This document shows positions 1 to 64,000 of a stretch of DNA of 64,000 bases, piece by piece; position 1 is the first letter of the stretch, and the number at the start of each line of letters is the position of its first letter. The notes below the pieces were generated by a model, which saw nothing but the letters and a program-made list of their open reading frames with translations, had not been told where the DNA came from and searched no databases. A program made the translations under genes and the position numbers. This stretch comes from Oscillibacter sp. CAG:241 (lineage in GTDB: Bacteria > Bacillota > Clostridia > Oscillospirales > Oscillospiraceae), in contig FR884114.1 of the NCBI GenBank assembly GCA_000435975.1, positions 12,224 through 76,223 of the forward strand, in the 5' to 3' direction.

Positions 1-177
1 GGCCTGCTGCCGGTGGTGTCTGTCCGCACCCGGGGAGACGTACCCAAGGAAAGGGTGCTGGATGTGGCCCGGGCGCTGTGCCGGGTGCATCTCACGGCCC
101 CGGTACACGCCGGGGACGTGGTGATCCCCAACGTGCTGGGCACCGGCGTGGACGTGGTGGCCACCCGGTCCGTGTAA
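1..177 (+). CDS. 3' end of an upstream CDS (partial, product unknown)
   Basis: Open frame enters from the window edge and stops at TAA 175-177. Codon use is high-GC like the neighbours, and a hairpin+T terminator follows. Confidence 0.4.
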   Translation, partial: GLLPVVSVRTRGDVPKERVLDVARALCRVHLTAPVHAGDVVIPNVLGTGVDVVATRSV

Positions 178-192
178 TCGTATAGGAAAAGA

Positions 193-223
193 GCATCCGC
201 AGGGGCCTGCGGATGCTTTTTTT
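193..223 (+). terminator. rho-independent terminator
   Basis: GCATCCGCAG-GGGC-CTGCGGATGC perfect 10-bp stem followed by T7. Confidence 0.6.
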
Positions 224-276
224 AGCCCGGTACAGGGTCTGCTGCTTGGGGGAAATGCCCCCGGGAAAATCACCGG

Positions 277-306
277 TTGACAGAGATGCCGGGAACAGTA
301 TATAAT
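277..306 (+). promoter_or_regulatory. sigma70-type promoter TTGACA-18-TATAAT
   Basis: Both hexamers match consensus exactly, with an AT-rich leader and AAGGAGG RBS before ATG 390. Confidence 0.5.
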
Positions 307-389
307 AACTTGAATCATAAATCCCTGTAAAAATGATTGTTTTCACCACGAAAACTGATATTTCATATTAGCAAATAAGGAGGCTATAC

Positions 390-1580
390 ATGGATATTTT
401 TGAAAAATGCAGCGCCCCCTCTCTGGCCAAGGAACTGAAGGAGGCGGGAGTATATCCCTATTTCCACGCATTGCAGTCCCGGCAGGACGTGGAGGTGCAG
501 ATGGAGGGCAAGCGCCGCATTATGCTGGGCTCCAATAACTATCTGGGCCTGACCATCGCGCCGGATGTGGTGGAGGCAGGCATTCACGCCCTGGAGCGGT
601 ACGGCACCGGGTGCAGCGGCTCCCGGTTCTTAAACGGCACCCTGGAGATGCACCTGGAGCTGGAGGCAGAGCTGGGGAAGTTTCTGCGCAAGCCCGGCAT
701 CGTCACCTTCGGCACCGGGTTCCAGGCCAATGTGGGCATTATCAGCGCCCTGGTGGACCGGCACGACTATGTGATCTGCGACCGGGAGAACCACGCGTCC
801 ATCTACGCCGGCTGCCAGCTGAGCTACGGCAAGATGCTGCGCTACCGCCACAGCGACATGGCCGAGCTGGAGAAGATGCTGCAGCGTGTGCCGGAGAAGA
901 ACGGCGCGCTGATCGTCACCGACGGCGTGTTCTCCATGGGCGGCGACATCGCCAGGCTGCCTGAGATCTGCGCTCTGGCCAAGAAGTATGGGGCCCGGGT
1001 CATGGTGGACGACGCCCACGGGCTGGGCGTTCTGGGCGAGGGCGGCCGTGGCACGGCCAGCTACTTTGGCCTGGAGGACCAGGTGGACGTGTATATGGGC
1101 ACGTTTTCCAAGTCTCTGGCATCTCTGGGCGGCTACATGGCGGCATCGGAGGAGGTGGCGGACTATGTGCGCCACGTTTCTCGTCCCTTCATCTTCTCGG
1201 CGTCCATTCCGCCGGCCAACTGCGCCACGGCCCTGGCAGCCCTGCGGCACCTGGAGGCCCACCCGGAGCTGCCGGAACGGCTGCGTGCGCTGAGCCTGTA
1301 TGCCCGGAGGGGCATGACGGACCGGGGGCTGAAGATCCGGGAGTCTGCTCTGACGGCGCCCACGCCCATCATCCCCATCTATACCTATGAGACATACCAC
1401 ACCCTGGAGGTGGCCCGGGACATTTATGACCGGGGCGTGTATGTGAACCCCACGCTGCCCCCGGCCACGCCGGAGGGGGAAGCCCTGCTGCGGACCAGCT
1501 ATATGGCCACCCATACCGAGGCCCTGCTGGATGAGGCCATGGACATCATGGCGGACGTGCTGGTGAAGGACCATGAGTGA
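390..1580 (+). CDS. PLP-dependent alpha-oxoamine synthase family acyltransferase (KAPA synthase / serine palmitoyltransferase / KBL-like)
   Basis: 396 aa with class-II aminotransferase fold motifs and a PLP lysine in GTFSKSLASLGG. Strong RBS, and the gene ends 8 nt into the next one. Confidence 0.85.
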   Translation: MDIFEKCSAPSLAKELKEAGVYPYFHALQSRQDVEVQMEGKRRIMLGSNNYLGLTIAPDVVEAGIHALERYGTGCSGSRFLNGTLEMHLELEAELGKFLRKPGIVTFGTGFQANVGIISALVDRHDYVICDRENHASIYAGCQLSYGKMLRYRHSDMAELEKMLQRVPEKNGALIVTDGVFSMGGDIARLPEICALAKKYGARVMVDDAHGLGVLGEGGRGTASYFGLEDQVDVYMGTFSKSLASLGGYMAASEEVADYVRHVSRPFIFSASIPPANCATALAALRHLEAHPELPERLRALSLYARRGMTDRGLKIRESALTAPTPIIPIYTYETYHTLEVARDIYDRGVYVNPTLPPATPEGEALLRTSYMATHTEALLDEAMDIMADVLVKDHE

Positions 1581-2364
1581 GATTGCGGTTATCACCGGAG
1601 GCACCTCCGGCATCGGAAAGGCTACGGCCCTGTGCCTGCGGGATGCGGGCTATGATGTGTATGAACTCAGCCGCCGGGAGCAGGGAGTGGAGGGCCTGCA
1701 CCACATCCGCTGCGACATTACCGACGAGGACCAGGTCCGCGCCGCCGTGGCGGAGATCATCGGCCAGGCCGGCCGCATCGATGTGCTCATCAACAACGCA
1801 GGCTTCGGCATCTCCGGAGCGGTGGAGTTTACGGACACGGCGGAGGCCCAGCGGCTGCTGGACGTGAATTTCTTCGGCATGGTGCGGATGAACAAGGCCG
1901 TCATCCCCCACATGCGCCAGGCGGGCCGGGGCCGCATCGTGAACCTGAGCTCTGTGGCGGCGCCCTGCCCCATTCCGTTCCAGGCGTACTATTCCGCCGG
2001 CAAGGCGGCGGTGAACGCGTATACCATGGCCCTGGCCAACGAGCTGCGGCCCTTTGGCATTACCGTGTGCGCCGTACAGCCCGGAGATATTCACACGGGC
2101 TTTACCGCCGCCCGGGTGAAAACCATGGCCGGAGACGACGTGTATCAGGGCCGCATCGACCGGTCCGTCCAGAGGATGGAGCACGACGAGCAGACGGGTA
2201 TGGACCCGGCCAAGGCCGGAGCGTTTATCGCCCGGGTGGCCATGAAGCGGCGGCCCAAGCCCATCTATACCATACGGCTGGACTATCAGTTCTTTGTATT
2301 CCTGACCCGCATTCTGCCGGGACGGACGCTGAACTGGCTTATTGGCTTGCTGTACGCCAGGTGA
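1573..2364 (+). CDS. short-chain dehydrogenase/reductase (SDR) family oxidoreductase
   Basis: N-terminal TGGTSGIGKA Rossmann motif and catalytic YSAGK. Start ATGA-overlaps the upstream gene (operon). Confidence 0.85.
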   Translation: MSEIAVITGGTSGIGKATALCLRDAGYDVYELSRREQGVEGLHHIRCDITDEDQVRAAVAEIIGQAGRIDVLINNAGFGISGAVEFTDTAEAQRLLDVNFFGMVRMNKAVIPHMRQAGRGRIVNLSSVAAPCPIPFQAYYSAGKAAVNAYTMALANELRPFGITVCAVQPGDIHTGFTAARVKTMAGDDVYQGRIDRSVQRMEHDEQTGMDPAKAGAFIARVAMKRRPKPIYTIRLDYQFFVFLTRILPGRTLNWLIGLLYAR

Positions 2365-2388
2365 GCGTGCCGGAGAGAAATACACAGA

Positions 2389-2432
2389 TACCCCCTGGAC
2401 CCGGTCTTACCGGGCCCAGGGGGGTATTTTGC
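2389..2432 (+). terminator. rho-independent terminator of the synthase-SDR operon
   Basis: CCCCCTGGACCCGG-tctta-CCGGGCCCAGGGGGG stem followed by TATTTT. A second, smaller GC hairpin lies at 2477-2495. Confidence 0.6.
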
Positions 2433-2505
2433 GGGGTCCGACGGTCTGCACCATCCAATATGTATCGTAGTCCTACGCCCCCGTTTCGGGGGAGGCAAAT
2501 TTTTC

Positions 2506-2534
2506 TTGCATTTGTCCACAAAATAAGGTATAAT
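2506..2534 (+). promoter_or_regulatory. sigma70-type promoter TTGCAT-17-TATAAT for the tRNA
   Basis: Hexamers sit 14 nt upstream of the tRNA 5' end. Confidence 0.5.
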
Positions 2535-2547
2535 AATCGAGCTGTAT

Positions 2548-2633
2548 GCCGGTGTGATGGAATGGTAGACGTAGCGGATTCAAAATCCGCCGGGGGTGAC
2601 TCCGTGTGGGTTCGAGTCCCACCACCGGCACCA
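2548..2633 (+). tRNA. tRNA-Leu (anticodon CAA)
   Basis: Acceptor stem GCCGGTG/CACCGGC, anticodon loop tTCAAAa, long type-II variable arm, GTTCGAGTC T-arm and encoded CCA. Confidence 0.85.
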
Positions 2634-3070
2634 TATCGAGTGGTCATAAGGGATTTCACTTATGGCCGCTCGATTTTTTCTGTTCTGTTATAATCTGATG
2701 CAGGGGAGCAGCATTTCTGTTACCTCCTTTTTGCGCAAAAAGCGGCTGCCGGTGCCTCCTGTGCATCGGCAGCCGCCCGCTGAATGGGGATATTTACTTG
2801 ATGAGTCCGCTTTCCTTCAGCAGGAGCTCAATATCGGTGCCCTTGACCTTTTTCAGGAGCACCTTGAGCATTTCCCTCTCCTTGAAGGACAGCGGCGCCT
2901 GGCTGATAGGCTTCTTGTCGATGGCGTAGTAGCAGGCACGCAGGATCTCACGCACATCGTACTTGCTGCCCCAGACCTCCGGCACGCCGCGGTCGATGTC
3001 AAGCAGCGTGTAGACCGACTCCATACCGGTACGCATGGAATACTCGGTGGTGAAGATGGTGTCACGGGGC

Positions 3071-3756
3071 GTCTCGGCGAACTGACCGATGAAGGCAAAG
3101 TTCACGGCGCCGTCGGGCACGACCTTGGGACGGTCAGATTCCTTGCGGGGTTGGAAGAAGGCGTTGATATAGGGCATAAAGCAGGTGGTGGTATTGCAGG
3201 CATCGTGGGCCAGCGCATGGATCTTTTCGGTGGGCACGCCGATGTGATACAGCCACTCACGGCAGACCTCCTCGCCGGTGCAGTCCCGCATGGCCTTTTT
3301 CACATAGTTGCCCTCTCTGTTGGTATTCAGAGAATACAGCCACACAAGCACCATGTTCTTATCCTGGGACTTGAATTGGGGCTGGCGGTTGATGGTCCAG
3401 GAAAGATACCAGTTGTCGGTGCTGTCCTTGACGGTGACAATACCGCCGGTGGTCACCTTGCCGGAGCGGGGATCACGCTTGCAGATGTTCCTAATATGCC
3501 GGATGATCTCCTCGTTGGAGGTGGCCACGGTAGCGCTCATCCAGTTGGTGGCGTCCACATCGGAGCAGAAGGCATCGGGGTTGCCGTACTCGCCGTGCTC
3601 CGCCTGCGCGGCAATGGCCTTCCACATATCCCAGGACTCACCTGCGCCGTTTTTCACGCCGGACAGGTCGGGGGCATGGGTCTGGTCGCCATAGCAGGAG
3701 GTATCGGTGCAGCAGCCGTTGGTGATGAACACCAGATCGTCCTCGATGAGGTCGAT
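3071..3756. repeat. 686-bp direct repeat, copy A (inside hydratase gene)
   Basis: Aligns without gaps to 4451-5136, roughly 90-93% identical, offset exactly 1380 bp (460 codons). Confidence 0.8.
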
Positions 3757-4450
3757 GGTCTGCTCCCTGCCGTCCTTGACATACACGATCTGCCGGGCAA
3801 CCTTCTTGTCGCCCTCAGTTTCGATGATGACATTCCTGACATCCATGCCATACTCGATATGCACACCGTGAGACTCCAGATATTTCACCAGCGGCAGGAT
3901 CATGCTTTCATACTGATTATACTTGGTGAAGCGCAGGGCGCTGAAATCGGGCAGGCCGTCGATGTGATGGACATAGCGGCACAGATATCGTTTCATCTCC
4001 AGAGCACTGGACCAACGCTGGAAAGCGAACATGGTCTGCCAATACAGCCAGAAGTTTGTATTCCAGAAGGAATCGGGCAGAACATCGGATATCTTCTTGT
4101 CCTCCAGATCCTTTTCCGGGGTCATAAACAGCTTGGACAGGGCCATGGCGGAGTCCTTGTCCAGCTTGAACTGCTTATCCGTGTGGGCATCCTCACCGCG
4201 GTTCACGCTGGCGCGGCACAGAGAATAGTTGGGATCGTGCTTGTTGAGCCAATAATACTCATCCAGAACAGAGATGCCCGGCGTCTCGATGGACGGAACA
4301 TCACGGAAGGTGTCCCACATGACCTCAAAATGGTTGTCCATCTCACGGCCGCCCCGCATAAAGAAGCCCTTGGTGATGTCCTTGCGGCCGTCGCAGCTGC
4401 CGCCTGCCAGGTCCAGCTTTTCTAATACATGGATGTGCTCGCCCTTCAGC

Positions 4451-5136
4451 GTCTCGGCAAATTGACCGATGAAGGCGAAGTTCACAGCGCCATCGGGCAC
4501 GACCTTCGGACGGTCAGACTCCTTACGAGGCTGGAAGAAGGAATTGATATACGGCATAAAGCAGGTGGTGGTGTTGCAGGCATCGTGTGCCAGCGCATCG
4601 ATCTTTTCGGTCGGCATGCCGATGTGGTACAGCCACTCACGGCAGACCTCCTCGCCAGTGCAGTCCCGCATGGCCTTCTTTACATAGTTGCCTTCCTTAT
4701 TGGTGTTCAGAGAATACAACCACACAAGCACCATGTTCTTATCTTGGGACTTGAACTGCGGCTGGCGGTTAATGGTCCAGGAGAGATACCAGTTGTCGGT
4801 GCTGTCCTTGACGGTGACAATGCCGCCGGTGGTTACCTTGCCGGAGCGCGGGTCACGCTTGCAAACATTCATAATGTGCTGAATGATCTCTTCATTGGAA
4901 GTGGCGACGGTAGCGCTCATCCAGTTGGTGGCATCCACATCGGAGCAGAATTTGTCCGGGTTGCCGTACTCGCCGTGCTCGGCCTGAGCAGCGATAGCTT
5001 TCCACATATCCCAGGAATCGCCCTTGCCGTTTTCAATGCCGGACAGATCGGGTGCATGAGTCTGGTCGCCATAGCAGGAGGTATCGGTGCAGCAGCCGTT
5101 GGTGATGAACACCAGATCGTCCTCGATGAGGTCGAT
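4451..5136. repeat. 686-bp direct repeat, copy B (5' part of hydratase ORF)
   Basis: Partner of copy A at 3071-3756. Confidence 0.8.
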
Positions 5137-5187
5137 AGAGATTTTTCCCTTTCCGTGTTTCATAGTACCATTATCGTATATTCAAAT

Positions 5188-5240
5188 TCTAAACTGAAAC
5201 GAAACTTTTGAAAATCCGGGCAGTTTCGTTTCAGTTTAGA
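5188..5240. promoter_or_regulatory. 18-bp perfect inverted repeat TCTAAACTGAAACGAAAC ... GTTTCGTTTCAGTTTAGA (17-nt spacer) in a divergent promoter region
   Basis: Lies between the hydratase start (5163, minus) and the flavodoxin-like start (5302, plus). The right arm recurs verbatim at 13939 and 23879. Confidence 0.6.
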
Positions 5241-5301
5241 ATTGCTTGCTACACTCTCCGCAGAAAATGTCGAAATAACGGTTTTTAAGGGAGTGACAGA
5301 C

Positions 5302-5814
5302 TTGAACTATGAAATAGCCTATTACAGTTTATCAGGCAATACAGAAAAGCTGGCATACGGCATTGCAAAGCGTCTTCCGGAAAATCAAGCTTTTTTGACG
5401 AACCTGCAAGAGGAAGAAGTTACCCTTGCGGCCGATGTGTATTTAGTAGGATTCGGCATAAACAACGGTACAGTCCCGCTAAAAGTCATGGACGCATTGG
5501 ACCGGCTGGCCGGAAAGAAGATATTCCTGTTTGTGACCTGCGGCATAGAGCCAAGTGAGGAATACAAGCGGCTTATCGAGCGCAAGATCGAACCTTTTCT
5601 GCCGGACGAATGCGACTATTGCGGCATTTTGCTGTGTCGAGGTCAGATAGCGGAGGAGGTGCTGAGCAAAATCCAAAGACAGTTCGCACAGCAACCGGAC
5701 GATCCTGCCATCAAAAAAATGATCTCCGAGGCAAAATTGTCCGAGGGGCATCCCGATGAAACGGATGCGGAAAACGCAGTGAGGTTTATCCGGGAAAAGC
5801 TTGATTCTTTCTAA
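5302..5814 (+). CDS. flavodoxin-like protein
   Basis: AYYSLSGNTEKLAYGIAKRL flavodoxin signature. TTG start 8 nt after AGGGAG; the in-frame ATG at 5309 is an alternative start. Confidence 0.65.
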   Translation: MNYEIAYYSLSGNTEKLAYGIAKRLPENQAFLTNLQEEEVTLAADVYLVGFGINNGTVPLKVMDALDRLAGKKIFLFVTCGIEPSEEYKRLIERKIEPFLPDECDYCGILLCRGQIAEEVLSKIQRQFAQQPDDPAIKKMISEAKLSEGHPDETDAENAVRFIREKLDSF

Positions 5815-5863
5815 CCGGCAAGCAGCATTTCAAAGATTCATTACATAAAAAGGAGTTTTTACC

Positions 5864-6118
5864 ATGAGAAAAGTTAAGATCATCACCGATTCCTGCGCAG
5901 ACCTGAGCGCAGAGCAACTCGAAAAATACGACATCGACTACGCCAGAATGTCCACGATCGAGGATGGCAAAGAGTCTCCGGCGCTTCTCACATGGACACC
6001 CGCAGAAGCACACAGACTTTACGAGACGATCCGTGGCGGAAAGCGTATCACGACAGCGCAGGTTTCCGTTGAAGAATTCAAAAGCTGTTTGAAAAATATC
6101 TGGGGCTTTATCAGTTAG
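5864..6118 (+). pseudogene. DegV/FakB-family fatty-acid-binding protein, N-terminal 84-aa fragment
   Basis: The KIITDSCADL DegV N-terminus ends at TAG 6116-6118 after about 80 residues, whereas full-length DegV is about 280 aa. Confidence 0.6.
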
Positions 6119-6474
6119 GGGCTGTCTATACAGGCCTTTTTGCTGTTCTTGGACATGCCTATCCGATCTGGTACGGCTTCAAAGGCGGCAAAGGATTTCT
6201 CGTCAGTCTTTCAACGATTTGGGTAACAGACTGGCGGGTCGGTCTGATCGTGACCGGAATGATGGTTGTACTGCTGCTTACCACAAAATATATGTCGCTT
6301 GCTACTGTTGCTGCGACGCTCTGCAGCCCATTGCTTCTGCTGCTGTTCAAAGCACCTGTATCCGTAATTTTGATAGACGCTGCAATCGTTATTTTTGTGG
6401 CGCTGCGGCATAAGGAAAACTTCAGGCGCTTGAAAGCCGGAACAGAATCAAAGTTTACATTAAGCACGCACTGA
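6073..6474 (+). pseudogene. PlsY (acyl-phosphate:glycerol-3-phosphate acyltransferase) C-terminal fragment without start codon
   Basis: Frame-1 translation AVYTGLFAVLGHAYPIWYGFKGGKGF...RHKENFRRLKAGTESK matches PlsY from about residue 85 to the end. It abuts the degV fragment in a different frame. Confidence 0.6.
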
Positions 6475-6519
6475 TAAATTTACAGAACAGGGACGATGCT
6501 TCGAGGAGGTAATGAACTT

Positions 6520-7437
6520 ATGTCTGAAAAATATATTCTTTATAATCCCTGTGCAGGCGGTCCGGAGACCGAGAAAGCCGTAAAAGCCTTGCAGGATGCC
6601 AATGAAGGGGCTGTGGCGATCAATATTTGCCGCATCATCAGTTATAAGACTTTTTTTAACGGATTAGACCCGAATGACACTGTGATCTTATGCGGCGGAG
6701 ACGGCACCCTGAATCGTTTTGTCAACGATGTTAACGGAATGAACATTCCCAATAAGCTCTACTACTACCCCACGGGAACCGGCAACGATTTTGCGAGGGA
6801 TGTCGGGCAAAAACCGTTTTCGGATCCAACGGTTTGCCTCAACCCATATTTTGAACGGCTACCTCGTGTAAGCGTTAAAGGAAAGTCTGAATTGTTCCTG
6901 AACAATGTCGGTTTCGGCATTGACGGTTATTGCTGTGAGGTTGGAGAAAAGCTCCGAGAGGAAAACAAGAAGAGGAAAAAGCCCAAGCCGGTAAATTATA
7001 CGAAGATCGCCATCACCGGGTTGCTGTTTCACTATAAGCCCAAGAATGTGACCGTCGTTGTTGACGGCAAACGCTATCAATATAAAAAAGTGTGGCTTGC
7101 CTCTGTCATGAACGGCAGGTTCTATGGCGGGGGTATGATGCCGACGCCGGAGCAGTACAGATTACGTGAAGACGGAAAGGTATCCATTCTGATATTCCAC
7201 GATGTCGGCAAACTGCGTGGACTAATGATCTTTCCGTCGATTTTCAGCGGCAAGCATCTGAAGTATACGAATCAGATGACGATTCTGGAAGGAAAGACCA
7301 TTCAAGTGAAATATAATGAGCCGGCACCGCTTCAGATCGACGGCGAAGTTGTACCGGAAGTCATGGAATATACGGTTCGGTCATGCGTTTCACCGGCAGA
7401 GAAAGCAAAACAGGACAGTGAAATGGCAGCTGTATAA
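6520..7437 (+). CDS. lipid kinase, diacylglycerol-kinase catalytic-domain family (YegS/BmrU-like)
   Basis: GGDGT motif and DAGK_cat architecture. GGAGG RBS 9 nt upstream. Confidence 0.8.
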   Translation: MSEKYILYNPCAGGPETEKAVKALQDANEGAVAINICRIISYKTFFNGLDPNDTVILCGGDGTLNRFVNDVNGMNIPNKLYYYPTGTGNDFARDVGQKPFSDPTVCLNPYFERLPRVSVKGKSELFLNNVGFGIDGYCCEVGEKLREENKKRKKPKPVNYTKIAITGLLFHYKPKNVTVVVDGKRYQYKKVWLASVMNGRFYGGGMMPTPEQYRLREDGKVSILIFHDVGKLRGLMIFPSIFSGKHLKYTNQMTILEGKTIQVKYNEPAPLQIDGEVVPEVMEYTVRSCVSPAEKAKQDSEMAAV

Positions 7438-7490
7438 ATGCGAAGATAAACGATATTATAATGGCGACAGGCCGATGGGAGATATTACAT

Positions 7491-8045
7491 ATGCATAGGA
7501 TATTCAGAAAAGATCAGGTATTGACGATACCGAATTTATTAAGTGTGATACGCTTGGCGCTGATTCCGCTGATCGTGTGGCTATATATAGGAAAGCAGGA
7601 ATATTCTGCTGCAGTGGCTGTGATTTTAATCTCCGGTGCAACGGATATTATTGACGGATTCATCGCCCGCAAATTCAATATGGTGTCAGACCTCGGAAAG
7701 ATTTTGGATCCCGTGGCAGACAAGCTGACGCAGGCTACGGTGATCCTCTGCTTGACGGTGAAATATCGCTGGATGCGCGGATTGATTGTTCTCTTTGTGG
7801 TCAAGGAGATCATTATGGCCGTGCTCGGGTATATGGCAATTCAAAAGAAAGATGTTGTTAACAGCGCAAAATGGTATGGCAAGCTCAACACCGTGGTTCT
7901 GTATCTGGTTATGACGTGCCTTATCTTGTTCCCGAGTATATCGGAAACGGTGGCAAATGTTCTGATCGGAATTTGCATTTGCGTTATGCTTATGTCCCTT
8001 ACGCTGTACATACGGTTTTACCTGAATCTGTTCCGCACGAACTGA
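7491..8045 (+). CDS. pgsA: CDP-alcohol phosphatidyltransferase (phosphatidylglycerophosphate synthase-like)
   Basis: DGFIAR-x8-G-x3-D-x3-D motif. Multi-TM protein with GGGAG RBS. Confidence 0.8.
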   Translation: MHRIFRKDQVLTIPNLLSVIRLALIPLIVWLYIGKQEYSAAVAVILISGATDIIDGFIARKFNMVSDLGKILDPVADKLTQATVILCLTVKYRWMRGLIVLFVVKEIIMAVLGYMAIQKKDVVNSAKWYGKLNTVVLYLVMTCLILFPSISETVANVLIGICICVMLMSLTLYIRFYLNLFRTN

Positions 8046-8077
8046 ATCAGCAAACCACAGATCCAAGGAGGGATAAA

Positions 8078-8799
8078 ATGGTTGTTGTTTACATACTGCT
8101 TGGCATTCTCGCCGTCCTGCTGCTCTATATTTGCTTCCTTGCAATTTGCAGCCTATGCGTCGATCCGAAAAAAGAATATGAGAAAAACAGCCGTTTTTAC
8201 CGCACACTGCTTACAGCGCTTCTGCCGCTGCTTTGAAGGTGCTGCGAATCAGAGTATATACAAGCGGACTGGAGAAGATACCTAAGAATCAAAAGCTGAT
8301 GTTTGTCGGAAACCATCGCTCCAATTTTGACCCGATCATTGAGTGGCTTGTGCTGAAACCGTGGGATATTGCGTTTATCTCAAAAGGCGAGAATTTTAAG
8401 ATTCCGTTTTTCGGACGAATTATTCGGAAATGCTGCTTTATGCCGATCGACCGGGAGAACCCGCGAAAGGCATTGAGGACGATCAATAAAGCTTCTGATC
8501 TGCTTCAGAGCGGCGAGGTCTCTATCGGTGTATATCCGGAGGGCACCCGAAGCAAAACCGGAGAATTGCTCCCGTTTCACGACGGTGTTTTCCACATTGC
8601 CAAAAAGGCCGGCACACCGATTGTCGTTATGTCCATCAGGGGAACGGAACAGATCCATAAGAATGTCCTACGCCGGCATTCCGATGTATATTTGGACATC
8701 GTGCAGGTGATTCCTGCAAGCGATGTGGAAAACGGAACCACACATACGATCGGCGCAGAAATACGGAATATGTTGCTCGATAGTATAAAAGATAAATAA
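8078..8799 (+). CDS. plsC: 1-acyl-sn-glycerol-3-phosphate acyltransferase (PlsC family); reading frame broken near 8200-8236
   Basis: AAGGAGGG RBS + ATG 8078 gives a TM N-terminus that stops at TGA 8234-8236. The catalytic domain (NHRSNFD, PEGTRS) continues in another frame from 8233 with no ATG/GTG and no RBS of its own. Confidence 0.7.
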
Positions 8800-8830
8800 T
8801 ACAGTAGTTTTATTACGAGGGGTCACAACC

Positions 8831-9643
8831 ATACTCAAGCGAACGATAACCGGTGCGTTTATAACAGCCGCCGTTTACTTAATCCTATTCTATTCTTACA
8901 TACCGGCGGTCATTTTGGTGGCTACCGCCATCCTTTGCGCCTTTTCGGTGTATGAAATATACCGCGCAACCGGCACAATCGAAAATGAAGTGATGTTTAC
9001 TGTTTCTATGCTCATTGCCGTTTTGGCTGCTTTCGTACACATTCCCCGTTCCGAGATCGTACTGACGGTGGCATTTATTTTTGCAACTGTAGCATCCATT
9101 TGGCTGATGATACGGCAAAAACATTGCAGCTTGGACTCTCCCGTCAAGGCATTTTTCATTGTGCTCCTGATCATTGTGCTCTTTAAAGCCATTCCGGAGC
9201 TGAGAAGCCTGAATAGCGGACTGTATTATCTGATTTTTGCTGTCACATTGTGCTTTGTCACGGATGTCGCCGCCTATCTGATCGGGCGAGGTTTGGGACG
9301 GCATAAGCTAATGCCGAAGGTAAGCCCAAATAAGACCATAGAAGGCTCCCTTGGCGGCCTATTGTTCGGGGTGCTATTGGCACTGCTTGGCGGGATCGTT
9401 GTTGAGAAATTTGTAAAGATTGAAGTAAATTACGGAACGCTGGCACTTTGGGCGCTTATGACCTCCGTTGTCGGCCAGTTCGGTGATCTGTCTATGTCAG
9501 TGATCAAACGTATTTGCGGCATCAAAGACTATGGCAATCTGCTGCCGGGACACGGCGGTATACTGGACAGGTTTGACAGTCATTTATTTGCCGTTCCGTT
9601 TACTTATCTTTTCTGCACATACGCAGGCGGCTTCTTTTTATAA
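8831..9643 (+). CDS. cdsA: phosphatidate cytidylyltransferase
   Basis: CdsA signature KTIEGSLGG. The first canonical start is GTG 8915, but the in-frame upstream sequence encodes a CdsA-like TM1 back to about 8822 after a GAGGGG RBS, so the start is uncertain. Confidence 0.75.
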   Translation: MLKRTITGAFITAAVYLILFYSYIPAVILVATAILCAFSVYEIYRATGTIENEVMFTVSMLIAVLAAFVHIPRSEIVLTVAFIFATVASIWLMIRQKHCSLDSPVKAFFIVLLIIVLFKAIPELRSLNSGLYYLIFAVTLCFVTDVAAYLIGRGLGRHKLMPKVSPNKTIEGSLGGLLFGVLLALLGGIVVEKFVKIEVNYGTLALWALMTSVVGQFGDLSMSVIKRICGIKDYGNLLPGHGGILDRFDSHLFAVPFTYLFCTYAGGFFL

Positions 9644-9661
9644 GCGCAGGAGGAATCATCT

Positions 9662-12600
9662 ATGAAAAAATACCGTGCCGGGATCGACATCGGCTCCACG
9701 ACCGTAAAGCTTGTGGTACTTGATGACGCCGATGAGATCCTTTACGGAGAATACAGACGGCATCAGGCCCACACGCAGGAAACCCTATCCACTTTGTTGG
9801 AAGAAGCCAAGAAATCTGTTGGGGAATGTGAACTGCAGGTTTGCATTACCGGCTCCGGTGCGATCAATCTGGGGAAAGCGTTGGATATTTCCTTTGTCCA
9901 GGAGGTCGTTGCCGTCGCTACAGCCCTGAAAAAATGTGCGCCGCAGACGGATGTGGCGATTGAACTTGGCGGCGAGGATGCTAAGATCATATACTTTACC
10001 GGCGGATTAGAGGAGCGAATGAACGGTGTCTGCGCCGGCGGAACCGGCTCTTTCATCGATCAAATGGCATCGCTGCTGCAAACGGATGCCGCCGGACTGA
10101 ATAGAGAGGCTGAGCAGTACAAGCAGATCTACCCGATCGCAGCACGCTGCGGCGTATTTGCGAAAACAGATATTCAGCCCTTGATCAATGAAGGGGCAAC
10201 CAAAGCGGACCTTGCAGCATCTATTTTTCAGGCAGTCGTGAACCAGACGATCTCCGGTCTTGCCTGCGGAAAGCCGATCCGGGGATGCGTGGCATTTCTC
10301 GGAGGTCCGCTGCATTTTCTGCCGGAACTGAAAAAGGCATTTGTACGGACTCTTGGTTTGACAGCGGAAACGACTGTTGATCCGGATCACTCCCATCTGT
10401 TTGCCGCCATGGGCGCTGCAATGGAAAGCACGGAAAAAGACACTGTCCCAATCGACACCCTGATCGAGCGTCTGAAAAACGGCGTCTCGATCTCTTTTGA
10501 AATGCCCCGGCTTCCGGCTCTATTTGAAAGTCACGCAGAATATGAGCAGTTCTGCTGCAGACACGCTCGGGCTTCCGTTGCCCGTGGTGAGCTTTCCGCC
10601 TATCGAGGGAACTGCTATCTGGGAATCGACGCTGGTTCTACGACAACCAAGATGGCGCTGATCGGGGAAAACGGTGAACTGCTGTATTCTTACTACACGA
10701 ACAACAACGGCAACCCAATCGAGGCGGCAAAAAAGGGTATCCACGAACTGCAAACGCTAATGCCGGGGAATGCAAAAATCGTCCGGGCGTGCTCTACCGG
10801 CTACGGAGAGGCACTGCTGCAGGCTGCCTTTTCTCTGGATGACGGAGAAGTGGAAACGATTGCTCACTGTACGGCCGCTTCTTTCTTCGATCCAAAAGTG
10901 GACTGTGTGCTGGACATTGGCGGTCAGGATATGAAATGTATCCGTCTGAAAAACGGTGCTGTGGACAGTATCATGCTTAACGAAGCCTGCTCCTCTGGCT
11001 GCGGTTCCTTTATTGAAAACTTTGCAAACTCTTTAGGATATACTGCAGAAGAGTTCGCACAAACCGCACTATTTGCCGAACACCCGGTTGACCTCGGTAC
11101 CCGGTGCACGGTTTTCATGAATTCCAATGTCAAGCAGGCACAAAAAGAAGGTGCCTCGGTTTCGGATATTTCCGCCGGCCTTGCCTATTCCGTGATCAAA
11201 AACGCTTTGTATAAGGTCATCAAGCTGTCCTCGGCGGAGGAGCTTGGCAGCCATATCGTCGTGCAGGGCGGTACTTTTCATAACAAGGCTGTCTTGCGGG
11301 CGTTTGAAGAAATTGCCGGTGCAGAAGTGATTTGCCCGGATATTTCCGGCGTGATGGGTGCTTTCGGTGCCGCATTGATCGCCAGACGCAATTACACCGG
11401 AGCACCGACACCGACTAAGATGCTTTCACTGGAGCAGATCGAGGCGCTGACCTATTCCTCTTTCACAAGACGCTGCGGCGGCTGTGCCAACCATTGTATG
11501 CTGACGGTAAATGTTTTTGACGGAGAGCGCCGCCACATCACAGGAAATCGCTGTGAAAAGATGGTCGGCAATGCCGAGCGGAAAAAAGCTGCACCCAATA
11601 TGGTTGAATTCAAGCGCCGATGCATATTTGGCTATGAGCCGCTTGCAGAGTCAGCTGCCGCACGGGGGACGATCGGTATTCCCCGGGTGCTGAACCTATA
11701 TGAAAACTACCCGTTTTGGGCAACCTTTTTCAAACAGCTGCATTTCCGGGTCATCTTATCCCCCTTTTCAAGCCGAAAGATCTACGAGCTTGGGATGGAG
11801 TCAATCCCATCCGAATCGGAATGTTACCCCGCAAAGCTGGCGCACGGCCATGTACAGTGGCTCATCAACCAAGGCATCAAAACGATCTTTCACCCCTGCG
11901 TATTCTACGAACACCAGGAAACGCTGGGAGCACAGAACCATTTTAATTGCCCCATTGTTGTTTCATATCCTGAAAACATCAAAAACAATGTGGAAGCCGT
12001 TACCAATGGAGCCGTGCGCTACATACGCCCATTTATGGCGTTTACCGATGAAAAGACGGTTGCTGACCGCATGGTAAAGCTCTGCCGTGAGGAATGGAAT
12101 ATTCCCGCACCGGAGGTGCATGCGGCAGTAAAAGCGGCATGGGCAGAACAGCAGCGGGTCAAGGCAGATATTCGTACGGAAGGCAAGCGCCTGCTCAATC
12201 AGATGAAGCATAACGGCGAGTGCGGAATCGTGCTGGCGGGGCGGCCGTATCATATCGACCCCGAAATCAACCACGGGATCCCGGAACTGATTGCCTCCTA
12301 CGGTCTGACGGTTTTTACTGAGGATAGTCTTCCCATCGATTTTGAGCCGTCCCGGCCCTTGCGTGTTGTGGATCAGTGGGTATATCATTCCCGGCTGTAC
12401 AATGCAGCGGAATTTGTCTGCCAACATGATAAATTGGAGATGATTCAGCTCAATTCTTTCGGATGCGGACTTGATGCCGTAACGACAGATCAGGTAAGCG
12501 AGATTCTGGAGGCTTCCGGCAAGCTGTATACGCTTTTGAAGATCGACGAGGTCGCCAATCTCGGCGCTGTCCGTATCCGAATCCGCAGCTTGCTCTCTGC

Positions 12601-13903
12601 TATGGCTATGCGAAAGCAGGATCAAAGCAGGGCGACGGCAAAGCCTGTGGCGTATCACCGAACAGAGTTCACCAAAGAAATGCGGGAAAAGGGGTATACC
12701 ATTCTTGCGCCGCAAATGAGTCCGATCCATTTTGATATTTTGGAGCCCGTGTTCCGCAAGCACGGATATAACCTGGTTGTTCTGGACAATGACAATCGCA
12801 GTGCTGTGAATATGGGACTCAAATATGTCAATAACGATGCCTGCTATCCTTCTATTACGGTGGTCGGACAATTTATGGATGCCGTACTTTCCGGCAAATA
12901 TGATACCGACCGTTTGGCAATCGTTATGACACAGACCGGCGGATGCTGTCGTGCCAGCAACTATGTATCCTTCATTCGCCGCGCCTTGGATAAGGCCGGA
13001 TACTCCCATATTCCGGTCATTTCCCTGAACGCCAACGGGATGGAGAAAAATGAGGGTTTCAGCCTGTCCGCCGGTTTAGTCACGGATGCCGCAAAAACGA
13101 TCGTCTACGGAGATCTTTTTATGCGCTGCCTGTACCGTGTGCGACCGTATGAGGTCATACCCGGTTCTGCCGATGCGCTCCATAAAAAGTGGCAGGATAT
13201 TTGCATCGACTCACTCATAAATTCAAAAACGCAGTACACCTATAAGGAAGTATGCCGTGGAATCGTCAATGCGTTTGACAGCTTCCCCATCGATGAAACG
13301 ATCCGTAAGCCGAGGGTCGGCATTGTCGGTGAGATCCTTGTGAAGTATATGCCGCTGGCAAACAACCACTTGGTGGAACTGCTGGAACGGGAAGGTGCCG
13401 AGGTTGTTGTTCCGGATCTGCTGGACTTCTTCAATTACTGTGTTTTCGGCTCCCAATACAAGGCGGAATACCTCGGCACCAAAAAATCTTCGGTCATCGT
13501 ATCCAAGGCGGCAATAAGGCTGATTGCCGCTCTGCGCAAACCGGCAACTGATGCGCTGAACGAAAGCAAACGGTTTGAGGCCCCATTGTCTGTTTACCGG
13601 ATTGCTGAAATGACAAAACCCTTTTTGTCTTTGGGCAATCTATACGGTGAGGGGTGGTTCTTAGCCGGAGAAATGATCGAACTGATCACACATGGCACGC
13701 CGAATGTAGTTTGTATTCAGCCGTTTGCGTGTCTTCCAAACCATGTTGTAGGCAAGGGCGTGATCAAAGCGCTGAAAAAAGCATACCCGCAAAGCAATAT
13801 TGCTGCGGTGGATTATGACCCCGGTGCCAGCGAGGTCAATCAGCTGAACCGCATCAAGCTTATGCTGTCCACAGCAAAGAAAAACATAGGTCTCGATGGC
13901 TGA
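9662..13903 (+). CDS. fused acyl-CoA dehydratase activase (two BadF/BadG/BcrA/BcrD-type ATPase domains) + 2-hydroxyacyl-CoA dehydratase-like domain; candidate plasmalogen synthase (PlsA-PlsR-type fusion)
   Basis: 1413 aa. AGIDIGSTTVKL and YLGIDAGSTTTKMAL actin-fold ATPase N-termini, Cys-rich Fe-S region, C-terminal dehydratase-like region. Embedded in a phospholipid gene cluster. Confidence 0.7.
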   Translation: MKKYRAGIDIGSTTVKLVVLDDADEILYGEYRRHQAHTQETLSTLLEEAKKSVGECELQVCITGSGAINLGKALDISFVQEVVAVATALKKCAPQTDVAIELGGEDAKIIYFTGGLEERMNGVCAGGTGSFIDQMASLLQTDAAGLNREAEQYKQIYPIAARCGVFAKTDIQPLINEGATKADLAASIFQAVVNQTISGLACGKPIRGCVAFLGGPLHFLPELKKAFVRTLGLTAETTVDPDHSHLFAAMGAAMESTEKDTVPIDTLIERLKNGVSISFEMPRLPALFESHAEYEQFCCRHARASVARGELSAYRGNCYLGIDAGSTTTKMALIGENGELLYSYYTNNNGNPIEAAKKGIHELQTLMPGNAKIVRACSTGYGEALLQAAFSLDDGEVETIAHCTAASFFDPKVDCVLDIGGQDMKCIRLKNGAVDSIMLNEACSSGCGSFIENFANSLGYTAEEFAQTALFAEHPVDLGTRCTVFMNSNVKQAQKEGASVSDISAGLAYSVIKNALYKVIKLSSAEELGSHIVVQGGTFHNKAVLRAFEEIAGAEVICPDISGVMGAFGAALIARRNYTGAPTPTKMLSLEQIEALTYSSFTRRCGGCANHCMLTVNVFDGERRHITGNRCEKMVGNAERKKAAPNMVEFKRRCIFGYEPLAESAAARGTIGIPRVLNLYENYPFWATFFKQLHFRVILSPFSSRKIYELGMESIPSESECYPAKLAHGHVQWLINQGIKTIFHPCVFYEHQETLGAQNHFNCPIVVSYPENIKNNVEAVTNGAVRYIRPFMAFTDEKTVADRMVKLCREEWNIPAPEVHAAVKAAWAEQQRVKADIRTEGKRLLNQMKHNGECGIVLAGRPYHIDPEINHGIPELIASYGLTVFTEDSLPIDFEPSRPLRVVDQWVYHSRLYNAAEFVCQHDKLEMIQLNSFGCGLDAVTTDQVSEILEASGKLYTLLKIDEVANLGAVRIRIRSLLSAMAMRKQDQSRATAKPVAYHRTEFTKEMREKGYTILAPQMSPIHFDILEPVFRKHGYNLVVLDNDNRSAVNMGLKYVNNDACYPSITVVGQFMDAVLSGKYDTDRLAIVMTQTGGCCRASNYVSFIRRALDKAGYSHIPVISLNANGMEKNEGFSLSAGLVTDAAKTIVYGDLFMRCLYRVRPYEVIPGSADALHKKWQDICIDSLINSKTQYTYKEVCRGIVNAFDSFPIDETIRKPRVGIVGEILVKYMPLANNHLVELLEREGAEVVVPDLLDFFNYCVFGSQYKAEYLGTKKSSVIVSKAAIRLIAALRKPATDALNESKRFEAPLSVYRIAEMTKPFLSLGNLYGEGWFLAGEMIELITHGTPNVVCIQPFACLPNHVVGKGVIKALKKAYPQSNIAAVDYDPGASEVNQLNRIKLMLSTAKKNIGLDG

Positions 13904-13938
13904 CGAAATGAAGCAAAACGGAGTTTTTTCTCCGGTTT

Positions 13939-13956
13939 GTTTCGTTTCAGTTTAGA
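13939..13956 (+). promoter_or_regulatory. GTTTCGTTTCAGTTTAGA motif copy upstream of ftsH
   Basis: Exact 18-mer, 48 nt before the ftsH ATG. Preceded by an imperfect hairpin+T6 at 13916-13938 that ends the upstream gene. Confidence 0.5.
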
Positions 13957-14003
13957 AATGGACAGTATACTCACCACAATGAACGAAAAGGAGTCGGGTA
14001 AGT

Positions 14004-15833
14004 ATGAAAGAAGTTAAGCCACCGAGAAAACCCCTGATCTATTATTACGGCATTGTTTTGTTGGTCATTCTGGTTTTCAACATGGTCATCTCTCCGTTGC
14101 TTGCAAATGCCAGAGTGAAAGAGGTTGATTACGGTACCTTTATGAAGATGATCGAGGATAAAGATGTCGGCAGCGTAGAGGTTGCCGATTCCGAGATCGT
14201 ATTCACAGACAAGGACAATACCCAGATCTACAAGACCGGCGAAATGAACGACCCCACCCTGACCGAGCGGCTGTATGCATCGGGAGCTAAATTCACACGG
14301 AATATTGAAAAAGGCATGTCTCCGCTGCTCAGCTTTTTCCTGACATTTATTCTGCCGATCCTGATCTTTGCTGCCCTCGGACAGTATATGGCGAAGAAAA
14401 TGATGTCCCAGGCAGGCGGCCCAAATGCGATGGCGTTCGGTATGGGAAAAAGCAATGCCAAGGTCTACGTTCCGTCCACGGACGGCATCCGTTTTGCCGA
14501 TGTCGCTGGTGAGGATGAAGCAAAGGAAAATCTTGCCGAAATCGTCGATTACCTACATAATCCCAAGAAGTATTCCGATGTCGGCGCATCTATGCCCAAG
14601 GGCGTATTGCTTGTAGGCCCTCCGGGTACCGGCAAAACGATGCTGGCTAAGGCTGTTGCAGGCGAAGCCGGTGTTCCGTTTTTCTCCATGTCCGGCTCGG
14701 AATTTGTGGAGATGTTCGTCGGTATGGGTGCATCAAAAGTGCGTGACCTGTTCAAGCAGGCCAAGGAAAAAGCGCCCTGTATCGTCTTTATCGATGAGAT
14801 CGATGCCATCGGTAAAAAGCGCGATGGTCAGATAGGCGGCAACGATGAGCGTGAACAGACGCTTAACCAGCTTCTGACCGAGATGGACGGCTTTGAAGGC
14901 AACAACGGCGTCATCATTCTGGCGGCGACCAACCGCCCGGAGTCCCTTGACCCGGCGCTGACCCGCCCCGGCCGCTTTGACCGCCGTGTTCCCGTGGAGC
15001 TGCCTGACCTCGCAGGTCGTGAAGCCATCCTCAAGGTCCATGCGAAGAAGATCAAAACGGCGGACAATGTGGACTTCCATACCATCGCCCGTATGGCCTC
15101 CGGAACCTCCGGCGCAGAGCTTGCGAACATCATCAACGAAGCTGCCCTCCGTGCGGTGCGCAGTGGGCGCACAGTCGTAGAGCAGGCAGACCTGGAGGAA
15201 AGCATTGAGGTCGTCATCGCCGGCTATCAGAAGAAAAACGCCATCATGACCGATGATGAAAAGAAGGTCGTCGCCTACCATGAGATTGGCCATGCGCTGG
15301 TCGCTGCTTTGCAGACGGCTTCCGCACCGGTGCAGAAGATCACGATCATCCCCAGAACCTCCGGCGCACTGGGCTACACCATGCAGGTCGAGCAGAACGA
15401 TAAGGTTCTGATGACCAAGGAAGAACTGGAAAACAAAATTGCCACGCTGACCGGTGGCCGTGCGGCGGAGGAGATCGTATTCGGGCAGATTACAACCGGT
15501 GCCTCTAATGACATCGAGCAAGCAACCAAACTTGCCCGTGCGATGATTACCCGCTACGGTATGACCGATGAATTCGATATGGTTGCGATGGAGACGGTCA
15601 GCAACCAGTACCTCGGCGGCGATACCTCGCTTGCCTGCTCGGCGGATACACAAAAAGAAATCGATCAGAAGGTCGTGGAGACTGTCAAAAAGCAGCATGA
15701 AAAGGCTCGCCGTCTGCTGGCAGACAATCGCAAGAAGTTGGATGAACTTGCAAGCTATCTTTACGAGAAAGAGACCATTACGGGCAGCGAATTCATGACG
15801 ATTTTGAACAGAAAGGATGGGAATGCGGTATGA
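14004..15833 (+). CDS. ftsH: ATP-dependent zinc metalloprotease FtsH
   Basis: N-terminal TM, Walker [12 protein letters not shown] region and HEIGHAL zinc site. Confidence 0.95.
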
Positions 15834-16381
15834 AAAGAAAAAACGGCTTTGGATGGAGCGAATTGATCGTCGGCGTGCTCCTGATCCTGCTTGGCATCTT
15901 TGCCTTTATCCGCCCGGAAAGCATGCTGACGGGAGCGGTCGTTATTTACGGCGTGATCGCCATTGTGATGGGCATTGAAGATCTCGTGGTATATGCCCGG
16001 CTTTCCCGCTTTATCGGCTTCGGTCCGATGCTGTCGTTGATCTCTGGGATTTTAAGCGTTATGTGCGGCGTGATGCTGATCGCCAATCCCAATGTCGGGA
16101 AATGGGCACTGACGATTCTTCTCCCGATTTGGTTTATCGCCCACTGCATATCCGAGCTGACAAGGACAAACCTGATTCGTTTGATTGGAAATCCGTTTTA
16201 TTACTATTTCTCACTGATTCTGAACATTCTCGGGCTTGTGCTCGGATTTGTGATGATCTTTAGTCCGGCGCTTTCCTTTGTAACGCTCAGAGCGATCTGC
16301 TATATGGTGGCAATCTATCTGATCCTGTTCGGCATCGAAAGCATTATTGCGGCTTTTGCCCGCAGAAACTCCGACTGGTAA
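15830..16381 (+). CDS. HdeD/DUF308-family small membrane protein
   Basis: Repeated GxxxIxxGI hydrophobic repeats. Start overlaps the ftsH stop (ATGA). Confidence 0.55.
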   Translation: MKRKNGFGWSELIVGVLLILLGIFAFIRPESMLTGAVVIYGVIAIVMGIEDLVVYARLSRFIGFGPMLSLISGILSVMCGVMLIANPNVGKWALTILLPIWFIAHCISELTRTNLIRLIGNPFYYYFSLILNILGLVLGFVMIFSPALSFVTLRAICYMVAIYLILFGIESIIAAFARRNSDW

Positions 16382-16396
16382 TACAGGAGATGCAGT

Positions 16397-17068
16397 ATGG
16401 AAGAAATGAAAAAGGAGCAGATCCCTCAGATCGGCAGCCGTTTGCGGCAGCATATTCTGAAGATCCCGGAGGCGGTTTTCCAAGCCAGCGGAATTATCAT
16501 CAACGGACGCAGGATCAAAAGCTTTGTCTTTACCACCGATCTTGCAATTATTCGGAATTGTGACGCCGATGCCGTGTTTGCGGTCTATCCCTTTACTCCG
16601 CAGCAAGCGATCAGCGATGCAATCATTCGCTCCTCTTATATCCCGGTGTTCTGCGGCGTTGGTGGCGGGACGACCAAGGGAATAAGGACGGTATCCTTGG
16701 CGAAGGACGTGGAGTCGCAAGGTGCTATGGGAGTTGTGCTGAATGCACCGATTTCCGATCTGAATCTTCTGGCTGTAAGCAACGCCGTAGATATTCCGGT
16801 GATTATCACGGTGACGCATGAGGGCACGGACATTGCCAGCCGTTTGCAGCATGGCGCTGCGATCTTAAATATCGCCTGCGGAAAAGAGACTCCGAATGTT
16901 GTACGAAAAATCCGCTCGGAGTTTCCGAATGTTCCGCTGGTTGCATCCGGTGGGAAAACCAACGAAAGCATCTATGAGACAATCGTGGCCGGGGCCAACG
17001 CTATTACCTATACGCCGCCCTCGACGCAGGAATTGTTTAAGGAACTGATGGCAAAGTATCGAACTTAA
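16397..17068 (+). CDS. phosphate-binding (beta/alpha)8-barrel-like protein of unknown function (PcrB/ThiE/NanE-like pattern)
   Basis: 223 aa. CGVGGG and C-terminal ASGG...AGANAI glycine motifs typical of phosphate-binding TIM barrels. Family not resolvable by eye. Confidence 0.35.
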   Translation: MEEMKKEQIPQIGSRLRQHILKIPEAVFQASGIIINGRRIKSFVFTTDLAIIRNCDADAVFAVYPFTPQQAISDAIIRSSYIPVFCGVGGGTTKGIRTVSLAKDVESQGAMGVVLNAPISDLNLLAVSNAVDIPVIITVTHEGTDIASRLQHGAAILNIACGKETPNVVRKIRSEFPNVPLVASGGKTNESIYETIVAGANAITYTPPSTQELFKELMAKYRT

Positions 17069-17107
17069 CGGTATTATAAACAACAAAGATTATGGGAGCA
17101 AACCAAT

Positions 17108-18868
17108 ATGTTTGAGCTATTAAAGAAAATGAAACGCAAGGAGTGGCTGACTGCCGGGCTTTGCGCCATTCTGGTATTGGGTCAGATCTATTTTGATCTG
17201 CGCCTGCCGGACTATATGAGCGACCTGACAGTACTTATCAAGACCCCTGGCAGCGCAATGAGTGACATCTGGCAAACAGGGCTTGAAATGCTCGGCTGCA
17301 CGCTCGCAAGCGCTCTGCTTGCGGTAATTTGCGGATACTTGGCAGCGCAGACTGCCGCAGGCTTCAGCTATACAATCCGTGAAAAGGTGTTTAATCAGGT
17401 GGCGGATTTCGGTCAGTATGAAATGCAGCAGTTTTCTGTTCCGAGCCTGATCAACCGCACGACGAATGACATCACGCAGATCCAGATGCTTGTGGCAATG
17501 GGCCTGCAAATTATGATCAAATCTCCGATCATGGCGATTTGGGCGGTCATAAAGATCATCAACAAAAGCTGGACGCTGTCTGTTATCACCGCCGGCTTTG
17601 TCGTGGCGCTGCTTGCCATGATGGCAATCGTCATTGCGGTGATCGTGCCGCGTGTCCGCCGTGTGCAGAAATTGACGGATAACATCAACCGTGTATCCCG
17701 TGAAAATCTGACGGGCATCAATGTGGTGCACGCTTATAATGCCGAGAAATATCAAGCGGAAAAATTTGAGCAGGCCAACGACGAACTGATGAGAACGCAG
17801 CTGTTCAATCAGCACGGATTTGCGATGCTTATGCCGGCTGTCTCGTTCGCTATGAATACTTTGGCATTGACCGTCTATTGGGTAGGCGCATCTATCGTGG
17901 AAAAGGTCGCACTTACAGATGTCGCAGCGAGGATCGCAACATTCGGTGACATTATGGTATTCGGCACCTATGCAACCTATGTCATCATGTCCATTATGAT
18001 GATGGTCATGATTGTAATGTTCTTCCCTTCGGCCCAGGTTTCTGCCGGGCGTATCAATGAGGTGCTGAATGCAAAAATCATCTTACGGGAAGGAAAATCG
18101 GACAACGCTCCCGAAGTGGGCACAGTCGAGTTCAAGGATGTTTCCTTCCACTATCCCACCTCGGATAAGGATGTATTGGAAAACATCAGCTTTAAGGTGA
18201 ATAAAGGTGAAACCATTGCATTTATCGGTGCGACCGGCAGCGGTAAAACAACGCTCATCAGCCTGGCAGCTCGCTTTTACGACACGACCTCCGGCACGGT
18301 CCTGATCGACGGAAAGGATATAAAAGAATACACCTTCGACGCCCTTTACGACCGTATCGGATATGTAACGCAGAAAGCGGTTCTGTTTGCCGGTGACATC
18401 CGGGATAATGTGCTGTTCGGTGAAAGCGCCGCAGTTCCTACCGACGAAAACGCACAGAAAGCCTTGGAACTTGCCCAGGCAAGTGAATTTGTCGAAAAAC
18501 TGCCCGGCAAATTAGATGCACCGATTTCACAGGGCGGATCCAATGTTTCCGGCGGACAGAAGCAGCGTTTGGCAATCGCCCGTGCGTTGGCGAGAAATCC
18601 CGAGATTTTGATTTTCGATGACTCCTTCTCCGCATTGGACTACAAAACCGATGCAGCGCTGCGAAAAGGTCTTGCCGAAAAGCTCGGCGGCGTTACCTGC
18701 ATGATCGTTGCCCAGAGAATCGGTACGATCCGCAACGCCGATAAGATCGTCGTTCTGGATGAAGGCAAGGCCGTTGGGATCGGTACGCATGAGGAACTGA
18801 TAAAGAATTGTGCTGTCTATCGAGAAATTGCCATGTCGCAGTTGTCCGCCGAAGAACTGGGCGCATAA
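17108..18868 (+). CDS. ABC exporter half-transporter (permease + ATPase)
   Basis: Six-TM N-terminus, Walker A GATGSGKTT and canonical VSGGQKQRLAIARAL signature. Confidence 0.9.
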   Translation: MFELLKKMKRKEWLTAGLCAILVLGQIYFDLRLPDYMSDLTVLIKTPGSAMSDIWQTGLEMLGCTLASALLAVICGYLAAQTAAGFSYTIREKVFNQVADFGQYEMQQFSVPSLINRTTNDITQIQMLVAMGLQIMIKSPIMAIWAVIKIINKSWTLSVITAGFVVALLAMMAIVIAVIVPRVRRVQKLTDNINRVSRENLTGINVVHAYNAEKYQAEKFEQANDELMRTQLFNQHGFAMLMPAVSFAMNTLALTVYWVGASIVEKVALTDVAARIATFGDIMVFGTYATYVIMSIMMMVMIVMFFPSAQVSAGRINEVLNAKIILREGKSDNAPEVGTVEFKDVSFHYPTSDKDVLENISFKVNKGETIAFIGATGSGKTTLISLAARFYDTTSGTVLIDGKDIKEYTFDALYDRIGYVTQKAVLFAGDIRDNVLFGESAAVPTDENAQKALELAQASEFVEKLPGKLDAPISQGGSNVSGGQKQRLAIARALARNPEILIFDDSFSALDYKTDAALRKGLAEKLGGVTCMIVAQRIGTIRNADKIVVLDEGKAVGIGTHEELIKNCAVYREIAMSQLSAEELGA

Positions 18869-18883
18869 GGAGGTGCTCTGTAA

Positions 18884-20689
18884 ATGAACGGAAATCAAAT
18901 GATGGGGCGCCGAACAGGCGTGCCCGAAAAAAGTAAACGAGGAATAAAGGGCGTTCTGAAAGAACTGTTTACCTATTCTTCAAAATTGCGGCTGCCAATG
19001 ATCATTGCGTTTGTGTTTTCCATGATCGGCGCTGTCTTGACGATCATCGGGCCAAACCAGCTTAGTCGTATCACGGATCTGATCTCAGACGGACTGATGA
19101 CCGGCATTGACCTTTCTGCCGTTGCAAAGGTGGGAGGCGTCCTGCTGGCGATCTATCTGATCGGTGAAGTGTGCGGATATATTGAGCAATATATCATGGC
19201 TACCGTTACGCTGGATCTGTCCAAGAAAATGCGGCGGGATCTTTCCGATAAAATCAATAAGGTCCCTATGAAGTGCTTTGGGAAAATCTCGCACGGCGAT
19301 ATTCTGAGCCGTGTGACAAATGATGTCAGCACGCTTCAGCAGGCACTTTCCAACAGCCTTCCGTCGATGATCAGTGCAGTTGCCCAATTCGTAGGCTGCC
19401 TGATTATGATGCTTGTGACGGAGTGGCGAATGGCGCTTGCAGCGATCGCCATTACGCTGATTGGATTCGTTGTAATGGCGGTAATCATGTCCCGTTCTCA
19501 AAAATACTTCGTCGCCCGTCAGCAGAGTCTCGGTAAGCTCAACGGCTATGTGGAGGAAATGTACTCCGGCCATGATGTTGTACGCATTTCCCGTGCCAAC
19601 AACGAGATCAAAAAGAACTTTGCCGGGATGAACCGTGCGGTTTACGATGCAAACCGGAAAAGTCAGTTTCTATCCGGCGTTATGCAGCCGCTGATGAATG
19701 TGATCGGCAATCTCGGTTATGTAGCGGTCTGTGTGATCGGTGCGGCTTTGGTTATGGATGGGCAGATCACCTTTGGCGTAATCACGGCATTTATCATGTT
19801 TGTCCGCTTGTTTACCTCCCCGCTCAGCACACTGGCACAGGGTATGACGCAGATGCAGACGGCAGCTGCCGCCGGAGATCGGATATTCGACTTCCTGCAG
19901 GAGGAAGAACTTTCGGATGAAAGCTATAAGACCGAGAAATTGACCGAGGTGCATGGCGAGGTCGAATTCGACCATGTTCGCTTCAGCTATCCGGATAATC
20001 CGGACAAAATCATTATCAAAGATTTTTCTGCTCACATCAAGCCGGGGCAGAAAGTCGCTATCGTCGGTCCTACAGGTGCCGGTAAGACAACAATGGTCAA
20101 CCTTTTGATGCGGTTCTTTGATCTGGTCGGCGGCGATATCCGCATTGACGGTATTTCTACCTCCGATTTGACACGAGAAAACATCCACGAGCTGTTTGGC
20201 ATGGTGCTGCAGGACACCTGGCTGTTTGACGGAACCGTGCGTGAAAATCTCGTTTACAACAAAACAGGGGTTACGGACGAAGAACTTGAAAAGGCCTGCC
20301 GTGCGTGTGGGATCTATCACTTTATCGAGACGCTTCCGAATGGCTTTGATACCGTGCTTGGAGAAAATGTGGTCATTTCCGCAGGGCAAAAGCAGCTCTT
20401 TACCATTGCTCGTGCCATGATCAAAAACAGCCCAATGATGATCCTGGACGAAGCGACCAGCTCGGTCGATACACGGACGGAGCTGATGACGCAGAAGGCT
20501 ATGGATACGCTGACAGAGCACAGAACCAGCTTCGTGATCGCTCATCGGCTTTCTACCATTAAAAACGCTGACCTGATCCTTGTGATGAAGGAAGGCGACA
20601 TCATCGAACAGGGCACGCATGAGGAACTGCTGGCACAGGGCGGTTTCTATGCTGACCTATACAACAGCCAGTTTGACAAAGCATCTTAA
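18884..20689 (+). CDS. ABC exporter half-transporter, partner subunit with degenerate signature (heterodimer)
   Basis: Walker A GPTGAGKTT and signature ISAGQKQLFTIARAM. Immediately follows the first ABC gene. Confidence 0.9.
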   Translation: MNGNQMMGRRTGVPEKSKRGIKGVLKELFTYSSKLRLPMIIAFVFSMIGAVLTIIGPNQLSRITDLISDGLMTGIDLSAVAKVGGVLLAIYLIGEVCGYIEQYIMATVTLDLSKKMRRDLSDKINKVPMKCFGKISHGDILSRVTNDVSTLQQALSNSLPSMISAVAQFVGCLIMMLVTEWRMALAAIAITLIGFVVMAVIMSRSQKYFVARQQSLGKLNGYVEEMYSGHDVVRISRANNEIKKNFAGMNRAVYDANRKSQFLSGVMQPLMNVIGNLGYVAVCVIGAALVMDGQITFGVITAFIMFVRLFTSPLSTLAQGMTQMQTAAAAGDRIFDFLQEEELSDESYKTEKLTEVHGEVEFDHVRFSYPDNPDKIIIKDFSAHIKPGQKVAIVGPTGAGKTTMVNLLMRFFDLVGGDIRIDGISTSDLTRENIHELFGMVLQDTWLFDGTVRENLVYNKTGVTDEELEKACRACGIYHFIETLPNGFDTVLGENVVISAGQKQLFTIARAMIKNSPMMILDEATSSVDTRTELMTQKAMDTLTEHRTSFVIAHRLSTIKNADLILVMKEGDIIEQGTHEELLAQGGFYADLYNSQFDKAS

Positions 20690-20708
20690 TCAGAAGGGAG
20701 AGACAACC

Positions 20709-21311
20709 ATGAAATCCTTGGCAATCGAAAGAGAATTCGGAAGCGGCGGCCGTGAGATCGGTATGCGTGTTGCCGAATTGGCAGGAATACCTTACTATGA
20801 CGGTGAGTTGCTGATCAAAGCCGCTGAAGCCCAGGGTGTATCTATCGAACTGCTGAAAACCTACGACGAGCAGCGTACAGGTAGCTTTCTGTATGACATT
20901 GCTGCTTTTTCGGACTACGCACGTAACCGGAAGAACACAGTCTATGAGCTGTTCGAGGGAATTCGTCGGACAATGGTAAACATCGAGCTGAAAGGCCCTG
21001 CTGTTTTTATTGGCAGATGCTCCACGGTGATCCTCGGGGAAAGCCCTCGTGTTCTGAAATCATTTATTTATTCATCCGATACCGAGAAAAGGGTGGAACG
21101 CATTATCCGAACGGAAAATGTTTCGGAGACTGACGCAAAATATCTGATGCAGAAAAAGGATAGGGATCGGAAAAACTATTTCCGCTTCTGGACACAGAAG
21201 GAGTGGGCAGATAAGAGCAATTACGATATTCTGCTGAATACATCCGGCGTGTCCACGGAGGCATGTGCCCAAATGCTTCTTGCTGCGATAAGCGGCCAGC
21301 CACAGAAGTAA
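20709..21311 (+). CDS. cytidylate kinase-like family protein
   Basis: AIEREFGSGGREIG N-terminal P-loop-like motif of the Cytidylate_kin2 family. GGGAGAG RBS; the ORF-track start further upstream is inside the ABC gene. Confidence 0.65.
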   Translation: MKSLAIEREFGSGGREIGMRVAELAGIPYYDGELLIKAAEAQGVSIELLKTYDEQRTGSFLYDIAAFSDYARNRKNTVYELFEGIRRTMVNIELKGPAVFIGRCSTVILGESPRVLKSFIYSSDTEKRVERIIRTENVSETDAKYLMQKKDRDRKNYFRFWTQKEWADKSNYDILLNTSGVSTEACAQMLLAAISGQPQK

Positions 21312-21359
21312 TTCAGCATTTCCAACGGCCGCTATGCAAATCAAAGAGGTATCAAACTT

Positions 21360-21875
21360 ATGAAACATTTTTTGCGTTGCTTGCTTTACATAGCGGCCTT
21401 GGGTGTTGTGTTTTTTGTAGTCGGACGGTTAGTACCAAAGTCTTGGTTCAAAGCGGATCATTTCCCGTGGCGGTGCTATTCATATGAACAAGCAATATGG
21501 AAAGCGCTGCGTGTGAAGCAGTGGCAGGCAAAGGTGCCGGATATGAGCCGTATTTTTACAAATATCATGCCGGCAAAAAAGCTAAAGCGACAAACGCTTT
21601 CCGATTTGCCCAGAATGATCCAAGAAACCTGTGTTGCAGAGTGGACACACGGTATCTTATCGATTGCAGGGCTTGCAATGCTATGGTTCTGGCCTGGTAT
21701 AGGAGGTATTTGCATGACGGCCGTTTACATTTTGCTCGGCAATTTGCCATTTATTGTGGTACAGCGTTTCAACCGGCCTCGCTTACAAAAATTACTCTTA
21801 AAGCAACAGCGCAATATGCAAATTCGGAACTTACCACGATATGAGGAGCAGCTACTAACGACGATAGCACCGTAA
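21360..21875 (+). CDS. CrtO-like membrane acyltransferase (glycosyl-4,4'-diaponeurosporenoate acyltransferase family)
   Basis: C-terminal FIVVQRFNRPRLQKLL matches the IIVQRYNRPRL core of staphylococcal CrtO. Two TM segments. Confidence 0.6.
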   Translation: MKHFLRCLLYIAALGVVFFVVGRLVPKSWFKADHFPWRCYSYEQAIWKALRVKQWQAKVPDMSRIFTNIMPAKKLKRQTLSDLPRMIQETCVAEWTHGILSIAGLAMLWFWPGIGGICMTAVYILLGNLPFIVVQRFNRPRLQKLLLKQQRNMQIRNLPRYEEQLLTTIAP

Positions 21876-21920
21876 ACCCTTATCTCGCTTTTGCCGCACG
21901 TTACGAATGGATGGAATGTT

Positions 21921-22625
21921 ATGCAAAGAAGCACGAAAAAAATCAAACCGGAGGTGGACTACCGCCAGTTTCGTTTCAAAAAAATGAATACGCCGGAGTT
22001 TTCACATGTTAAGTTGCTGCTGTTTTGGCCGTTTTTCGGATTGATGTTTATGTTTCTTGAACGGTTTCAGCCGGAAAGACATTATTACGTTGTACACTGT
22101 GCGCTGGACGACTTGATCCCATTCTGGGAATGGGCGCTGATCCCGTATCTTCTGTGGTTTGTTTTTCTCATCGGAGCACTTATCTATACCTTTTTCTTTG
22201 ACACAAGAGCCTTCCGAAGAATGATGCACTTTGTTATCGTTACATACGGCATCACATTGCTTATTTACATCGTATTTCCGACCTGCCAGGAATTACGACC
22301 GGAGCATTTCGATGAACCCAATATACTTACTGATTTTATAACGGGGTTTTATTCATTTGACACCAACACGAATGTCTGTCCTTCTCTCCATGTTATCGGC
22401 TCGTTTGCCGCTATGTTTGCTCTGTGGGATTGCAAACGCTTTCAAAATGTTGCATGGAAGATCGTGTTCGGCATCATCGCAGTATGCATCAGCCTTTCGA
22501 CTGTTTTTATGAAACAACATTCTGCTGTGGATGTCATAGCTGCATTGCCTGTGTGCGCTTTGGGCTGGTGGCTGGGTTACGGAAAGAAAGAAGCATCAGC
22601 TCAGACCTCTGCAGTGGAGAAATAG
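21921..22625 (+). CDS. PAP2-superfamily lipid phosphatase/phosphotransferase
   Basis: PSLH and SAVDV motifs in a 6-TM protein. Alternative TTG start at 21891. Confidence 0.7.
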   Translation: MQRSTKKIKPEVDYRQFRFKKMNTPEFSHVKLLLFWPFFGLMFMFLERFQPERHYYVVHCALDDLIPFWEWALIPYLLWFVFLIGALIYTFFFDTRAFRRMMHFVIVTYGITLLIYIVFPTCQELRPEHFDEPNILTDFITGFYSFDTNTNVCPSLHVIGSFAAMFALWDCKRFQNVAWKIVFGIIAVCISLSTVFMKQHSAVDVIAALPVCALGWWLGYGKKEASAQTSAVEK

Positions 22626-22626
22626 A

Positions 22627-23776
22627 TATGGATAAAAAATTTAAGCAACAGCTTGGCTTGATTGCTTTCGGCGTTGCTCTATTCACAGCATTAAACAACT
22701 TGAACTATATTTCGGACTTTTTACATGTGTGTGCGGAATTGCTCACCCCTGTATTTGCAGGGTTGCTCATGGCGTTTATCCTGAGCGTTCCGATGCGCGG
22801 GATCGGCAAGCGTCTTTCTCGCCTTATGCCCAAAGCAAGCGAGCGCACAATCAATGTTTTAAGTTTGATTATTACATTGTTGCTTTTAGTCGCTATTATC
22901 GTGCTACTATGTGTCATTGCGATTCCTCAGCTCATAGCCTCCGTAAAAAGTATCATTTCTCTTATTAAAGAAAAGTGGCCCGACTGGGCAGCGGTGCTGC
23001 GCAATTATGGCTTTGATACCGCTGAGATCAGCGCATATCTCAACAAGTTGGATTGGAAAACCATTGCCGAGAAGGCAATGAACGGAGCAGGCGTAGTAAT
23101 AGGCTCCGTTGTCAGTGTTGCCGGCTCTACAATATCTACTGTTGTCAACGCAGCCGTTTCGCTCGTGATCATGTTTTATGTTCTGGTTGGAAAGCAGGAA
23201 CTTGGCAAACAAACAAGACGGGCGCTGTACGCTTATTGCAAAGAATCTGTCGCAGATAAGGTCTGCCATATCGCAAAGCTGTCTCACGATACCTATGCCA
23301 AATTTCTTTCAGGTCAATGTGTAGAGGTGCTGATACTTGGTACGCTGATTTTCCTTTCGTTTTCTATATTCCGGATCCCTTATGCCGGGCTGACGGCGGT
23401 TTTGACCGCAGCTTTTGCCTTTGTACCATACATTGGAGCGTTCTTGTCCTGTGCAATCGGTATGTTGCTGACTTTGCTGGCTGAGCCAAACAAGGTGATC
23501 CTATGCCTGATCGTCTATCAGGCGGCACAGTTCGTTGAAAACCAATTTATTTACCCTCATGTTGTGGGAAGCAGTGTCGGGCTATCTCCGTTTTGGACCT
23601 TGCTCGCCGTCCTTTTGGGCGGGAAGATGTTTGGCGTTTTAGGTATCATCTTCTTTATCCCGTTGATGGCGGTGATCTCACAATTACTGCATGAGAATAT
23701 TGAACACCGTTTGGCTGTGCGGAAGCTAAAGAAAAACGACCTCATCAAAAATCTGACTGAGCACTTCAACAAATGA
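22627..23776 (+). CDS. AI-2E family transporter (UPF0118 permease)
   Basis: YPHVVGSSVGLSPFWTLLAVLLGGKMFGVLGIIFFIPLMAV C-terminal signature. ATG overlaps the previous stop. Confidence 0.8.
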
Positions 23777-23878
23777 TATGGTTACGGCGCAGCCGAAAAA
23801 AGGCTGCGCCGTTCTTTTATTATGCTCGTTCTCTCAGATCCAAACGGGAATACTATGATCCTGAGCAAATTCCCTTTT

Positions 23879-23896
23879 GTTTCGTTTCAGTTTAGA
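23879..23896 (+). promoter_or_regulatory. GTTTCGTTTCAGTTTAGA motif copy upstream of PLD-family gene
   Basis: Exact 18-mer, 48 nt before ATG 23944. Confidence 0.5.
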
Positions 23897-23943
23897 AAAG
23901 GACATTATAATTTCTGCAAATCTGGATAAAAGGAAAGGTGCTG

Positions 23944-25326
23944 ATGAAAAACGTTATCTTTAAGGGTATAAAGGCCTTGGCTATTCTGTTTGTGCTTTAC
24001 ATACTGATCAGCCTGATCGTCCCGCCGATATTCCAAAAAGAACCGATAGAGCTCGAAGGAGCCGAGTTCGCCGGTACAGGTGTGACAGAACGGGTTCTGT
24101 GTATTGACGATAACCGTGAAGCGCTTATCTGGCGTCTTCGACTGATAGACAGGGCCGAAAACGAGATCATTCTGTCAACATTCGATTTTCGGGTGGATAA
24201 CAGCGGGAAAGATATGATAGCGGCCTTGAATGAGGCTGCCGAGCGTGGGGTGAATATCAAAATACTCGTTGACGGAATTTCCGGAGATATGTATTTGCGC
24301 TGCAACAGGCTGATCGGTGCATTGGCGGCTAATACGAATGTACAAATCAAGCTGTATAACCCCATCAATCTTATGACTCCTTGGAAAATCAATTACCGCC
24401 TGCACGACAAATACCTGATCGTGGATGGAAAGCAATACCTATTAGGCGGAAGAAACACAAACGATTTGTTCCTCGGAGAATATAAGGACAAGGAAGACCG
24501 CAACATTGACAGAGAAGTTTTGGTCTGCTCTGATGGGACGAACAGCTCGACCGAGGCCTTGACAGCATATTTTGCGAAGATATGGGATTTGCCCTGTAAC
24601 AAGGAAATCTCCGGCAACCGGAGAAACCTCCAAAAGGCACAGGAAACGCTCCGAACGCATTATACAGAACTACAGGGATCGTATGCCGAGGCTTATTTGC
24701 CGGTGGATTTGGAAAGAGAGACGCTGGAAGCCAAAAGTATCACACTTCTCTCCAACCCAACCTCGCCGGAAAACAAAGCACCTGTACTCTGGGAGCAATT
24801 GAGCGGCATCATGAAGAACGGCGAAAGCATTTTGATTGAGACTCCTTATATTATCTGCAATAACGGTATGTATGAAACACTGGCAGGCTTCTGTGAGGGC
24901 GGTCGCCGGGTCCAAATCATGACCAATGCCATTGAAAGCGGAGCAAACCCCTTTGGCTGCACAGACTACCTGAACGAGAAGAAAAACATTCTTGCAACCG
25001 GCAGTGAGGTCTTTGAAGTGTCCTGCGGGCAGTCCCTGCATACCAAAACGATTTTGGTGGACGATCACATCAGTATGATCGGCTCCTATAATCTTGACCT
25101 GAGAAGCACCTATCTGGACACGGAGCTCATGCTGGTGATCGACTGCCCGGAGCTGAATCAATGCCTACGGGAAAACGCATCTGTCAAGGCAGAGCAAAGC
25201 AGACATGTGCTGCCCGATGGAACAGAGAACGAAGGGCCGGATTTTCAAGGAGAAATGCCGTTTTATAAGAAAGCCGGTTATTTCCTTTTACGACTCCTCA
25301 CCGGCCTCTTCCGGTATCTGTTGTGA
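23944..25326 (+). CDS. phospholipase D / cardiolipin synthase family protein (two HKD motifs)
   Basis: HDKYLIVDG and HTKTILVDD...GSYNLD HxKx4D motifs. N-terminal TM segment. Confidence 0.8.
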   Translation: MKNVIFKGIKALAILFVLYILISLIVPPIFQKEPIELEGAEFAGTGVTERVLCIDDNREALIWRLRLIDRAENEIILSTFDFRVDNSGKDMIAALNEAAERGVNIKILVDGISGDMYLRCNRLIGALAANTNVQIKLYNPINLMTPWKINYRLHDKYLIVDGKQYLLGGRNTNDLFLGEYKDKEDRNIDREVLVCSDGTNSSTEALTAYFAKIWDLPCNKEISGNRRNLQKAQETLRTHYTELQGSYAEAYLPVDLERETLEAKSITLLSNPTSPENKAPVLWEQLSGIMKNGESILIETPYIICNNGMYETLAGFCEGGRRVQIMTNAIESGANPFGCTDYLNEKKNILATGSEVFEVSCGQSLHTKTILVDDHISMIGSYNLDLRSTYLDTELMLVIDCPELNQCLRENASVKAEQSRHVLPDGTENEGPDFQGEMPFYKKAGYFLLRLLTGLFRYLL

Positions 25327-25401
25327 ATGATCCGAATCCGGAGGTGCGTCTGTCTTAATCGGCGCACTAAAGATATCCCTTAGCAGAAAGGAAGTTGTAG
25401 T

Positions 25402-26391
25402 ATGAAAAAGAATACAAAGAAAATCGTAACAGCGGCAGGAATCGCAGCCGGAACAGCTGCCGTTGCATCGCTGTCCGCATATGTCACAATAAAAGCCCTG
25501 ATCGATACAGCACTTGATCGGGAAATGCCAAAGGTGATGGAAAAAGCAGATAAGCGTATCTCCGGAGAGAAAAGCAGCGACGAGTTCACAAACCGGATGG
25601 AGAGTGCCTCTGAAAGCCTTGCCGTACAGCCGAATGAAACGGTTGAAATCATTGCTCATGACGGAGAAAAGCTCGTCGGACATTATTTTCCCTGCGAAAA
25701 GCCGGAAAGAGTGATTATTGCTTTCCACGGATGGCGTTCATCGTGGCATCGGGATTTTGGGATGATCTCCGATTTCTGGTACAAAAACAACTGCAGCGTG
25801 CTCTATGTTGAGCAGCGTGGGCAGAATAACAGCAGTGGCGAATATATGGGCTTCGGCCTTACCGAACGCTTTGACTGTCTGGACTGGCTGAATTGGGAGA
25901 TTGAACGCTGCGGAAGCGATATTCCTGTTTACCTTGCCGGTGTTTCCATGGGGGCTACCACCGTACTGATGGCTGCCGGACTGCAGCTGCCGCCCAACGT
26001 ACATGGGATCATGGCGGATTGCGGTTTTACATCGGTCAATGCGATATGGGAGCATATTGCTAAGGATAACCTCCACATTCGATTCGGCATACGCAGTGCG
26101 ATTGCCGACAGGATGTGTCGTCGGAAAATACAGGTCGGCTCAAAGGAGCATTCGACGGTAGAAGCTCTTAAACATACCCATGTTCCCGTTATTCTTGTCC
26201 ACGGCGCCGATGACCATTTTGTTCCGGTAGAGATGACCTACGAGAACTACACTGCCTGTACGGCACCGAAGGATTTGCTGATTGTTCCGGGTGCCGATCA
26301 CGGTATGAGCTACTTTATGGAACCGGAAAAGTATGAAAATGCCGTAAAGGCGTTCTGGGCAAAATATGATAGACCGAGGTGCGAAGCATGA
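25402..26391 (+). CDS. alpha/beta-fold hydrolase (membrane-anchored)
   Basis: GVSMGAT nucleophile elbow, with downstream Asp/His positions and an N-terminal TM helix. Confidence 0.75.
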   Translation: MKKNTKKIVTAAGIAAGTAAVASLSAYVTIKALIDTALDREMPKVMEKADKRISGEKSSDEFTNRMESASESLAVQPNETVEIIAHDGEKLVGHYFPCEKPERVIIAFHGWRSSWHRDFGMISDFWYKNNCSVLYVEQRGQNNSSGEYMGFGLTERFDCLDWLNWEIERCGSDIPVYLAGVSMGATTVLMAAGLQLPPNVHGIMADCGFTSVNAIWEHIAKDNLHIRFGIRSAIADRMCRRKIQVGSKEHSTVEALKHTHVPVILVHGADDHFVPVEMTYENYTACTAPKDLLIVPGADHGMSYFMEPEKYENAVKAFWAKYDRPRCEA

Positions 26392-26861
26392 AATTCAATG
26401 ATAAGCTGATTACTGCAATCGCAGCAATCGTTGTGGGTGTCCTGTTTATTGCGCTGAAAGGGGACGTGCTGAGTATTGCATTTACTGTTCTCGGCGCAGC
26501 GTTGATCGTTATGGGTATTCTGGACGCCGCAAAAAAAGACAGTAAAAGTGGCACTGTGAAAATTGTCGCCGGCCTTGTGACCGTGCTGCTCGGATGGACG
26601 CTTGTCAGTATCACGCTCTATATTGTGGCGGCATTGATGATCCTCTATTGCCTGATGAATTTGGTTTCCTCTTTGAAAACGGATGGCTATTCCATGAGTA
26701 CTGTGCAAAAGCTTCGCACCTATGCAAAGCCGGTCATCGGTCTTGCTGCCGGCATCTGTCTCCTGCTGAACCAAGGCGGTACCGTCTCCTGGGTGTTCAT
26801 CTTTACCGGTATTGTTTTCATCGCTGAGGGCATTATGATGCTTGCGGAATGCAAAAAATAA
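26388..26861 (+). CDS. small multi-pass membrane protein (HdeD/DUF308-like)
   Basis: Four hydrophobic helices with Gly-rich repeats. ATG overlaps the hydrolase stop. Confidence 0.45.
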   Translation: MKFNDKLITAIAAIVVGVLFIALKGDVLSIAFTVLGAALIVMGILDAAKKDSKSGTVKIVAGLVTVLLGWTLVSITLYIVAALMILYCLMNLVSSLKTDGYSMSTVQKLRTYAKPVIGLAAGICLLLNQGGTVSWVFIFTGIVFIAEGIMMLAECKK

Positions 26862-26887
26862 CTCTCTGTTAAAAGGAGAGCACAAAA

Positions 26888-28411
26888 TTGAATCTGAAAC
26901 TGAAAGAAAAAATCAAAGAGTCACTCTCCGCCGTTCTTCCAATCACCGGAATTGTTCTGATGCTCAGTATTTTCTTGGTTCCGATGGAGCTTGGCAGCAT
27001 TGTTATGTTCCTTACCGGAGCGGTCATGCTGATCGTCGGAATGGGATTTTTCCAGCTCGGCGCAGAGATGGCGATGACGCCGATCGGAGAAGGCGTCGGC
27101 GTGCAGATCTCGAAAATGAAAAAGCTTATAACGGTTTTGCTGACCGGCTTTGTTATGGGCGTCATCATTACCGTATCCGAGCCGGATCTGCAGGTCCTTG
27201 CCGGTCAGGTGCCCTCCGTTCCCAATGCCGTGCTGATTATGACGGTAGCAATCGGCGTCGGCTTGTTTCTTGCGCTGGCAATCGTCCGTATCCGCTATAA
27301 GATCAGCTTGCCCCTGCTGCTGATCATCTGCTATGCGGCGCTCATCCTTATATCGCTGTTCGTGCCGAAGGAGTTTCTGGCTGTGGCATTTGATTCGGGC
27401 GGCGTTACCACCGGTCCTATGACCGTACCGTTCATTATGGCAATGGGCGTCGGGCTTGCCTCTGTGCGGAGCGATAAAAATGCAGCCAGCGACAGCTTCG
27501 GATTGGTTGCGCTTTCCAGTGTCGGGCCGATTCTCGCCGTTTTGATCCTCGGTTGTTTCTACAAACCGACTGAGGCTGCGTATACGCTCACCGATGTGGC
27601 GACTGTCGTCACCACCCAGGATGTTGCCCGTGTGTTTGCACAAGGTCTACCGCTGTATGCCAAAGAAGTCCTTGTATCGCTGCTGCCGATCATTGCGGTG
27701 TTTCTGATTTTCCAAATGATGACCCGCCGTTACCAAAAGCGGCAGATCAAGCGCATTGCCGTTGGCTTTGCGTATACATACATCGGTCTGGTGCTGTTCC
27801 TTTGCGGAGCCAATGTCGGCTTTGCACCGCTCGGCTCCTATCTCGGCAAAGAGCTGACCGGGGTGTCCTTCCGTTGGATTTTGATCCCCATCGGTATGCT
27901 GATCGGTTATTATATCGTAAAGGCCGAACCTGCCATCCAAGTGCTGAACCATCAGGTAGAGACTGTTACAAACGGCGCTATCTCCGTAAAAATGATGAAC
28001 CGCTGCATGTCGATCGGTGTAGCCGTGAGCGTGGGGCTGGCAATGCTTCGTGTTCTTACCGGGATCTCTATTCAATGGTTTGTGATCCCAGGATACCTCA
28101 TCGCTCTGGTGCTGTCCCGTTTTGTTCCGGATATTTTTATCGGTATTGCATTTGACTCCGGCGGCGTCGCCAGCGGCCCGATGACCTCGACATTTCTGCT
28201 GCCTCTCAGCATCGGCGTTTGTGAGGCGCTTGGCGGAAATCTGATGACTGATGCGTTCGGCGTGGTTGCGCTGGTTGCTTTGACACCGCTGATCGCCATT
28301 CAGCTTATGGGTCTTGTATATAAACTGAAGACTGAAAAGAGGACATCGACGGGAACGGCTGAAATTGCCGACGATTGCGATGCGATCGTTGACCTTGAGG
28401 AGGGTGAGTAA
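26888..28411 (+). CDS. DUF1538-family membrane protein
   Basis: Duplicated DUF1538-type halves (AFDSGGV..GPMT repeated). AAAGGAGAG RBS + TTG start. Paralog at 61024-62601. Confidence 0.75.
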   Translation: MNLKLKEKIKESLSAVLPITGIVLMLSIFLVPMELGSIVMFLTGAVMLIVGMGFFQLGAEMAMTPIGEGVGVQISKMKKLITVLLTGFVMGVIITVSEPDLQVLAGQVPSVPNAVLIMTVAIGVGLFLALAIVRIRYKISLPLLLIICYAALILISLFVPKEFLAVAFDSGGVTTGPMTVPFIMAMGVGLASVRSDKNAASDSFGLVALSSVGPILAVLILGCFYKPTEAAYTLTDVATVVTTQDVARVFAQGLPLYAKEVLVSLLPIIAVFLIFQMMTRRYQKRQIKRIAVGFAYTYIGLVLFLCGANVGFAPLGSYLGKELTGVSFRWILIPIGMLIGYYIVKAEPAIQVLNHQVETVTNGAISVKMMNRCMSIGVAVSVGLAMLRVLTGISIQWFVIPGYLIALVLSRFVPDIFIGIAFDSGGVASGPMTSTFLLPLSIGVCEALGGNLMTDAFGVVALVALTPLIAIQLMGLVYKLKTEKRTSTGTAEIADDCDAIVDLEEGE

Positions 28412-28413
28412 AA

Positions 28414-29102
28414 TGGATCATGAGAAAAAAGTATCTTTTCAGCTATTAACGCTGATCACCACGCCAAAGCTTGCCGAGAAGGCAGCGGAAATGTTCAAAA
28501 AGGGTGCACTGCCGCTGCAATATCGCTTCAATGCCGAAGGCACCGCCTCCAGCGAGATCATGGACATGCTCGGTCTCGGCAGCATCGATAAAAGCGTTTT
28601 GATCAGCATGATCCCGAAAGAACTATCCGATGTCCTGATGGATAAGTTGCGCTCGGAGCTGCAGTTAAACATGGCAAACAGCGGTATTGCATTTACGATC
28701 CCGCTGAACGGAGCAAACAACCTGATTTTGCGTATCCTTGCCCAGAATACGGGAAAGGAAGTATTGAATATCGGAGGAAAGGAAGAAAACAGTATGTCTG
28801 AAACAAAATACTCTCTTGTTGCGGCAATCGTGAACCGGGGCTTCAGCGGTGATGTGATGGAAACCGTTCGTGGTGCCGGTGCCAAAGGTGGCACTGTGAT
28901 TCACAGTCGGCGCATCGGAAATGAGGATGTGACCAACTTTTGGGGCTTGAGCGTCCAGGACGAAAAGGAAATCGTTCTGATTCTGACGGAGTCCGCAAAC
29001 AAGGTGGCGCTTATGAAGTGTATCGGAGAAAGCTGCGGTATGCACAGTGAGGCGCAGGGGATTGTCATGTCCATGCCGATAGATTCCGTCGCCGGCATTT
29101 AA
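28414..29102 (+). CDS. P-II-like (nitrogen regulatory protein P-II fold) tandem-domain protein
   Basis: Two about 100-aa PII-like halves (NRGFSGDVMETVRGAGAKGGT). Immediately downstream of the DUF1538 gene. Paralog at 60311-61012. Confidence 0.6.
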
Positions 29103-29124
29103 GTACGCAGATCGGAGAAATGCT

Positions 29125-29862
29125 ATGTACTGGAATGATTATATATGGTTTATAACCGCTATGCTGTTTTGCACCTTATTTTCTGCGATTGCAAGCGGAA
29201 AGGTTCATTCGGCATTTTCAAAATACTCTAAAGTCCGGTGCCGTTCGGGAAAGACCGGATATGATACCGTCGCCCAATTATTGTGGTCGAATCGGGTAAA
29301 CGGAATATCCGTCGGGCGTGTAAAAGGAAACCTGAGCGACCACTATGACCCGAGAAGAGGCGTTGTCAATCTTTCCGAAAGCACTTACGGCAACAGCTCG
29401 GTGGCATCCGTAGCTGTTGCTGCCCACGAAATGGGACATGTCATGCAGAAACAGGAAGGCTATTGGTTTTACAGATTCCGCACAGCACTGGTTTCTGTAG
29501 TGAATTTCGGATCAAGGCTGGCATTCCCATTGGTGTTGATCGGGCTTTTGCTTGACGCCTTTGTGATCAGTGCCGATCCTGAGATGGGATTTCACATCGC
29601 AATGATCGGCGTGATTTTGTACGGAACATCCTTCCTTTTTACTTTAGTTACGCTGCCGGTAGAGATCAATGCAAGCCGCCGTGCAGGAAAAATGCTTTTG
29701 CAGGAAGGAATACTGACGACAGATGAGATGCCGGGAGCAAAGAAAGTACTGTCCGCTGCTGCTCTCACTTACCTGGCTTCACTTATGACTTCTCTCGTTT
29801 ATTTTCTGCGCTTTTTCCTCTATGTTTTAACCTTATTCGGCAGACGCAACGACAGGATGTAA
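29125..29862 (+). CDS. membrane zinc metallopeptidase (HExxH; putative neutral zinc metallopeptidase family)
   Basis: AAHEMGHVMQ motif flanked by TM helices. Confidence 0.7.
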   Translation: MYWNDYIWFITAMLFCTLFSAIASGKVHSAFSKYSKVRCRSGKTGYDTVAQLLWSNRVNGISVGRVKGNLSDHYDPRRGVVNLSESTYGNSSVASVAVAAHEMGHVMQKQEGYWFYRFRTALVSVVNFGSRLAFPLVLIGLLLDAFVISADPEMGFHIAMIGVILYGTSFLFTLVTLPVEINASRRAGKMLLQEGILTTDEMPGAKKVLSAAALTYLASLMTSLVYFLRFFLYVLTLFGRRNDRM

Positions 29863-29888
29863 CCGGCGGAGGAAAGCGTGATTATAGA

Positions 29889-30596
29889 ATGAGCAATATT
29901 TTGCTGTTGGATAGAAATATAGACGAGGCAGAGAGGATAAGCAGCTATTTTGAAGCGAGAAGTTATGCAGTCATATGGCCGAAAACCATAGCGGATTTAC
30001 TTTATCATGTTGTACACAGGGATTTTTGCTTAGCCATTTTAGATGTCGCTCTTTCAGCAGAGGACGACCACCGGTTTCTGGATGCTCTACGCAAAGTAAA
30101 GGGCGTTCCCATTTTAGTTTTAGGGTCCGATACGGCGGATGCGGAAGAACGCCTCAATTCTCTGCGGGCAGGTGCGCACGCATATCTGTGTCGGCCGTAT
30201 TCGATGGAAGAATGCTTTGCGCAAGCGCAAGCCCTCATACAGGCGTATTCGCCACACATGCAAACACGGAAAGAGGAAAATAGCTCATGCAAAATGACAG
30301 TGGCCGGAAGGCTGCGTATTTCTCCGGAGAGTCGGCAAGCGTTCCTTGGCGAAAAGGAAATTATGCTGACACGAAAGGAATTTGACCTGCTGCTTCTGTT
30401 TGCCGAGAATCCAAACAAAGTATTTACCTGTGATCAGCTTTATGATCTCTTGTGGAGTGAGCAGACTGCATATAATGTTGATGAGGTGGTTAAAGCTCAT
30501 ATAAAATCACTCCGGCAGAAACTGTCCGATGACGATTCGGTCCAGATAAAAAATGTTTGGGGTGTCGGCTACCGATTTTGTTACAACAGAAAATAA
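29889..30596 (+). CDS. OmpR-family response regulator (orphan, no adjacent kinase)
   Basis: Receiver domain with phospho-acceptor Asp in LAILDVAL and a winged-helix trans_reg_C C-terminus (VWGVGYRF). Confidence 0.8.
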   Translation: MSNILLLDRNIDEAERISSYFEARSYAVIWPKTIADLLYHVVHRDFCLAILDVALSAEDDHRFLDALRKVKGVPILVLGSDTADAEERLNSLRAGAHAYLCRPYSMEECFAQAQALIQAYSPHMQTRKEENSSCKMTVAGRLRISPESRQAFLGEKEIMLTRKEFDLLLLFAENPNKVFTCDQLYDLLWSEQTAYNVDEVVKAHIKSLRQKLSDDDSVQIKNVWGVGYRFCYNRK

Positions 30597-30630
30597 AACT
30601 ACCGAATTCTTCCCGATATATTCCCTAAAA

Positions 30631-30682
30631 AATCCCTATGTTTTGCTATCCTTAGAATAGCAGGAACATAGGGATTTTTGTT
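30631..30682. terminator. bidirectional hairpin (15-bp stem AAAAATCCCTATGTT / AACATAGGGATTTTT)
   Basis: Perfect inverted repeat flanked by A/T runs, between the response regulator and the element's XRE gene. Confidence 0.5.
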
Positions 30683-30749
30683 GTGGCAGGTCAAAAGACA
30701 AACAATATATCGAAAAAAGAAGCAACCGCTTATCTTTGTAAACGGCTGC

Positions 30750-31079
30750 TCATTTATCAGTTTTCAGCTTATCTGCTTGTTGACACAAGGACACATACTT
30801 TTGAACCTCTGCCTCACTCTTTCCGGCGAAGAAATCCATAGCGGTTTTTGAAATATGCCCTCGCACAATATTGGGAAACAGGATCGCATCAATACTGATA
30901 TCCAATTCTCTCGCAATAAGCAAGATGGTTTCGGCTTTTGGATTGCTGATTCCGTGTTCCAGATCCTGAATAGTACGGATGCTCATATGGAGCTTATCCG
31001 CCAGCTGCCTCTGTGTGTAGCCAATCGCCTTGCGCTTTCGGAGCACTTCCGCAGCGAAGGTATCTAATACATTTTGCAC
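30750..31079 (-). CDS. XRE-family helix-turn-helix transcriptional regulator (CI-like repressor)
   Basis: IGYTQRQLADKLHMSIRTIQDLEHG HTH motif. GTG start with GAGGTGA RBS. Confidence 0.85.
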   Translation of the reverse strand: MQNVLDTFAAEVLRKRKAIGYTQRQLADKLHMSIRTIQDLEHGISNPKAETILLIARELDISIDAILFPNIVRGHISKTAMDFFAGKSEAEVQKYVSLCQQADKLKTDK

Positions 31080-31107
31080 TGTAGTTCACCTCATATATAT
31101 TTTAGTG

Positions 31108-31311
31108 TGAGCTACAGTTCGTATAAATATCCTTACGGCTCGCATTTAGTGAGTTGTGGTTCGCTTTTTATGTGTGAAAGGAGCACTATGGTACATATGA
31201 GGAGGTTCATTTAAGCTAACGGCGGAAGACGAAGTCTATTTTTACTTCTCTTAGAGCATAATACTTGGACACCTAAAACGAGTTGCACTCACGAATATGA
31301 GTTGCAGCTCG
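31108..31311. promoter_or_regulatory. four copies of a 13-bp semi-palindromic motif GAGYTRCAGYTCG (candidate operators)
   Basis: Copies at 31108-31120, 31150-31163, 31280-31293 and 31299-31311, in the intergenic region between the divergent xre and sigma-like genes. Confidence 0.35.
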
Positions 31312-31531
31312 TTTCTTATGTATTGCAACTGCTTTTCTCAATTATTTGGGACACACCGCCCGGCACATATTATCATAACGACACTTGTATATACGCAGAG
31401 GAAAGCGCATTTTCGGATTTTCATGTCCGTCAATGCGCTTTCTTTTGTTTTAACTGTCATTGCCCCGGGTGCCGTTCTCCTCCGTGTTTGTCTGCTCCCA
31501 TACGCCAGACAAGAAACACGGAGGGTTTTAT

Positions 31532-31924
31532 ATGTATAAAAAGAATAATGGCTCAACTGAGCAGGAAATATTGCAAAACCAGTTTTCGGCCTATGTGAAA
31601 AAGGCAGTCCATAATCGGAGAATTCAATTTTTGACCGAGAAAAGCCGCAAGTTTCGCTTTGAAACACCGCTTTTTGACCTGGACTATCTCCTGTTCGATA
31701 CAACGGACATCATTCAGGAGATCACGGATCATGAGACCGTGCGGCAAGCGCTTCGGTCAATCAAGGAAAACGAACGGCGGATCGTCCTTGAAAGAATCAT
31801 TGAGGAAAAAAGCTTCGGGCAATTATCGGATGAACTCGGTATGTCCTATAAGACTGTAGCCTCACTGTATTACCGTGCAATAAAGAAGCTCCGCCGATTT
31901 ATGGAAGAAGGTGAATCAAAATGA
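31532..31924 (+). CDS. sigma-70-family regulator (region-4 HTH)
   Basis: C-terminal FGQLSDELGMSYKTVASLYYRAIKKLRRF matches the sigma region-4 HTH. GGAGGG RBS. Confidence 0.55.
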   Translation: MYKKNNGSTEQEILQNQFSAYVKKAVHNRRIQFLTEKSRKFRFETPLFDLDYLLFDTTDIIQEITDHETVRQALRSIKENERRIVLERIIEEKSFGQLSDELGMSYKTVASLYYRAIKKLRRFMEEGESK

Positions 31925-32103
31925 ATTTCAAAGAGTTACTGTTGCAAGCAAAATTCGGAGACAGAACAGCCACAACAGAATTACTGATGCTATATCAGCC
32001 CTTGCTACTGAAAGAATCAATTATAGACGGAATTCTTGACGAGGATCTGTACCAGGAGCTTTGCATTGTGTTTATGCGCTGCATAGACCGTTTTGACCCA
32101 TAA
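31921..32103 (+). CDS. small protein, ATGA-coupled to sigma-like gene (sigma region-2-like segment LLMLYQPLLLKESI)
   Basis: 60-aa ORF overlapping the upstream stop, followed by a strong terminator. Confidence 0.35.
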   Translation: MNFKELLLQAKFGDRTATTELLMLYQPLLLKESIIDGILDEDLYQELCIVFMRCIDRFDP

Positions 32104-32111
32104 AATAAAAG

Positions 32112-32140
32112 GGCGGCAGGAGTTTTGCTCCTGCCGCCCT
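32112..32140. terminator. bidirectional rho-independent terminator
   Basis: GGGCGGCAGGAG-tttt-GCTCCTGCCGCCC 12-bp GC stem between convergent genes. Confidence 0.65.
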
Positions 32141-32143
32141 TAC

Positions 32144-32521
32144 TCATCTTCTGAAACTTGCCATAGTATTTTTGATTGCCGCCATACCATCCTCTCCCAG
32201 CAGTTCGGCAGCGTCATCAAAGGCGATCTCTTCGGATTTGACCGTCTTTTTCTCCGGCGCCTGTCCGACATCTTTTGGGGTGGGCTTTTCTGAGTATTCC
32301 TCCATAATGCGCCGCACGATTGCTTCAATGGCGTCGGTATTAACTGGTGACGGCTGAGGAATATCGGGCGTTTCGGAGCAATGAATGTAGTGCAGAACTG
32401 TGTTTACAAGAAACTGTGCTTTCCGGCGCCCCTGCTGATTGAGTATTTCCGCAACCTGCTGATGCTGCGGATCTCCGCCGCTGAATTGAATAGTGAACTT
32501 GTAAATATCTTTCTTCGCCAT
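32144..32521 (-). CDS. hypothetical protein; ParR-like partition adaptor by position downstream of parM
   Basis: 125 aa, ATG 6 nt after the parM stop. No recognisable motif beyond its positional analogy to parMR loci. Confidence 0.3.
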   Translation of the reverse strand: MAKKDIYKFTIQFSGGDPQHQQVAEILNQQGRRKAQFLVNTVLHYIHCSETPDIPQPSPVNTDAIEAIVRRIMEEYSEKPTPKDVGQAPEKKTVKSEEIAFDDAAELLGEDGMAAIKNTMASFRR

Positions 32522-32526
32522 TCACA

Positions 32527-33438
32527 TCACCCCATACAAGCGGCCTTGAACAACAGCTCGTAGCCCTTTGTATTGGCGGAAATCTCATCGACAAAAATCG
32601 GTGCGCCGACCTTGCCGGACGCTTCGATTTGTTTCTTCAGTAGGATAGAACCGCCGCCGACAAACACAGCCTTGCCGGAGCGCAAATCAATCATCCGCTC
32701 TCTGAGCTTGCCGAAAAGATCGTTGATAAACTGTTGCGCCTGCTCCTGCACGATACGGATCACACTTTCGTCAAAATCGGTAGGCGTATCCTTCAAGATA
32801 GCATCAATGTCCGACTCGTCCAGGAGGATGTCAAAATCCGCATTGACCTTGGATTTGATTCCATTGTAAAGAGTGATGACGCCGTTATCCAGTGAGTCGC
32901 AGGCAGACAGATCCGCCTCGCCGTTTTTCACCAGCAGATAGTCGGCAGTAAAACCGCCAATGTCCAGCACTGCAACCTTTGAATACGAATGGATCCGCTG
33001 ATAGATCGGCATAATGGCAGCGTAAGCCTGCGGAAAGCAAATCGCCGTGCTGATGAATACAGAGTACGGTCTGCCGTCGAGCTGGAAGTCAATAATATCC
33101 CGGTTCAGAAAATAGTTTTCAAACCGTTCGTATTGCGCTCCGTAATGGGCAGGCGGCAGGCCTACCGCAAGCTGCACATCTACGATCTCGTCCTTGCGGT
33201 ACTCGGTTCCGGCAAGCTCAAAGGCAACGGCAAACAGCGTGAGGATAAAATACCGTTCGTCAGCCGTCTTGTCCCGCATATACGGGATGCGCTGATCGGT
33301 GAGGGTATAATACTTGCCCTTGTAGAACAGAACATCCTTTCCGAAGGGCGGCTTTGTGTCGCTTTCCCGAAGCCCGGACACAAAGGTCCTGTGGTTGGTT
33401 TTGATTTGTTTATTCCCGTGGTCGATACTGATTAGCAT
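32527..33438 (-). CDS. parM: ParM/StbA-family actin-like segregation ATPase
   Basis: N-terminal ISIDHGN and DIGGFTADY actin-fold phosphate motifs. AAAGGAG RBS. Confidence 0.8.
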   Translation of the reverse strand: MLISIDHGNKQIKTNHRTFVSGLRESDTKPPFGKDVLFYKGKYYTLTDQRIPYMRDKTADERYFILTLFAVAFELAGTEYRKDEIVDVQLAVGLPPAHYGAQYERFENYFLNRDIIDFQLDGRPYSVFISTAICFPQAYAAIMPIYQRIHSYSKVAVLDIGGFTADYLLVKNGEADLSACDSLDNGVITLYNGIKSKVNADFDILLDESDIDAILKDTPTDFDESVIRIVQEQAQQFINDLFGKLRERMIDLRSGKAVFVGGGSILLKKQIEASGKVGAPIFVDEISANTKGYELLFKAACMG

Positions 33439-33559
33439 GGTAAAATCTCCTTTGTTTTTGGTTTATACTCTTTAATTACGACTTTAATGCGTGTTATTTC
33501 AACAGATTTCCGCAAAGGGGCAAAATAGTCCCGCAAGTAAAAAATAGTGATAAGACAAA

Positions 33560-33590
33560 GCACCTCACGGGGAAAAATCCCGTGAGGTGC
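33560..33590 (-). terminator. hairpin terminator between the 77-aa gene and parM
   Basis: GCACCTCACGGG-gaaaaat-CCCGTGAGGTGC perfect 12-bp stem, followed on the minus strand by TTTGTCTT. Confidence 0.5.
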
Positions 33591-33607
33591 TATTCGCTCA
33601 TATACGA

Positions 33608-33841
33608 TTATGGTCGTTTCGTGCTGAAGTCCTTGAAAGTAATTTGAAGGATGACTTCTTCTCGTGTCGAGGTTACAGATTGCACCTTAGCCTCCAGCAA
33701 GTCGGGCATAGCCTGTGCCGTCAGTTTATATAAACTGCGGTAGCGACCTACTATATTGATCCCGGCCTTTACAACGACTGGTATCTCATCGCTGGCAATT
33801 CCGATCCGACTGCAAAAGTCGAGAACGGTGATCTTTCTCAT
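33608..33841 (-). CDS. hypothetical small protein (77 aa)
   Basis: Strong AAAGGAG RBS. No recognisable motif. Confidence 0.4.
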   Translation of the reverse strand: MRKITVLDFCSRIGIASDEIPVVVKAGINIVGRYRSLYKLTAQAMPDLLEAKVQSVTSTREEVILQITFKDFSTKRP

Positions 33842-33878
33842 GGCAACTCCTTTCTAATGCTTGGGTGAGCAGAGGAGC

Positions 33879-34883
33879 CTACCACCCAATATCCATTCCT
33901 AACTGTTCCATTGCCGACTCCATAGAGAGAACTTTCATCCGCTTGGCGTCAAACACCGAAAAGGAGAGAAGCTCCCCATTCTCGTCGCAGGCAATGGAAT
34001 TTTCCGATAAAACCGCAGCGTCAAGCTCCTGAATTCCGGCGTACACATTGCCCTCGTTATCCATAAGATACGGAAAAGAAGGTGTGACCTCGCATCCGTT
34101 CATCATAAGCCGCGTTCCTTCCGGCAGCTCCATCAGCAGTTTTTCCTTATCCCTGCCGGCAGGCTCCATATCGAACAGTGTCTGCTGTCCGAAATAGGAG
34201 CCGGCATATAGCTTTCGCTTCATATAAGGATACTTGCCGGTTTCCGTCTGCACCATCTGCTTGATGCGCCCGACATTGTTCTGCATGGCAGACCAGTCGA
34301 TCACTTCGTGCAATCGGTGCTCATTGTAGTAACCGGCGCTGAGGTTTACCGCCGCCGTTTTAAGATACGGCGCAACAACGGAGATGTCGCTGAAGGAGCC
34401 CATCGCCTCACGGAAACCAAAGGAGCAGACAAATTCGGAAAACTCCGGGTTGTCGCAGTTGTAGAACACCGCGTCGTTGTTCCCTCGGCGGTCCATCTCT
34501 ACAATGTAATTCACATTGATTTGGATTCCGCTCCGTTCAAACGCCGTGGCTCCTTGTCCGCCGGTCTCCTCATCCTCGCAGAACAGCACATGGCAGCGTA
34601 CTTCGCTGATGATTTGCAAGATCATATATACGCCGCACCGGTCGTCGCCGCCGATCCCTTGCGGGGACATGATGTAGCGCCCGTCTTCGGATCGGCAGAT
34701 GATGTGCGGCGGTTCATTATGTACGGTGTCCAAATGGGCAACCAACAGCACCGGCACTGTGCCCTCAGCATAGAGGAAGCCTTTCTTTTTGACTGTTTCA
34801 TAGCCAAGCTTCTTCAGGTGACCGGCCAGATAATGCTTCAGGTCCTTTTGCCGCATACGGAGAATATCATCAAATCGGATCAT
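33879..34883 (-). CDS. M28/M42-like zinc-peptidase-fold protein
   Basis: Ordered metal-ligand pattern VAHLDTVH ... GGDDRCG ... CEDEETGG ... NEHRLHE. ATG 34883 with GAAGG RBS overlaps the upstream stop (ATGA). Confidence 0.5.
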   Translation of the reverse strand: MIRFDDILRMRQKDLKHYLAGHLKKLGYETVKKKGFLYAEGTVPVLLVAHLDTVHNEPPHIICRSEDGRYIMSPQGIGGDDRCGVYMILQIISEVRCHVLFCEDEETGGQGATAFERSGIQINVNYIVEMDRRGNNDAVFYNCDNPEFSEFVCSFGFREAMGSFSDISVVAPYLKTAAVNLSAGYYNEHRLHEVIDWSAMQNNVGRIKQMVQTETGKYPYMKRKLYAGSYFGQQTLFDMEPAGRDKEKLLMELPEGTRLMMNGCEVTPSFPYLMDNEGNVYAGIQELDAAVLSENSIACDENGELLSFSVFDAKRMKVLSMESAMEQLGMDIGW

Positions 34884-36223
34884 CTCGCACCGCCTTCCGC
34901 AACTGTGATCGAAGTCCTGTGGCAGAACGCATTGCCGATAATGCGGCAGATACTGCAAACGCTGCAGGCCGCACACGGCTCAAGCGATGCCCGGTAACAG
35001 GACTCGCATATCTCTACCAATCGACCTCCGCGGTCATAAGCCGGATACATCGTTCCGTGGATCATCTCACCGCACGAGCCGCAGATATGCAGGCACGCAT
35101 GGCAATGATAGGTTCCTTCCACATATCTTGCATTTTGCTTGGGGACAGTGTTGCCGCAATCCATGCAGACAACGGTATCCTCACATCGGCATTTCAAATG
35201 ACCCGAATGGTATGCTTGACCGCAGCAAACACAGAATGACGGTCCTCCGATGACGAAATGACTGGGTGCGGCAGCGGTTTTTAGCATTGACAGGTTCCCG
35301 TAGTAATTATAGTCGGGATATTGCCGGCTGCCTTCCCCGCTGGTGCAGCACTCCTTCACATCCTCACGCTTCTTTTTCAGCACCCAGCGATTCGGCACGC
35401 CGAGGCAGGCCGCGATCGCTTTCTGCACGATGCTGCGGTACAGATCCATCTGCTCCGACAGATCGCTCGGATAGAGCCTTGATTGAAACAGCGTTTGATC
35501 CTTGTAGAAAAACATCTGCCGTGACCGTCTCGGCGCACGGTAATAATGATCTTTTACTTCCGGGTCAACCGTGAAGAAAATCATACTTACATCGTCTGTC
35601 ATATAGGACAGCGCTCCGGCCTGATAGCTGCCGCTTTCGAGATTGTGGCAGGAAGTCCAGGTGTTGTCCTTGTTGGACATTTCAAGAAAATCACACGGGT
35701 GCAGAGATAACAGCGCCGTTTTGAGCATTTGCAAAGGATTCAGAGAATCGGAAAGCTGGGCAAATACCGCATTATAATGCTCATGCCCGTCCACACCGAA
35801 ACTGCGGCACAGTTTGCCGATGATCCGGCTGGTTTTCTGTCCCTCAGCGCATTTTATACCGCCACGGGTACGGATGATCTCCAGCGTTTGCTCGGACAGC
35901 GTGCTGCTGTACTCGTTGACAGCGGCACGCAGAGCAATGCGGAAATCCTCCAAACGCTGTTCTTCATTGATCTGCTCGGCGGCAAGATCCTCCATAGTAA
36001 AAGCAATCTCGTCCACGACATCACGCTGAATACCGCGCCCCTCGTCAAAGGAAAACACGATTGCCTTTGCGTCCTCATCCCAATTCGGATGGCGGCGCAG
36101 CAATTCGAGCAAGCCTGCTTTTTCTTGTGCCCATAAGTTCAGATTTGTCATAACGCCGGTTTCGCCAAAGGATTTTTCATACTTATACATGACCTCGTAA
36201 AAGGCCTTTTTTAATTCTTCCAT
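34880..36223 (-). CDS. hypothetical protein with C-terminal cluster of CxxC zinc-ribbon motifs
   Basis: 447 aa from ATG 36223 (AGGAAAGGA RBS). The last about 110 aa contain more than 20 Cys/His in CxxC pairs. No family recognised. Confidence 0.5.
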   Translation of the reverse strand: MEELKKAFYEVMYKYEKSFGETGVMTNLNLWAQEKAGLLELLRRHPNWDEDAKAIVFSFDEGRGIQRDVVDEIAFTMEDLAAEQINEEQRLEDFRIALRAAVNEYSSTLSEQTLEIIRTRGGIKCAEGQKTSRIIGKLCRSFGVDGHEHYNAVFAQLSDSLNPLQMLKTALLSLHPCDFLEMSNKDNTWTSCHNLESGSYQAGALSYMTDDVSMIFFTVDPEVKDHYYRAPRRSRQMFFYKDQTLFQSRLYPSDLSEQMDLYRSIVQKAIAACLGVPNRWVLKKKREDVKECCTSGEGSRQYPDYNYYGNLSMLKTAAAPSHFVIGGPSFCVCCGQAYHSGHLKCRCEDTVVCMDCGNTVPKQNARYVEGTYHCHACLHICGSCGEMIHGTMYPAYDRGGRLVEICESCYRASLEPCAACSVCSICRIIGNAFCHRTSITVAEGGAR

Positions 36224-36239
36224 TCGTTTCAGTCCTTTC

Positions 36240-36413
36240 CTAAATAGTATTTGCTTCAAATTCAACGCCGATAAAATCATCGGCAGTCAGAATATGCTTG
36301 CCGCTGTACCATTCGTCGCCGACGATCTGCTCAGCGGCCTCTTTGCTTTCTGCCGTCACATCGACCGTTCGTTTCAGCGCTTCGGTTATGGTGACCCTAT
36401 ATTTCTTTGCCAT
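36240..36413 (-). CDS. DpnD/PcfM-like small protein
   Basis: MAKKYRVTITEALKRTVDVTAESKEAAEQIVGDEW...GVEFE matches the DpnD/PcfM pattern of Firmicutes conjugative plasmids. Confidence 0.6.
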   Translation of the reverse strand: MAKKYRVTITEALKRTVDVTAESKEAAEQIVGDEWYSGKHILTADDFIGVEFEANTI

Positions 36414-36482
36414 AGCATTTCCTCCGATCCGACAAGGGCGGAGAAGAAAAACTTCCTCTCCGCCCGTCATTCTATTGATTAT

Positions 36483-38498
36483 TTATTCTCCGATCATACG
36501 GAAAAACTCTGCCGGCGACAGTACGGCAACGCCGAGCGCTTGCGCCTTGACGAGCTTACTGCCGGCATTTTCGCCGCAGATCAGGTAGTCGGTATTCTTG
36601 GATACGGAGCTTCCGGCTTTCGCACCCAAAGAATATATCTTCGCATTGATGCCGTCACGGGTGTACGGCTCGACCTTGCCCGTAACCACGAGCGTTTTCC
36701 CCACAAAGGGGTTGTCCTGTACGACGAACATAGCGGTTTCTTTCTTTTCAATGTTTACCATAGGCTTTAATTCCTCCCATAAAATGCGGTTTTCTTCAAC
36801 TGAAAACCATTCGTGAATGTTGTTATGCAGCGTTTCTCCGAAATCGGGAAGCTGCGTAAAATCATAGCCGGAATCGACCGCTACCTCAAAGGCACGGAGA
36901 CTCTGATCGAAGCATCGACCGAGCGCAGCGCTGGCTGTGTTGCCGATCATCGGAATATCCATTGCGATAAGATAGCGTTCAAATGTGGTATTGCGGCTTT
37001 TTTGAATCGCATCCCACAACCGCTGCCAGGACCTTTCTCCGAAACCGTCCATACGGATGATCTCGTCCCGGTGATTATCCAGCCGGTAAATATCCGTAAA
37101 ATCCTGAAGCCAGCCACGGGCAATGAATTGCTCCAGCGTCGCCTCTGACAGTCCATCAATGTCCATCGCTTTCTTTCCGACGAAGTGAACGAATTTCCTC
37201 AGATTCTGCGATGCACAATTCGGATTGTGGCAGAACAGTGTTTTCGTCAGCTTCAGTTCGCCGTCGATCCGCTTCTGCGTGGTATGGATCATCGTCTGAT
37301 ACCCACAGCAGGGGCAGAGAGACGGAACCAGCACTTCCATTGAAAAATCTCCACGGTCAAGGTTTTCTTCGACCTGAGGGATGATCATGTTCCGCTTACT
37401 CACCAGAATGCGGTTGCCAGGCATCAACTCAAGCCCCTCAATAAAAGAGAGGTTGTGCAGCGTTGCACGGGACACCTCGCATCCGTCGATCTCTACCGTG
37501 TCAAAAACAGCTACCGGAGAGATCTCACCGGAACGGGTCGGCGTCCACTCAATGTGGTCGAGCCTTGTTTCAAAGAGCTCGTCTTCAAACTTAAAGGCAA
37601 TACCGTCCTTGAAATGGTGCCCTGTCCGTCCGCAGGTGCGGGAGTAGGAAATGGAGTCATAGGTCATGACCAGTCCGTCGATCGGCAGATCATCCTCGGC
37701 CGCTTTGTCCCGCAGCACCTTAATGTGCAGATCCATCATATCGTTATTTGCCGTTGTGAACTGAAGAGAGCGCACTCTGTCGAAGCCGAATTCAGTGAGC
37801 TTTGCCAGCTTCATGCGTTTGCTGTCCGTCTCGGCCTCGATCTCCGGCAGTCCCTCTATGACCGCAAAGGGTAAAAAGTGGACGCACCGCTTGGCGCATA
37901 CCGCAGAATTGTAAGCACGGACGGAGCCGGCGGCAAGATTGCGGCTGTTTCGGTACGGCTTTCCCGTACTGTCAACCAGCTTTTGGCGCAGCCGTTCAAA
38001 GTCGCTACAGTGAATAAAACTCTCACCGGCAACGACCAGTCTTTCCTTGTACGGGATCTGCACCGGTATTCCTTCGATGGCTTCGGCGTTGTGGGTAATA
38101 TCCTCACCGATGTCGCCGTTGCCCCGGGTAGAGAGCCGTTGCAGAAGGCCGCCCTCATAAATGATCTCGGTCGTCAGTCCGTCCAGTTTCAGTGAGAAAT
38201 CCACTGTGCGGCCGTCCTGAAATGCAAGCAGCTCGCTTATCAGCTTTGTCTTATCCAGCGATAACAGCGGAATATCGTGCTTTGCCTGCGGCAGCCTCGA
38301 CACAACGGGGTAGCCCACGGTCTGCGTCGGTGAATTGGACATCACCACGCCGGTTTCTTTCTCCAGTTCAGTCAGCTCATCAAAGAGCCGGTCATATACA
38401 GCGTCCGATACTGACGGAGCATTCCGGTTGTAATACTCGTCCCGGTATGTATTGAGCCGGGCGGTCAGTTCACGCTGCCGTATCAATCTTTCTTTCAC
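36483..38498 (-). CDS. ligA: NAD-dependent DNA ligase
   Basis: KxDG adenylation motif (LKLDGLT), OB/Zn/HhH/BRCT order, 671 aa. GTG start with GAAAGGA RBS. Confidence 0.9.
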   Translation of the reverse strand: MKERLIRQRELTARLNTYRDEYYNRNAPSVSDAVYDRLFDELTELEKETGVVMSNSPTQTVGYPVVSRLPQAKHDIPLLSLDKTKLISELLAFQDGRTVDFSLKLDGLTTEIIYEGGLLQRLSTRGNGDIGEDITHNAEAIEGIPVQIPYKERLVVAGESFIHCSDFERLRQKLVDSTGKPYRNSRNLAAGSVRAYNSAVCAKRCVHFLPFAVIEGLPEIEAETDSKRMKLAKLTEFGFDRVRSLQFTTANNDMMDLHIKVLRDKAAEDDLPIDGLVMTYDSISYSRTCGRTGHHFKDGIAFKFEDELFETRLDHIEWTPTRSGEISPVAVFDTVEIDGCEVSRATLHNLSFIEGLELMPGNRILVSKRNMIIPQVEENLDRGDFSMEVLVPSLCPCCGYQTMIHTTQKRIDGELKLTKTLFCHNPNCASQNLRKFVHFVGKKAMDIDGLSEATLEQFIARGWLQDFTDIYRLDNHRDEIIRMDGFGERSWQRLWDAIQKSRNTTFERYLIAMDIPMIGNTASAALGRCFDQSLRAFEVAVDSGYDFTQLPDFGETLHNNIHEWFSVEENRILWEELKPMVNIEKKETAMFVVQDNPFVGKTLVVTGKVEPYTRDGINAKIYSLGAKAGSSVSKNTDYLICGENAGSKLVKAQALGVAVLSPAEFFRMIGE

Positions 38499-38517
38499 TC
38501 TGTATCATCCTTTCTCG

Positions 38518-40530
38518 TTATGCTGCCCGTTCAAGAGCAGGTGCGTATAGCACATTTTCTTTCCAGCTTTCGATAAACCTCTTCACCTTGGGCGGCGGGA
38601 TAACGTTGTTCTGGATCCTTGCCTGAATGACATCCCCATGCTTCACCTCTACCGTACAATACGGCTTTTTCGGTGCGGACGCTTTTCGGATGAAAAGGAT
38701 CGTGGTATTGTTTTTTACCACATCTTTCACATAGCGTCCGACACAGTGGTGCAGTTTATCGCCCTCCCGTGTGATCTCTTTTGCGGAATGCGGAGGAATA
38801 ACGACAAACCCCATTTGGGTGTATCCGTAACGGTGCTGCAATCCCTCAAACATTTTAGCAATTCTCCGATCATACGCCTGCGACACATCATTCCGGGACA
38901 TATCATTTACCCGGTCATGCTCCGCCTTCAAATCATTCGGAAACAGGACAAAGCTGCTTTTCATATCGTGCTCCAATAGTTCGCACATACAAAGGTAATC
39001 CTTATAGTCGGACATCATCTCACGCATGGAATAATAACCGGGGGCGTAATAAGAGGTCTTTCGGTGTGTGGCAAACTGTTCCGTAGCATACCGCATCAGC
39101 TTATGGGGCGTCATATAGCGCAAGGGAACCGTAATATACGCTTCCTCTCCGATGTCGTTTTTGCTGCACCATTTCATCAGTTCCAGATCCGGTCGGATAT
39201 TATCCCGCAGAAATGCTTTGATCATCGTAAGCTGGTCCGGCCCGGGGTCGATCGTCTGCAAAAGCGGTATATATTTTTTACCGACGCCCAAAACCTCTGT
39301 TACGGTTTTGCCCTTGCTGTTGAGCACGCTGTCGTCATAGAAACGAGCCCCGCCCGTATCGCCGTAAGCAACATAGGTTGCGAGACGATAGAGCTTCAGC
39401 TTTACCAAATACTCCAGCATAGGATAGCGTAAATACTTCTGCAGATACTGCCCGGCATACAAAGGCGTGGGATCTCCTGCATAATATTCCTTCAATGCGG
39501 AATACTGCCACGGCGTTCCTTTCAGTTCACTGTCCAGATTCCGATGATAGAGATAACCGCAGCAGTCTGCCTCAAAATTGTAGTACCACCGGCTGAATAC
39601 CGGCCTGTCACCCGGATGCCACGGTGTAATGCGATCCCGGGAATAACCGTAATAGTAGCTTTCACTGGCTATGATCTTGCTGCCGTCCCATTGAAGAAAC
39701 AACCGTGCGTTTTCATAAACATGAAACTCCGGCGTGTCGCTTTTCGGATAACGGCGGTAGGCTTTTACGAAACGAATGATCATTTCGTTGCTACCCAGCC
39801 GCTGAATAACCTGTGCAGTAGAACGGTCAACTATATATCCGCGGCGCCCACGGCTCTTAAAGGTGATTTTCCTCTTGCAGTGTGGGCAAATGCCTTCGCC
39901 GTTGTGCTTGGCTTCAGCGACCGATACATTATGCTTGCAGGCAGTACAGTATGCGTTTTTCGGCGCTTTTCCCTTGGCATAATCATAGAAGATATAATGC
40001 GGCAGGGTTTCTCTGTGCATAAAGCCTTTGATGTCCCTGGGTAATGCGCCTACCGGTTTCATCCGCTCGATGATCCTGCGCTGCTTTTTCAGTTCATTTT
40101 CCCTTTGTTTTTTCCGCAATAAATCCAACTGAAGCAGGCAGAGGCTTTCAAATCCTTTTTGCTTTTCGGACTGACAATATCTCGTGACCCGTCTCTCGTC
40201 GGCCTGGGAATAGAAAGAGCATTTATCCCTGAAAAAGTAATCCTTTCCGAGATTCTCAAACATAGACTGCTGCCAGCGTGTGCCTTTATCATCGGTGCAT
40301 AAGGTGATATAGCCGCCTTTCTGCTGAAACATTGTCCAGCGAGGGTTATGATTTCCGGCCAGCACACTTTCCTTTGCGTAGATATACAGTACCAGCGTGC
40401 GCTGATGGTCGATATTTTTGATCGCCGTGCGCACCACATACTTCACCTGATCGGCACAGAAGATGCCGTTTTTCGGGTTAGGGCTGCTGCTCGGCATTGC
40501 AAATTTACGCAAGACTCTTTTATTCATCAT
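38518..40530 (-). CDS. PcfJ-like protein
   Basis: C-terminal HSAKEITREGDKLHHCVGRYVKDV..PYCTVEV PcfJ domain. 670 aa. Confidence 0.6.
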   Translation of the reverse strand: MMNKRVLRKFAMPSSSPNPKNGIFCADQVKYVVRTAIKNIDHQRTLVLYIYAKESVLAGNHNPRWTMFQQKGGYITLCTDDKGTRWQQSMFENLGKDYFFRDKCSFYSQADERRVTRYCQSEKQKGFESLCLLQLDLLRKKQRENELKKQRRIIERMKPVGALPRDIKGFMHRETLPHYIFYDYAKGKAPKNAYCTACKHNVSVAEAKHNGEGICPHCKRKITFKSRGRRGYIVDRSTAQVIQRLGSNEMIIRFVKAYRRYPKSDTPEFHVYENARLFLQWDGSKIIASESYYYGYSRDRITPWHPGDRPVFSRWYYNFEADCCGYLYHRNLDSELKGTPWQYSALKEYYAGDPTPLYAGQYLQKYLRYPMLEYLVKLKLYRLATYVAYGDTGGARFYDDSVLNSKGKTVTEVLGVGKKYIPLLQTIDPGPDQLTMIKAFLRDNIRPDLELMKWCSKNDIGEEAYITVPLRYMTPHKLMRYATEQFATHRKTSYYAPGYYSMREMMSDYKDYLCMCELLEHDMKSSFVLFPNDLKAEHDRVNDMSRNDVSQAYDRRIAKMFEGLQHRYGYTQMGFVVIPPHSAKEITREGDKLHHCVGRYVKDVVKNNTTILFIRKASAPKKPYCTVEVKHGDVIQARIQNNVIPPPKVKRFIESWKENVLYAPALERAA

Positions 40531-41282
40531 GCGCCCACCTCAAACAAATTCATCTGCGTGCTATCGTTCGGGAGTTCCTCTGCCGGCGGCTCCTTTTGGG
40601 GGACCGGCTTTTTCTTGTCGGCCTTCTTTTTGGATTTCGGAGCAGGCTTTCCGGGATAGGGCTTCGGAACGAATTTTTCCTCCTTTTCCTTGTCTTCCTC
40701 TGCGTCCATATCCATAAAGTATTCTTCGGCCCAGAGATAGCACATATCATCCGGCACATCACAGCCATAACTGCCTGCAATCGGCTGCTCATCGTTGTCC
40801 TTCATTTCCTGCTCGGCAAATTCCTTGGCCTTGCGGGTAATGTAACGGAAACAACGGATCATGTTCTTGCGGGGGTGCATGACCTGCCGGGCAAACTCCG
40901 GTTCGCTGAGGCACTTCGTCTGGATGTGCTCGGTCACGCATTGCTTCATATTGCGGCGGGTCAGACGCTCGGCATCATCCCCGACACGCTTCATTGAAGC
41001 CATCATGACCTCATCATCGCCCATAGCCACAGCGTTTTCCCAAGCAGCTTGTTCAGCTTCGGCTTTTTCACGCTGTTTTTGCTCCCATTCGGCTTTGCGC
41101 TTGGCTTCGGCCTCCTCGTGAGCACGGCGCGTTTCGTCCTCGGCCGCAGTATCCTGCATTCGCTGAAGCACTTCCTGTGCGGCCGCTGCCTCCGCCTGCT
41201 GTCGCTCATCATCTCGTTGTTCTGCAACAGCAGCCAGGTCGGCGCCTTTCTGCAGTTCCGTATTGTTGGTATCAACACTCAT
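40527..41282 (-). CDS. PcfK-like protein
   Basis: Acidic/Lys-rich 251-aa protein with a CFRYI...GSYGCDVPDD..CYLWAEEYF core. ATGA-coupled to pcfJ. Confidence 0.5.
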   Translation of the reverse strand: MSVDTNNTELQKGADLAAVAEQRDDERQQAEAAAAQEVLQRMQDTAAEDETRRAHEEAEAKRKAEWEQKQREKAEAEQAAWENAVAMGDDEVMMASMKRVGDDAERLTRRNMKQCVTEHIQTKCLSEPEFARQVMHPRKNMIRCFRYITRKAKEFAEQEMKDNDEQPIAGSYGCDVPDDMCYLWAEEYFMDMDAEEDKEKEEKFVPKPYPGKPAPKSKKKADKKKPVPQKEPPAEELPNDSTQMNLFEVGA

Positions 41283-41370
41283 AAAATGTTCCTCCTATAA
41301 AAATAGGGATACAGCGCAGTTTTACCCACGCTGTATCCCATTCTTGACCTATAGCCGTTTCCGGCTGTTC

Positions 41371-43053
41371 CTATTTCTTTGCGAGCATCGGAGAAAACTT
41401 CACCGGACAAAAACCGTCTGTGTCACGGTAGAAATAACGCCGTCCCGTGTCGTCATACAGTTCTATCACATCGGATGGGGCGACGCTCCTGCCTCGGTAA
41501 TCCTTTGGCAAAGCATCACCGAAAAGCTCGGCAATGCGTGTGAGCCGCCCTGTATCACTCGCCGTTTCCTCACAATGCAGCATACCGTCATGTATCAGCC
41601 TGTACTGCGCCGCCGGCGGGTATTCGTGACCTGCTTTTTGCAGTTCCTTTATTCCGACGAAGGCAAAGGGAATGACCTTGTAAAGACTAACATCCAACTG
41701 GTATATCCGAAACCGTTGCTCCTGCCTTTGCGACAGCAACCGATTTTCAAGCTCGTCGGAGCTTCTGACAAACAAAGAATACTCTTCCTCCGTCAGCCCG
41801 AGATATTCGTGCAGCTCACACGCACATTCAGTGCTTTCGTGCCACTGTGCAATATCATCGTCGATCACTTCAAAGTCACAAAGACCGTACATAAATCTTT
41901 GCCTGAAATTCTTCTTGCTATCCTCCTTTGCGTAGGCGTTTCGCTTTAAGGCAAGCTGCCAGTCGTCCACGCCCTTGTAATTCGGATTCCAGTTGAGTCC
42001 ACGGCACACCATGCCGTATTTCCTTGCCAATTCGTGCAGCTTCAAGGCGCCCTTGCAGGCAGCCTCATTCCGGTATTTGTCCATATCCTCCGATTCAATG
42101 ATCGTATGCGTGCCGTTCTCTGCCAGCTCTTTCAGTAGAAGCTCCAGCTGCGCCATATTGTTGACGCCGGCCGTAGCGGCAAAGGAACGGTTCATCAGAT
42201 AATGGGCAATGTCGGATTTCAAAAGCCCTTCCGTCACATAGACAACGCCTGCATTCGGATCACCGACAAAATGCGCCGGGCTTCCGGAGGAGGTGCCTTT
42301 CGGCTTACCGGCAGACGAAAACCAGATGTATTTGGCCCCGTCCTTTTCCGGCGGATCATCCTCATTCTTCAGCGGCACATCCAAACGGATCTGAAAGCCG
42401 CTGATAAGCCCTTGCCATGTCCGTGCAGGGATCATAATGCCGGCGGTAAAGCTGGAGCTGGCAATCGTCCACTGACCGTCCTTTTGATAAAATCCCGGCA
42501 CGCCATCCAGCTGATGCCCGTTTTGCAGAAGCCGGTTTGCCAGTGAACGACACATATAGAAGGGAGGCATAGTCTTGTAGCCCAACCTCTCGATCTGTTC
42601 ATCCGGCAAGCCTCTGACCGTTTGCAGATGCGCACGGTGCTCCTTGGATAGCGTCAGCATAGCAAGAAGTGCGGTATAGGTCTTATGGCGCACGGCAATG
42701 TCGGCAGCAGGCGCAGCTTCGACCGGCGTTTCCTTCGGCTTATCCGGGTACTTGACCGCATGATCCGAAAGGTTTACTCCGTTGAGCAGCGCATCGCTGA
42801 TCTCCCGATAGGCAGTGCTCGTGCTGATGCTATGCACCTTTGCATATAAAGCCAGCATACCGCCGCTTTCATCGCAGTAATTGCACCGCCAGGTATCGGT
42901 CTGCGTGTTGATGTGCATTTTCCCTCGCTTGTCATTACAGATGGGACAATCCACATAAAGCCCTTGCGGGCTCGGCCGCCGTATCCGTAAGTGAAGCAGT
43001 TCCGCCACATCCGTTATGTCGAACGAAAAATCATGCGGCTGGCTCATGAACAA
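41371..43053 (-). CDS. DNA primase (CHC2 zinc finger + Toprim domain)
   Basis: CPICNDKRGKMH...WRCNYCDESGG zinc finger and VVYVTEGLLKSD Toprim motif. Confidence 0.75.
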   Translation of the reverse strand: MFMSQPHDFSFDITDVAELLHLRIRRPSPQGLYVDCPICNDKRGKMHINTQTDTWRCNYCDESGGMLALYAKVHSISTSTAYREISDALLNGVNLSDHAVKYPDKPKETPVEAAPAADIAVRHKTYTALLAMLTLSKEHRAHLQTVRGLPDEQIERLGYKTMPPFYMCRSLANRLLQNGHQLDGVPGFYQKDGQWTIASSSFTAGIMIPARTWQGLISGFQIRLDVPLKNEDDPPEKDGAKYIWFSSAGKPKGTSSGSPAHFVGDPNAGVVYVTEGLLKSDIAHYLMNRSFAATAGVNNMAQLELLLKELAENGTHTIIESEDMDKYRNEAACKGALKLHELARKYGMVCRGLNWNPNYKGVDDWQLALKRNAYAKEDSKKNFRQRFMYGLCDFEVIDDDIAQWHESTECACELHEYLGLTEEEYSLFVRSSDELENRLLSQRQEQRFRIYQLDVSLYKVIPFAFVGIKELQKAGHEYPPAAQYRLIHDGMLHCEETASDTGRLTRIAELFGDALPKDYRGRSVAPSDVIELYDDTGRRYFYRDTDGFCPVKFSPMLAKK

Positions 43054-43083
43054 GCCTCCTTTCTAAAGAAATATCGGTGAATT

Positions 43084-43989
43084 TTAGCTTGCTCTTTGCA
43101 TTTCATCCAAAGACGCCTGCATGATCGTAGCTGCCGCACGAAGAATGTTATCATTGCCGGAATAGCCGTTGATGTACCATTTCAGGCTCGCAGGGCGGCG
43201 GTCAGCCACTTGCGACATCGCCCAGCCCTTGCAGGTGCCGAGAGGCACGATCACATTGCCGGCCTCTTCGTAGGTCATCATAGAGCAGATCTCATCGACC
43301 GGCATATCCGAGGAATAAGTCGGCGCTGCCGTATCGGTATCGGCGGTTTCTTCCTCAGTTTCTTCGCCCTCAGCATCTTCCATAGCAGGAGCAACAGATT
43401 CCATAACCTCTGCGGCAGGAGCTTCTGCAGCGGTTTCCTGAACAACAGGGGCTTCCTGCACAGGCTCGTTGATTACTTCTGTCGCCGCTTCGGCAACCGT
43501 AACCGGCACTTCTGTGGAAACTTGCTCCGCCGTGGCGGGTTCCACTACTGTCGGCTGCTCTTTGACGGTTTCGGCCGCTTTCTCTGCGTTCACTGCAGGT
43601 GCGGCAGCAGAAAACTGTACGCCAAAACCGGCGTCCGATAATGCCTGGTCGATGGCAGCGTGCTGCGCTGACTCGATATACAGACCGCCCGGAGTGGCTT
43701 TCGCCTCTCTCTGGGCAATGAAGCTGGATCTCGGCTGTGCGTCGTTCTTGTCGAAATACACACGCGCCTCGATGATCGCCAGCTGATCCGTAATCTTGAG
43801 GGAGGACAGCTTGATCCTGCCGTTCGGATATTTCAGGCGGAACCAGAGCTTTTTGTATTTGAGGTCAAGAACCTTTTCGCCCTTGGTCGTTCTGCGCAGA
43901 AATTTGAGCGGGTCAAAGCCCTGCACCTTGTTCAGCTCGGAAACCACAGGGACAGATTCATACATCGTTGCACTTTGATTTGTATTCAT
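43084..43989 (-). CDS. hypothetical protein; possible single-strand annealing protein with acidic low-complexity linker
   Basis: N-terminal about 130-aa conserved-looking domain (KLWFRLKYPNGRI...AIIEARVY), an A/E/P/T/V-rich acidic stretch, then a C-terminal domain. Sits between the primase and the helicase and exonuclease genes. Confidence 0.3.
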   Translation of the reverse strand: MNTNQSATMYESVPVVSELNKVQGFDPLKFLRRTTKGEKVLDLKYKKLWFRLKYPNGRIKLSSLKITDQLAIIEARVYFDKNDAQPRSSFIAQREAKATPGGLYIESAQHAAIDQALSDAGFGVQFSAAAPAVNAEKAAETVKEQPTVVEPATAEQVSTEVPVTVAEAATEVINEPVQEAPVVQETAAEAPAAEVMESVAPAMEDAEGEETEEETADTDTAAPTYSSDMPVDEICSMMTYEEAGNVIVPLGTCKGWAMSQVADRRPASLKWYINGYSGNDNILRAAATIMQASLDEMQRAS

Positions 43990-44054
43990 ACGGGAAATCT
44001 CCTTTCATAAATAAACACGAAGCACTCCTGCACTTTTCTGCAAGCCGCTTCGTA

Positions 44055-46301
44055 TCAACTGACCTTTTTCAATTCATTTTGGCGGGTAAAGGCTTTCAGA
44101 TATTTGCCGATACGCTCGCCAAGCTGCGTATTTCGTTTTCCGGTGGCCTTTTTGAGGATCGCCATGATCAGCGCTTTCTTCTGACCGACCGGGATGACTT
44201 GCTCCTTCGCACGGGTGATCGCCGTGTAGACGATGTTCCGATTCAGCATAATGTAATGGCTGCGAAGAATAGGCATGATCACAATATCAAATTCCGAGCC
44301 CATCGCCTTATGTACGGTAGTCGCATAAGCCAGTTCCATATAGCTCATTTCTTCCATACCGTATTCGGCAATACGGTCGCCGGAAAATTCGATCGTCACG
44401 ACCATTTCGTTCTTTGCATTGCGCCCCATTTTGCGAATGTAGCCGATGTCACCGTTGGATGCCTTCGCATTGTTTTTTGTCTGCATCACCTTGTCGCCCA
44501 CACGGAAGTAGTGGCTGCCGACCTTCAGATCGGCAAACTCGTCCCTCGCCGGATTGACAAGCTCTCGGATAGCGGCGTTAAGCTGCTCGACCGAGGCCGG
44601 CCCTTCCGAACGGAACGGAGAGAGTATCTGCACCTTTTCGATTCCGTGCAAAGCGACCTGTTCACAGAAGATCCTGCAGATCAGGTCAGCGGCATCTTCC
44701 TGTGTCTGGCACTTGACAAACTGAAAATCCTCGCCGTACTGAAGGTCGATGTTGGCCTCATTGATGCGCTTTGCATTGTAGGCAATGAGGCTGCCTTTTT
44801 TCTGACGGAAGATCTCATTGAGTACCGTAACGGGGATAAGTCCGCTGTCGATCAGCTCACGGAAGACATCGCCGGCGCCCACGCTTTGCAGCTGGTCCAC
44901 ATCACCGGTCAGGATAACTCTCGTACCCATACGGACACGGCTGAAGAATTGCCTTGCCAGCCACATATCGATCATGGAGCTTTCGTCCACGATGATGAGG
45001 TCGGCATCAAGCGGCTCTTTTTGTTTATCCCTTTGGATCGGCTCACTGTCGCCCAGCAGCCCTAAAAGGCTGTGCAGCGTTTTGGCGTCGTTTCTGCCCG
45101 TGCTTTCTGCCATTCTTCGGCTGGCTCGTCCGGTCGGAGCGGCAAGAAGGATCTTCCCCTTGGGGCAGAGCATCTGAAAGACCTCAATGATCGCCCGCAA
45201 GACTGTGGTTTTACCGGTACCGGGAGAGCCTGTGATGATAGACAGATTACTGCGAAAAGCCATATACACCGCCTCGCTTTGCCTTTGTGAAAGGGCAAGA
45301 CCGAGGTTTTTGCGGACATATTCGAGTGATTCGGATATATCCAGCGTGACCGGCGGTACAGCCAGCATTTCCGCAATTTTCCGGGCGGTTTCATCCTCCT
45401 GCACGAAAACATTGCTCTGATAGATGTTGCCGTTGCTTGAAACGATCTCACCCTTGAGGATCATATCCTGAACAACGGCGTCCACTTCCTCGGGCGTGAC
45501 CTTGACCTGTCCATCGGTAATATTCTCATTGAGCAGCTTCACACCCGTTTTCGCAAGCGCATCTTCTTCCAGAAAAAGATGGCCTTTTTCGTTGCGCCCC
45601 GTATCCAATGCCGCAAATACGGCGCCGTGGATCCGCATAGGAGAATTCAGCGGCAGATCGCCCTTGCGGACGATGGCATCGACTCTCTTAAATCCGAATC
45701 CGGATACCTGGCACAATTCATAGGGGTTCTTTTGCAGAATGTCTACGCTGCGGGAGCCGAAATGCTCATAAATCTTCATGGCCGTTACCGGCGTGACATT
45801 AAATGGGGTCAGCAGGATCATCAGATCCCGCACGCACCGGCTTTCCGCATAGGAGGCTTTGATGTCCTCCAGCTTATCCGGGGTGATTCCTCGAATCTCC
45901 AGCAGTCGCTCCGGCTCGTTTTCCAGCACACGCAATGCGTCGGCACCGAAGCGGTTTACGATCAATGCGGCAGTCTTTTCACCGACGCCTTTGATCAGCC
46001 GGGAGGAAAGATAACCGTATACGCCCTCTTTGGTCTGCGGCACGATCTCCTCGCACTTATCGACCTGCAGCTGAACACCGTGTTTTCCGTTCTCCCATTC
46101 GCCGTCCAGGATCATGCTCACCTTATCGGTTTGAGGCAATTCATACCCGACGGCGATAAACCGGATCATATTGTCCCGGTGACGGTAAGCACTCCGTGCC
46201 TGCTGCGGTACGCTTTGGTCGGAGGTTTTCACGCTGATAATGCAATACTTATTGCTCGGATTATAGAAGATCGTCCGGTCATAAGTCCCGACATACCCCA
46301 C
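44055..46301 (-). CDS. RecD-like SF1 DNA helicase
   Basis: HhH N-terminus, Walker A GSPGTGKTT, helicase motifs and C-terminal SH3-like region. GTG start with AAAGGAG RBS. Confidence 0.85.
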   Translation of the reverse strand: MGYVGTYDRTIFYNPSNKYCIISVKTSDQSVPQQARSAYRHRDNMIRFIAVGYELPQTDKVSMILDGEWENGKHGVQLQVDKCEEIVPQTKEGVYGYLSSRLIKGVGEKTAALIVNRFGADALRVLENEPERLLEIRGITPDKLEDIKASYAESRCVRDLMILLTPFNVTPVTAMKIYEHFGSRSVDILQKNPYELCQVSGFGFKRVDAIVRKGDLPLNSPMRIHGAVFAALDTGRNEKGHLFLEEDALAKTGVKLLNENITDGQVKVTPEEVDAVVQDMILKGEIVSSNGNIYQSNVFVQEDETARKIAEMLAVPPVTLDISESLEYVRKNLGLALSQRQSEAVYMAFRSNLSIITGSPGTGKTTVLRAIIEVFQMLCPKGKILLAAPTGRASRRMAESTGRNDAKTLHSLLGLLGDSEPIQRDKQKEPLDADLIIVDESSMIDMWLARQFFSRVRMGTRVILTGDVDQLQSVGAGDVFRELIDSGLIPVTVLNEIFRQKKGSLIAYNAKRINEANIDLQYGEDFQFVKCQTQEDAADLICRIFCEQVALHGIEKVQILSPFRSEGPASVEQLNAAIRELVNPARDEFADLKVGSHYFRVGDKVMQTKNNAKASNGDIGYIRKMGRNAKNEMVVTIEFSGDRIAEYGMEEMSYMELAYATTVHKAMGSEFDIVIMPILRSHYIMLNRNIVYTAITRAKEQVIPVGQKKALIMAILKKATGKRNTQLGERIGKYLKAFTRQNELKKVS

Positions 46302-46368
46302 GGTTCACCACTCCTTTCTCGTTTTCTTTCTGTGCATCGTTTTTCATCTGCACCATCCTTTCTTCCGT

Positions 46369-47424
46369 TTATGCCGCCTCGTCATATTTGCGCTTTACAT
46401 AGAAGCGGCGGCTTTCCGATACCGTCACATAATCCTCGTAAATATCGGGATGTTGTGCTTTCAGCCGTATCAGCCCTTCCTTGCCGATGTCGGGCTTTCT
46501 CGTAGGCTTGTAGCTGATGGAATAGAAAACGCCGCCGCTGTTTGCCGTAGCCGTGCAGCTTCGTCCCATTTCCGCTACAATGCGCCCTTGCAGCCGTTTC
46601 ATCTCGTTTTCGACCCGCTTGACCAAACGGTTCAATTCCGACTTTTCCGCCTGCAGCTCGGTATAGCGCACCAGACTGCTTGCCAGCGGCACGCTCAGCT
46701 CGATCTCAGGGGCGTTTTCGTCGGCAGGGCCGAAGTGACGCCGAACGCTTTCAAGCGTCAGCTCACCGTCCTCTGTGTACGGCGGCGGTGTCTGTGTCAG
46801 AACATGGTCGTTCCAGAAGTTGCCCTCCAGAGCGATCATTTCCGCCTCGTAATCCGGGTCACGCTCAATGTGCCGGATGATAACTTCATTTTCGTTGTTG
46901 CCGTAAAGGCAGCAGAAGTACACCTCATCCATATTCATCACGCACATATAATGGCGGCCCTGGATCTCGTAGTTGACGGGAACGATCTCCTGTCCGTCGC
47001 ACCACCAATGATCCTTTGCGTTGTAGTTTGTGGTCTTGATCTCAAGGATCGCCGTTTTGCCGTTTGGCAATCGGATGAAGTAATCAATGTCTGCCAGCAT
47101 ATAGGTGTAGACCGGGTGATAAAACATCTTCTTCACCTGATAGATCTCAAAACCTGTTTTCACATGGAAAATCTCAGCGACCAGATCCTCAAGCAAATGC
47201 CCAACCTTCTTTTGCACCCAGTTGCTTTCGCCGTCCTCATACGATACGACTTTGAGTTTGTCGTAGTAGAGGTCGCGGGCGGTCGCAAATGGGGACACAC
47301 CTAAAATGGCAGCGGCGTCACTTCCGCCGATCCCTCTGCGGCGATATTCCAGCCATTCCTCCTCCGGCAGATCTGCCGTGTCAACCAAAACCAGCGGTTC
47401 GTAGGTACTCGTTGTATTCGGCAT
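46369..47424 (-). CDS. YqaJ-like PD-(D/E)XK viral-type exonuclease
   Basis: RRRGIGGSDAAAILGVSPF YqaJ motif. ATG 47424 with GAGGTG RBS. Confidence 0.8.
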   Translation of the reverse strand: MPNTTSTYEPLVLVDTADLPEEEWLEYRRRGIGGSDAAAILGVSPFATARDLYYDKLKVVSYEDGESNWVQKKVGHLLEDLVAEIFHVKTGFEIYQVKKMFYHPVYTYMLADIDYFIRLPNGKTAILEIKTTNYNAKDHWWCDGQEIVPVNYEIQGRHYMCVMNMDEVYFCCLYGNNENEVIIRHIERDPDYEAEMIALEGNFWNDHVLTQTPPPYTEDGELTLESVRRHFGPADENAPEIELSVPLASSLVRYTELQAEKSELNRLVKRVENEMKRLQGRIVAEMGRSCTATANSGGVFYSISYKPTRKPDIGKEGLIRLKAQHPDIYEDYVTVSESRRFYVKRKYDEAA

Positions 47425-48345
47425 ATTATGCACCTCGATTCTGAGGCTGATAAAGCCTTGTGTGAGGGACATATACCGTTTTCAGCGGGTACTTTGCAAG
47501 CTTTCTTGCCTCCTTTCTTTTCACCTGCTGCTTGAACACAGCAGGTCTGGACACGCTTCTGTGCGAGTGCCGATGGGTTCGTCTTTTCATTCGGTTTCCG
47601 CCTTTCTAAAATGTATTCCAAAAGCACGAAGGCTTTTTGGGCATAAAAAAAGCGAGAACAACAGCCGATGCCTTTTCAGGCATTCATGTCCGTAATGAAT
47701 TACGAACAGGCGTCATTCTCGCAGAGGATATAAATATCCTTAAAAAATAAAAAATGCCAGTACATAACTGGCCTCACGGCACAGTTATACTACTGACATA
47801 CTGCAAACTTAACGATATGTGCAATGCAGAAACTTACTGCCGGTCCTTACGGACAACGCACAAAAATCAATTACAGAAAAAGTATAGCACAATATATCGT
47901 GTTTGTCAAGAATTTAGAAACTATATATAGTTGTGCGGACGGTAATACGGAAAAGGAGATTTTGCTTTTTTGAATCTTGATTGCAGAAAAGGCGGGTATG
48001 CCTCCGTGTTTATTAGTGAACGGATAGAGGAAGAAGCTCTATCCGCTTATGCACCTTGAAAACCGAATATCCTTCCGCTGGGAGTTATACAGGATCTGCG
48101 GACAGTATGCCACAATGATCGATTCGGAGCGTGCCCACAGAAGAATTGCCGCATAGCGGCAGCCTGCCAATACGCGGCTGAAATGGGCGCAGGAAATGGC
48201 CCGGCGGACAGGCGTTTTTAATTTGAACACAAACTAAATATAAATATATGCGGACAGCCCCACACGGGATCTTTTGCGAAAAGTAGTATAATGACAATAT
48301 CGCAAGGATACTCCATTGCTGCAGGCTGTCAGAAAGGAGGAAAAC
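47425..48345. other. 0.9-kb non-coding control region of the element (divergent promoters, hairpins; candidate ori/oriT)
   Basis: No ORF of 60 aa or more. Rightward TTGTCA-17-TATAGT promoter near 47900. Hairpins GCCAGT-acata-ACTGGC (47757-47773), GGATAGAG-gaagaag-CTCTATCC (48014-48036) and GCCGC-ata-GCGGC (48143-48155). A 54-codon Lys/Arg-rich ORF at 47590-47429 (minus) overlaps the exonuclease start. Confidence 0.4.
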
Positions 48346-48546
48346 ATGGCGGAATACAAACCGACAGCATTACAGACGAGCAAAAGATACTTGACAGCAA
48401 CGGATGTTGCCGAATTACTCGGTGTTTCCCGCAGTACGGCATACCGCATTATCAAGCGGCTTAACAGTGAACTGGAAAAAGCCGGAAAGCTGACTGTGGC
48501 GGGCAAGGTATCTGCCAAATATTTTTACGAGAATACCTACCTGTAA
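48346..48546 (+). CDS. xis: excisionase / Xis-type HTH DNA-binding protein
   Basis: YLTATDVAELLGVSRSTAYRII HTH motif, 66 aa, AGGAGG RBS, immediately upstream of the integrase. Confidence 0.7.
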   Translation: MAEYKPTALQTSKRYLTATDVAELLGVSRSTAYRIIKRLNSELEKAGKLTVAGKVSAKYFYENTYL

Positions 48547-48594
48547 GTGACGAGGGAAACCGTATCCGGGCGATGAAACTTTTACAGATCGGAG

Positions 48595-49662
48595 GTGAAA
48601 TCATTGCCGACCTACAAAGACGAAAAGACAGGGTTATGGTACTGTAAATTTGTTTACACAGATTGGACAGGCACCAAAAAGCAGAAAAAGAAGAAAGGTT
48701 TTCGCCTGCAAAAAGAGGCCAAGCAGTATGAACTGGATTTTCTGAGCAAGACATCAAATTCCTGCGATATGCTTTTTAGTGATATGGTAGAGATCTATAT
48801 GGATGACTGCAAAGCCAGAATCAGACCGACTACCTACAAAGGGAAAGAGGACATCATTGCGGTACATATTATGCCGTATTTCAAGAATTTGAAAGTCAAT
48901 GAGATCCAGCCGATGAATGTGCGTCGCTGGCAAACCGAGCTGATGAACAATCAGAAGAATTATAAGCCAACCTATCTGAGAACTCTGAACAGCCAGTTGT
49001 CTGCGATTTTCAATTTTGCAGTCAAGTATTACGGCCTCGGCAGCAATCCGGTACAAAAAAGCGGAACTATCGGTAAAAAGAATTCTGGCTTGGAACAGAT
49101 CTGGACAGCGGACGAATTCAAGATTTTTATTGATGCCGTCAGTGATAAGCTGCAGTCCAAGGTCATCTTTAATCTGCTTTACTGGACAGGAATGCGATCC
49201 GGAGAAATGCTGGCTTTAACCCTGAACGATTTCGACTTTGAGGAACGGACGGTTTCCATTACAAAAAACTATGCGCGTATAGACGGCGAGGACCTATTCC
49301 TTGACCCAAAGACGCCAAAAAGCAATCGCAAAATCACCTTGCCGCAATTCGTTTGCGATATGGTAAAGGATTATGCCGACAGATTGTACGGCTACGATCC
49401 GTCAGATAGACTGTTTGAAGTAACAAAGCATTATTTGAAGCACGAAATGGAAAGGGGCTGCAAGAAGACCGGACTCCGGGAGATACGGGTGCACGATCTT
49501 CGTCACAGCCACGCCAGCTTGCTGATTGAACTCGGTTTTGCACCGCTGCTGATCAGCGAACGCCTCGGGCATGAGAGCGTAACGACAACTTTGGAGATTT
49601 ATTCCCACCTGTACCCGACAAAACACGGGGAAGTTGCAGACCGCTTGGAGGCTTTCGCATAA
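48595..49662 (+). CDS. int: tyrosine-type site-specific integrase (N-terminal arm-binding domain)
   Basis: HDLRHSHASLL and LGHESVTTTLEIYSHL catalytic R..H..R..Y region. Likely start is TTG 48604 after GGAGGTG. Confidence 0.9.
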   Translation: MKSLPTYKDEKTGLWYCKFVYTDWTGTKKQKKKKGFRLQKEAKQYELDFLSKTSNSCDMLFSDMVEIYMDDCKARIRPTTYKGKEDIIAVHIMPYFKNLKVNEIQPMNVRRWQTELMNNQKNYKPTYLRTLNSQLSAIFNFAVKYYGLGSNPVQKSGTIGKKNSGLEQIWTADEFKIFIDAVSDKLQSKVIFNLLYWTGMRSGEMLALTLNDFDFEERTVSITKNYARIDGEDLFLDPKTPKSNRKITLPQFVCDMVKDYADRLYGYDPSDRLFEVTKHYLKHEMERGCKKTGLREIRVHDLRHSHASLLIELGFAPLLISERLGHESVTTTLEIYSHLYPTKHGEVADRLEAFA

Positions 49663-49668
49663 ATTTTT

Positions 49669-49701
49669 CGTGTACCCGCCGTGTACCTTTCATGTACCCG
49701 G
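49669..49701 (+). repeat. three direct repeats of (C)TGTACC at 11-bp spacing (candidate integrase arm-type sites)
   Basis: cgTGTACCCgc cgTGTACCttt caTGTACCCgg, immediately 3' of int and before the guaA terminator. Confidence 0.45.
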
Positions 49702-49703
49702 AG

Positions 49704-49748
49704 CAAAAAAGAAACCCGAAAACCCTTGAAAATAAAGGGTTTTCGGGT
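49704..49748 (-). terminator. rho-independent terminator of guaA
   Basis: AAACCCGAAAACCCTT-gaaaataa-AGGGTTTTCGGGT, followed on the minus strand by a T7 run. Confidence 0.7.
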
Positions 49749-49757
49749 AAGTGGCGA

Positions 49758-51287
49758 TTACTCCCACTCCACCGTTGCAGGCGGTTTGGAGGTGATGTCG
49801 TAGACAATGCGGTTGATATGCTTCACCTCGCCGACGATGCGGCCGGAGATCTTGTCCAGCAGCTCGTAGGGCAGACGGGACCAGGTGGCGGTCATAAAGT
49901 CCTGAGACTGCACGGCACGCAGGGCCAGCGTATAGTCATAGGTGCGCTCATCGCCCATAACGCCTACGCTGCGCAGGTCCGTCAGCACGGCAAAATACTG
50001 GCTGGTGGTGCGATCCAGACCCGCCAGAGCCATTTCCTCCCGGAAGATGGCATCGGCATCCCGCAGGATGGCCAGCTTTTCCTCGGTAATCTCGCCGATG
50101 ACGCGGATGGCAAGGCCCGGACCCGGGAAGGGCTGACGCCACACCAGCTGCTCCGGCAGACCCAGCTCCAGGCCCAGCTGCCGCACCTCGTCCTTGAACA
50201 GGCGGCGCAGAGGCTCCACGATATCCTTGAAATCCACACAGTCCGGCAGACCGCCCACATTGTGGTGGCTCTTGATGACGGTGGACTCACCGCCCAGACC
50301 GGACTCCACCACGTCGGGATAAATGGTGCCCTGGGCCAGGAAGTCCACAGCGCCGATCTTCTTGGCCTCCTCCTCGAACACGCGGATGAACTCCTCGCCG
50401 ATGATCTTCCGCTTGCGCTCGGGGTCCGTGACGCCGGCCAGCTTGCCAAGGAACCGGGGACCGGCGTTGACACGGCGGACATCCACGTTGAACTGCTTGG
50501 TCATCACATGCTCCACCTGGTCGCCTTCGTCCTTGCGCAGCAGGCCGTGGTCCACGAAAATGCACGTCAGCTGACGGCCCACCGCCCGCTGCAGCAGCGC
50601 GGCGGCCACGGAGCTGTCCACGCCGCCGGACAGAGCCAGCAGCACGCGGCCATTGCCGATCTTCTCCCGGCACTGGGCCACTGCCTCCTCCAGATAGGAC
50701 GCCATGGTCCACTCCGGCCGGAAGCCGCAGATCTTATACAGGAAATTCTCCAGGATCTGCCGGCCATACTCGGTGTGCACCACCTCAGGATGGAACTGCA
50801 CGCCGTAGAGCCGCTTCTCCCGGCACTGGACCGCCGCGTGGCGGCAGCCCTCGGTGGAGGCAATGATCTCAAACCCGGGAGCCAGACGATCCACCTCTAC
50901 CCCGTGGCTCATCCAGTACACCGCCGTTTCCGGCACGCCGTCAAACAGCGGGGAATCCGTATGGGTCAGCTCCGTCTTGCCATATTCCCGGGTATCGGCC
51001 TTGCAGCACTGGCCGCCCAGCAGGTGCATCATCAGCTGCAAACCGTAGCAGATGCCCAGCACCGGCACGCCCATAGACAGCATCTCCGGGTCGATCATGG
51101 GAGCACCCTGGTCGAACACCGTGGCAGGGCCGCCGGTGAAAATGATGGCGTCCGGGGCAAAGGCACGGACCTCATCCATGGTCATGCGGAAGGACTTGAT
51201 CTCGCAGTATACGCCGCACTCACGGACGCGGCGAGCCACCAGCAGGTTGTATTGGCCGCCGAAATCCAGCACTAAAACCTTTTTCAT
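49758..51287 (-). CDS. guaA: GMP synthase (glutamine-hydrolysing)
   Basis: N-terminal class-I glutamine amidotransferase ([14 protein letters not shown]) and ATP-pyrophosphatase SGGVDSSV motif. 509 aa. Confidence 0.95.
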
Positions 51288-51868
51288 ACGGGGTCATCCT
51301 CCCGGAAGGTGATGTGGTCGGGGGTAGCCTCCTCGATGACGGCCAGGGAGTGGATGGGATAGCCCTTCTCCCGCAGGGCGTCGCCGCCATGCTGGAAGCC
51401 CTTCTCCACGGCCACGCCGATGCCCACCAGCTCTGCACCGGCGGCCTTGACGATGTCGATCAGGCCCTGCATGGCATAGCCCTTGGCCATAAAGTCGTCG
51501 ATGATCAGCACCCGGTCGTTGGGACCCAGCCACTCCTGGGCCACAATGAGGGTGACCTTTTTCTTATAGGTATAGGAGAAGATCTCGCTCTGATACAGGC
51601 CGCCCTCGATGTTGTCGCTCTTGGCCTTCTTGGCGAATACCATGGGAACGCCGTATTTCTGGGCACACACGGTGGCCAGAGGGATGCCGCTGGCCTCCGC
51701 CGTCAGCACCATGGTGATGTCCTTCACGTCGAAATACTTGGCGAACTCATCGGCCAGCTGGCTCATGAGGGCGGTGTCCACCCGGTGATTCAGGAAACCG
51801 TCCACTTTGATGATGTTGCCGGGCAGGACCTTACCCTCCCGGCGGATACGCTCCTTCAGCAGTTCCAT
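51284..51868 (-). CDS. xpt: xanthine phosphoribosyltransferase
   Basis: 194 aa with PRTase fold and the [15 protein letters not shown]-binding motif. Stop overlaps the guaA start. Confidence 0.9.
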
Positions 51869-52002
51869 ATACTCCTCCTATTGATTTCACATTGCTGTGA
51901 ATAATGACATTATTCTGCCCTATTCCTCCTATAAAAGCAAGGGGGCGAAAGGGCGAAGTTCCCGGACCTTTCCGGGGCGGCTTTTGTCACATATGACGGG
52001 GA

Positions 52003-52899
52003 TCAGTCCCGGTGCAGGCTCCCGCGGACAAAATCGCTGAACCGTTGGGCCGCGGACGTCAGGGGCACGTCCCGCAGGACGCACAGGTCCACGCTGCGGG
52101 CCGGGATATCAAAGGATGTGCGCAGCTTCCGCAGACGGCCGCTGTCCAGCTCCCGGTGGACGAACTCCTCCGTGACTCCGGCCACGCCGAAGCCGATGGC
52201 CGCCAGGTCTACCAGCAGGCTTCGGGCGCCCAGTTCGATCTCCGGGTGCAGATGCAGACCGTTCTGCAGGAAATACTTTTCCAAAAACAGCCGGGAGGAC
52301 GCCTTCCGCTCCAGCAGGATCAGCGGGAACTGGGCAATCTCCTCCAGGGAATAGACATGGTCAAAGTCGCAGGGATACTCCGCCCCGGCCACAAAGATGG
52401 AATGGGTGGTCAGGCACGGGAACGTCTCCAGAGACGCCGCCTCCTGAGGGGTGCTGGCAAAGGCAATATCCACCTTGCCGGATTGCAGCAGGCCCAGGAC
52501 CTTATGGCTGCGGCCGGAGATGATCTGAATGTGGATGGCCGGGTACTGCCGGTGGAACCGGTCCAGGTACGGCAGCAGAAACTGGCTGGTAACGGTGTCG
52601 CTGGCGCCGATGGTCAGGTGGCCCATTTGCAGATCCCGGCTCTGGGACAGCTTTTCTTCCCCTGTTTCCAGCAGGCCCATGGCGCTGCGGACGTATTCAT
52701 ACAGCATCCGCCCGTCGGCGGTCAGGGTGACGCCCCGGGAGTTCCGGGCGAACAGGCGGGTCTGAAGCTCCGCCTCCAGCTGCTTGATGGACTGGCTGAC
52801 GGCAGACTGGGATATAAACAAAGTCTGGGCCGCGGCGGTAATGTTTCCGGCCTCGGCCACTTCCTTGAAAACGCGATAAAGCTCCAGCTTCACGGACAT
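52003..52899 (-). CDS. LysR-family transcriptional regulator
   Basis: N-terminal HTH (ITAAAQTLFISQSAVSQSIKQLE) and LysR substrate-binding domain. Confidence 0.85.
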   Translation of the reverse strand: MSVKLELYRVFKEVAEAGNITAAAQTLFISQSAVSQSIKQLEAELQTRLFARNSRGVTLTADGRMLYEYVRSAMGLLETGEEKLSQSRDLQMGHLTIGASDTVTSQFLLPYLDRFHRQYPAIHIQIISGRSHKVLGLLQSGKVDIAFASTPQEAASLETFPCLTTHSIFVAGAEYPCDFDHVYSLEEIAQFPLILLERKASSRLFLEKYFLQNGLHLHPEIELGARSLLVDLAAIGFGVAGVTEEFVHRELDSGRLRKLRTSFDIPARSVDLCVLRDVPLTSAAQRFSDFVRGSLHRD

Positions 52900-53027
52900 A
52901 ACAGCACCTCATTAAGAAAAATAATGCGTGTAGGTTTATTATCTGCGGTAATTATATCAGATATTTTCAGGAATGCAACCCCCATCTGTATTTCACCGGA
53001 GGATTCGGCATTTTTCCCGATTTCCTC

Positions 53028-53056
53028 TTGCTTTTTCCGGGGGCCGTCTGTATAAT
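53028..53056 (+). promoter_or_regulatory. sigma70-type promoter TTGCTT-17-TATAAT driving the THF riboswitch
   Basis: Hexamers lie 15 nt upstream of the riboswitch P1 strand. Confidence 0.5.
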
Positions 53057-53070
53057 CGTAACTGGCTTTT

Positions 53071-53177
53071 GCTGCAAGAGTAGAAGCGGCGCGTTAAGTG
53101 CCGGTCGGATGGGAGGTTGCCGCCGGACGAAGGGGACCCTGTCTCCGCGGTGCCGTCTTCGCATCCGCTTTGGCAGC
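53071..53177 (+). ncRNA. THF (tetrahydrofolate) riboswitch
   Basis: Conserved blocks in order: AGAGUAG, GCGCGUUAAGUG, UGGGA, CGAAG, GCGGUG, CAUCCGCU. P1 is formed by GCUGC/GCAGC. A downstream GC hairpin (53175-53195) and a CUCCUCC anti-SD are followed by the AGGAGG RBS of folT. Confidence 0.7.
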
Positions 53178-53256
53178 AGGCCCGGGGGGCCTGCGCCCTG
53201 ACAAGTGCATACTCCCCAACCTCCTCCCATTTCATCCGAATTAGGAGGTATTTTTT

Positions 53257-53853
53257 ATGTCCGAGATCCACAACACCAATGCACCTGCCCGCCGGGGGCC
53301 CAAGTGGCCCGTGAAGGCCATGGTCACCTGCGCCCTGCTGACGGCTATCAGCGTGGTGCTGGCCCGGTTCCTGATCCCCACGCCCAACGAGGTGACCCGC
53401 TTTTCCTTGGAAGCGGTGCCCATTTTCCTGGCAGGGATGCTGTTCGGGCCGCTGCCTGGGGCGCTGACAGGCTTTGCCGCCGATTTCATCGGCTGCCTGT
53501 TCTCCCCCTATGGCTACAATCCCATTTTCTGCGTGCCCCCCATTCTGTATGGCCTGTGCGCCGGCCTTTTCCGTCCCTGGCTGACCCGCAGGTGCAGTCC
53601 CCTGCGTCTGGCGGCGGCGTTTTTGCCGGCGGTGGTTCTGGGGTCCATCCTGTACCAGAGCTTCGCCCTGGCCATGATCTACGGCGGCGAGGCCAGGCAG
53701 GCGTACTTTTTGGCCCGGTTGGCGGCGCGCAGCGTGCAGTTTGCCATTACCGGCGTGCTGGACGTGCTGGTAGTGTGGCTTTTGCAGCGCTCCGGCGCTC
53801 TGCGGGCTGTGGGCCTGCCGCCGGTGCAGCCGAAAGGAAATGATAACGTATGA
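53257..53853 (+). CDS. folT: ECF-transporter S component, folate family (FolT-like)
   Basis: 198-aa 6-TM protein directly downstream of a THF riboswitch and upstream of folC. Confidence 0.7.
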   Translation: MSEIHNTNAPARRGPKWPVKAMVTCALLTAISVVLARFLIPTPNEVTRFSLEAVPIFLAGMLFGPLPGALTGFAADFIGCLFSPYGYNPIFCVPPILYGLCAGLFRPWLTRRCSPLRLAAAFLPAVVLGSILYQSFALAMIYGGEARQAYFLARLAARSVQFAITGVLDVLVVWLLQRSGALRAVGLPPVQPKGNDNV

Positions 53854-55127
53854 ACATTGACGAGACACTATCCTATATCCACGCCGTGTGCTGGCGGGGC
53901 AGCGTACCGGGGCTGGAGCGCATCGGCGCGCTGCTGGCCCGGATGGGCGACCCGCAAAAGCAGATGCGGTTCATTCATGTCACCGGTACCAACGGCAAGG
54001 GCTCTACCTGCGCCATGATGGCCAGCATCCTTCGGGCGGCCGGTTATCGGACGGGGCTGTATACGTCTCCCTTTCTGATCCGATTCAACGAGCGGATGCA
54101 GGTGGACGGCCGGCAGATCACCGACGACGAGCTATGTGAGATCACCGCCTATGTCCGCCCCCTGGCGGATGCGCTGGACCCTCACCCCACGGAGTTTGAA
54201 ATGGTCACGGCCATTGCCTTTGCCTATTTTGCCCGGCACAACTGCGACATCGTGGTGTGCGAGGTGGGCATGGGCGGCGAGTTTGACGCCACCAATGTCA
54301 TCCCCGCCCCGGAGGCTGCCGTGTTCTGCAACATCGGCCTGGATCACACCCAGTACCTGGGCGATACCATTGAAAAAATCGCCGCCACCAAGGCCGGGAT
54401 CATCAAGCCCGGCTGCGAGGCGGTGCTGTACCGCCAGACGGCCTCTGTGGAGGAGATCATCCGCCAGCGGTGCGAGCGTCTGGGCGTTCCCCTGCACCTG
54501 GCGGATTTTGACGGCATCCGTCCGGAAAAGGCCGGACTGGAGGGCCAGGTCTTTGACTGGGAGGAGCTTGCCGGCCTGCACCTGCCCCTGCTGGGACGGC
54601 ACCAGCTGTGCAATGCCGCCGTGGCCCTGACAGCCATGCGGGTGCTGCAAAAGCGTGGCTGGTCCATTACGGAGGAGCACATCCGCCGCGGCCTGGCGGC
54701 CACCGACTGGCCCGGCCGGTTCCAGATCATCGGCCATAATCCTCTGTTCATCATCGACGGCGGGCACAACCCCCAGTGTATCCGGGCGCTGGAGCAGAAT
54801 ATCCGGGATTATCTGCCGGACCGCCCGCTGACGGTGCTTACCGGCGTCATGCAGGACAAGGACTATCACTGCATGTACCGGGGCGTGGTGCCCTATGCCC
54901 GCTCCTTCATCACCGTCACGCCGGATAACCCCCGCTCCCTGCCTGCCGGGGAGCTGGCAGCGTATATCCGGGAGCTGGGAGCGCCGGTCACCGCCTGCGA
55001 TACCATCCGCGGCGGCGTTTCCCTGGCGCTGGAGCAGGCCGGACCCGGCGGCACAGTGCTGTGTTACGGCTCTCTGTATCTGATCGGCGACGTGGAGACA
55101 CAGCTGCGGGACCTGAAAAAAAACTGA
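53850..55127 (+). CDS. folC: folylpolyglutamate synthase / dihydrofolate synthase
   Basis: Mur-ligase fold, P-loop HVTGTNGKGST. Start ATGA-overlaps folT. Confidence 0.9.
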   Translation: MNIDETLSYIHAVCWRGSVPGLERIGALLARMGDPQKQMRFIHVTGTNGKGSTCAMMASILRAAGYRTGLYTSPFLIRFNERMQVDGRQITDDELCEITAYVRPLADALDPHPTEFEMVTAIAFAYFARHNCDIVVCEVGMGGEFDATNVIPAPEAAVFCNIGLDHTQYLGDTIEKIAATKAGIIKPGCEAVLYRQTASVEEIIRQRCERLGVPLHLADFDGIRPEKAGLEGQVFDWEELAGLHLPLLGRHQLCNAAVALTAMRVLQKRGWSITEEHIRRGLAATDWPGRFQIIGHNPLFIIDGGHNPQCIRALEQNIRDYLPDRPLTVLTGVMQDKDYHCMYRGVVPYARSFITVTPDNPRSLPAGELAAYIRELGAPVTACDTIRGGVSLALEQAGPGGTVLCYGSLYLIGDVETQLRDLKKN

Positions 55128-55237
55128 GTCCAGGGGATTCGCGAGGGACAGGCACATGGAAAAGCGCCATGTTGTCTGTCCTTCGCTTTTTATCATGGCA
55201 GTTCTACAAATTTTCCCGGCAGGCCCTAAAATTTCTG

Positions 55238-55266
55238 TTGCATTTTTATACCGTATCGTGTAAAAT
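55238..55266 (+). promoter_or_regulatory. sigma70-type promoter TTGCAT-17-TAAAAT upstream of ssnA leader
   Basis: Followed by an untranslated leader of about 160 nt. Confidence 0.4.
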
Positions 55267-55346
55267 GAGAGGGACAATATAAGATTGGTAGCTGTAAGGA
55301 AGTGCCTCGCGCACGGGCTGCAACTATCACTCGGCTGTTGCTTGAG

Positions 55347-55387
55347 TGTTTCAGATCTCCACCCGGAGGTTTGAAACATTTTTCTTT
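55347..55387 (+). terminator. terminator-like hairpin + T-run inside the ssnA leader (possible attenuator / riboswitch expression platform)
   Basis: TGTTTCA...(inner CTCC-accc-GGAG)...TGAAACA followed by TTTTTCTTT, about 40 nt before the ssnA RBS. Confidence 0.4.
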
Positions 55388-55426
55388 ACCCGGAAGCATT
55401 GGAACAATTCATAAGGAGGAACACAC

Positions 55427-56770
55427 ATGAATCTGGTCATCAACGGAAGACTCATCACCCGGGACGAGGGCGGCAAGGGCTATTATGAGCACGGCGCCGT
55501 AGCCTATGAGGAAACCACCATCACCGAGGTAGGCGAGGAGAGCGTCCTGCGGGCCAAATACCCCCAGGCCAACCTCATCGACGCCAAGGGCGGCGTCATC
55601 ATGCCCGCCTTCATCAATGCCCACACCCATATCTACTCCGCCCTGGCAAGGGGCCTGTCCATCGTGGGCAACAATCCCACCAACTTCTACGAGGTCCTGG
55701 ACGGCACCTGGTGGGCCATCGACCGCAAGCTGACCCTGGCCGGCACCCGCGCCAGCGCCGACGCCCTGTATATGGACTGCATCAAGCAGGGCGTCACCAC
55801 CATTTTCGACCATCACGCCTCCTACGCCGAGATTCCCGGCTCTCTGCACACCATTGCCGCCTCCGCCAAGAAATTCGGCATCCGCTCCTGCCTGTGCTAC
55901 GAGGTTTCCGACCGGGACGGCGAGGAAAAGTGTCTCCAGGCCATCCAGGAAAATGCCGACTTCATCACCGAGTGCGAAAGGAACCGGGACCCCATGCTGG
56001 CCGCCATGTTCGGCGGACACGCCCTGTTCACCATCAGCGACAAGACCTTTGACCGCATGGTGGCCGCCAACAACGGCCGCACCGGCTACCACATCCATGT
56101 GTCCGAGGGCATGAACGACGTGTACGACAGCCTGCAAAACTATGGCCGCCGCCCTGTCCAGCGGCTCCAGGACCACGGCATTCTGGGGGAAAAGACCATT
56201 CTGGGCCACTGCATCCATGTGAACACCGCCGAAATGGAGATCATCCGGGACACCGGCACCATGGTGGTCAACAATCCCGAGAGCAACATGGGCAACGCCA
56301 TCGGCATCTGCCCGGTGCTCCAGCTGCACAAGCGGGGCATCCTGCTGGGCATGGGCACCGACGCCTATACCAACGACATGCTGGAATCCCTGAAGGTGGC
56401 CCTGTGCTCCCAGCGGAGTCAGAACTGCCTGCCCAACGTGGGCTGGTGCGAGGTCACGGACATGTTGTTCCGCAACAATGCCAAAATCGGCGAGAAGTAT
56501 TTCCCGGTGCAGTTGGGGGTGCTGAAGGCCGGCGCTGCGGCGGACATCATCGTTATGGACTACAAGCCCTTCACCCCCTTCTCCGACGAGAACATCGACG
56601 GCCACATGATCTTCGGCATGACCGGCCGCCAGTGCCAGACCACCATCGCGGGCGGCAAGCTCCTGATGCAGGACCGGGTGCTGGTGGGTATCGACGAGGA
56701 GGCGGAAAATGCCCACATCCTGGAGGCTGCCAAGAAGCTCTGGGGCGATCTGAACCACCGGACGTATTGA
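55427..56770 (+). CDS. amidohydrolase-family protein, SsnA-like putative aminohydrolase
   Basis: Metal-dependent hydrolase motifs (AFINAHTHIYS, HxH). 447 aa. Adjacent to a ygfK-like gene as in the enterobacterial ygfK-ssnA locus. Confidence 0.8.
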   Translation: MNLVINGRLITRDEGGKGYYEHGAVAYEETTITEVGEESVLRAKYPQANLIDAKGGVIMPAFINAHTHIYSALARGLSIVGNNPTNFYEVLDGTWWAIDRKLTLAGTRASADALYMDCIKQGVTTIFDHHASYAEIPGSLHTIAASAKKFGIRSCLCYEVSDRDGEEKCLQAIQENADFITECERNRDPMLAAMFGGHALFTISDKTFDRMVAANNGRTGYHIHVSEGMNDVYDSLQNYGRRPVQRLQDHGILGEKTILGHCIHVNTAEMEIIRDTGTMVVNNPESNMGNAIGICPVLQLHKRGILLGMGTDAYTNDMLESLKVALCSQRSQNCLPNVGWCEVTDMLFRNNAKIGEKYFPVQLGVLKAGAAADIIVMDYKPFTPFSDENIDGHMIFGMTGRQCQTTIAGGKLLMQDRVLVGIDEEAENAHILEAAKKLWGDLNHRTY

Positions 56771-56774
56771 TTCG

Positions 56775-57263
56775 TTGGAAGCTTTACCAAGGCGGAAGCA
56801 TCTTCGGCTCAAGTCCTTTGATTATGCACAGGGTTGGTATTTTGTGACGATATGCACCGACGGGAAGCAGAAAATTCTCTGTGATCTTGTAGGGCGGGGT
56901 GCCCTCACCCCGCCGCTGATCAATCTAACTCCCATCGGTCGTGTGGTTGAAAAGCATATTCTCCGCACAGGCGATATTTATCCGTCCGTCACAATTGATA
57001 AATATGTCATCATGCCCAACCATGTGCATCTGATCATCGTCATCCGTGCGCCGGACGGCGGGGTGAGGGCACCCCGCCCTACGCACCTGCCATCCGTAGT
57101 CCGTTCCATCAAGGCGATGGTCACGCGGGAGGTCGGTCATTCTGTTTGGCAGGCATCCTTTTACGACCACATCATCCGCAGCCGGCCCGACTATCTCCGC
57201 ATCTGGCAATATATAGACGAAAATCCCGCCCGCTGGGCGGAGGACGAGTATTACAGCATGTAA
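56775..57263 (+). CDS. IS200/IS605-family HUH tyrosine transposase (RAYT-like TnpA)
   Basis: MPNHVHLII HuH motif and downstream Tyr region. 162 aa, TTG start. No tnpB nearby. Confidence 0.75.
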   Translation: MEALPRRKHLRLKSFDYAQGWYFVTICTDGKQKILCDLVGRGALTPPLINLTPIGRVVEKHILRTGDIYPSVTIDKYVIMPNHVHLIIVIRAPDGGVRAPRPTHLPSVVRSIKAMVTREVGHSVWQASFYDHIIRSRPDYLRIWQYIDENPARWAEDEYYSM

Positions 57264-57281
57264 AAGCAAGGAGGATATCCC

Positions 57282-60233
57282 ATGTCTGAAAAAATGTATC
57301 CCATTCCCTTCCGCTCCCTGATGAACTGGGTGGTCACCGAGTATGCCGGCTGCGGCGACGTGTTCGGCGTCCACAAGCAGTATCACGCCACCGGCAAGAG
57401 CCTGCCGATTTTCGGCGAACGCATCGAAACACCCTTTGGCCCTGCCGCCGGTCCCAACAGCCAGCTGGCTCAGAACATCATCGCCGCCTATGTGGCCGGC
57501 GCCCGGTTCTTCGAGGTGAAAACCGTCCAGAAGATGGACGGTGCGGACCTGGCCGCCTGTGTGCCCCGCCCCTGCATTCTGGCCAACGACGAGGGTTACA
57601 ACCAGGAGTGGTCCACGGAGCTCACCGTGCCCCAGGCCATGGACGAGTATATCAAGGCCTGGTGCGCCCTGAAGGTCCTCAGCAAGGTCTACGGCTTCGG
57701 CGACCCCGACGGGTTCGTGTTCAACATGTCCGTGGGCTACGATCTGGAGGGCATCAAGGGCGAGAAGGTCAACACCTACATCGACGGCATGATGGATGCC
57801 GGCCGCACCGCCATTTTCGGCGAGTGCAAGGAGGTCCTGAAGGAGCTGTTCCCCCAGGAGACCGCCTTCATCGACGCCATCTCCCCCCGGGTGTCCCGCA
57901 GCGTCACCGTCTCCACCCTCCACGGCTGTCCCCCCGACGAGATCGAGCGCATCGCCGGCTATCTGATTTCCGAGAAGCACCTGCACACCTTCGTCAAGTG
58001 CAACCCCACCATCCTGGGCTATGAGACCGCCCGCCGCACCCTGGACGCCATGGGCTATGACTATATTGTGTTCGACGAGCACCACTTCAACGAGGATCTC
58101 CAGTGGGCCGACGCCGTGCCCATGTTTGGGCGGCTTCAGGCTCTGGCCGATGAAAACGGCCTGGAGTTCGGTCTGAAGCTCTCCAACACCTTCCCAGTGG
58201 ACACCACCCGGGGTGAGCTGCCCAACGATGAGATGTACATGTCCGGCCGGAGCCTGTTCCCCCTGACCATTGAGATGTGCCACCGTATCTCCCGGCAGTT
58301 CCAGGGGAAAATGCGGATCTCCTTTGCCGGCGGCGCAGAGTATTTCAACTGCGACAAGCTGTTTGCCGCAGGCATCTGGCCCATCACCGTGGCCACCACC
58401 ATCCTCAAGCCCGGCGGCTACAACCGCCTGCACCAGATGGTGGAGAAGGTGGAGCCCATGGCCTACCGTCCCTTCAGCGGCACGGATACTCAGGCCATCT
58501 GCGAGCTGTCCGCCGCCAGCCATACCGATGTCCACCACGTCAAGCCCATCAAGCCCCTGCCCAGCCGCAAGAGTGAGAAAAGCGTTCCCTGGCTGGACTG
58601 CTTCACCGCCCCCTGTCAGGGCGGCTGCCCCATTGAGCAGGACATTCCCGAGTATATGGAGCTGTGCCGCAAGGGCCTGTACGCCCCGGCCCTGAAGCTC
58701 ATCACCCAGAAGAATCCCCTGCCCTTCCTGACCGGCACCATCTGCGCCCACCGGTGTCAGACCAAGTGCTCCCGGAACTTCTATGACGAGTCCGTCCGCA
58801 TCCGGGACACCAAGCTGCTGGCCGCCGAAAAGGGCTACAACGCTCTGATGGCCTCTATCCGTGTTCCGGAGCGGGTCCCCGGCAAGAAGGCCGCCATCAT
58901 CGGCGGCGGTCCTACCGGTATTGCCGCCGCCTACTTCCTGGGCCGCGCCGGGATTGAAGCCACCATTTTCGAGCGGGAGAGCTGCCTGGGCGGCGTGCCC
59001 CGTCATGTGATTCCCGCCTTCCGCATCGCCAATGAGACCATCGAAAAGGATATCGCCCTGATGGAGAAGTACGGTGTGGACGTCCGCTGCGGCGCACCGG
59101 CCCCCTCGGTGAAGGAGCTGAAGGCCATGGGCTACACCCATATTCTCTTTGCCGTGGGCGCCTGGAAGCCCGGCAAGCTGGATATCCCCGGCGACGTAGC
59201 CGGCGCCATCCAGTGGATGAAGGGCGTCAAGGCCGGGAACATCGCCGTGGGCGGCAGCATTGCCGTCGTCGGCGGCGGCAACACCGCTATGGATGCCGCC
59301 CGTCTGGCCAAGCGCTCCGGCGCCAGGCAGGTAACTCTGGTATATCGCCGGACCCGCAAGTACATGCCCGCCGACGAGCATGAGCTGGCCCTGGCCCTCC
59401 AGGACGGCGTTACCTTCGCCGAGCTGGCCGCTCCTGTGAAGCAGGCAGACGGCATGCTGACCTGTGAAAGGATGGTGCTGGGCCAGGCCGATGCCTCCGG
59501 CCGCCGCAGTCCCGTGGGCAGCGGTGAGTTCTTCGACATTCCCTGCGACCTGGTGATCTCCGCCGTAGGCGAGCAGGTAGACAGCGCCCTGATGGCCGCC
59601 AACGGCATTGAGGTGGACAAGAAGGGCCGTCCCGCCTTCCAGACCAATCTTCCCGGCGTGTATGCCGCCGGTGACGCCGCCCGGGGCCCCGCCACCGTGG
59701 TGGAGGGCATTGCCGACGCCGCCCGCTTCGCCCAGGAGGTCATCGGAACGGCCTATACCTATGACATCCCCCAGCAGGCGTACATTACCAAGACCGACGC
59801 CCAGGCCAAGAAGGGCGTCCTGCAAATGAGCGGCTGCATCTGCCGCGAGGGCGACCGCTGCCTGCAATGCTCCACCGTGTGCGAAAACTGTGTGGACTCC
59901 TGCCCCAACCGGGCCAACGTGGTCATCGCCATGGCCGACGGCAGCCACCAGATCCTCCATGTGGACAAGATGTGCAACGAGTGCGGCAACTGCACCCAGT
60001 TCTGCCCCTACGCCTCCGAGCCCTGCCACGACAAGTTCACCCTGTTCCAGACCGCCGAGGACATGGCCGACTCCCACAATGCCGGCGTCCTGTTCCTGGG
60101 CGGGGACATGGTCCGGGTACGCACCTTCGGTGAGCCCAAGGACTACGACCTGAGCAAGGAAAGCGGACTGCCTGCTGACCTGGAAACGCTCATCGTCACC
60201 ATCCGTGACAAGTACGGGTATCTGTTCGCCTGA
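57282..60233 (+). CDS. YgfK-like Fe-S / FAD-NAD(P) oxidoreductase (putative selenate reductase subunit; dihydropyrimidine-dehydrogenase-like)
   Basis: 983 aa. DPD-like TIM barrel, GGGPTGIAAA and VVGGGNTAMDAA dinucleotide motifs, C-terminal Cys-rich 4Fe-4S region. Confidence 0.85.
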   Translation: MSEKMYPIPFRSLMNWVVTEYAGCGDVFGVHKQYHATGKSLPIFGERIETPFGPAAGPNSQLAQNIIAAYVAGARFFEVKTVQKMDGADLAACVPRPCILANDEGYNQEWSTELTVPQAMDEYIKAWCALKVLSKVYGFGDPDGFVFNMSVGYDLEGIKGEKVNTYIDGMMDAGRTAIFGECKEVLKELFPQETAFIDAISPRVSRSVTVSTLHGCPPDEIERIAGYLISEKHLHTFVKCNPTILGYETARRTLDAMGYDYIVFDEHHFNEDLQWADAVPMFGRLQALADENGLEFGLKLSNTFPVDTTRGELPNDEMYMSGRSLFPLTIEMCHRISRQFQGKMRISFAGGAEYFNCDKLFAAGIWPITVATTILKPGGYNRLHQMVEKVEPMAYRPFSGTDTQAICELSAASHTDVHHVKPIKPLPSRKSEKSVPWLDCFTAPCQGGCPIEQDIPEYMELCRKGLYAPALKLITQKNPLPFLTGTICAHRCQTKCSRNFYDESVRIRDTKLLAAEKGYNALMASIRVPERVPGKKAAIIGGGPTGIAAAYFLGRAGIEATIFERESCLGGVPRHVIPAFRIANETIEKDIALMEKYGVDVRCGAPAPSVKELKAMGYTHILFAVGAWKPGKLDIPGDVAGAIQWMKGVKAGNIAVGGSIAVVGGGNTAMDAARLAKRSGARQVTLVYRRTRKYMPADEHELALALQDGVTFAELAAPVKQADGMLTCERMVLGQADASGRRSPVGSGEFFDIPCDLVISAVGEQVDSALMAANGIEVDKKGRPAFQTNLPGVYAAGDAARGPATVVEGIADAARFAQEVIGTAYTYDIPQQAYITKTDAQAKKGVLQMSGCICREGDRCLQCSTVCENCVDSCPNRANVVIAMADGSHQILHVDKMCNECGNCTQFCPYASEPCHDKFTLFQTAEDMADSHNAGVLFLGGDMVRVRTFGEPKDYDLSKESGLPADLETLIVTIRDKYGYLFA

Positions 60234-60310
60234 TCTCTCCCACTATTCGCAAAAAAGAGCCCCTGCCTTCCTTGAGGGAAAGCAGGGGCTCTTTGCCGTC
60301 CGGGGGTGTT

Positions 60311-61012
60311 TTATTGGTCCGGGTTGGTGGTGAACAGGCCCACCACGTCCTCCAGGGCCAGGCTCAGGGTAATTGCCTGGGCCTTGGTGCTGGGACCCGC
60401 CTGGGCCATGATGGCCTGCATAATGGCGTTTTTCTCGCCGGTGGGGGCCACGATAAAGATCATCTCCCGCTCCTCGGCAATGGACATGCCGAAAAACTTC
60501 CCGGCGTCCTCGGCTCCGGTGCTGCGGGTATGGACAATGGTGCCGCCACGGGCTCCGGCGGACCGGGCCGCCTCCATGACCTTATCGGTATAGCCCTGGT
60601 TGGCAATGGCAACGATCAGCTGATAGGCAGCGTCCTTCATGGTCTCGTCCTCCTCTACGTCGATTTCCGGGACCTTGGAGGGGTCGCCGGAGGTCAGATA
60701 ATTCATGGCGGTTCTGCCGCCGATGCTGCTCAGGGGCAGGCACACGGCGATGCCGCTTCCGGGAGCGGAAAGGTGCATGGTGGAAACCAGCTCCTTCACC
60801 AGGGTATCCTTGCAGGCCGGGGTCACCACGGAGAACAGCACCGCCTTCTCCGTGGCCTCCAGGCCCAGATAGCTCAGCACATCGTCGCTGGCGGTGCCCC
60901 GGCCCAGGGCCGTGAACACCACCGGCGCGCCGAAGGCCCGGTAAAAATCCACAAATCGTCCGGAGCCCACCACCCGGTTGGTGATGGTGATCATCAAATA
61001 CAGTCGTTTCAT
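60311..61012 (-). CDS. P-II-like tandem-domain protein (paralog of 28414-29102)
   Basis: Same two-domain architecture (GYTDKVMEAARSAGARGGT) in high-GC codon usage. Confidence 0.6.
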   Translation of the reverse strand: MKRLYLMITITNRVVGSGRFVDFYRAFGAPVVFTALGRGTASDDVLSYLGLEATEKAVLFSVVTPACKDTLVKELVSTMHLSAPGSGIAVCLPLSSIGGRTAMNYLTSGDPSKVPEIDVEEDETMKDAAYQLIVAIANQGYTDKVMEAARSAGARGGTIVHTRSTGAEDAGKFFGMSIAEEREMIFIVAPTGEKNAIMQAIMAQAGPSTKAQAITLSLALEDVVGLFTTNPDQ

Positions 61013-61023
61013 TCCGTTTCCTC

Positions 61024-62601
61024 CTATGCCAGCTCGATGATCTCTTCCACCTGGGCCACAGCTGCGGGAGCCACGTGCTTGATGCGCCGCTTATAGCTCA
61101 CGCCCAGCAGCTGGATGGTTACCAGGGGCGTCATAGCCACCATGGCCACCACGCCGAAGGCGTCCGTGACCACGTTGCCGCCCACGGCGTCGCAGGCGCC
61201 CATGGCAAAGGGCAGCAGGAACGTGGCCGTCATGGGACCGGAGGCCACGCCGCCGGAGTCGAAGGCGATGGAGGTGAATATTTTCGGCACCACGAAGGAC
61301 AGAGCCAGGCTCAGGGCATAACCCGGCAGCAGGAACCACATGATGGAGATACCCGTCAGCACCCGGATCATGGCCAGGCCCAGCGACACCGCCACGCCCA
61401 GCGACAGGGCCAGGTTCATGGCGCCGGCGGGGATGGAGCCGGCGGTGATCTCCTCCACCTGCCGGTTGAGGATGTGAACGGCGGGCTCCGCCGCCACGAT
61501 GAAATAGCCGATGACCATAGCGATGGGAATCAGCACCCAGTTGCAGTCCAGGGACGCGATGCTGCTGCCCAGGAAATTGCCCACGGCCATAAAGCCCACA
61601 TTGACGCCGGTCAGGAACAGCACCAGGCCCAGATAAGTATACAGGAAGCCCACCGCCATGCTCATGATCTGCCGCCGGTTCAGGCGGCGGGTCAGCAGCT
61701 GGAAGATCAGGAAGAAGCCCGCAATAGGCGCCAGGGACAGGAGAATTTCCTTGAAATATTCCGGCAGCGCATGGGTATAGGACCGGAACATCTCCACTGT
61801 GTCCTGGGCGTCGGGCACCGTCACCGGCGTATAGCTGCTGCCGTCGGGCTTATACAGAAGGCCCAGCAGCAGCACCGTCAGAATGGGGCCGATGGAGCAC
61901 AGCGCCACCAGGCCGAAGCTGTCGCCTCCGGCATGCTTATCGTTTCGGACGGCACTGACGCCCACGCCCAGAGCCATGATAAACGGCACGGTCATGGGGC
62001 CGGTGGTAACGCCGCCGGAGTCAAAGGCGATGGCCCAGAAATCCGGGGACACGAACATGGCCAGGGTGAACACCACTGCATAAAACCCGATGAGCAGGTA
62101 CGACAGCGGGATACCCAGCAGGATACGCAGCAGGGCGATGACCAGGAAAACGCCCACGCCCAGGGCAACGGACCAGATGATGACATTGTTCTCAATAGCG
62201 GGCACCTGGCCGGCCAGGACCTGCAGATCCGGCTCCGCCACGGTGATGATGACGCCGATGAGAAAGCTGATGCCCACGATGACCCACACCTTCTTGGAGC
62301 GGGTGATCTCCTTACCGACGGCTTCGCCCAGGGGGATCATGGACATCTCCGACCCCAGAGAAAACAGGCCCATGCCCACGATCAGCAGCAGACTGCCGAT
62401 CAGAAACGCCATCATCGCGTTGTTGGATACCGGGGTCACGGTGAAGCACAGCAGCAGCACGATGGCCGTGATGGGCAGCACCGAGGTCAGCGACTCCCGC
62501 ATGGGCTTGCGGAAAATCGCCAGAACCTGCCCCTTCTCCCGGTGCTTCCGGCGCAGGCGGGCCTGCTGGGTCAACAGATCAGGTTTCTTGCGTGACAACA
62601 A
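61024..62601 (-). CDS. DUF1538-family membrane protein (paralog of 26888-28411)
   Basis: Same duplicated AFDSGGV..GPMT architecture. TTG start with GAAGGAGG RBS. Confidence 0.75.
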   Translation of the reverse strand: MLSRKKPDLLTQQARLRRKHREKGQVLAIFRKPMRESLTSVLPITAIVLLLCFTVTPVSNNAMMAFLIGSLLLIVGMGLFSLGSEMSMIPLGEAVGKEITRSKKVWVIVGISFLIGVIITVAEPDLQVLAGQVPAIENNVIIWSVALGVGVFLVIALLRILLGIPLSYLLIGFYAVVFTLAMFVSPDFWAIAFDSGGVTTGPMTVPFIMALGVGVSAVRNDKHAGGDSFGLVALCSIGPILTVLLLGLLYKPDGSSYTPVTVPDAQDTVEMFRSYTHALPEYFKEILLSLAPIAGFFLIFQLLTRRLNRRQIMSMAVGFLYTYLGLVLFLTGVNVGFMAVGNFLGSSIASLDCNWVLIPIAMVIGYFIVAAEPAVHILNRQVEEITAGSIPAGAMNLALSLGVAVSLGLAMIRVLTGISIMWFLLPGYALSLALSFVVPKIFTSIAFDSGGVASGPMTATFLLPFAMGACDAVGGNVVTDAFGVVAMVAMTPLVTIQLLGVSYKRRIKHVAPAAVAQVEEIIELA

Positions 62602-62873
62602 ACAATTCCTCCTTCAAAATTCCGGCAATCAAAACGATAGCGTACCTGTCCGGCCTGGCGGGCAGATACGCAAACTCTACCATTAACAAATATAATACCA
62701 TAGCTTCCCATTTTCAGCAAGAAAGAATCTGTAAAAAAAGTGTGAACATCTGACAGGGAAAACTCCTTGTCAGCGGTAGAAAATCCAGAAAAACACTCCT
62801 CTTTTGCATGTTTACTCTCCTGCCGCCACGAAAAAAATTTTGCGTCGTGATGAAAAAATATGAAAAATAGCGG

Positions 62874-62902
62874 TTGACAAATGCCGCGGATGGTGCTAAC
62901 AT
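62874..62902 (+). promoter_or_regulatory. sigma70-type promoter TTGACA-17-TAACAT upstream of Met/Cys-rich leader ORF
   Basis: Consensus -35 box and near-consensus -10 box. Confidence 0.5.
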
Positions 62903-62952
62903 GCACCCATCGATAAGAAACGCCGCCTGTGCGGCGGGAAAGGGAACACGCC

Positions 62953-63063
62953 ATGACGAAGCAGCTCTGCGGCAACAGCATGATGATGACCATGATGCAC
63001 ATGTGCGGCATGTGCATGCTTTGCTGTGGAAAAAATGGTCATTCCCTTTCAGCGCTTGCCTGA
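62953..63063 (+). CDS. 36-codon Met/Cys-rich leader ORF (MTKQLCGNSMMMTMMHMCGMCMLCCGKNGHSLSALA); putative regulatory leader peptide
   Basis: AAGGGA RBS 7 nt upstream of the ATG. 9 Met and 5 Cys in 36 residues. Stop lies 15 nt before a perfect terminator, and metQ follows. Confidence 0.4.
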   Translation: MTKQLCGNSMMMTMMHMCGMCMLCCGKNGHSLSALA

Positions 63064-63078
63064 ATGAATCGTTTGCGG

Positions 63079-63112
63079 CAGCGGAAGGTCAATGACCTTC
63101 CGCTGTTTTTTT
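63079..63112 (+). terminator. intrinsic terminator / attenuator between leader ORF and metQ
   Basis: CAGCGGAAGGTC-aat-GACCTTCCGCTG perfect 12-bp stem followed by T7. Confidence 0.7.
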
Positions 63113-63255
63113 GCTGCATGAAAGGAGCTGAAAAACCATGTGCCTGATGCCGGGCCTCATTACCCTGCTGGACGATCGAATGTGCCCCCGGGCCATCGGA
63201 TGTTCCATACAAGAGAATCAATCAACCAACTTTGACATAAAAAGGAGATAACCAT

Positions 63256-64000
63256 CATGAAAAAGAATTCTGTTCGGCTCACCGCGCTGATCCTGGCGCT
63301 GGTCCTGTCCCTGTCCCTGGTCCTGACGGGCTGCGGCTCCAAGAGCACCTCCCTGAAGATCGCCGTTCCCAACGACACCACCAACGAGGCCCGCGCCCTG
63401 CTGCTGCTGCAGGAAAACGGCATCATCAAGCTGCGCGACGGCGCCGGCATCACCGCCACCAAGAACGACATCGTGGAGAATCCCTACAGCGTGGAGATCG
63501 TAGAGGCCGAGGCCGCCCGTCTGCCCGATATGCTGAAGGACGCCGACTATGCCGTCATCAACTCCAACTACGCCATCAACGCCGGGCTGAACCCCGTGAA
63601 GGACTCCCTGGCCATCGAGGGCTCCTCCTCCGCCTATGCCAACATCCTGGCTGTGAAGGAGGGTAACGAGAATTCCCCCAAGATCCTGGCCCTGAAGGCC
63701 GCGCTGGAGAGCCAGCAGGTGGCCAGCTTCATCGAGAGTAAGTACAGCGGCTCCGTGGTCAGCACCGTGGACCACCCCGGCACCGGCTATGACGATTCCG
63801 TGGACTATGAGGCTCTGAAGGGCCAGACCATCACCGTGGCCGCCTCCCCCACGCCCCACGCCGAGATCCTGGAGGTTGTCAAGGAGATCCTGGCCGCTAA
63901 GGGCATTACCCTGGACGTTCAGGTTTATAACGACTATGTGGTGCCCAACACCGTGGTGGACGACGGCACCGTGGACGCCAACTACTTCCAGCATCTGCCC
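63256..64000 (+). CDS. metQ: MetQ/NlpA-family methionine-binding lipoprotein (5' part; continues past window end)
   Basis: Lipobox LTGC after the signal peptide, then an NlpA-family domain. The sequence PTPHAEILEVVK...DANYFQH near the window end looks like the start of a second NlpA domain. Confidence 0.8.

Follow-up and report, generated by a model that had tools for sequence, protein, structure and literature searches.

Positions 4449-49755 of the window (the whole 64,000-nucleotide stretch of Oscillibacter sp. CAG:241 DNA analysed here) are very likely a copy, truncated on the left and probably immobilised, of a large integrative and conjugative element (ICE) of human-gut Clostridia with a lipid cargo. 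This is a single element rather than two insertions. An earlier note on this DNA had preferred the latter, an older tRNA-Leu island with the lipid genes joined by a later element, and had named a single large, lipid-carrying element as its alternative. We favour that alternative, as the linkage of cargo to backbone was constant, and abandon the island model, as the two were contiguous in every contig examined and a search for a repeat of the tRNA 3' end gave none.

Extent of the foreign DNA and its insertion at guaA

The compositional distinctness claimed for the low-GC block was confirmed by windowed GC (0.43-0.55 across 4 to 50 kb, compared to 0.55-0.66 in the flanks), by mean GC3 (22 cargo genes, 0.557; 14 backbone genes, 0.595; 11 flank genes, 0.798; Mann-Whitney p=1e-5) and by tetranucleotide profiles, which correlated at 0.95 between cargo and backbone, 0.91 between left and right flanks and 0.25-0.42 between block and flanks. 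This composition, together with an empty site in a conspecific, bears out that the block is foreign. Its proposed limits, tRNA-Leu to guaA, held on the right, where an integrase lies beside guaA, but the left limit is 4449 and not 2640. Segment 2641-4448 is intermediate in composition (GC 0.56, GC3 0.79) and 99.9% identical to conspecific contigs without the lipid block. The left edge of the element falls at 4448|4449 and the right edge at 49753-49756, at the guaA stop codon; foreign DNA spans 4449 to ~49755, and the tRNA is not its start (Table 1).

Table 1. Positions of features in the window (1-based; strand as + or -).
Feature	Position	Strand	Remark
tRNA-Leu(CAA)	2548-2633		
Resident (native-type) oleate hydratase/MCRA gene, codons ~47-597	2794..4448	-	Pfam MCRA; GC3 0.79
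Internal piece of the element's own N-truncated MCRA' fragment	4449..5163	-	Left end of element DNA
19-bp box GTTTCGTTTCAGTTTAGAA, two inverted copies	5187-5205; 5223-5241	-; +	Divergent promoter region
Flavodoxin	5302..5814	+	Pfam Flavodoxin_3, 4.7e-30
degV' fragment, 84 aa	5864-6118	+	
plsY' fragment, 71 aa	6259-6474	+	G3P_acyltransf in other contigs
YegS/DgkB-type lipid kinase	6520-7437	+	Pfam, NCBIfam
PgsA/ClsA-like CDP-alcohol phosphatidyltransferase	7491-8045	+	Pfam, NCBIfam
PlsC acyltransferase	8233-8799	+	Pfam, NCBIfam
CdsA	8918-9643	+	Pfam, NCBIfam
1413-aa protein	9662..13903	+	Two BcrAD/BadFG activase domains, DUF2229
19-bp box, third copy	13939..13957	+	46 nt upstream of ftsH
Second-copy FtsH membrane protease	14004..15833	+	Pfam AAA and Peptidase_M41
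DUF308 membrane protein, then 223-aa unknown protein	within 15830..23776	+	
Two MsbA-like ABC exporter half-transporters	17108-18868; 18884-20689	+	
Cytidylate-kinase-like protein, CrtO-type membrane acyltransferase, PAP2 phosphatase, AI-2E-family transporter	within 15830..23776	+	
19-bp box, fourth copy	23879..23897	+	46 nt upstream of PLD/cardiolipin-synthase-like gene
PLD-type cardiolipin-synthase-like enzyme, membrane alpha/beta hydrolase, DUF308 protein	within 23944..30596	+	
DUF1538 membrane protein with P-II-like partner, Zn metallopeptidase	within 23944..30596	+	
Atypical OmpR/PhoB-family response regulator	29889-30596	+	Terminal cargo gene
XRE HTH	30750-31079	-	
Sigma-70 region-4 protein	31532-31924	+	
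HTH_16	31921-32103	+	
125-aa protein	32144-32521	-	
ParM/Alp-like actin	32527-33438	-	
77-aa protein, 334-aa peptidase-like protein, 447-aa protein, DpnD/PcfM	within 33608..47424	-	
NAD-dependent DNA ligase, PcfJ, PcfK, primase-like/YodL protein	within 33608..47424	-	
301-aa protein, RecD2-type helicase, YqaJ/RecE-like exonuclease	within 33608..47424	-	
Excisionase-like HTH	48346-48546	+	
Tyrosine integrase	48604-49662	+	TTG start
attR junction, guaA 3' end	49753..49778	.	Conserved core TCCCACTC
guaA	49758-51287		

The suggestion that the right part of the block is an integrative element at guaA was well founded: integrase and excisionase genes stand there, and a conspecific contig (L010) has an empty guaA site followed by FtsW/FHA-PBP-dnaE. 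The last guaA codon and stop come from the element, reading GAG TAA in the occupied site versus GAA TGA in the empty one. An identical 352-aa integrase adjoins guaA in 9 of 10 places, the remaining one being a non-guaA site. Hosts with this integrase at guaA are of several unrelated backgrounds and represent at least five other contexts, with a host GC of 0.46-0.63 and host flanks 68-82% identical to the window, and in conspecifics other elements occupy the same guaA site. By way of its site-specific tyrosine integrase, with an excisionase, the element goes into the guaA 3' end and rebuilds the last codon and stop. A repeat of the guaA core (attL) was looked for within the window and none was found.

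Copies in other genomes and the left junction

Cargo and backbone were contiguous and in the same order in 30 of 30 loci examined. The element is very widespread: listings of identical proteins (as index blocks) numbered 22,478 for the ParM-like protein, 24,372 for the regulator and 3,882 for the PlsA-like protein. The cargo was ~99.95% identical in most contigs examined and 98-99.6% in one, and that of the window differed from canonical contigs at ~10 positions over 19.4 kb. The backbone showed mosaic divergence of up to ~7% among contigs. As the cargo is far better conserved than the backbone, their histories partly differ. Representative genomes were searched for the cargo and none was found carrying it, and no earlier description of the element was found.

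Full-length copies run at least 24 kb further left than the breakpoint in the window, which makes the ICE at least 69 kb long. Their left arm contains, in order, the rest of the MCRA' fragment, HTH_17, a histidine kinase and response regulator, an SDR, a metallo-beta-lactamase-fold protein, a TetR-like protein, DUF5131, a methylase, SSB, AbiE, a SpaA adhesin and TraG/VirD4 (627 aa), with a MobA/MobL relaxase fragment in one variant. The window copy has no left arm, attL or conjugation genes, and is therefore probably immobile. In this genome, the left arm and attL are missing and the element is joined to the resident MCRA gene beside tRNA-Leu.

The resident MCRA gene is left flank outside the element, cut off at the junction; it is 99.9% identical to the intact 597-aa MCRA of conspecific contigs (L011/L012). 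From 4449, MCRA' is 99.95% identical to canonical copies (L043 onwards). Element MCRA' and native MCRA are 90% identical and meet at non-homologous positions, and direct inspection of 4448|4449 showed them joined in frame and without microhomology, so that the hydratase ORF of the window is a chimera of 789 aa. This fused protein was looked for beyond the window and is not on record elsewhere. Three damaged genes had been described after the tRNA. The damage to hydratase, degV and plsY is real, but degV' and plsY' are conserved scars shared by every copy of the element rather than signs of a local island decaying. At the conspecific tRNA-Leu locus, an intact MCRA-TetR and ICE-like genes come next and lipid genes are absent. 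DNA past tRNA-Leu in conspecific contigs holds many mobile-element genes, ArdA and DUF4314 among them. An empty configuration with tRNA-Leu adjoining guaA was looked for in relatives and not seen; the two loci are not neighbours there, which implies an unexplained rearrangement.

Could the tRNA-Leu/MCRA adjacency be an assembly artefact, with a true ICE at guaA that is full-length or differently truncated? We consider this unlikely, though it is the reading with most to be said for it among those we weighed against a left-truncated ICE. The left junction is known from the window only, same-strain contigs end at 2757-2963, where resident MCRA and ICE MCRA' are 90% alike, the flanks are non-adjacent in relatives, and same-strain contig L140, 99.99% identical from 43305 rightwards, has a different structure left of that point. 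However, the join lies at non-homologous positions with no shared k-mer, which De Bruijn or overlap repeat misjoins do not give, and the MCRA fusion is in frame. Moreover, the right 17.9 kb recurs at 99.994% identity in an independent contig (L154), and the left flank is present exactly in the sample from which that contig came. The older lipid island at tRNA-Leu with a later, separate element at guaA is considerably less probable. A switch of gene orientation and GC skew at ~31-32 kb speaks for it, as do the intermediate composition of 2641-4448, the much stronger conservation of the cargo and the mobile-element genes past tRNA-Leu in conspecifics. Against this, the same cargo-backbone join occurs in every contig examined, in other hosts and away from any tRNA-Leu, what comes leftward of the cargo is further ICE genes and no tRNA, and the search for a tRNA 3'-end repeat and the conspecific tRNA-Leu locus yielded neither repeat nor lipid genes.

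The block carries a YqaJ/RecE-like exonuclease, RecD2 helicase, primase-like protein, DNA ligase, ParM-like partition protein and an integrase/Xis pair, which would suit a prophage or phage-plasmid. Yet capsid, portal, terminase and tail proteins were absent from all Pfam/PHROGs scans, 50,697 phage records gave 0 matches, and the full-length copies have TraG/VirD4, SpaA, a relaxase fragment, PcfJ/PcfK and YodL, a set characteristic of conjugative elements in Gram-positive bacteria; we regard a phage origin as highly improbable. Least credible of all is a native, compositionally odd region such as an ancient conserved lipid locus. Its genes do resemble housekeeping lipid genes, but a conspecific has the empty site, and ~99.9% identical DNA occurs in hosts whose guaA regions are just 68-82% identical to that of the window. 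This presence/absence polymorphism refutes it.

The lipid cargo and its putative regulon

The lipid kinase, PgsA/ClsA-like enzyme, PlsC and CdsA are family matches, all under NCBIfam equivalog cut-offs, which most lipid enzymes of the cargo did not reach. The element FtsH scored 754.8 bits against an FtsH equivalog cut-off of 600. We agree that the lipid genes duplicate core functions: the element FtsH is 45% identical to a native FtsH in another host's flank, a native PlsC-Cmk cluster is present in another host flank, and the host retains its own DUF1538/P-II pair. A 1-nt deletion at 23746, specific to the window, changes the final residues of the AI-2E-family transporter.

From their predicted functions, the cargo enzymes would convert diacylglycerol or lysophosphatidate to phosphatidate, then to CDP-diacylglycerol and on to phosphatidylglycerol and cardiolipin. 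The 1413-aa protein is a candidate single-polypeptide plasmalogen synthase (PlsA-type) by architecture and length. Fed by the flavodoxin, a putative low-potential electron donor to its activase domains, it would turn diacyl lipids into plasmalogens. Alongside these enzymes the cargo encodes the second FtsH, the pair of MsbA-like exporters and further membrane proteins. The benefit is likely membrane remodelling under gut stress (bile, antimicrobial peptides, unsaturated fatty acids, oxygen).

The 19-bp box has 4 exact copies in the window versus 0 expected, one for each of four promoters, and always ends 8 nt before a TAnAnT hexamer placed as a -10. It consists of direct half-sites spaced 11 bp and, among all fetched loci, is confined to this cargo. 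This shared box, with its pho-box-like geometry, suggests that the ~26-kb cargo forms one regulon, and we infer a phosphatidylglycerol/cardiolipin/plasmalogen-remodelling function under the element's atypical OmpR-type regulator. This regulator, encoded at the end of the cargo, probably binds the box and controls its own expression. Its receiver domain scored 29.3 bits (Pfam cut-off 30.2), and alignment to PhoB showed D10 to R, T83 to G and K105 to R. Lacking several conserved residues, the regulator may therefore not be phosphorylated. The element's two-component system, absent from the window, is an equally plausible regulator of the box.

Relation to known systems

In streptococci, ICE tyrosine integrases target the guaA 3' end (PMC4701971), and ICE_SmiB6_guaA is a site-specific ICE of Bacillota in that position (Ambroset et al. 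2016, PMC4701971). As in this type, a tyrosine integrase and Xis lie at one end of our element, the exact guaA 3' end is used and the frame is restored. Like guaA ICEs, it is modular and mosaic, and several unrelated elements share one hot spot; the likeness is one of layout. Unlike them, it has gut Clostridia hosts and a backbone of PcfJ/PcfK, YodL, RecD2, YqaJ, NAD ligase and a ParM-like protein, and the window copy is without attL and conjugation module.

The Pseudomonas aeruginosa clone C island PACGI-1 is a transmissible stress-tolerance island with a second FtsH (PMC6629908). Like PACGI-1, our element is horizontally spread, carries an extra diverged FtsH xenolog with other envelope/proteostasis genes and would raise tolerance to environmental stress. 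It differs in lacking small heat-shock proteins and the ClpG/ClpK disaggregase (none in the window by Pfam scans), in its phospholipid/plasmalogen core with its own regulator, and in its Gram-positive anaerobe hosts. The TLPQC/LHR (tLST) loci of Enterobacteriaceae are related to PACGI-1.

The anaerobic plasmalogen synthase PlsA/PlsR is encoded by CPE1194-1195 in Clostridium perfringens and by the single gene EF1327 in Enterococcus faecalis (PMC9702350, PMC12838417); single-gene plsA has 4,248 bp and comprises Act1, Act2, Red1 and Red2 (PMC12838417). The element gene, at 4,242 bp, is within 6 bp of this length, with two activase domains and then a reductase/dehydratase-like region, and it is embedded among phospholipid genes as in PlsA systems, a likeness of architecture and length. 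Described plsA genes are chromosomal and beside a TetR regulator, whereas this one is ICE cargo with another box and regulator. Beside PlsA there are paralogues of ~1,400 aa that serve other functions.

PhoB-type promoters have direct half-sites with 11-bp periodicity that replace a good -35 at a fixed short distance to the -10. In sequence the element box bears no relation to the pho box of E. coli, and the receiver of its putative regulator departs from several conserved residues. Like a pho box, however, the element box has two direct half-sites, at about -39 to -21 in place of a good -35, and as in PhoB systems an OmpR/PhoB-family regulator is encoded within the same putative regulon.

Composition and edges of the low-GC block

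The earlier note had described a block of distinct composition between tRNA-Leu(CAA) and guaA, and windowed GC, GC3 and tetranucleotide profiles all separated it from its flanks. GC in 1-kb windows was 0.43-0.55 at 4 to 50 kb, compared to 0.55-0.66 outside. Mean GC3 was 0.557 for 22 genes of the plus-strand cargo (lipid, FtsH and exporter genes), 0.595 for 14 backbone genes, and 0.798 for 11 flank genes (Mann-Whitney p=1e-5). Tetranucleotide profiles correlated at 0.95 between cargo and backbone and at 0.91 between the two flanks, compared to 0.25-0.42 between block and flanks. Rfam gave no match inside the block. The cumulative GC-skew maximum at ~31-32 kb falls where plus-strand cargo genes give way to minus-strand backbone genes; a replication terminus at ~32 kb was rejected, as the peak is an effect of gene orientation within the element.

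The right edge was set with contigs from public assemblies that encode an identical GuaA, and the left edge with contigs that encode an identical left-flank short-chain dehydrogenase (SDR). The match to contigs without the element ends at 49753-49756, the guaA stop codon, in agreement with the right boundary first proposed. The left boundary had been placed at the tRNA gene, and this part did not stand. Two contigs (L011 and L012) were 99.9% identical to window 1-4448 and carried an intact 597-aa oleate hydratase (MCRA) gene followed by TetR, and from 4449 on the window was 99.95% identical to canonical copies of the element in other contigs. With both edges taken from contig comparison, the foreign DNA therefore runs from 4449 to ~49755. 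On these alignments 2641-4448 belongs to the resident locus despite its intermediate composition.

Features of the window discussed here
Feature	Position	Description
Aminotransferase-dehydrogenase pair	390-2364	AONS/KBL-family aminotransferase (396 aa), 8-nt overlap with short-chain dehydrogenase (263 aa)
tRNA-Leu(CAA)	2548-2633	sole tRNA of the window
19-bp box, copy 1	5187 (-)	
19-bp box, copy 2	5223 (+)	
19-bp box, copy 3	13939 (+)	
19-bp box, copy 4	23879 (+)	
Cargo, lipid genes		flavodoxin; YegS/DgkB-type lipid kinase; PgsA/ClsA-like CDP-alcohol phosphatidyltransferase; PlsC; CdsA; 1413-aa activase protein; cytidylate-kinase-like; CrtO-type acyltransferase; PAP2 phosphatase; PLD-type cardiolipin-synthase-like
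Cargo, membrane/transport genes		FtsH; DUF308 proteins; two MsbA-like ABC half-transporters; AI-2E transporter; membrane alpha/beta hydrolase; DUF1538 and P-II-like partner; Zn peptidase
Cargo regulator, OmpR/PhoB-family response regulator	29889-30596	degenerate receiver domain; Trans_reg_C
Segment between YqaJ exonuclease and excisionase genes	47473-48345	870 nt, ~45% GC
Xis, HTH_17-type	48346-48546	beside integrase
Tyrosine integrase	48604-49662	352 aa, TTG start at 48604; Arm-DNA-bind_4, SAM_3 and Phage_integrase domains
THF riboswitch	53074-53172	69 bits
ECF-type S component and FolC-like Mur-ligase gene	53257-55127	downstream of THF riboswitch
ssnA RNA motif	55282-55329	68.7 bits; host flank
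Amidohydrolase	55427-56770	downstream of ssnA motif

Element identity and integration at guaA

Exact look-ups of three proteins, the ParM-like protein, the cargo response regulator and the 1413-aa protein, returned 30 contigs. All 30 showed one gene order: lipid genes, response regulator, XRE HTH, sigma region-4 with HTH_16, ParM-like, and then NAD-dependent ligase, PcfJ, PcfK and YodL. In the public-assembly collection these proteins occurred in 22,478 (ParM-like), 24,372 (response regulator) and 3,882 (1413-aa protein) index blocks, and the contigs shown were human-gut metagenome assemblies from many cohorts. The gene fragments degV' (84 aa) and plsY' (71 aa) were called as the same fragments in other contigs; they are old scars inside the element rather than signs of local decay.

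Two readings of the block had been offered, an older tRNA-associated insertion joined by a later integrative element, or one large element with a lipid cargo. The constant joining of cargo to backbone in 30 of 30 contigs argues for the single element and against the two-step history. The tRNA side points the same way: the last 16-25 nt of tRNA-Leu (≤2 mismatches) had no repeat in the window or in L011 and L012. The sequence 3' of the tRNA is common to contigs without the block, and the suggested adjacency of tRNA-Leu and guaA in an empty configuration was not seen: the window's two flanks are not neighbours in relatives, and guaA usually lies beside FtsW/FHA-PBP-dnaE. A prophage was rejected, as Pfam and PHROGs scans found no capsid, portal, terminase or tail genes and the phage collection gave no match. 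The plasmid collection gave one partial match (73%), to a Subdoligranulum variabile replicon, and by these results the element does not correspond to any known plasmid or phage. An IMG/VR search with the left-arm metallo-beta-lactamase-fold protein gave only relatives of 71-74% identity, and a genome-contig search with the flavodoxin found relatives that were only 28-36% identical, in unrelated MAGs.

The single element is a large ICE, of which the window holds only the right-hand 45.3 kb. Canonical copies extend to the left of 4449 through the rest of a C-terminal 329-aa MCRA fragment (MCRA') and HTH_17 to a response regulator and histidine kinase, an SDR, a metallo-beta-lactamase-fold protein and a TetR-like protein. 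Further left lie DUF5131, a methyltransferase, a DUF932 protein, SSB, AbiEi/AbiEii and a sigma-like protein, and farthest of all a 1354-aa SpaA adhesin, an S1-domain protein and a 627-aa TraG/VirD4 coupling protein. The element spans at least 69 kb in contig k141_161198 of ERZ27259432, and in one variant a MobA/MobL relaxase fragment is joined to the TetR-like gene; the left-arm reach in full-length copies ended short of attL, VirB4 and an intact relaxase. Pfam scans of the window found no conjugation module (coupling protein, T4SS or relaxase). Since this module is missing here and present in full-length copies, the window copy is a decayed ICE and not a functional one.

Integration at guaA is of a documented type, as ICE tyrosine integrases that target the guaA 3' end have been described in streptococci (PMC4701971). 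The earlier note had seen an integrase next to guaA, and a recombinase with its Xis does lie at the element end, with the junction at the guaA stop. The empty site reads ...GAG TGG GAA TGA and the occupied site ...GAG TGG GAG TAA, so the last guaA codon and the stop come from the element. An exact look-up of the integrase found guaA adjacent in 9 of 10 places, the remaining one (L137) being a secondary site beside RNase III/PolA. These places covered at least five other host contexts with host GC of 0.46-0.63, where the host flanks were 68-82% identical to the window and the element DNA 97-99% identical. Among conspecific contigs the site was empty in L010, held the same element in L006 and L007, and contained at least four unrelated small elements in others, which makes the guaA 3' end an insertion hot spot. 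Presence/absence polymorphism at the site, together with near-identical copies in unrelated hosts, is the pattern by which an ICE is recognized. No second copy of the guaA 3' core, as would mark attL, was found in the window (≤3 mismatches and a degenerate pattern) or in any fetched locus, left-arm loci included.

Several other observations concern the attachment sites. In the contigs that carry the guaA site at ~11530 (window 49755; L001-L010), the elements include Mob_Pre mobilisable elements with a different integrase (L001, L005, L008 and L009), a TIR-ThsB and HsdR island (L003), a resolvase island (L002) and an int-NikA-Mob_Pre element (L004). One Mob_Pre element at guaA shows a direct repeat of the guaA end of roughly 10 bp. 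The tRNA-Leu 3' end at 2609-2633 (GAGTCCCACCACCGG) resembles the guaA attachment core at 49758-49775 (TACTCCCACTCCACCG) and, given this likeness and the use of a non-guaA site in L137, could be a secondary site. The segment between the exonuclease and excisionase genes has no convincing ORF and no Rfam match, and may serve as a regulatory region or oriT.

At 4448|4449 the resident MCRA gene (from ~codon 47) is joined, with the reading frame kept, to an interior position of MCRA', the element's own N-truncated fragment. The two MCRA copies are 90% identical, and homologous recombination between them was rejected as the origin of the junction, as the join is 1,380 bp out of register and has no microhomology. 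The junction is also not what repeat-driven misassembly produces. It was seen in the window alone: an exact look-up of the fused 789-aa MCRA gave no record beyond the window, and contigs of the same strain break off at 2757-2963. An independent contig (L154), from a sample that also contains the exact left flank, repeated at 99.994% the right 17.9 kb between guaA and the ParM-like gene. Because the two flanks lie apart in relatives, the window must have passed through either a deletion, a recombination of two elements or the replacement of a resident ICE.

A contig of the same strain, L140 (2 mismatches in 16.4 kb compared to the window), shows a different loss. At L140:4280-4286 the SSB side of the ICE left arm is joined directly to window 43305, with ~50 kb missing, including all cargo. 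The arm is 99.5% identical to L058:1100-2498, and the join creates a 338-aa fusion ORF. On these alignments L140 is a natural deletion variant without cargo. In another contig (L059:4114-10986) the ICE left arm (MBL-SDR-HK-RR-HTH_17) is joined to an intact MCRA-TetR pair, beyond which lies a cluster of higher GC (0.55-0.69) with an alpha/beta hydrolase, TetR and an ftsH of 73% nucleotide identity to the cargo ftsH. This arrangement may represent the state from which the MCRA' scar arose, or else a different membrane cargo.

The lipid cargo and its predicted regulation

FtsH exceeded the cut-off of its equivalog model. It scored 754.8 bits against TIGR01241 (cut-off 600), matched FtsH_ext, AAA, AAA_lid_3 and Peptidase_M41 in Pfam, and carries GPPGTGKT and HEIGH motifs in its translation. 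The CdsA-, PgsA-, PlsC- and Cls-like enzymes have clear Pfam domains of the correct families, and scored below the equivalog cut-offs (CdsA 110.6 compared to 385, pgsA 96.1 to 109.1, AGP_acyltrn 97.1 to 102.95 and cardiolipin synthase 93.5 to 290). They are, by these scores, divergent family members, and for this reason the substrates of most of the lipid enzymes are inferred ones.

The 1413-aa protein combines two BcrAD_BadFG stretches and DUF2229 in one polypeptide, and its closest solved relatives are 2-hydroxyacyl-CoA dehydratase activators. Such activators require flavodoxin or ferredoxin as electron donor, which gives meaning to the flavodoxin encoded beside it. Single-gene plsA is 4,248 bp long, with Act1, Act2, Red1 and Red2 domains (PMC12838417), and in its length and the layout of its domains the 1413-aa protein agrees with the single-gene plasmalogen synthase (PMC12838417, PMC9702350), making it a candidate PlsA-type anaerobic plasmalogen synthase. 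On paper, the cargo set would be enough to lead from DAG or LPA to PA, CDP-DAG, PGP, PG and CL, and would also cover CMP recycling and conversion to plasmalogens. As for native counterparts, the element FtsH shares 45% identity with a native FtsH that lies in hpt-tilS context in another host's flank, a native cmk-plsC cluster lies in another host flank, and the host of the window retains its own DUF1538/P-II pair (56% protein identity to the element pair).

The 19-bp box GTTTCGTTTCAGTTTAGAA occurs in four exact copies, with none expected by chance, and was absent outside the cargo in all fetched loci. Each copy (4/4) is followed, 8 nt downstream, by a TAnAnT hexamer. The plus-strand boxes stand ~46-60 nt upstream of the first gene in co-oriented runs (flavodoxin, ftsH and PLD-like), and the minus-strand box is nearer to the truncated MCRA' start. 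With half-sites GTTTC and GTTTA 11 bp apart, the box would span ~-39 to -21, an arrangement that is like the pho box in half-site spacing and position. All four promoters have the geometry of OmpR/PhoB-activated promoters, and the cargo encodes a Trans_reg_C regulator, which may bind the box. In the simplest model the box-bearing promoters would be activated by an OmpR/PhoB-type regulator encoded on the element; the one retained here is the last gene of the fourth run and would then also regulate itself. Full-length copies also encode a kinase-paired regulator, which the window lacks.

Cargo spread, novelty and significance

Cargo and backbone differ sharply in divergence. Between 4.4 and 33.5 kb the window and canonical contigs differed at ~10 positions in 19.4 kb, and in most contigs the cargo differed at ~0.05% of positions, compared to mosaic blocks of up to ~7% difference between 34 and 49.7 kb. 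Either the cargo spread, therefore, far more recently than the backbones diverged, or recombination has repeatedly carried it into them. At 23746 the window has a 1-nt deletion relative to all canonical copies, which replaces the last 4 residues of the AI-2E transporter and adds 5. Some copies carry an IS200-type Y1 transposase gene (158 aa) inserted at 33552/33553 (L026:9137-9885, L033:13666-14414), the point at which the nearly invariant cargo side gives way to the variable backbone.

ICEs and the guaA target are already known, and compared to known guaA ICEs the mobility machinery is of a familiar kind, site-specific and with a mosaic Gram-positive backbone; it is the cargo that is distinctive. 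Chaperone and disaggregase genes are characteristic of the TLPQC/LHR heat- and stress-tolerance islands, which are related to P. aeruginosa PACGI-1. Unlike these, the cargo lacks small heat-shock proteins and ClpG/ClpK, as domain scans found no HSP20 or Clp domains in any of its ORFs. PACGI-1 itself (PMC6629908) is an earlier case of a transmissible island that carries a second FtsH. The element was undescribed in the literature on plasmalogen/plsA mobile elements, PcfJ/YodL, gut-Clostridia guaA ICEs and phospholipid-biosynthesis/FtsH conjugative elements, and in the Faecalibacterium mobilome paper. We found no earlier description of a conjugative element with a phospholipid/plasmalogen regulon, nor of this prevalent element itself. 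We propose tentatively, and with rather less than even confidence, that conjugative transfer is carrying a complete self-regulated module for phospholipid and plasmalogen synthesis, together with its own FtsH and lipid exporters, between distantly related human-gut Clostridia. On this reading the contrast in divergence would point to a sweep that is very recent and possibly global, or to repeated capture of the cargo by recombination. If so, recipients could alter their membrane composition on demand, and the cargo would form a class of adaptive ICE cargo for which we found no description.

Core membrane-lipid synthesis is usually regarded as vertically inherited housekeeping. Here ~26 kb of it lies on a conjugative element present in tens of thousands of public-assembly index blocks, and the inspected cargo copies were almost identical in sequence in hosts whose GC ranged over 46-63%. 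Provided that the cargo functions, gut bacterial plasmalogens and anionic lipids, which bear on tolerance of bile, antimicrobial peptides and oxygen and on host lipid signalling, would be partly a mobile trait, and carriage of a single element could account for strain-level differences in membrane chemistry. The hypothesis would then lend itself to direct testing, as both operator and regulator are defined and cargo-less natural variants (L140-type) exist. The window also shows ICE decay in place, in which attL and the transfer genes are lost and a mobile cargo becomes fixed chromosome.

The host flanks gave some further observations. Beyond guaA, a THF riboswitch precedes the ECF-type S component and FolC-like genes, and an ssnA RNA motif precedes an amidohydrolase. 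In the left flank the overlapping aminotransferase-dehydrogenase pair resembles serine palmitoyltransferase plus a ketoreductase, and may belong to a sphingoid-base pathway in this Clostridia host.

Follow-up and report, generated by a model that had tools for sequence, protein, structure and literature searches.

Genes and features of the locus

The window, i.e. the whole stretch of 64,000 nucleotides of Oscillibacter sp. CAG:241 DNA analysed here, contains a hydratase open reading frame (ORF) that lies between host genes next to a tRNA-Leu on one side and a low-GC integrative element on the other (table 1). The host genes at 390–2364 beside ohyA have a GC content of about 64% and stand in the same order in contigs L001 and L014–L023, and from guaA to position 64000 the GC content is back to about 62%. 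The 3' end of the tRNA-Leu gene is a hot spot of island insertion. Proteins of the window match CAG:241 entries exactly, and the accessions of these entries are consecutive.

Table 1. Features of the window around the hydratase ORF and of the adjoining element (window positions).
Feature	Position	Strand	Basis or remark
class-I/II aminotransferase, CDB27348.1	390-1580	+	Pfam; exact NCBI match
SDR, CDB27349.1	1573-2364	+	Pfam; exact NCBI match
tRNA-Leu(CAA)	2548-2633	+	ARAGORN
hydratase ORF, 789 aa	2794-5163	-	
chromosomal ohyA, second base of codon 47 to stop	2794-4448	-	match to intact ohyA contigs
C_A, C-terminal part of ohyA	2794-3068	-	
X_A, ohyA residues 278-506	3069-3756	-	
Y_A, ohyA residues 47-277	3757-4448	-	
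blunt join, ...GCCGAGACGC to TGAAGGGCGAG... (gene orientation)	4448-4449		in frame
X_B, first 229 hydratase-derived codons of the element remnant ohy'	4449-5136	-	matches L003, L004, L072-L081
MKHGKGKIS, nine non-hydratase codons opening ohy'	5137-5163	-	same start in P0121-P0148
perfect palindrome with 22-nt arms, between ohy' and flavodoxin gene	5185-5243	.	
low-GC (45-53%) integrative element, part held by the window	4449-49700	.	composition, Pfam, colinearity
tyrosine integrase	48595-49662		at element end, beside guaA
guaA, CDB27391.1, host gene and integration target	49758-51287	-	

The hydratase ORF corresponds to CDB27350.1 of Oscillibacter sp. CAG:241, which resides on a single contig of 158,811 nt and bears the database name 'myosin-crossreactive antigen', also with a length of 789 aa. 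In Pfam, it matches PF06100 (MCRA) over two stretches (E = 1.4e-280). The best one pairs ORF residues 239–718 with profile positions 26–495, i.e. the first 25 positions of the profile are missing; ORF residues 234–788 align end to end to residues 43–591 of PDB 4ia5 (E = 1.6e-196), and the closest normal protein, P0001, has 597 aa. Compared with canonical oleate hydratases or MCRA proteins (PF06100; Lactobacillus acidophilus 4IA5, Staphylococcus aureus OhyA 7KAV), the ORF has kept the RGGREM loop and, in full, the C-terminal part, but is devoid of the N-terminal 46 residues and contains residues 278–506 twice, in contrast to the single colinear polypeptide of about 590–650 aa that is typical of the family. 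The loop itself ('FMRGGREMDNHFE'), the conserved active-site loop of MCRA/oleate hydratases with a catalytic role in the family, is present 3' of the join and aligns to 4ia5.

At the DNA level, the doubling is a direct repeat (3069–3756 and 4449–5136) with ungapped copies of 688 nt each, which are offset by 1380 nt or 460 codons and identical at 617 of 688 positions (89.7%). A first reading of the sequence only had recognized the ungapped repeat and its spacing of 460 codons, but had put its length at 686 bp and its identity at 90–93%, which is slightly too high. In gene orientation, the first 77 nt do not differ between the copies; 57 of the 71 mismatches are at third codon positions, and with 52 synonymous and 12 non-synonymous codon differences the amino-acid identity is 94.8%. 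In the protein, residues 10–238 duplicate residues 470–698, which are residues 278–506 of the normal 597-aa enzyme. What had been taken for an N-terminal copy of the 'C-terminal half' is thus indeed a copy, but one of a middle-to-late region of the enzyme that does not include its extreme C-terminus. The hydratase core restarts at 'KGEHIHVLEKLDLAGG', i.e. at codon 48 of the normal protein, and in place of the first 46 residues of the normal hydratase, which contain the Rossmann strand and GTGLAG, the ORF has 238 others, namely nine unrelated ones and the 229 of the second copy. The overall anatomy proposed before, with a frame that stays open for 789 aa, an in-frame second copy and a fusion at LEKLDLAGG, is therefore upheld.

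The same holds for the reported absence of the GxGxxG FAD-binding strand. The motif G.G..[GA] is absent from all of the 789 aa, but present in the normal protein (GTGLAG, residues 29–34); as had also been stated, no segment that could supply a Rossmann strand is visible elsewhere in the window, and tblastn detected no N-terminal hydratase fragment there. With no GxGxxG, the ORF is therefore predicted to have no FAD site and, in a family whose members hydrate cis-9 unsaturated fatty acids in a FAD-dependent manner, its 789-aa product is not expected to be a working hydratase, no matter whether it is an assembly error or real.

Two loci with independent support

Positions 1–4448 of the window are 97.7–98.8% identical to 12 contigs from independent assemblies, in which the 597-aa ohyA is intact and accompanied by a TetR gene (L001, L002, L014–L021 and L023), and all of these alignments end at 4448. 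In the intact gene, the N-terminal part (N_A) has the sequence ...GACGGACAGATGAAGGGC and runs into Y_A as ...GGACAGATGAAGGGC. A comparison of ohy loci in related strains, as had been recommended, revealed a single 597-aa ohyA between tRNA-Leu and TetR in 11 of 12 contigs and no tandem ohy paralogs; the exception is L022, which departs from the window exactly at 2633, where it carries a conjugative element, and has no ohyA at this site. With these arrangements, a collapse of tandem paralogs is ruled out. The divergence between the copies had been held to speak against an assembly problem; it does exclude the collapse of tandem genes, but leaves a chimeric join of two loci.

At codon 47, no break between strain haplotypes was found, and A-type strains are near-identical across the 700 nt upstream. 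A recurrent breakpoint at this codon, as might be suggested by the 551-aa proteins P0003 and P0007, could be ruled out by L024, a related genome with an ohy pseudogene: its N-terminal part has suffered an out-of-frame internal deletion, which leaves M47 as the first usable start.

From 4449 onward, the window matches 12 other contigs (L003, L004, L072–L081; one of them, ERZ28749338 contig_562, of 2.64 Mb) at 99.6–100%, and in all 12 the match ends at 4449. X_B is 100% identical to L004 and 99.9% identical to L003 and L072–L081. In these contigs, ohy' is an ORF of 328/329 aa with its own C-terminus, which in 11 of the 12 is followed by HTH_17, response regulator, histidine kinase and SDR genes. 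Over its first 238 residues, the window ORF does not differ from these 328/329-aa proteins (P0121–P0148; 100% identity), and the agreement includes MKHGKGKIS and the upstream palindrome. The two part company after FAET: elsewhere, X_B continues into C_B as ...GAGACGCCCCGTGAC, with element-specific SNPs at 4459 and 4462, and the remnant reads into its own C-terminus (PRDTIFTTEYS... in the protein; ...TTTGCCGAGACGCCCCGTGAC) and its own stop, whereas the window ORF continues into codon 47 of ohyA. Judged from these matches, the ORF is a composite of two loci, each of which is found on its own in many genomes. Chromosomal ohyA contributes all but codons 1–46, and ohy' its opening 238 codons.

In Vescimonas fastidiosa and V. 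coprocola, ohy' is located between flavodoxin and HTH_17 genes. Its variants differ in their C-termini and have mosaic X segments, which shows exchange with resident ohy genes. Anomalies of the assembly type also occur in this gene in other public contigs, with an in-frame tandem duplication of 116 aa in P0287 and a SusC-like N-terminus fused to ohy' in P0210, and they count in favour of an assembly error in the present case. No Shine–Dalgarno sequence is evident upstream of the ohy' start at 5163. Each arm of the palindrome contains a 19-nt motif (GTTTCGTTTCAGTTTAGAA), with further copies at 13939 and 23879; the ORF starts 24 nt downstream of this motif, which also precedes the genes for FtsH and cardiolipin synthase.

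The element that carries ohy' is colinear with L072–L081 (4449–23902), L082–L091 (19126–39862) and L010/L011 (39760–61286), and one scaffold (L073 = L095) extends from the left neighbours of the remnant through the element to guaA. Its cargo comprises membrane-lipid genes, FtsH, ABC exporters and ParM-like, PcfM, PcfJ, YodL, RecD2-like and YqaJ functions, and its proteins have exact matches in isolates of V. fastidiosa and V. coprocola. The part within the window yielded neither a relaxase gene nor any for type IV secretion; MobA/MobL to the left of the remnant is seen in L080 only. The integrase abuts the 3' end of guaA, a site that is near-empty in L006 and otherwise occupied in other strains (other elements among L005–L012, the same element in L010/L011). 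With the tyrosine-integrase elements at the guaA 3' end in Firmicutes it shares the convergent integrase, the adjacent repeated TGTACC(C) sites and the alternative occupants, but here there is a large set of membrane-lipid genes with several truncated genes.

The junction

The source of the ORF switches between chromosomal ohyA and element ohy' exactly at 4448/4449. This point follows the last element-specific SNP (4459) at a distance of 10 nt and is located 10 nt inside an exact repeat of about 170 nt that is common to ohy' and ohyA, i.e. the breakpoint is at a shared repeat on the element side, but at no detected repeat on the side of codon 47. Neither microhomology nor an att-like core was found at the join; the sole shared 7-mer, CCGTGAC, is located away from the junction and predicts another product. 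The contig carrying the join contains no Ns, and the remaining window is colinear with independent assemblies.

The junction is unique. A degenerate pattern for it had no match in GTDB genomes or JGI metagenomes, no junction-spanning protein exists among 5.8 billion representatives, and the 789-aa product, looked for among about 15 billion proteins, occurs on a single contig, which is from a 2013-era metagenome. Of its protein cluster, which comprises 963 proteins, the members listed have 597 aa, except for one fragment of 369 aa. A 35-mer from the stretch shared by ohy' and ohyA is present in 47 GTDB genomes from many Clostridia, but in none of them with the flanks of the window. Moreover, no retrieved contig carries both guaA and ohyA.

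Origin of the join

We infer that the assembler and not the cell made this join, i.e. that it is an error in the metagenome-species assembly of Oscillibacter sp. CAG:241, a reading that we give a probability of roughly 60%. CAG genomes are reportedly built from recruited short reads. The edge of an exact repeat is where short-read contigs tend to stop. The element contig may have broken off at the point from which the remnant no longer differs from ohyA, and may then have been abutted to the chromosomal ohyA contig, with the two being neither merged nor kept separate, which would produce a false, under-collapsed duplication. The apparent duplication has its offset of 1380 bp because the remnant corresponds to residues 278–506 and residue 47 is the first of the chromosomal piece. 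The case resembles false duplications and mis-joins in draft and metagenome assemblies, which occur at diverged repeats: independent contigs back both flanks but not the junction itself, the breakpoint coincides with the edge of an exact repeat, and copies of about 90% identity stand in same-orientation tandem with a blunt join. For a cellular breakpoint at a random place in the 990-nt remnant, the chance of coming this near to the repeat edge is only about 2%. Yet standard faults of de Bruijn graphs do not reproduce the join: no k-mer is common across it, and, unlike at a plain unitig break, the element side stops 10 nt and not k-1 nt into the repeat and the chromosomal side starts at codon 47 at neither a repeat nor a haplotype break. 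There is also no gap or run of Ns.

This lack of an exactly fitting assembler mechanism speaks for a real join in one strain, in which illegitimate, non-homologous recombination would have fused ohy' to ohyA and created an in-frame null allele, a possible but clearly less probable alternative. It is also favoured by the position of the join inside a deposited contig of 158.8 kb, as one annotated CDS, by guaA and tRNA-Leu both being recombination-active sites that host varied elements, and by the traces of exchange in ohy' variants and of ohy decay in relatives such as L024. Furthermore, no exact copy of HTH_17, SDR-257 or the common ohyA-linked TetR was found under CAG:241 accessions, which fits a real loss, but an incomplete assembly as well. 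On the other hand, there is no second assembly or protein, although the parental loci occur in thousands of samples; a blunt join without microhomology is unusual in bacterial illegitimate recombination; and for a cell it would be a coincidence that both breakpoints are in ohy-derived DNA, one of them at the edge of an exact repeat. In the near-empty L006, guaA is followed by genes for an FtsW-family protein, a PBP and a DnaE-type polymerase and not by ohyA, and a deletion between the element and ohyA must therefore also remove these genes, so that an origin by simple deletion looks unviable. Most plausibly, a real join would have arisen by inversion or translocation between the guaA element and the tRNA-Leu/ohyA locus, possibly with pairing between the homologous X segments as an aid, but an inversion predicts a reciprocal junction (TetR–N-terminus next to remnant C-terminus/HTH_17), the components of which were not found in the assembly. 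The resulting allele would be without promoter-proximal TetR control, Rossmann strand and FAD binding. That a cell did place the ohy' of the very widespread guaA element, downstream of the shared 19-nt motif, in frame with ohyA seems rather unlikely to us. The sequence-only reading had offered three origins, i.e. an old duplication, recombination between two ohy paralogs and domain shuffling. Since two different ohy-derived loci are joined, the second comes nearest to the truth, except that one partner is a 5'-truncated element remnant. For an old intragenic or tandem duplication, or shuffling that yielded a maintained protein with a new N-terminal domain, one could cite the open frame of 789 aa, the mostly synonymous differences between the copies and the motif 24 nt upstream, which is shared with the FtsH and cardiolipin synthase genes. 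But the upstream copy is 99.9–100% identical to the element remnant in other hosts, and its divergence from X_A therefore arose in separate lineages and not locally. The copies come from different loci, the arrangement is on one contig and in no related strain, relatives having the single 597-aa gene, no homologue of this architecture was found, and there is neither GxGxxG nor a FAD site. Both origins are thus without support and highly improbable. Least probable of all is a concatenation of separate contigs after deposition; the blunt join without microhomology would suit it, but it is refuted by NCBI holding the 789-aa CDB27350.1 on one contig, with no two partial products on record.

Implications

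The join most likely reflects an error of assembly and could at best be a dead, one-off allele. Even if real, it would amount to a null allele in one strain, of an enzyme that is well known, and not to a new protein family, and CDB27350.1 gives no ground for postulating a new MCRA architecture. If the cellular fusion were true, it would represent a FAD-less MCRA protein with a doubled middle region, cut off from the ohyA upstream region and the adjacent TetR gene, i.e. a mobile-element gene fragment caught in remodelling a chromosomal lipid-detoxification gene.

More generally, a gene remnant that rides on a highly prevalent mobile element and is about 90% identical to a resident gene, with exact stretches, can make metagenome-derived genomes appear to have convincing in-frame 'domain duplications'. 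Of greater interest than the join itself are its surroundings, a near-clonal and very common gut element with a set of membrane-lipid genes, a 19-nt motif that occurs repeatedly and several gene fragments that are fixed.

Anatomy of the open reading frame

The hydratase-like ORF of 789 aa, in which MCRA (PF06100, the oleate hydratase family) is the only Pfam family, contains two copies of one segment, exactly 1380 nt apart, whose alignment needs no gaps. This repeat had been described by the sequence-only reading and is borne out by the alignment, with an identity of 89.7% (617/688) in place of the 90–93% given there. Most of the 71 mismatches (57) lie at third codon positions, the codon differences are 52 synonymous and 12 non-synonymous ones, amino-acid identity is 94.8%, and the initial 77 nt in gene orientation do not differ at all between the copies. 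At the protein level, residues 470–698 recur as residues 10–238, and the core (239–718) corresponds to profile positions 26–495. Set against P0001 (597 aa), the closest normal protein, this core picks up at codon 47/48, with FAET followed by LKGEHIHV where the normal enzyme has VRDGQM followed by KGEHIHV, so that 46 N-terminal residues, GTGLAG among them, are absent. The alignment to the best solved structure, the Lactobacillus acidophilus hydratase 4ia5, begins at residue 43 of the latter. No G.G..[GA] motif occurs anywhere in the ORF, i.e. the FAD-binding GxGxxG N-terminus is indeed missing, and no N-terminal hydratase fragment that could supply a Rossmann strand was found elsewhere in the window, as the same reading had stated.

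Features of the window and their records in the NCBI entries
Feature	Position	Accession	Remark
Aminotransferase	390-2364 (jointly with SDR)	CDB27348	8-nt overlap with SDR
SDR		CDB27349	
3' side of tRNA-Leu(CAA)	2548-2700		second integration hot spot
789-aa ORF	2794-5163(-)	CDB27350	NCBI name 'myosin-crossreactive antigen'
Repeat copies	3069-3756; 4449-5136		
Low-GC integrative element	4449-49700		at guaA 3' end
19-nt motif	5187-5205(-); 5223-5241(+); 13939-13957(+); 23879-23897(+)		four exact copies, none expected
Flavodoxin		CDB27351	
DegV fragment/PlsY fragment	5864-6474	CDB27352 (DegV)	butt-joined
CoA-enzyme activase		CDB27358	1413 aa
FtsH		CDB27359	
Sigma-70 region-4 protein	31460-31924		encoded by element
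GuaA		CDB27391	
Tyrosine integrase	48595-49662		convergent with guaA 3' end; ends low-GC block
~495-nt segment	56772-57266		
Perfect 27-nt inverted repeat	56889-56915; 57056-57082		within ~495-nt segment

Two sources meet at a blunt junction

The ORF consists of sequences from two sources that meet between 4448 and 4449. On the left, 12 independent contigs (L001, L002, L014-L021, L023) match window 1–4448 at 97.7–98.8% and all their alignments end at 4448; they carry the aminotransferase, the SDR, tRNA-Leu, an intact 597-aa oleate hydratase gene (ohyA) and a TetR gene. On the right, 12 contigs (L003, L004, L072-L081; one of 2.64 Mb) match from 4449 onwards over up to 19.4 kb at 99.6–100%, with all alignments ending exactly at 4449. 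Here, the 5'-truncated hydratase gene of the element (ohy') has a C-terminus and a stop codon of its own, and in 11 of the 12 the next genes are those for HTH_17, a response regulator, a histidine kinase, an SDR and an MBL hydrolase. ORF residues 1–238 are 100% identical to this MCRA-only protein of 328/329 aa, known from over 20 assemblies. Exact matches to the flavodoxin, DegV fragment, HTH_17 and SDR proteins occur in two species represented by isolates, Vescimonas fastidiosa and V. coprocola; there, the slot of the remnant is flanked by the flavodoxin and HTH_17 genes. Further to the right, 19126–39862 is colinear with L082-L091 and 39760–61286 with L010/L011, and scaffold_41 of POOL19-1_SAMEA4731456, on which the remnant has its usual left-hand neighbours (L073) and guaA is accompanied by a phosphoribosyltransferase gene (L095), is colinear from 4449 to ~54 kb. 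Thus, the junction is the sole part of the window without independent support.

In gene orientation, the element reads TTTGCCGAGACGC^CCCGTGACACC and the chromosome GTGACGGACAGA^TGAAGGGCGAG at the breakpoint (^), and the window has TTTGCCGAGACGC directly followed by TGAAGGGCGAG, with zero bases of microhomology. The final SNP specific to the element is at 4459; from 4458 on, the remnant (as in L003) equals ohyA (window 3078-2911) for ~170 nt, i.e. the element sequence ends just where it can no longer be distinguished from the chromosomal gene. There is no haplotype break at codon 47 among A-type strains and no repeat of the codon-47 region within the window.

Mis-join or rearrangement

This arrangement seems unique. 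Among the best matches to the ORF no protein exceeds 656 aa, and in the 963-member cluster of P0001, to which the ORF belongs, the 14 other listed members have 597 aa except for one 369-aa fragment. High-identity matches to an 89-aa query spanning the junction cover one half only, and those covering ~89% of it are ordinary N-termini of only ~60% identity. A degenerate nucleotide pattern for FAET-LKGEHI is absent from 185,579 GTDB genomes and the JGI metagenomes. By contrast, the parent loci are very common (aminotransferase, 2016 index blocks; activase, 3882; element Zn-peptidase, 12,408). The window proteins exactly match consecutive Oscillibacter sp. CAG:241 accessions, and the 789-aa product is on record for exactly one contig (158,811 nt), so the junction lies within the deposited contig; later concatenation of separate contigs is thereby ruled out. 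'CAG' genomes are reportedly metagenomic-species assemblies, made by recruiting short reads to groups of co-abundant genes.

An assembly mis-join is our preferred explanation (probability roughly 0.6): the flanks have independent support that the junction lacks, the breakpoint is blunt and at a repeat edge, and tandem copies of ~90% identity in the same orientation are what an under-collapsed, falsely duplicated region classically shows. Moreover, the same gene is anomalous in other public metagenome contigs (P0287, P0210), which look like assembly chimeras: P0287, on a 4.9-kb contig, is a hydratase of 713 aa in which 116 aa are duplicated internally, in tandem and in frame, and P0210 fuses a SusC/TonB-receptor-like N-terminus to ohy'. 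On the other hand, no k-mer common to both sides bridges the junction, the element side stops 10 nt into the repeat and not at k-1, and there are no Ns, which would suit a real rearrangement private to one strain, a reading that we consider less probable. It would need an illegitimate inversion or translocation, of which no reciprocal product was seen; a simple deletion joining the element to ohyA would have to take out the FtsW-family, PBP and DnaE-type genes, which come after guaA at the near-empty site (L006) and which we infer to be essential. HTH_17, SDR-257 and the common TetR, expected with the intact arrangement, have no CAG:241 accession, as in a strain truly without them, yet an incomplete recruited-read assembly accounts for this equally well. 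Recombination between two ohy paralogs was among the possible origins named by the sequence-only reading, which is borne out in so far as two hydratase-derived loci are joined; an old duplication or an evolved new domain architecture, proposed at the same time, is highly improbable, as the upstream copy equals the element remnant at the protein level and the copies diverged in different genomes. Most likely, the 789-aa composite is not a real feature of any genome.

Surroundings of the two hydratase loci

GC content is ~64% at 1–2400, 45–53% at 5.2–49.7 kb and ~61% at 49.9–64 kb, the value for the hydratase gene being intermediate. The ohyA-TetR module (~56% versus 64% in its flanks) may itself be an acquired islet. 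At the tRNA-Leu hot spot (L014-L023), L022 departs from the window sequence at precisely 2633, where it carries a conjugative element, and has no ohyA-TetR; in other strains, differing elements lie immediately upstream of TetR. The aminotransferase, of the alpha-oxoamine-synthase type and annotated as 8-amino-7-oxononanoate synthase or glycine C-acetyltransferase, is kept with its SDR next to tRNA-Leu and ohyA throughout the related strains, a pairing reminiscent of sphingolipid synthesis (serine palmitoyltransferase plus ketoreductase). The ~495-nt segment, also in L006, L009 and L011 and missing from L005, L007, L008, L010 and L012, is a small insertion/deletion polymorphism.

Other host strains have at guaA a near-empty site (L006), other elements (L005, L007-L009, L012) or the same element (L010, L011, L095), which is near-clonal (99–100% identity across cohorts), very prevalent (one of its proteins has entries in 12,408 collection blocks) and common to two Vescimonas species. 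Its cargo forms a coherent set of genes for membrane lipids and the envelope: DAG kinase, CDP-alcohol transferase, PlsC, CdsA, cardiolipin synthase, CrtO-like acyltransferase and PAP2, together with the activase, FtsH, two ABC exporters, an AI-2E transporter and a DUF1538 protein. The 19-nt motif GTTTCGTTTCAGTTTAGAA may serve the membrane-lipid genes as a promoter or operator: the space separating ohy' from the flavodoxin gene contains two copies as a palindrome with 22-nt arms, FtsH is preceded by a third at a distance of 46 nt and cardiolipin synthase by a fourth at ~40 nt, and the 3' end of the motif is -10 box-like. The DegV (N-terminal 84 aa, with exact matches in Vescimonas isolate records) and PlsY (C-terminal ~125 aa) fragments are fixed in all other element copies examined; the cargo thus includes several conserved gene remnants besides ohy'.

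Divergence of the copies and nature of the product

The mostly synonymous 10% divergence reflects two hydratase lineages that parted in different genomes before the element captured the remnant, and not the age since a local duplication. Remnant variants differ in their C-termini past the conserved stretch (P0121 versus P0138), P0145 is a mosaic in the segment equivalent to residues 278–506 of the normal enzyme, and L003 and L004 diverge from 120 nt past the junction-equivalent point. The remnant therefore exchanges sequence with resident hydratase genes, which renders the locus prone to recombination in cells and difficult for assemblers. In a related species (L024 9930-10010), ohy has lost an internal stretch of its N-terminal FAD-binding region out of frame, and gene callers therefore place the protein start at M47 (551-aa P0007); this may be natural pseudogenization or another assembly defect.

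To our knowledge, the Rossmann strand and GxGxxG bind FAD in all characterized MCRA hydratases. The studies of 4IA5, 4UIR and 7KAV are reported to show that these enzymes require FAD. Translation of the ORF would begin at the ATG of the remnant, with no evident Shine-Dalgarno sequence, unlike intact ohyA, which has GGAGG upstream of its start. Because Rossmann strand, GxGxxG and an evident Shine-Dalgarno sequence are all missing, the product is, whichever origin holds, best read as a non-functional composite and not as a hydratase with a new domain.

Follow-up and report, generated by a model that had tools for sequence, protein, structure and literature searches.

Gene content of the island and its cargo operons

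The window, i.e. the whole 64-kb stretch of DNA analysed here, contains an integrative island of ~45 kb, which was delineated using its GC profile, Pfam and junction analysis. The GC content of the island is ~0.50, as compared to 0.62-0.65 in the host. Synteny with the host, at 98-99 % identity, stops at position 4448, and from 4449 the island is 100 % identical to contig L199; its right end is approximate, being set from the GC step only, and no att repeat was found. The following features can be distinguished:

2794..5163, - strand: chimeric MCRA ORF (789 aa)
4449..49700: integrative island
4449-30600: island cargo, holding all four copies of an 18-bp box
5173..5205, - strand: promoter P4; box 5188-5205, -10 TACGAT at 5173-5178, divergent from P1; predicted transcription start ~5166, ~3 nt ahead of ATG 5163
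5223..5255, + strand: promoter P1; box 5223-5240, WW and spacer, -10 TACACT at 5250-5255 after TG; predicted start ~5262; heads the flavodoxin operon
5302..13903, + strand: predicted operon 1 (Pfam, NCBIfam and L199 gene calls)
5302-5814, + strand: Flavodoxin_3 protein, operon 1
5864-6118, + strand: DegV fragment, operon 1
6520-7437, + strand: DAG kinase/YegS-like protein, operon 1
7491-8045, + strand: CDP-alcohol phosphatidyltransferase, operon 1
8233-8799, + strand: PlsC-type acyltransferase, operon 1
8915-9643, + strand: CdsA-type protein, operon 1
9662-13903, + strand: BcrAD_BadFG+DUF2229 protein (1413 aa), last gene of operon 1
13919-13934: terminator-like hairpin directly upstream of P2
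13939..13971, + strand: promoter P2; box 13939-13956, -10 TATACT at 13966-13971; predicted start near 13978; heads the ftsH operon
14004..23776, + strand: predicted operon 2 (Pfam and L199 gene calls), between the terminators at 13919-13934 and 23784-23812
From ATG 14004, + strand: FtsH, with a DUF308 protein and a 223-aa protein, operon 2
17108-20689, + strand: two ABC exporters, operon 2
Operon 2, + strand: cytidylate-kinase-like protein and CrtO-like acyltransferase
21921-22625, + strand: PAP2 phosphatase, operon 2
22628-23776, + strand: AI-2E-family transporter, operon 2
23784-23812: strong terminator directly upstream of P3
23879..23911, + strand: promoter P3; box 23879-23896, -10 TATAAT at 23906-23911; predicted start near 23918; heads the cls operon
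23944..30596, + strand: predicted operon 3, its extent taken from co-orientation only
Operon 3, + strand: PLD/cardiolipin-synthase-family protein, alpha/beta hydrolase, DUF1538 protein, P-II-like protein and Zn peptidase
29889-30596, + strand: atypical OmpR-family regulator, last gene of operon 3
30700-49700: island backbone, with XRE regulator, small sigma-like protein, ParM-like protein, LigA, PcfJ, PcfK, YodL, RecD2-like helicase and YqaJ
31460-31924: small sigma-like protein (154 aa) with sigma-70 region-4, island
48595-49662: tyrosine integrase, island backbone

The extent of operon 1 was predicted from co-orientation and terminator positions, and the 1413-aa protein encoded at its end may be a plasmalogen synthase. 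A 400-nt gap is present in this operon at 6119-6519.

The "hydratase" ORF behind the reverse box copy is a chimera that arose through insertion of the island into the host MCRA gene. Residues 1-237 (DNA 5163-4453) correspond to an island-borne MCRA fragment, and the remainder represents the host oleate hydratase minus its first 46 codons. The translation incorporates an internal duplication, and a direct repeat with 90 % identity is shared between 3069-3368 and 4449-4748. Relatives without the island encode an intact 597-aa MCRA, with a TetR gene ahead of it. The four boxes in the window are cargo promoters of a mobile island, and not promoters of the host chromosome.

An 18-bp promoter box in the window

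The exact 18-mer GTTTCGTTTCAGTTTAGA occurs four times in the window, at 5188-5205 (-), 5223-5240 (+), 13939-13956 (+) and 23879-23896 (+), as opposed to a chance expectation of 0.06 copies (maximum of one in 100 dinucleotide shuffles), and no additional matches with up to three mismatches were observed in the 64 kb. A previous sequence-only reading, which reported these four copies and placed them 25-60 nt from a start codon, each followed by AAA or AAT, is essentially borne out: the trailing triplets are AAT, AAT, AAA and AAA, and the end of the box lies 24 nt from ATG 5163 (-), 61 nt from the flavodoxin start codon TTG 5302 (the start also called on L199, whose sequence is identical), 47 nt from ATG 14004 of ftsH and 47 nt from ATG 23944 of cls (41 nt if GTG 23938 is used). 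Its gene identities hold for all four genes by Pfam (MCRA/oleate hydratase, Flavodoxin_3, FtsH with Peptidase_M41 and AAA, and PLDc_2), except that the reverse copy, thought to serve a divergent hydratase gene, reads into the chimera.

Alignment of the four copies revealed an invariant 19-mer (the motif plus A), followed after 8 nt by TAnnnT in 4/4 copies, with unconserved flanks outside these two elements. The relaxed pattern GTT-N8-GTT-N13-TAnnnT likewise identifies only these four sites in the 64 kb, where 0.15 are expected. Each copy forms the upstream half of a promoter composed of W-GTTTCGTTTCAGTTTAGA-WW, 7 nt and a TAnnnT -10 hexamer. Transcription starts were predicted ~7 nt downstream of the hexamers, and the P4 transcript would be nearly leaderless given that its predicted start falls so close to ATG 5163. 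Divergent box pairs are also present in L006/L034, L090 and L104.

The partial copy TTCGTTTCAGT that had been pointed out at 36223-36233 does exist, inside an ORF-dense stretch, but contains neither a second GTTT hexamer nor a -10 element at the correct distance. Since ~0.2 11-mer matches to any part of the 18-mer are expected per 64 kb (arithmetic estimate), it was taken as a chance match rather than a functional box.

Distribution and architecture of the box

At least 118 genome stretches carry the same 18-mer, and almost all of these come from Clostridia; only two matches occur among 2.9 million viral contigs. In 113/129 instances an ORF of 100 aa or more lies downstream in the same orientation, starting at a median distance of 51 nt. 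The families encoded downstream include DegV (23), ABC (13), FtsH (8), FakA (8), the response regulator described below (7), acyltransferase-like proteins (6+5), DAGK (4), radical SAM (4), CoA-activase/DUF2229 (3), PlsX (2) and PlsY (2). The box promoter is present in many gut Clostridia ahead of membrane-lipid and fatty-acid-uptake genes, with fakA, fakB/degV, plsX/Y/C and dagK, genes beyond the view of the sequence-only reading, as the regulon core. The regulon is not local, and it can no longer be called small, as that reading had it. Conservation at orthologous promoters, which that reading had proposed to look for in relatives, is seen for ftsH in seven other loci of the collection scanned, each from the genome of a different species. 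No published description of such a Clostridial membrane-lipid regulon was found.

TAnnnT is situated exactly 9 nt past the box in 109 of the 121 unique exact instances taken from other genomes, a geometry shared by all four window copies. Position -1 and positions +19 and +20 are W, and TG precedes the -10 in about half of the instances, with the remaining flank positions carrying at most 0.43 bits, compared to 1.5-2 bits in the box and -10. A second set comprised 61 boxes chosen not by the exact 18-mer but through a search pattern that fixed GTTT at positions 1-4 and 12-15. The free positions in this set read MKTTTCA (5-11) and AKAWT (16-20), and on the basis of this consensus two GTTTMK hexamers start 11 bp apart. 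The internal TTTCA (positions 7-11) is conserved as strongly as the hexamers, which a simple two-half-site model leaves unexplained. The apparent invariance of the box is partly an ascertainment effect, as the 118 stretches were picked by the exact 18-mer, which accounts for 4/18 boxes (about a fifth) in loci fetched by regulator homology. The box is not palindromic, and its best match to TTGACA at any allowed spacing is 3/6, which would fit an activator-dependent promoter.

A response regulator and kinase linked to the box

Seven exact boxes are located directly ahead of a gene for an OmpR-type response regulator (~224 aa; N-terminus MF(R/Q/H)ILVxDDDKNTR), followed by one for a short histidine kinase (351-401 aa) in which a loop of ~10 residues connects two N-terminal membrane helices, as in the intramembrane-sensing type. 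Orthologs of this regulator (66-100 % identity) are encoded in 61/118 of the 8-kb stretches centred on an exact box, whereas a single-copy gene of a ~3 Mb genome should turn up in an estimated 0.3 % or so. In the reciprocal test, loci were fetched by regulator homology alone and then scanned: boxes occur in 12/19 loci at 70 % or higher regulator identity (14 boxes versus 0.009 expected), 2/29 loci at 60-70 % and 0/32 loci at 50-60 %. Judged from these comparisons, motif and regulator track each other in both directions, and it is most likely on the 18-mer that this conserved response regulator of a two-component system docks.

The regulators share 79-84 % identity with the L025 reference, and their DNA-binding domain hardly varies, in line with the near-invariant box. 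Several close orthologs have no box within 250 nt upstream, and their genes are probably internal to operons. Diverged regulators are associated with variant hexamers in both half-sites (GTTGAG/GTTGAG, GTTAAT/GTTAAT, GTTAAC/GTTAAT and GTTTAT/GTTTAT) at the same distance from the -10. In L146 and L148 the same variant hexamer also precedes neighbouring ABC and Zn-ribbon membrane genes, and in L157, L163 and L172 the boxes of the neighbouring ABC or Zn-ribbon membrane genes are GTTTAA/GTTTAT or GTTTAT/GTTGAC. The ABC and Zn-ribbon membrane gene families are also part of the main regulon.

Proposed mechanism and alternative explanations

We consider it probable that the box is a pho-box-like, activating operator of a Clostridial membrane-lipid regulon, bound by a conserved OmpR/PhoB-family regulator, with the copies in the window located on island cargo. 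The operator would span ~20 bp, W-GTTTMKTTTCAGTTTAGA-W-T, with GTTTMK hexamers 11 bp apart and the 18-mer as its core. It lies at about -40 to -22, where it takes the place of a -35 hexamer, and a sigma-A-type -10 (TAnnnT) follows after exactly 9 bp. That the regulator physically binds it is suggested by the sequence associations, with a head-to-tail dimer predicted to occupy the operator and to recruit RNA polymerase by class II activation, as PhoB does at its pho boxes; the sign of regulation is probably activation rather than repression. The regulon would include genes that incorporate exogenous fatty acids (fakA, fakB/degV), genes that build and remodel phospholipids (plsX, plsY, plsC-like, dagK and CoA-activase/DUF2229, with cdsA-, pgsA- and cls-type genes in the window), membrane-protein quality control (ftsH), ABC exporters and, through autoregulation, the two-component system itself. 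The signal is presumably a membrane-lipid or free-fatty-acid one. The four consensus-perfect boxes in the window would serve three long cargo operons and one divergent promoter. Neither the cognate regulator nor its kinase is encoded in the 64-kb window, and both are presumably encoded elsewhere by this host; as the island lacks a cognate system, its cargo would be switched in trans by the host regulator.

Alternatively, the same response regulator or another protein may act as a repressor that blocks the -35, with the lipid genes de-repressed on signal. The box overlaps the -35 position and such a site is equally compatible with repression, TG-extended -10 elements in about half of the promoters could support transcription without a -35, and the Clostridioides difficile OmpR-family regulator RR_1586, also acting on 11-bp direct repeats, reduced reporter output in E. 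coli (PMC6222199). However, only one of the four window promoters has the TG extension, which is also missing in about half of all instances, and the poor TTGACA match (at most 3/6) implies weak basal activity. Furthermore, the geometry is that of PhoB-type activation, with a tandem repeat of 18 bp that stops 9-10 bp short of the -10, and repression is considered rather unlikely. A self-regulating island, with the boxes bound by its own atypical and probably phosphorylation-independent OmpR-family regulator (29889-30596), would be in keeping with the position of that gene at the end of box-driven operon 3, its OmpR-type winged-helix domain and the absence of a canonical regulator from the island. 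This protein has a degenerate receiver (D-R-N for D-D-D, and R for the conserved K) and shares only 27 % identity with the box-linked regulators, its recognition helix differs (EVVKAHIKSLRQKL versus ETVTVHIGRLRKRF), and it cannot explain the box elsewhere because other box-bearing loci encode no close homologue. On these sequence grounds it is not the cognate regulator, and we regard the self-regulating island as very improbable; the protein could at most add an island-specific layer.

The sequence-only reading left the choice between a shared operator and an alternative-sigma element. The box is a shared, orientation-specific promoter element of a membrane/fatty-acid regulon, but a role as -35 element for an alternative sigma factor seems exceedingly unlikely. 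The island does encode a small sigma-like protein (31460-31924) that could fill this role, and the -35 region is non-canonical and highly conserved. The -10 is nevertheless of the housekeeping type, TAnnnT with frequent TG, which is not an ECF-type -10; the conserved block of 19-20 bp extends far beyond the length of a sigma -35 element, and its GTTT hexamers show the 11-bp phasing of an OmpR-family dimer. Moreover, the island sigma has no close homologue (E <= 1e-10) in other box-bearing loci although the box occurs in at least 118 stretches, and no sigma gene co-localises with the boxes, whereas the response regulator does so in 61/118. Four identical 19-mers inside 19 kb of a mobile island might also be explained by a dispersed mobile repeat (MITE or REP), or by a local duplication of recent date, that has no regulatory role. 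This explanation, which the sequence-only reading had named as one that would refute its proposal, was refuted by the unrelated flanks outside the box and -10 and by an orientation that is always towards a gene (113/129 with a co-oriented ORF), and its probability is negligible considering also the lack of terminal inverted repeats, the coherent downstream functions and the scarcity of viral matches.

Comparison with known systems

The proposed activating operator can be compared with the E. coli pho box, an 18-bp element with 11-bp phased repeats that replaces the -35, with ~10 bp between its end and a sigma-70-type -10. The OmpR-family regulator PhoB, which is autoregulated together with its kinase, binds there as a head-to-tail dimer. 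The Clostridial box shares the 18-bp length, the 11-bp phasing and the placement before the -10 (9 bp, TAnnnT), but differs in sequence (CTGTCATAWAWCTGTCAY in the pho box versus GTTTMKTTTCAGTTTAGA) and is linked to membrane lipids rather than to a phosphate regulon. The Clostridial kinase has neither a PAS domain nor a large sensor domain, and as the box-linked regulator scores 183.9 bits against the PhoB model, below the cut-off of 296.2, it is not PhoB.

Known regulators of fatty-acid and phospholipid genes (e.g. plsX and fab) in the Firmicutes include FapR, FabT and DesKR. FapR (DeoR-like) and FabT (MarR) are repressors on palindromes, while the NarL-type DesR controls a desaturase and DesK is a membrane-embedded kinase sensing bilayer state. 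None of these is known to use a tandem direct repeat with an 11-bp period instead of a -35, and the Clostridial box is not palindromic; the remark in the sequence-only reading that the motif does not match FapR or FabT boxes is correct as far as sequence goes.

The SaeRS system of Staphylococcus aureus pairs the OmpR-family regulator SaeR with SaeS, an intramembrane-sensing kinase whose two helices are connected by a 9-aa linker. The SaeR operator GTTAA-N6-GTTAA is a direct repeat phased at 11 bp, for which natural variants such as GTTTA exist (PMC5083920), and SaeRS function is linked to fatty acids and FakA (PMC5539427). Similarly, diverged Clostridial lineages use GTTAAY-N5-GTTAAT. However, the box-linked regulator was rejected as a SaeR ortholog, since the SaeR DNA-binding domain ranks only ~18th among its PDB matches (E about 4e-10, versus 1.5e-18 for the best), and the Sae regulon consists of virulence factors and is inhibited by fatty acids, whereas that of the Clostridia comprises fatty-acid and phospholipid machinery. 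The box of RR_1586, defined by one-hybrid screening, gel shifts and comparative genomics, is formed by two 11-bp direct repeats of DRTTAAGNWWW (PMC6222199). Each of its repeats combines a specific hexamer with an AT-rich tail, and the Clostridial lipid box would likewise be the site of an OmpR-family regulator from the Clostridia, but by description the RR_1586 half-site is TTAAG, as opposed to GTTTMK in the Clostridial lipid box, and its regulon includes ion, phosphate and ABC transport and sporulation-linked genes.

Promoter architecture of the box in the window

Four exact copies of the 18-mer GTTTCGTTTCAGTTTAGA, referred to here as the box, occur in the window at the positions where the sequence-only reading had placed them, against a mean of 0.06 chance matches in shuffled window sequence. 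Three of these head long co-directional cargo operons, and the fourth forms a divergent promoter.

Box copies in the window
5188-5205 (-), divergent promoter
5223-5240 (+), operon 1 (flavodoxin)
13939-13956 (+), operon 2 (ftsH)
23879-23896 (+), operon 3 (cls)

The box-to-start-codon distances (24, 61, 47 and 47 nt) likewise agree with that reading. Alignment of the four copies and their flanks yielded an invariant 19-mer, eight variable bases and a TAnnnT hexamer in 4/4 copies (-10 hexamers TACGAT, TACACT, TATACT and TATAAT), with unrelated flanks outside the 19-mer and the -10. The relaxed pattern GTT-N8-GTT-N13-TAnnnT retrieved the four box sites only in 64 kb, where 0.15 are expected. Terminator-like hairpins are found directly 5' of the ftsH box (13919-13934) and the cls box (23784-23812), and these copies thus each begin a new transcription unit. 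Transcription is predicted to start near 5262, 13978 and 23918 (+) and near 5166 (-), the last of these, at the divergent promoter, only ~3 nt before the ATG of the chimeric ORF behind it.

Searches of the window that tolerated as many as three mismatches, or that used looser hexamer patterns, led to no accepted box beyond these four. The three-mismatch matches at 17125, 26896, 30362 and 39515 overlap long ORFs, have no -10 and are near the chance count, while the partial copy at 36223-36233, also listed in the sequence-only reading, has neither a second hexamer nor a -10. The half-box GTTTCGTTTCA at 21967-21977 (+), which is followed by AAAAAAT within the PAP2 ORF, was rejected on the same grounds; it comes after a short hairpin and is probably a chance or decayed site. 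An RNA element was also discarded, with no Rfam match at the boxes and the box being upstream of the -10 and therefore not transcribed from these promoters.

Distribution and structure of the box across genomes

When one genome of each species was scanned, the exact 18-mer was found in at least 118 stretches, with a chance expectation, by our own arithmetic, of ~17 matches in 596 Gb at uniform composition. Nearly all of the box-bearing stretches derive from gut or rumen Clostridia, including Lachnospiraceae, Oscillospiraceae, Ruminococcaceae and Christensenellales, so that the regulon is not the small one first supposed. Only two box matches occur in 2.9 million viral contigs. Among 121 unique instances, TAnnnT is located exactly 9 nt 3' of the box in 109, A or T occupies positions -1, +19 and +20, TG directly precedes the -10 in approximately half, and the information in the flanks outside the box and -10 does not exceed 0.43 bits. 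In 113/129 instances, including the four of the window, an ORF of 100 aa or more follows in the same orientation, with a median start 51 nt downstream. The co-orientation and the uninformative flanks rule out a dispersed repeat of the MITE or REP type, the possibility that the sequence-only reading had set against its own proposal, and identify the motif as half of a promoter.

Sixty-one boxes that were not chosen by the exact 18-mer, and in which GTTT was preset by the search pattern, share the consensus GTTT-M-K-TTTCA-GTTT-A-K-A-W-T. The GTTTMK hexamers begin at positions 1 and 12, with W before unit 1 and an AT-rich tail after unit 2, and their 11 bp offset is the hallmark of OmpR-family dimers bound head to tail, direct-repeat half-sites at 10-11 bp spacing being characteristic of OmpR/PhoB-family operators. 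The box matches TTGACA at no more than 3/6 positions and spans about -40 to -22, ending 9 bp before a housekeeping -10, and so at a constant position it replaces or overlaps the -35. The box has the make-up of an OmpR-family tandem-repeat operator, a well-known kind, and there is hardly room for doubt about the promoter-operator reading.

A second motif, (T)GTCG(A/T)A(A/T), typically TGTCGAAAA, is present 1-16 nt after the -10 in 19/129 box promoters, ~13 times more than the background would give. Copies lie at 5267-5275 in the window and in the 5' leaders of the comparison loci L004, L038, L039, L044, L057, L073-L075, L080, L085, L104 and L109, mainly before fakA, plsX, degV and flavodoxin genes. 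Pairing with a downstream GACA(T) is possible for some of them, and the motif may act as a further operator or form a hairpin in the 5' leader.

Genes downstream of the box

The proteins encoded downstream of the boxes were clustered, and representatives of the clusters were scanned against Pfam.

Families encoded downstream of the box (instances)
DegV/FakB: 23
ABC transporters, including 1000-aa ABC-FtsX fusions: 13
FtsH: 8 (seven loci of other species and one in the window)
FakA: 8
OmpR-type response regulator: 7
2-oxoacid-dehydrogenase-like acyltransferase: 6
Zn-ribbon membrane protein: 5
PlsC-like: 5
Radical SAM/SPASM: 4
DAG kinase: 4
1400-aa CoA-activase/DUF2229 protein: 3
CmpB: 3
Flavodoxin: 2
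PlsX: 2
PlsY: 2
RelQ-like: 2
Singletons, for example patatin and a cytidylate-kinase-like protein: remaining instances

These families form a coherent set, concerned with the activation of exogenous fatty acids and with membrane assembly, remodelling and quality control, and the cargo genes of the window belong to the same families. The footprinting proposed for the ftsH upstream region gave a positive outcome, with the box present at the ftsH promoter in the seven other species. The earlier suggestion of a shared promoter element of a membrane and fatty-acid regulon is correct.

A two-component system linked to the box

In relatives, seven boxes directly precede a gene for a regulator, after which comes a kinase gene. 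The box-preceded regulators are OmpR-family proteins of 224 aa with the N-terminus MF(R/Q/H)ILVxDDDKNTR, are 79-84 % identical to the reference at locus L025 and share a nearly invariant DNA-binding domain. The kinases (351-401 aa) comprise two N-terminal hydrophobic helices joined by a link of ~10 residues, with HAMP and kinase domains C-terminal to them, which is an intramembrane-sensing architecture. Of 118 stretches of 8 kb with an exact box at their centre, 61 encode an orthologue of the regulator (66-100 % identity). In the reciprocal direction, 80 metagenomic loci retrieved by regulator homology alone were searched for GTTT-type boxes: where the regulator is at least 70 % identical, boxes are present in 12/19 loci (14 boxes against 0.009 expected), falling to 2/29 loci at 60-70 % and 0/32 at 50-60 % identity.

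In the promoters of the diverged regulators themselves, both hexamers are altered together at the same distance from the -10 (for example, GTTGAG/GTTGAG, GTTAAT/GTTAAT, GTTAAC/GTTAAT and GTTTAT/GTTTAT). At loci L146 and L148, the boxes before adjacent genes for ABC and Zn-ribbon membrane proteins carry the same variant hexamer as that of the regulator, while the boxes before such adjacent genes at L157, L163 and L172 carry other variants (GTTTAA/GTTTAT and GTTTAT/GTTGAC). Within a single genome, the box at the regulator's own promoter is often a weaker variant (for instance with GTTTAG or GTTTAT in unit 1) and those at the targets are canonical. Linkage, the reciprocal search and the paired hexamer changes are three independent comparisons that tie the regulator-kinase pair to the box, and on this comparative evidence it is likely that this regulator binds it.

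A paralogous group of human gut loci (L173-L192), with regulator homologues of ~54 % identity, has no GTTT-type box upstream and has the element TTTTTTGTGCAGTTTTGC-CGCCGTGCAAAATTTCC ~90-110 nt before the start codon, which points to a sister two-component system that has a separate operator. Genes for TetR proteins of the TetR_C_8 type were also observed, one heading the regulator-kinase operon divergent from the box promoter at locus L104 (5275-7717, -), and another preceding the native host MCRA gene at L200-L203 (about 14325-15092). They may constitute a second regulatory layer for fatty-acid-related genes.

The island carrying the boxes

The GC content is 0.62-0.65 at both ends of the window and ~0.50 between ~4.4 and 49.7 kb, the latter block corresponding to an integrative island to which all four boxes belong.

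Features of the island and its insertion site
2548-2633, tRNA-Leu(CAA), adjoining the island insertion site
2794-5163 (-), 789-aa chimeric MCRA ORF behind the reverse box
4449-49700, integrative island, ~45 kb, GC ~0.50
4449-30600, cargo half of the island, almost entirely membrane and lipid genes
5864-6118 (+), DegV fragment, 84-aa ORF
29889-30596 (+), atypical OmpR-family regulator, last gene of operon 3
48595-49662, tyrosine integrase, at the end of the low-GC block

The backbone of the island includes genes for YqaJ, a RecD2-like helicase, YodL, PcfK, PcfJ, an NAD-dependent ligase (LigA), a ParM-like protein, a small sigma-like protein and an XRE regulator. Comparison against 72,556 plasmids and 50,697 phages gave no close match to this backbone, with a single 3 % match to a Subdoligranulum plasmid. 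The cargo encodes a flavodoxin, the DegV fragment, a DAG kinase, a CDP-alcohol phosphatidyltransferase, a PlsC-type acyltransferase, a CdsA-type enzyme, a 1413-aa BcrAD_BadFG+DUF2229 protein (a candidate PlsA), FtsH, a DUF308 protein, two ABC exporters, a cytidylate-kinase-like protein, a CrtO-like acyltransferase, a PAP2 phosphatase, an AI-2E transporter, a PLD/cardiolipin-synthase-family protein, an alpha/beta hydrolase, a DUF1538 protein, a P-II-like protein, a Zn peptidase and the atypical regulator. The DegV fragment matches only the first 74 of 280 model positions and is a truncated fakB-like gene; a 400-nt stretch without a called gene separates it from the DAG kinase gene. An exact-protein look-up located the cargo on seven public contigs, of which the one examined, metagenome contig L199, is 100 % identical to 4449-25833 of the window.

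Island-free host relatives (L201-L203) match the window at 98-99 % up to position 4448, which falls inside their intact 597-aa oleate hydratase (MCRA) gene, itself preceded by a TetR gene. This break in synteny places the insertion of the island 46 codons into the host MCRA. No att repeat was found, as no direct repeat of 9 nt or more links the left junction (4449) to the right end. Behind the reverse box, the ORF is a chimera in which residues 1-237 represent an island-borne MCRA fragment, ~90 % identical to the host gene, and the remainder is the host gene, 5'-truncated by its first 46 codons. Residues 1-237 duplicate residues 468-704, with ~90 % DNA identity (3069-3368 against 4449-4748). 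The ATG of the chimera has no Shine-Dalgarno sequence and the ORF is probably non-functional as a hydratase. The reverse copy, earlier taken to serve a hydratase gene, reads into this chimera instead. The host flank further contains, unrelated to the present finding, a THF riboswitch (53074-53172, +) and an ssnA RNA motif (55282-55329, +), both scoring 69 bits and above the Rfam gathering score.

Regulation of the island

A linked, presumably autoregulated OmpR-family regulator accompanies the box in relatives but not inside the window, where no orthologue of the cognate regulator or kinase is encoded within the 64 kb. The sole OmpR-family gene (29889-30596) encodes a protein that shares 27 % identity with the box-linked regulators and differs from them in the recognition helix. 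In its receiver, which scores 29 bits and is under the Pfam cut-off, the acidic D-D-D is replaced by D-R-N and the conserved K by R, and no kinase gene adjoins it; this atypical regulator is likely to be phosphorylation-independent. No close homologue of it, or of the sigma-like protein of the island, occurs in any other box-bearing locus. As the window contains no cognate system, the three operons most likely depend on a putative host-encoded system acting in trans. Box and regulator are both present at GC-rich-looking Oscillospiraceae loci, L036 and L106 among them. In relatives, for example at L104, the partner divergent from a flavodoxin-type promoter drives a TetR-regulator-kinase operon, unlike the divergent box of the window, which reads into the MCRA fragment.

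Mode of action and alternative readings

In its arrangement, over the -35 and 9 bp from a housekeeping -10, the box resembles the pho boxes at which PhoB acts. On account of this geometry, the position of the box and the weak match to TTGACA, class II activation is proposed, in which a phosphorylated regulator dimer would bind the two repeats and recruit the sigma-A holoenzyme. The position over the -35 region could also be pictured as serving occlusion, and hence repression, which is considered unlikely; activation is the probable mode. The sequence-only reading had also offered an alternative sigma factor. An ECF-type promoter is at odds with the TAnnnT -10, with or without TG, and with a conserved block of 19-20 bp, and the sigma-like protein of the island has no close homologue at the other box loci. 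The strongly conserved internal TTTCA is not accounted for by a plain two-hexamer model of the operator, and may stem from contacts made by the wing or in the minor groove, or from a contact with sigma region 4.

The kinase is without an extramembrane sensor domain and the targets build and mend the membrane, which makes a property of the bilayer the most economical signal. Free fatty acid load, lipid packing or perturbation might be sensed, although a bilayer or fatty-acid signal is put forward tentatively. With confidence somewhat short of even, the box can be envisaged as the element of a hitherto undescribed master regulon of membrane-lipid homeostasis in Clostridia, in which an intramembrane two-component system reads the bilayer and switches on its targets, and whose wiring is exploited by islands. 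The targets would comprise the fatty-acid kinase, acyltransferases, head-group and ether-lipid enzymes, FtsH and exporters, and ~25 kb of additional lipid-synthesis and quality-control genes in three operons would have been plugged into the host circuit by way of consensus-perfect boxes, the regulator being absent from the island. If so, a whole membrane-remodelling module could move horizontally and arrive correctly regulated. As a mobile element equipped with the operator, but not the genes, of what would be a two-component system of the host, the island is an example that bears on how horizontally acquired metabolic modules come under regulation.

Comparison with known systems

The box system would work in a manner akin to PhoB and the pho box. 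The regulator (183.9 bits against a cut-off of 296.2) and kinase (149.4 against 334.2) score far below the equivalog cut-offs and are therefore not PhoB or PhoR; no cut-off of any NCBIfam equivalog was reached by either protein. The PDB matches of the regulator showed no specific affinity to SaeR, WalR, PhoP or others, the SaeR DNA-binding domain being only approximately the 18th-best match, and an orthologue of SaeRS was rejected. The box system nevertheless resembles SaeRS on several counts: SaeS, too, is of the intramembrane type, its linker being 9 aa long, SaeR recognises GTTAA-N6-GTTAA with GTTTA variants (PMC5083920), and SaeRS activity has been linked to fatty acids and FakA (PMC5539427). 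Of the two proteins, the box-linked kinase alone is analogous, in its two helices and short loop.

Within the library searched, the exact 18-mer was found in no paper and its 11-mer core only in primers. A keyword search of the literature (fatty-acid kinase, DegV, plasmalogen and intramembrane kinase, with two-component and Clostridia) returned no description of the system. Its matches, Staphylococcus aureus SaeRS and Clostridioides difficile DraRS, HexRK (judged by keyword match only) and RR_1586, do not fit, with DraS distinguished from the box-linked kinase by its extracellular sensor domain. The closest published Clostridial analogue in form is the RR_1586 box of C. difficile, DRTTAAGNWWW twice (PMC6222199), from which the present half-site and regulon differ.

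A FapR or FabT operator was discounted since the box is a direct and not an inverted repeat. FapR is a DeoR-like and FabT a MarR repressor, both with palindromic operators, and these known Firmicute lipid regulators, as well as DesKR, come from Bacilli, where they govern lipid genes through other protein families and operator types. To our knowledge, the regulation of host and dietary fatty-acid uptake and membrane make-up in the Lachnospiraceae, Oscillospiraceae and related Clostridia that dominate gut and rumen is largely undescribed, and the box appears to define such an undescribed lipid-homeostasis regulon, widespread in Clostridia. Alongside the systems of the Bacilli can be placed a testable cis-element, a candidate sensor-regulator pair and a coherent list of targets (fakA, fakB, plsX/Y/C, dagK, the CoA-activase/DUF2229 protein, ftsH and exporters), and the box is sufficiently rich in information for the members of the regulon to be read from any Clostridial genome or MAG.
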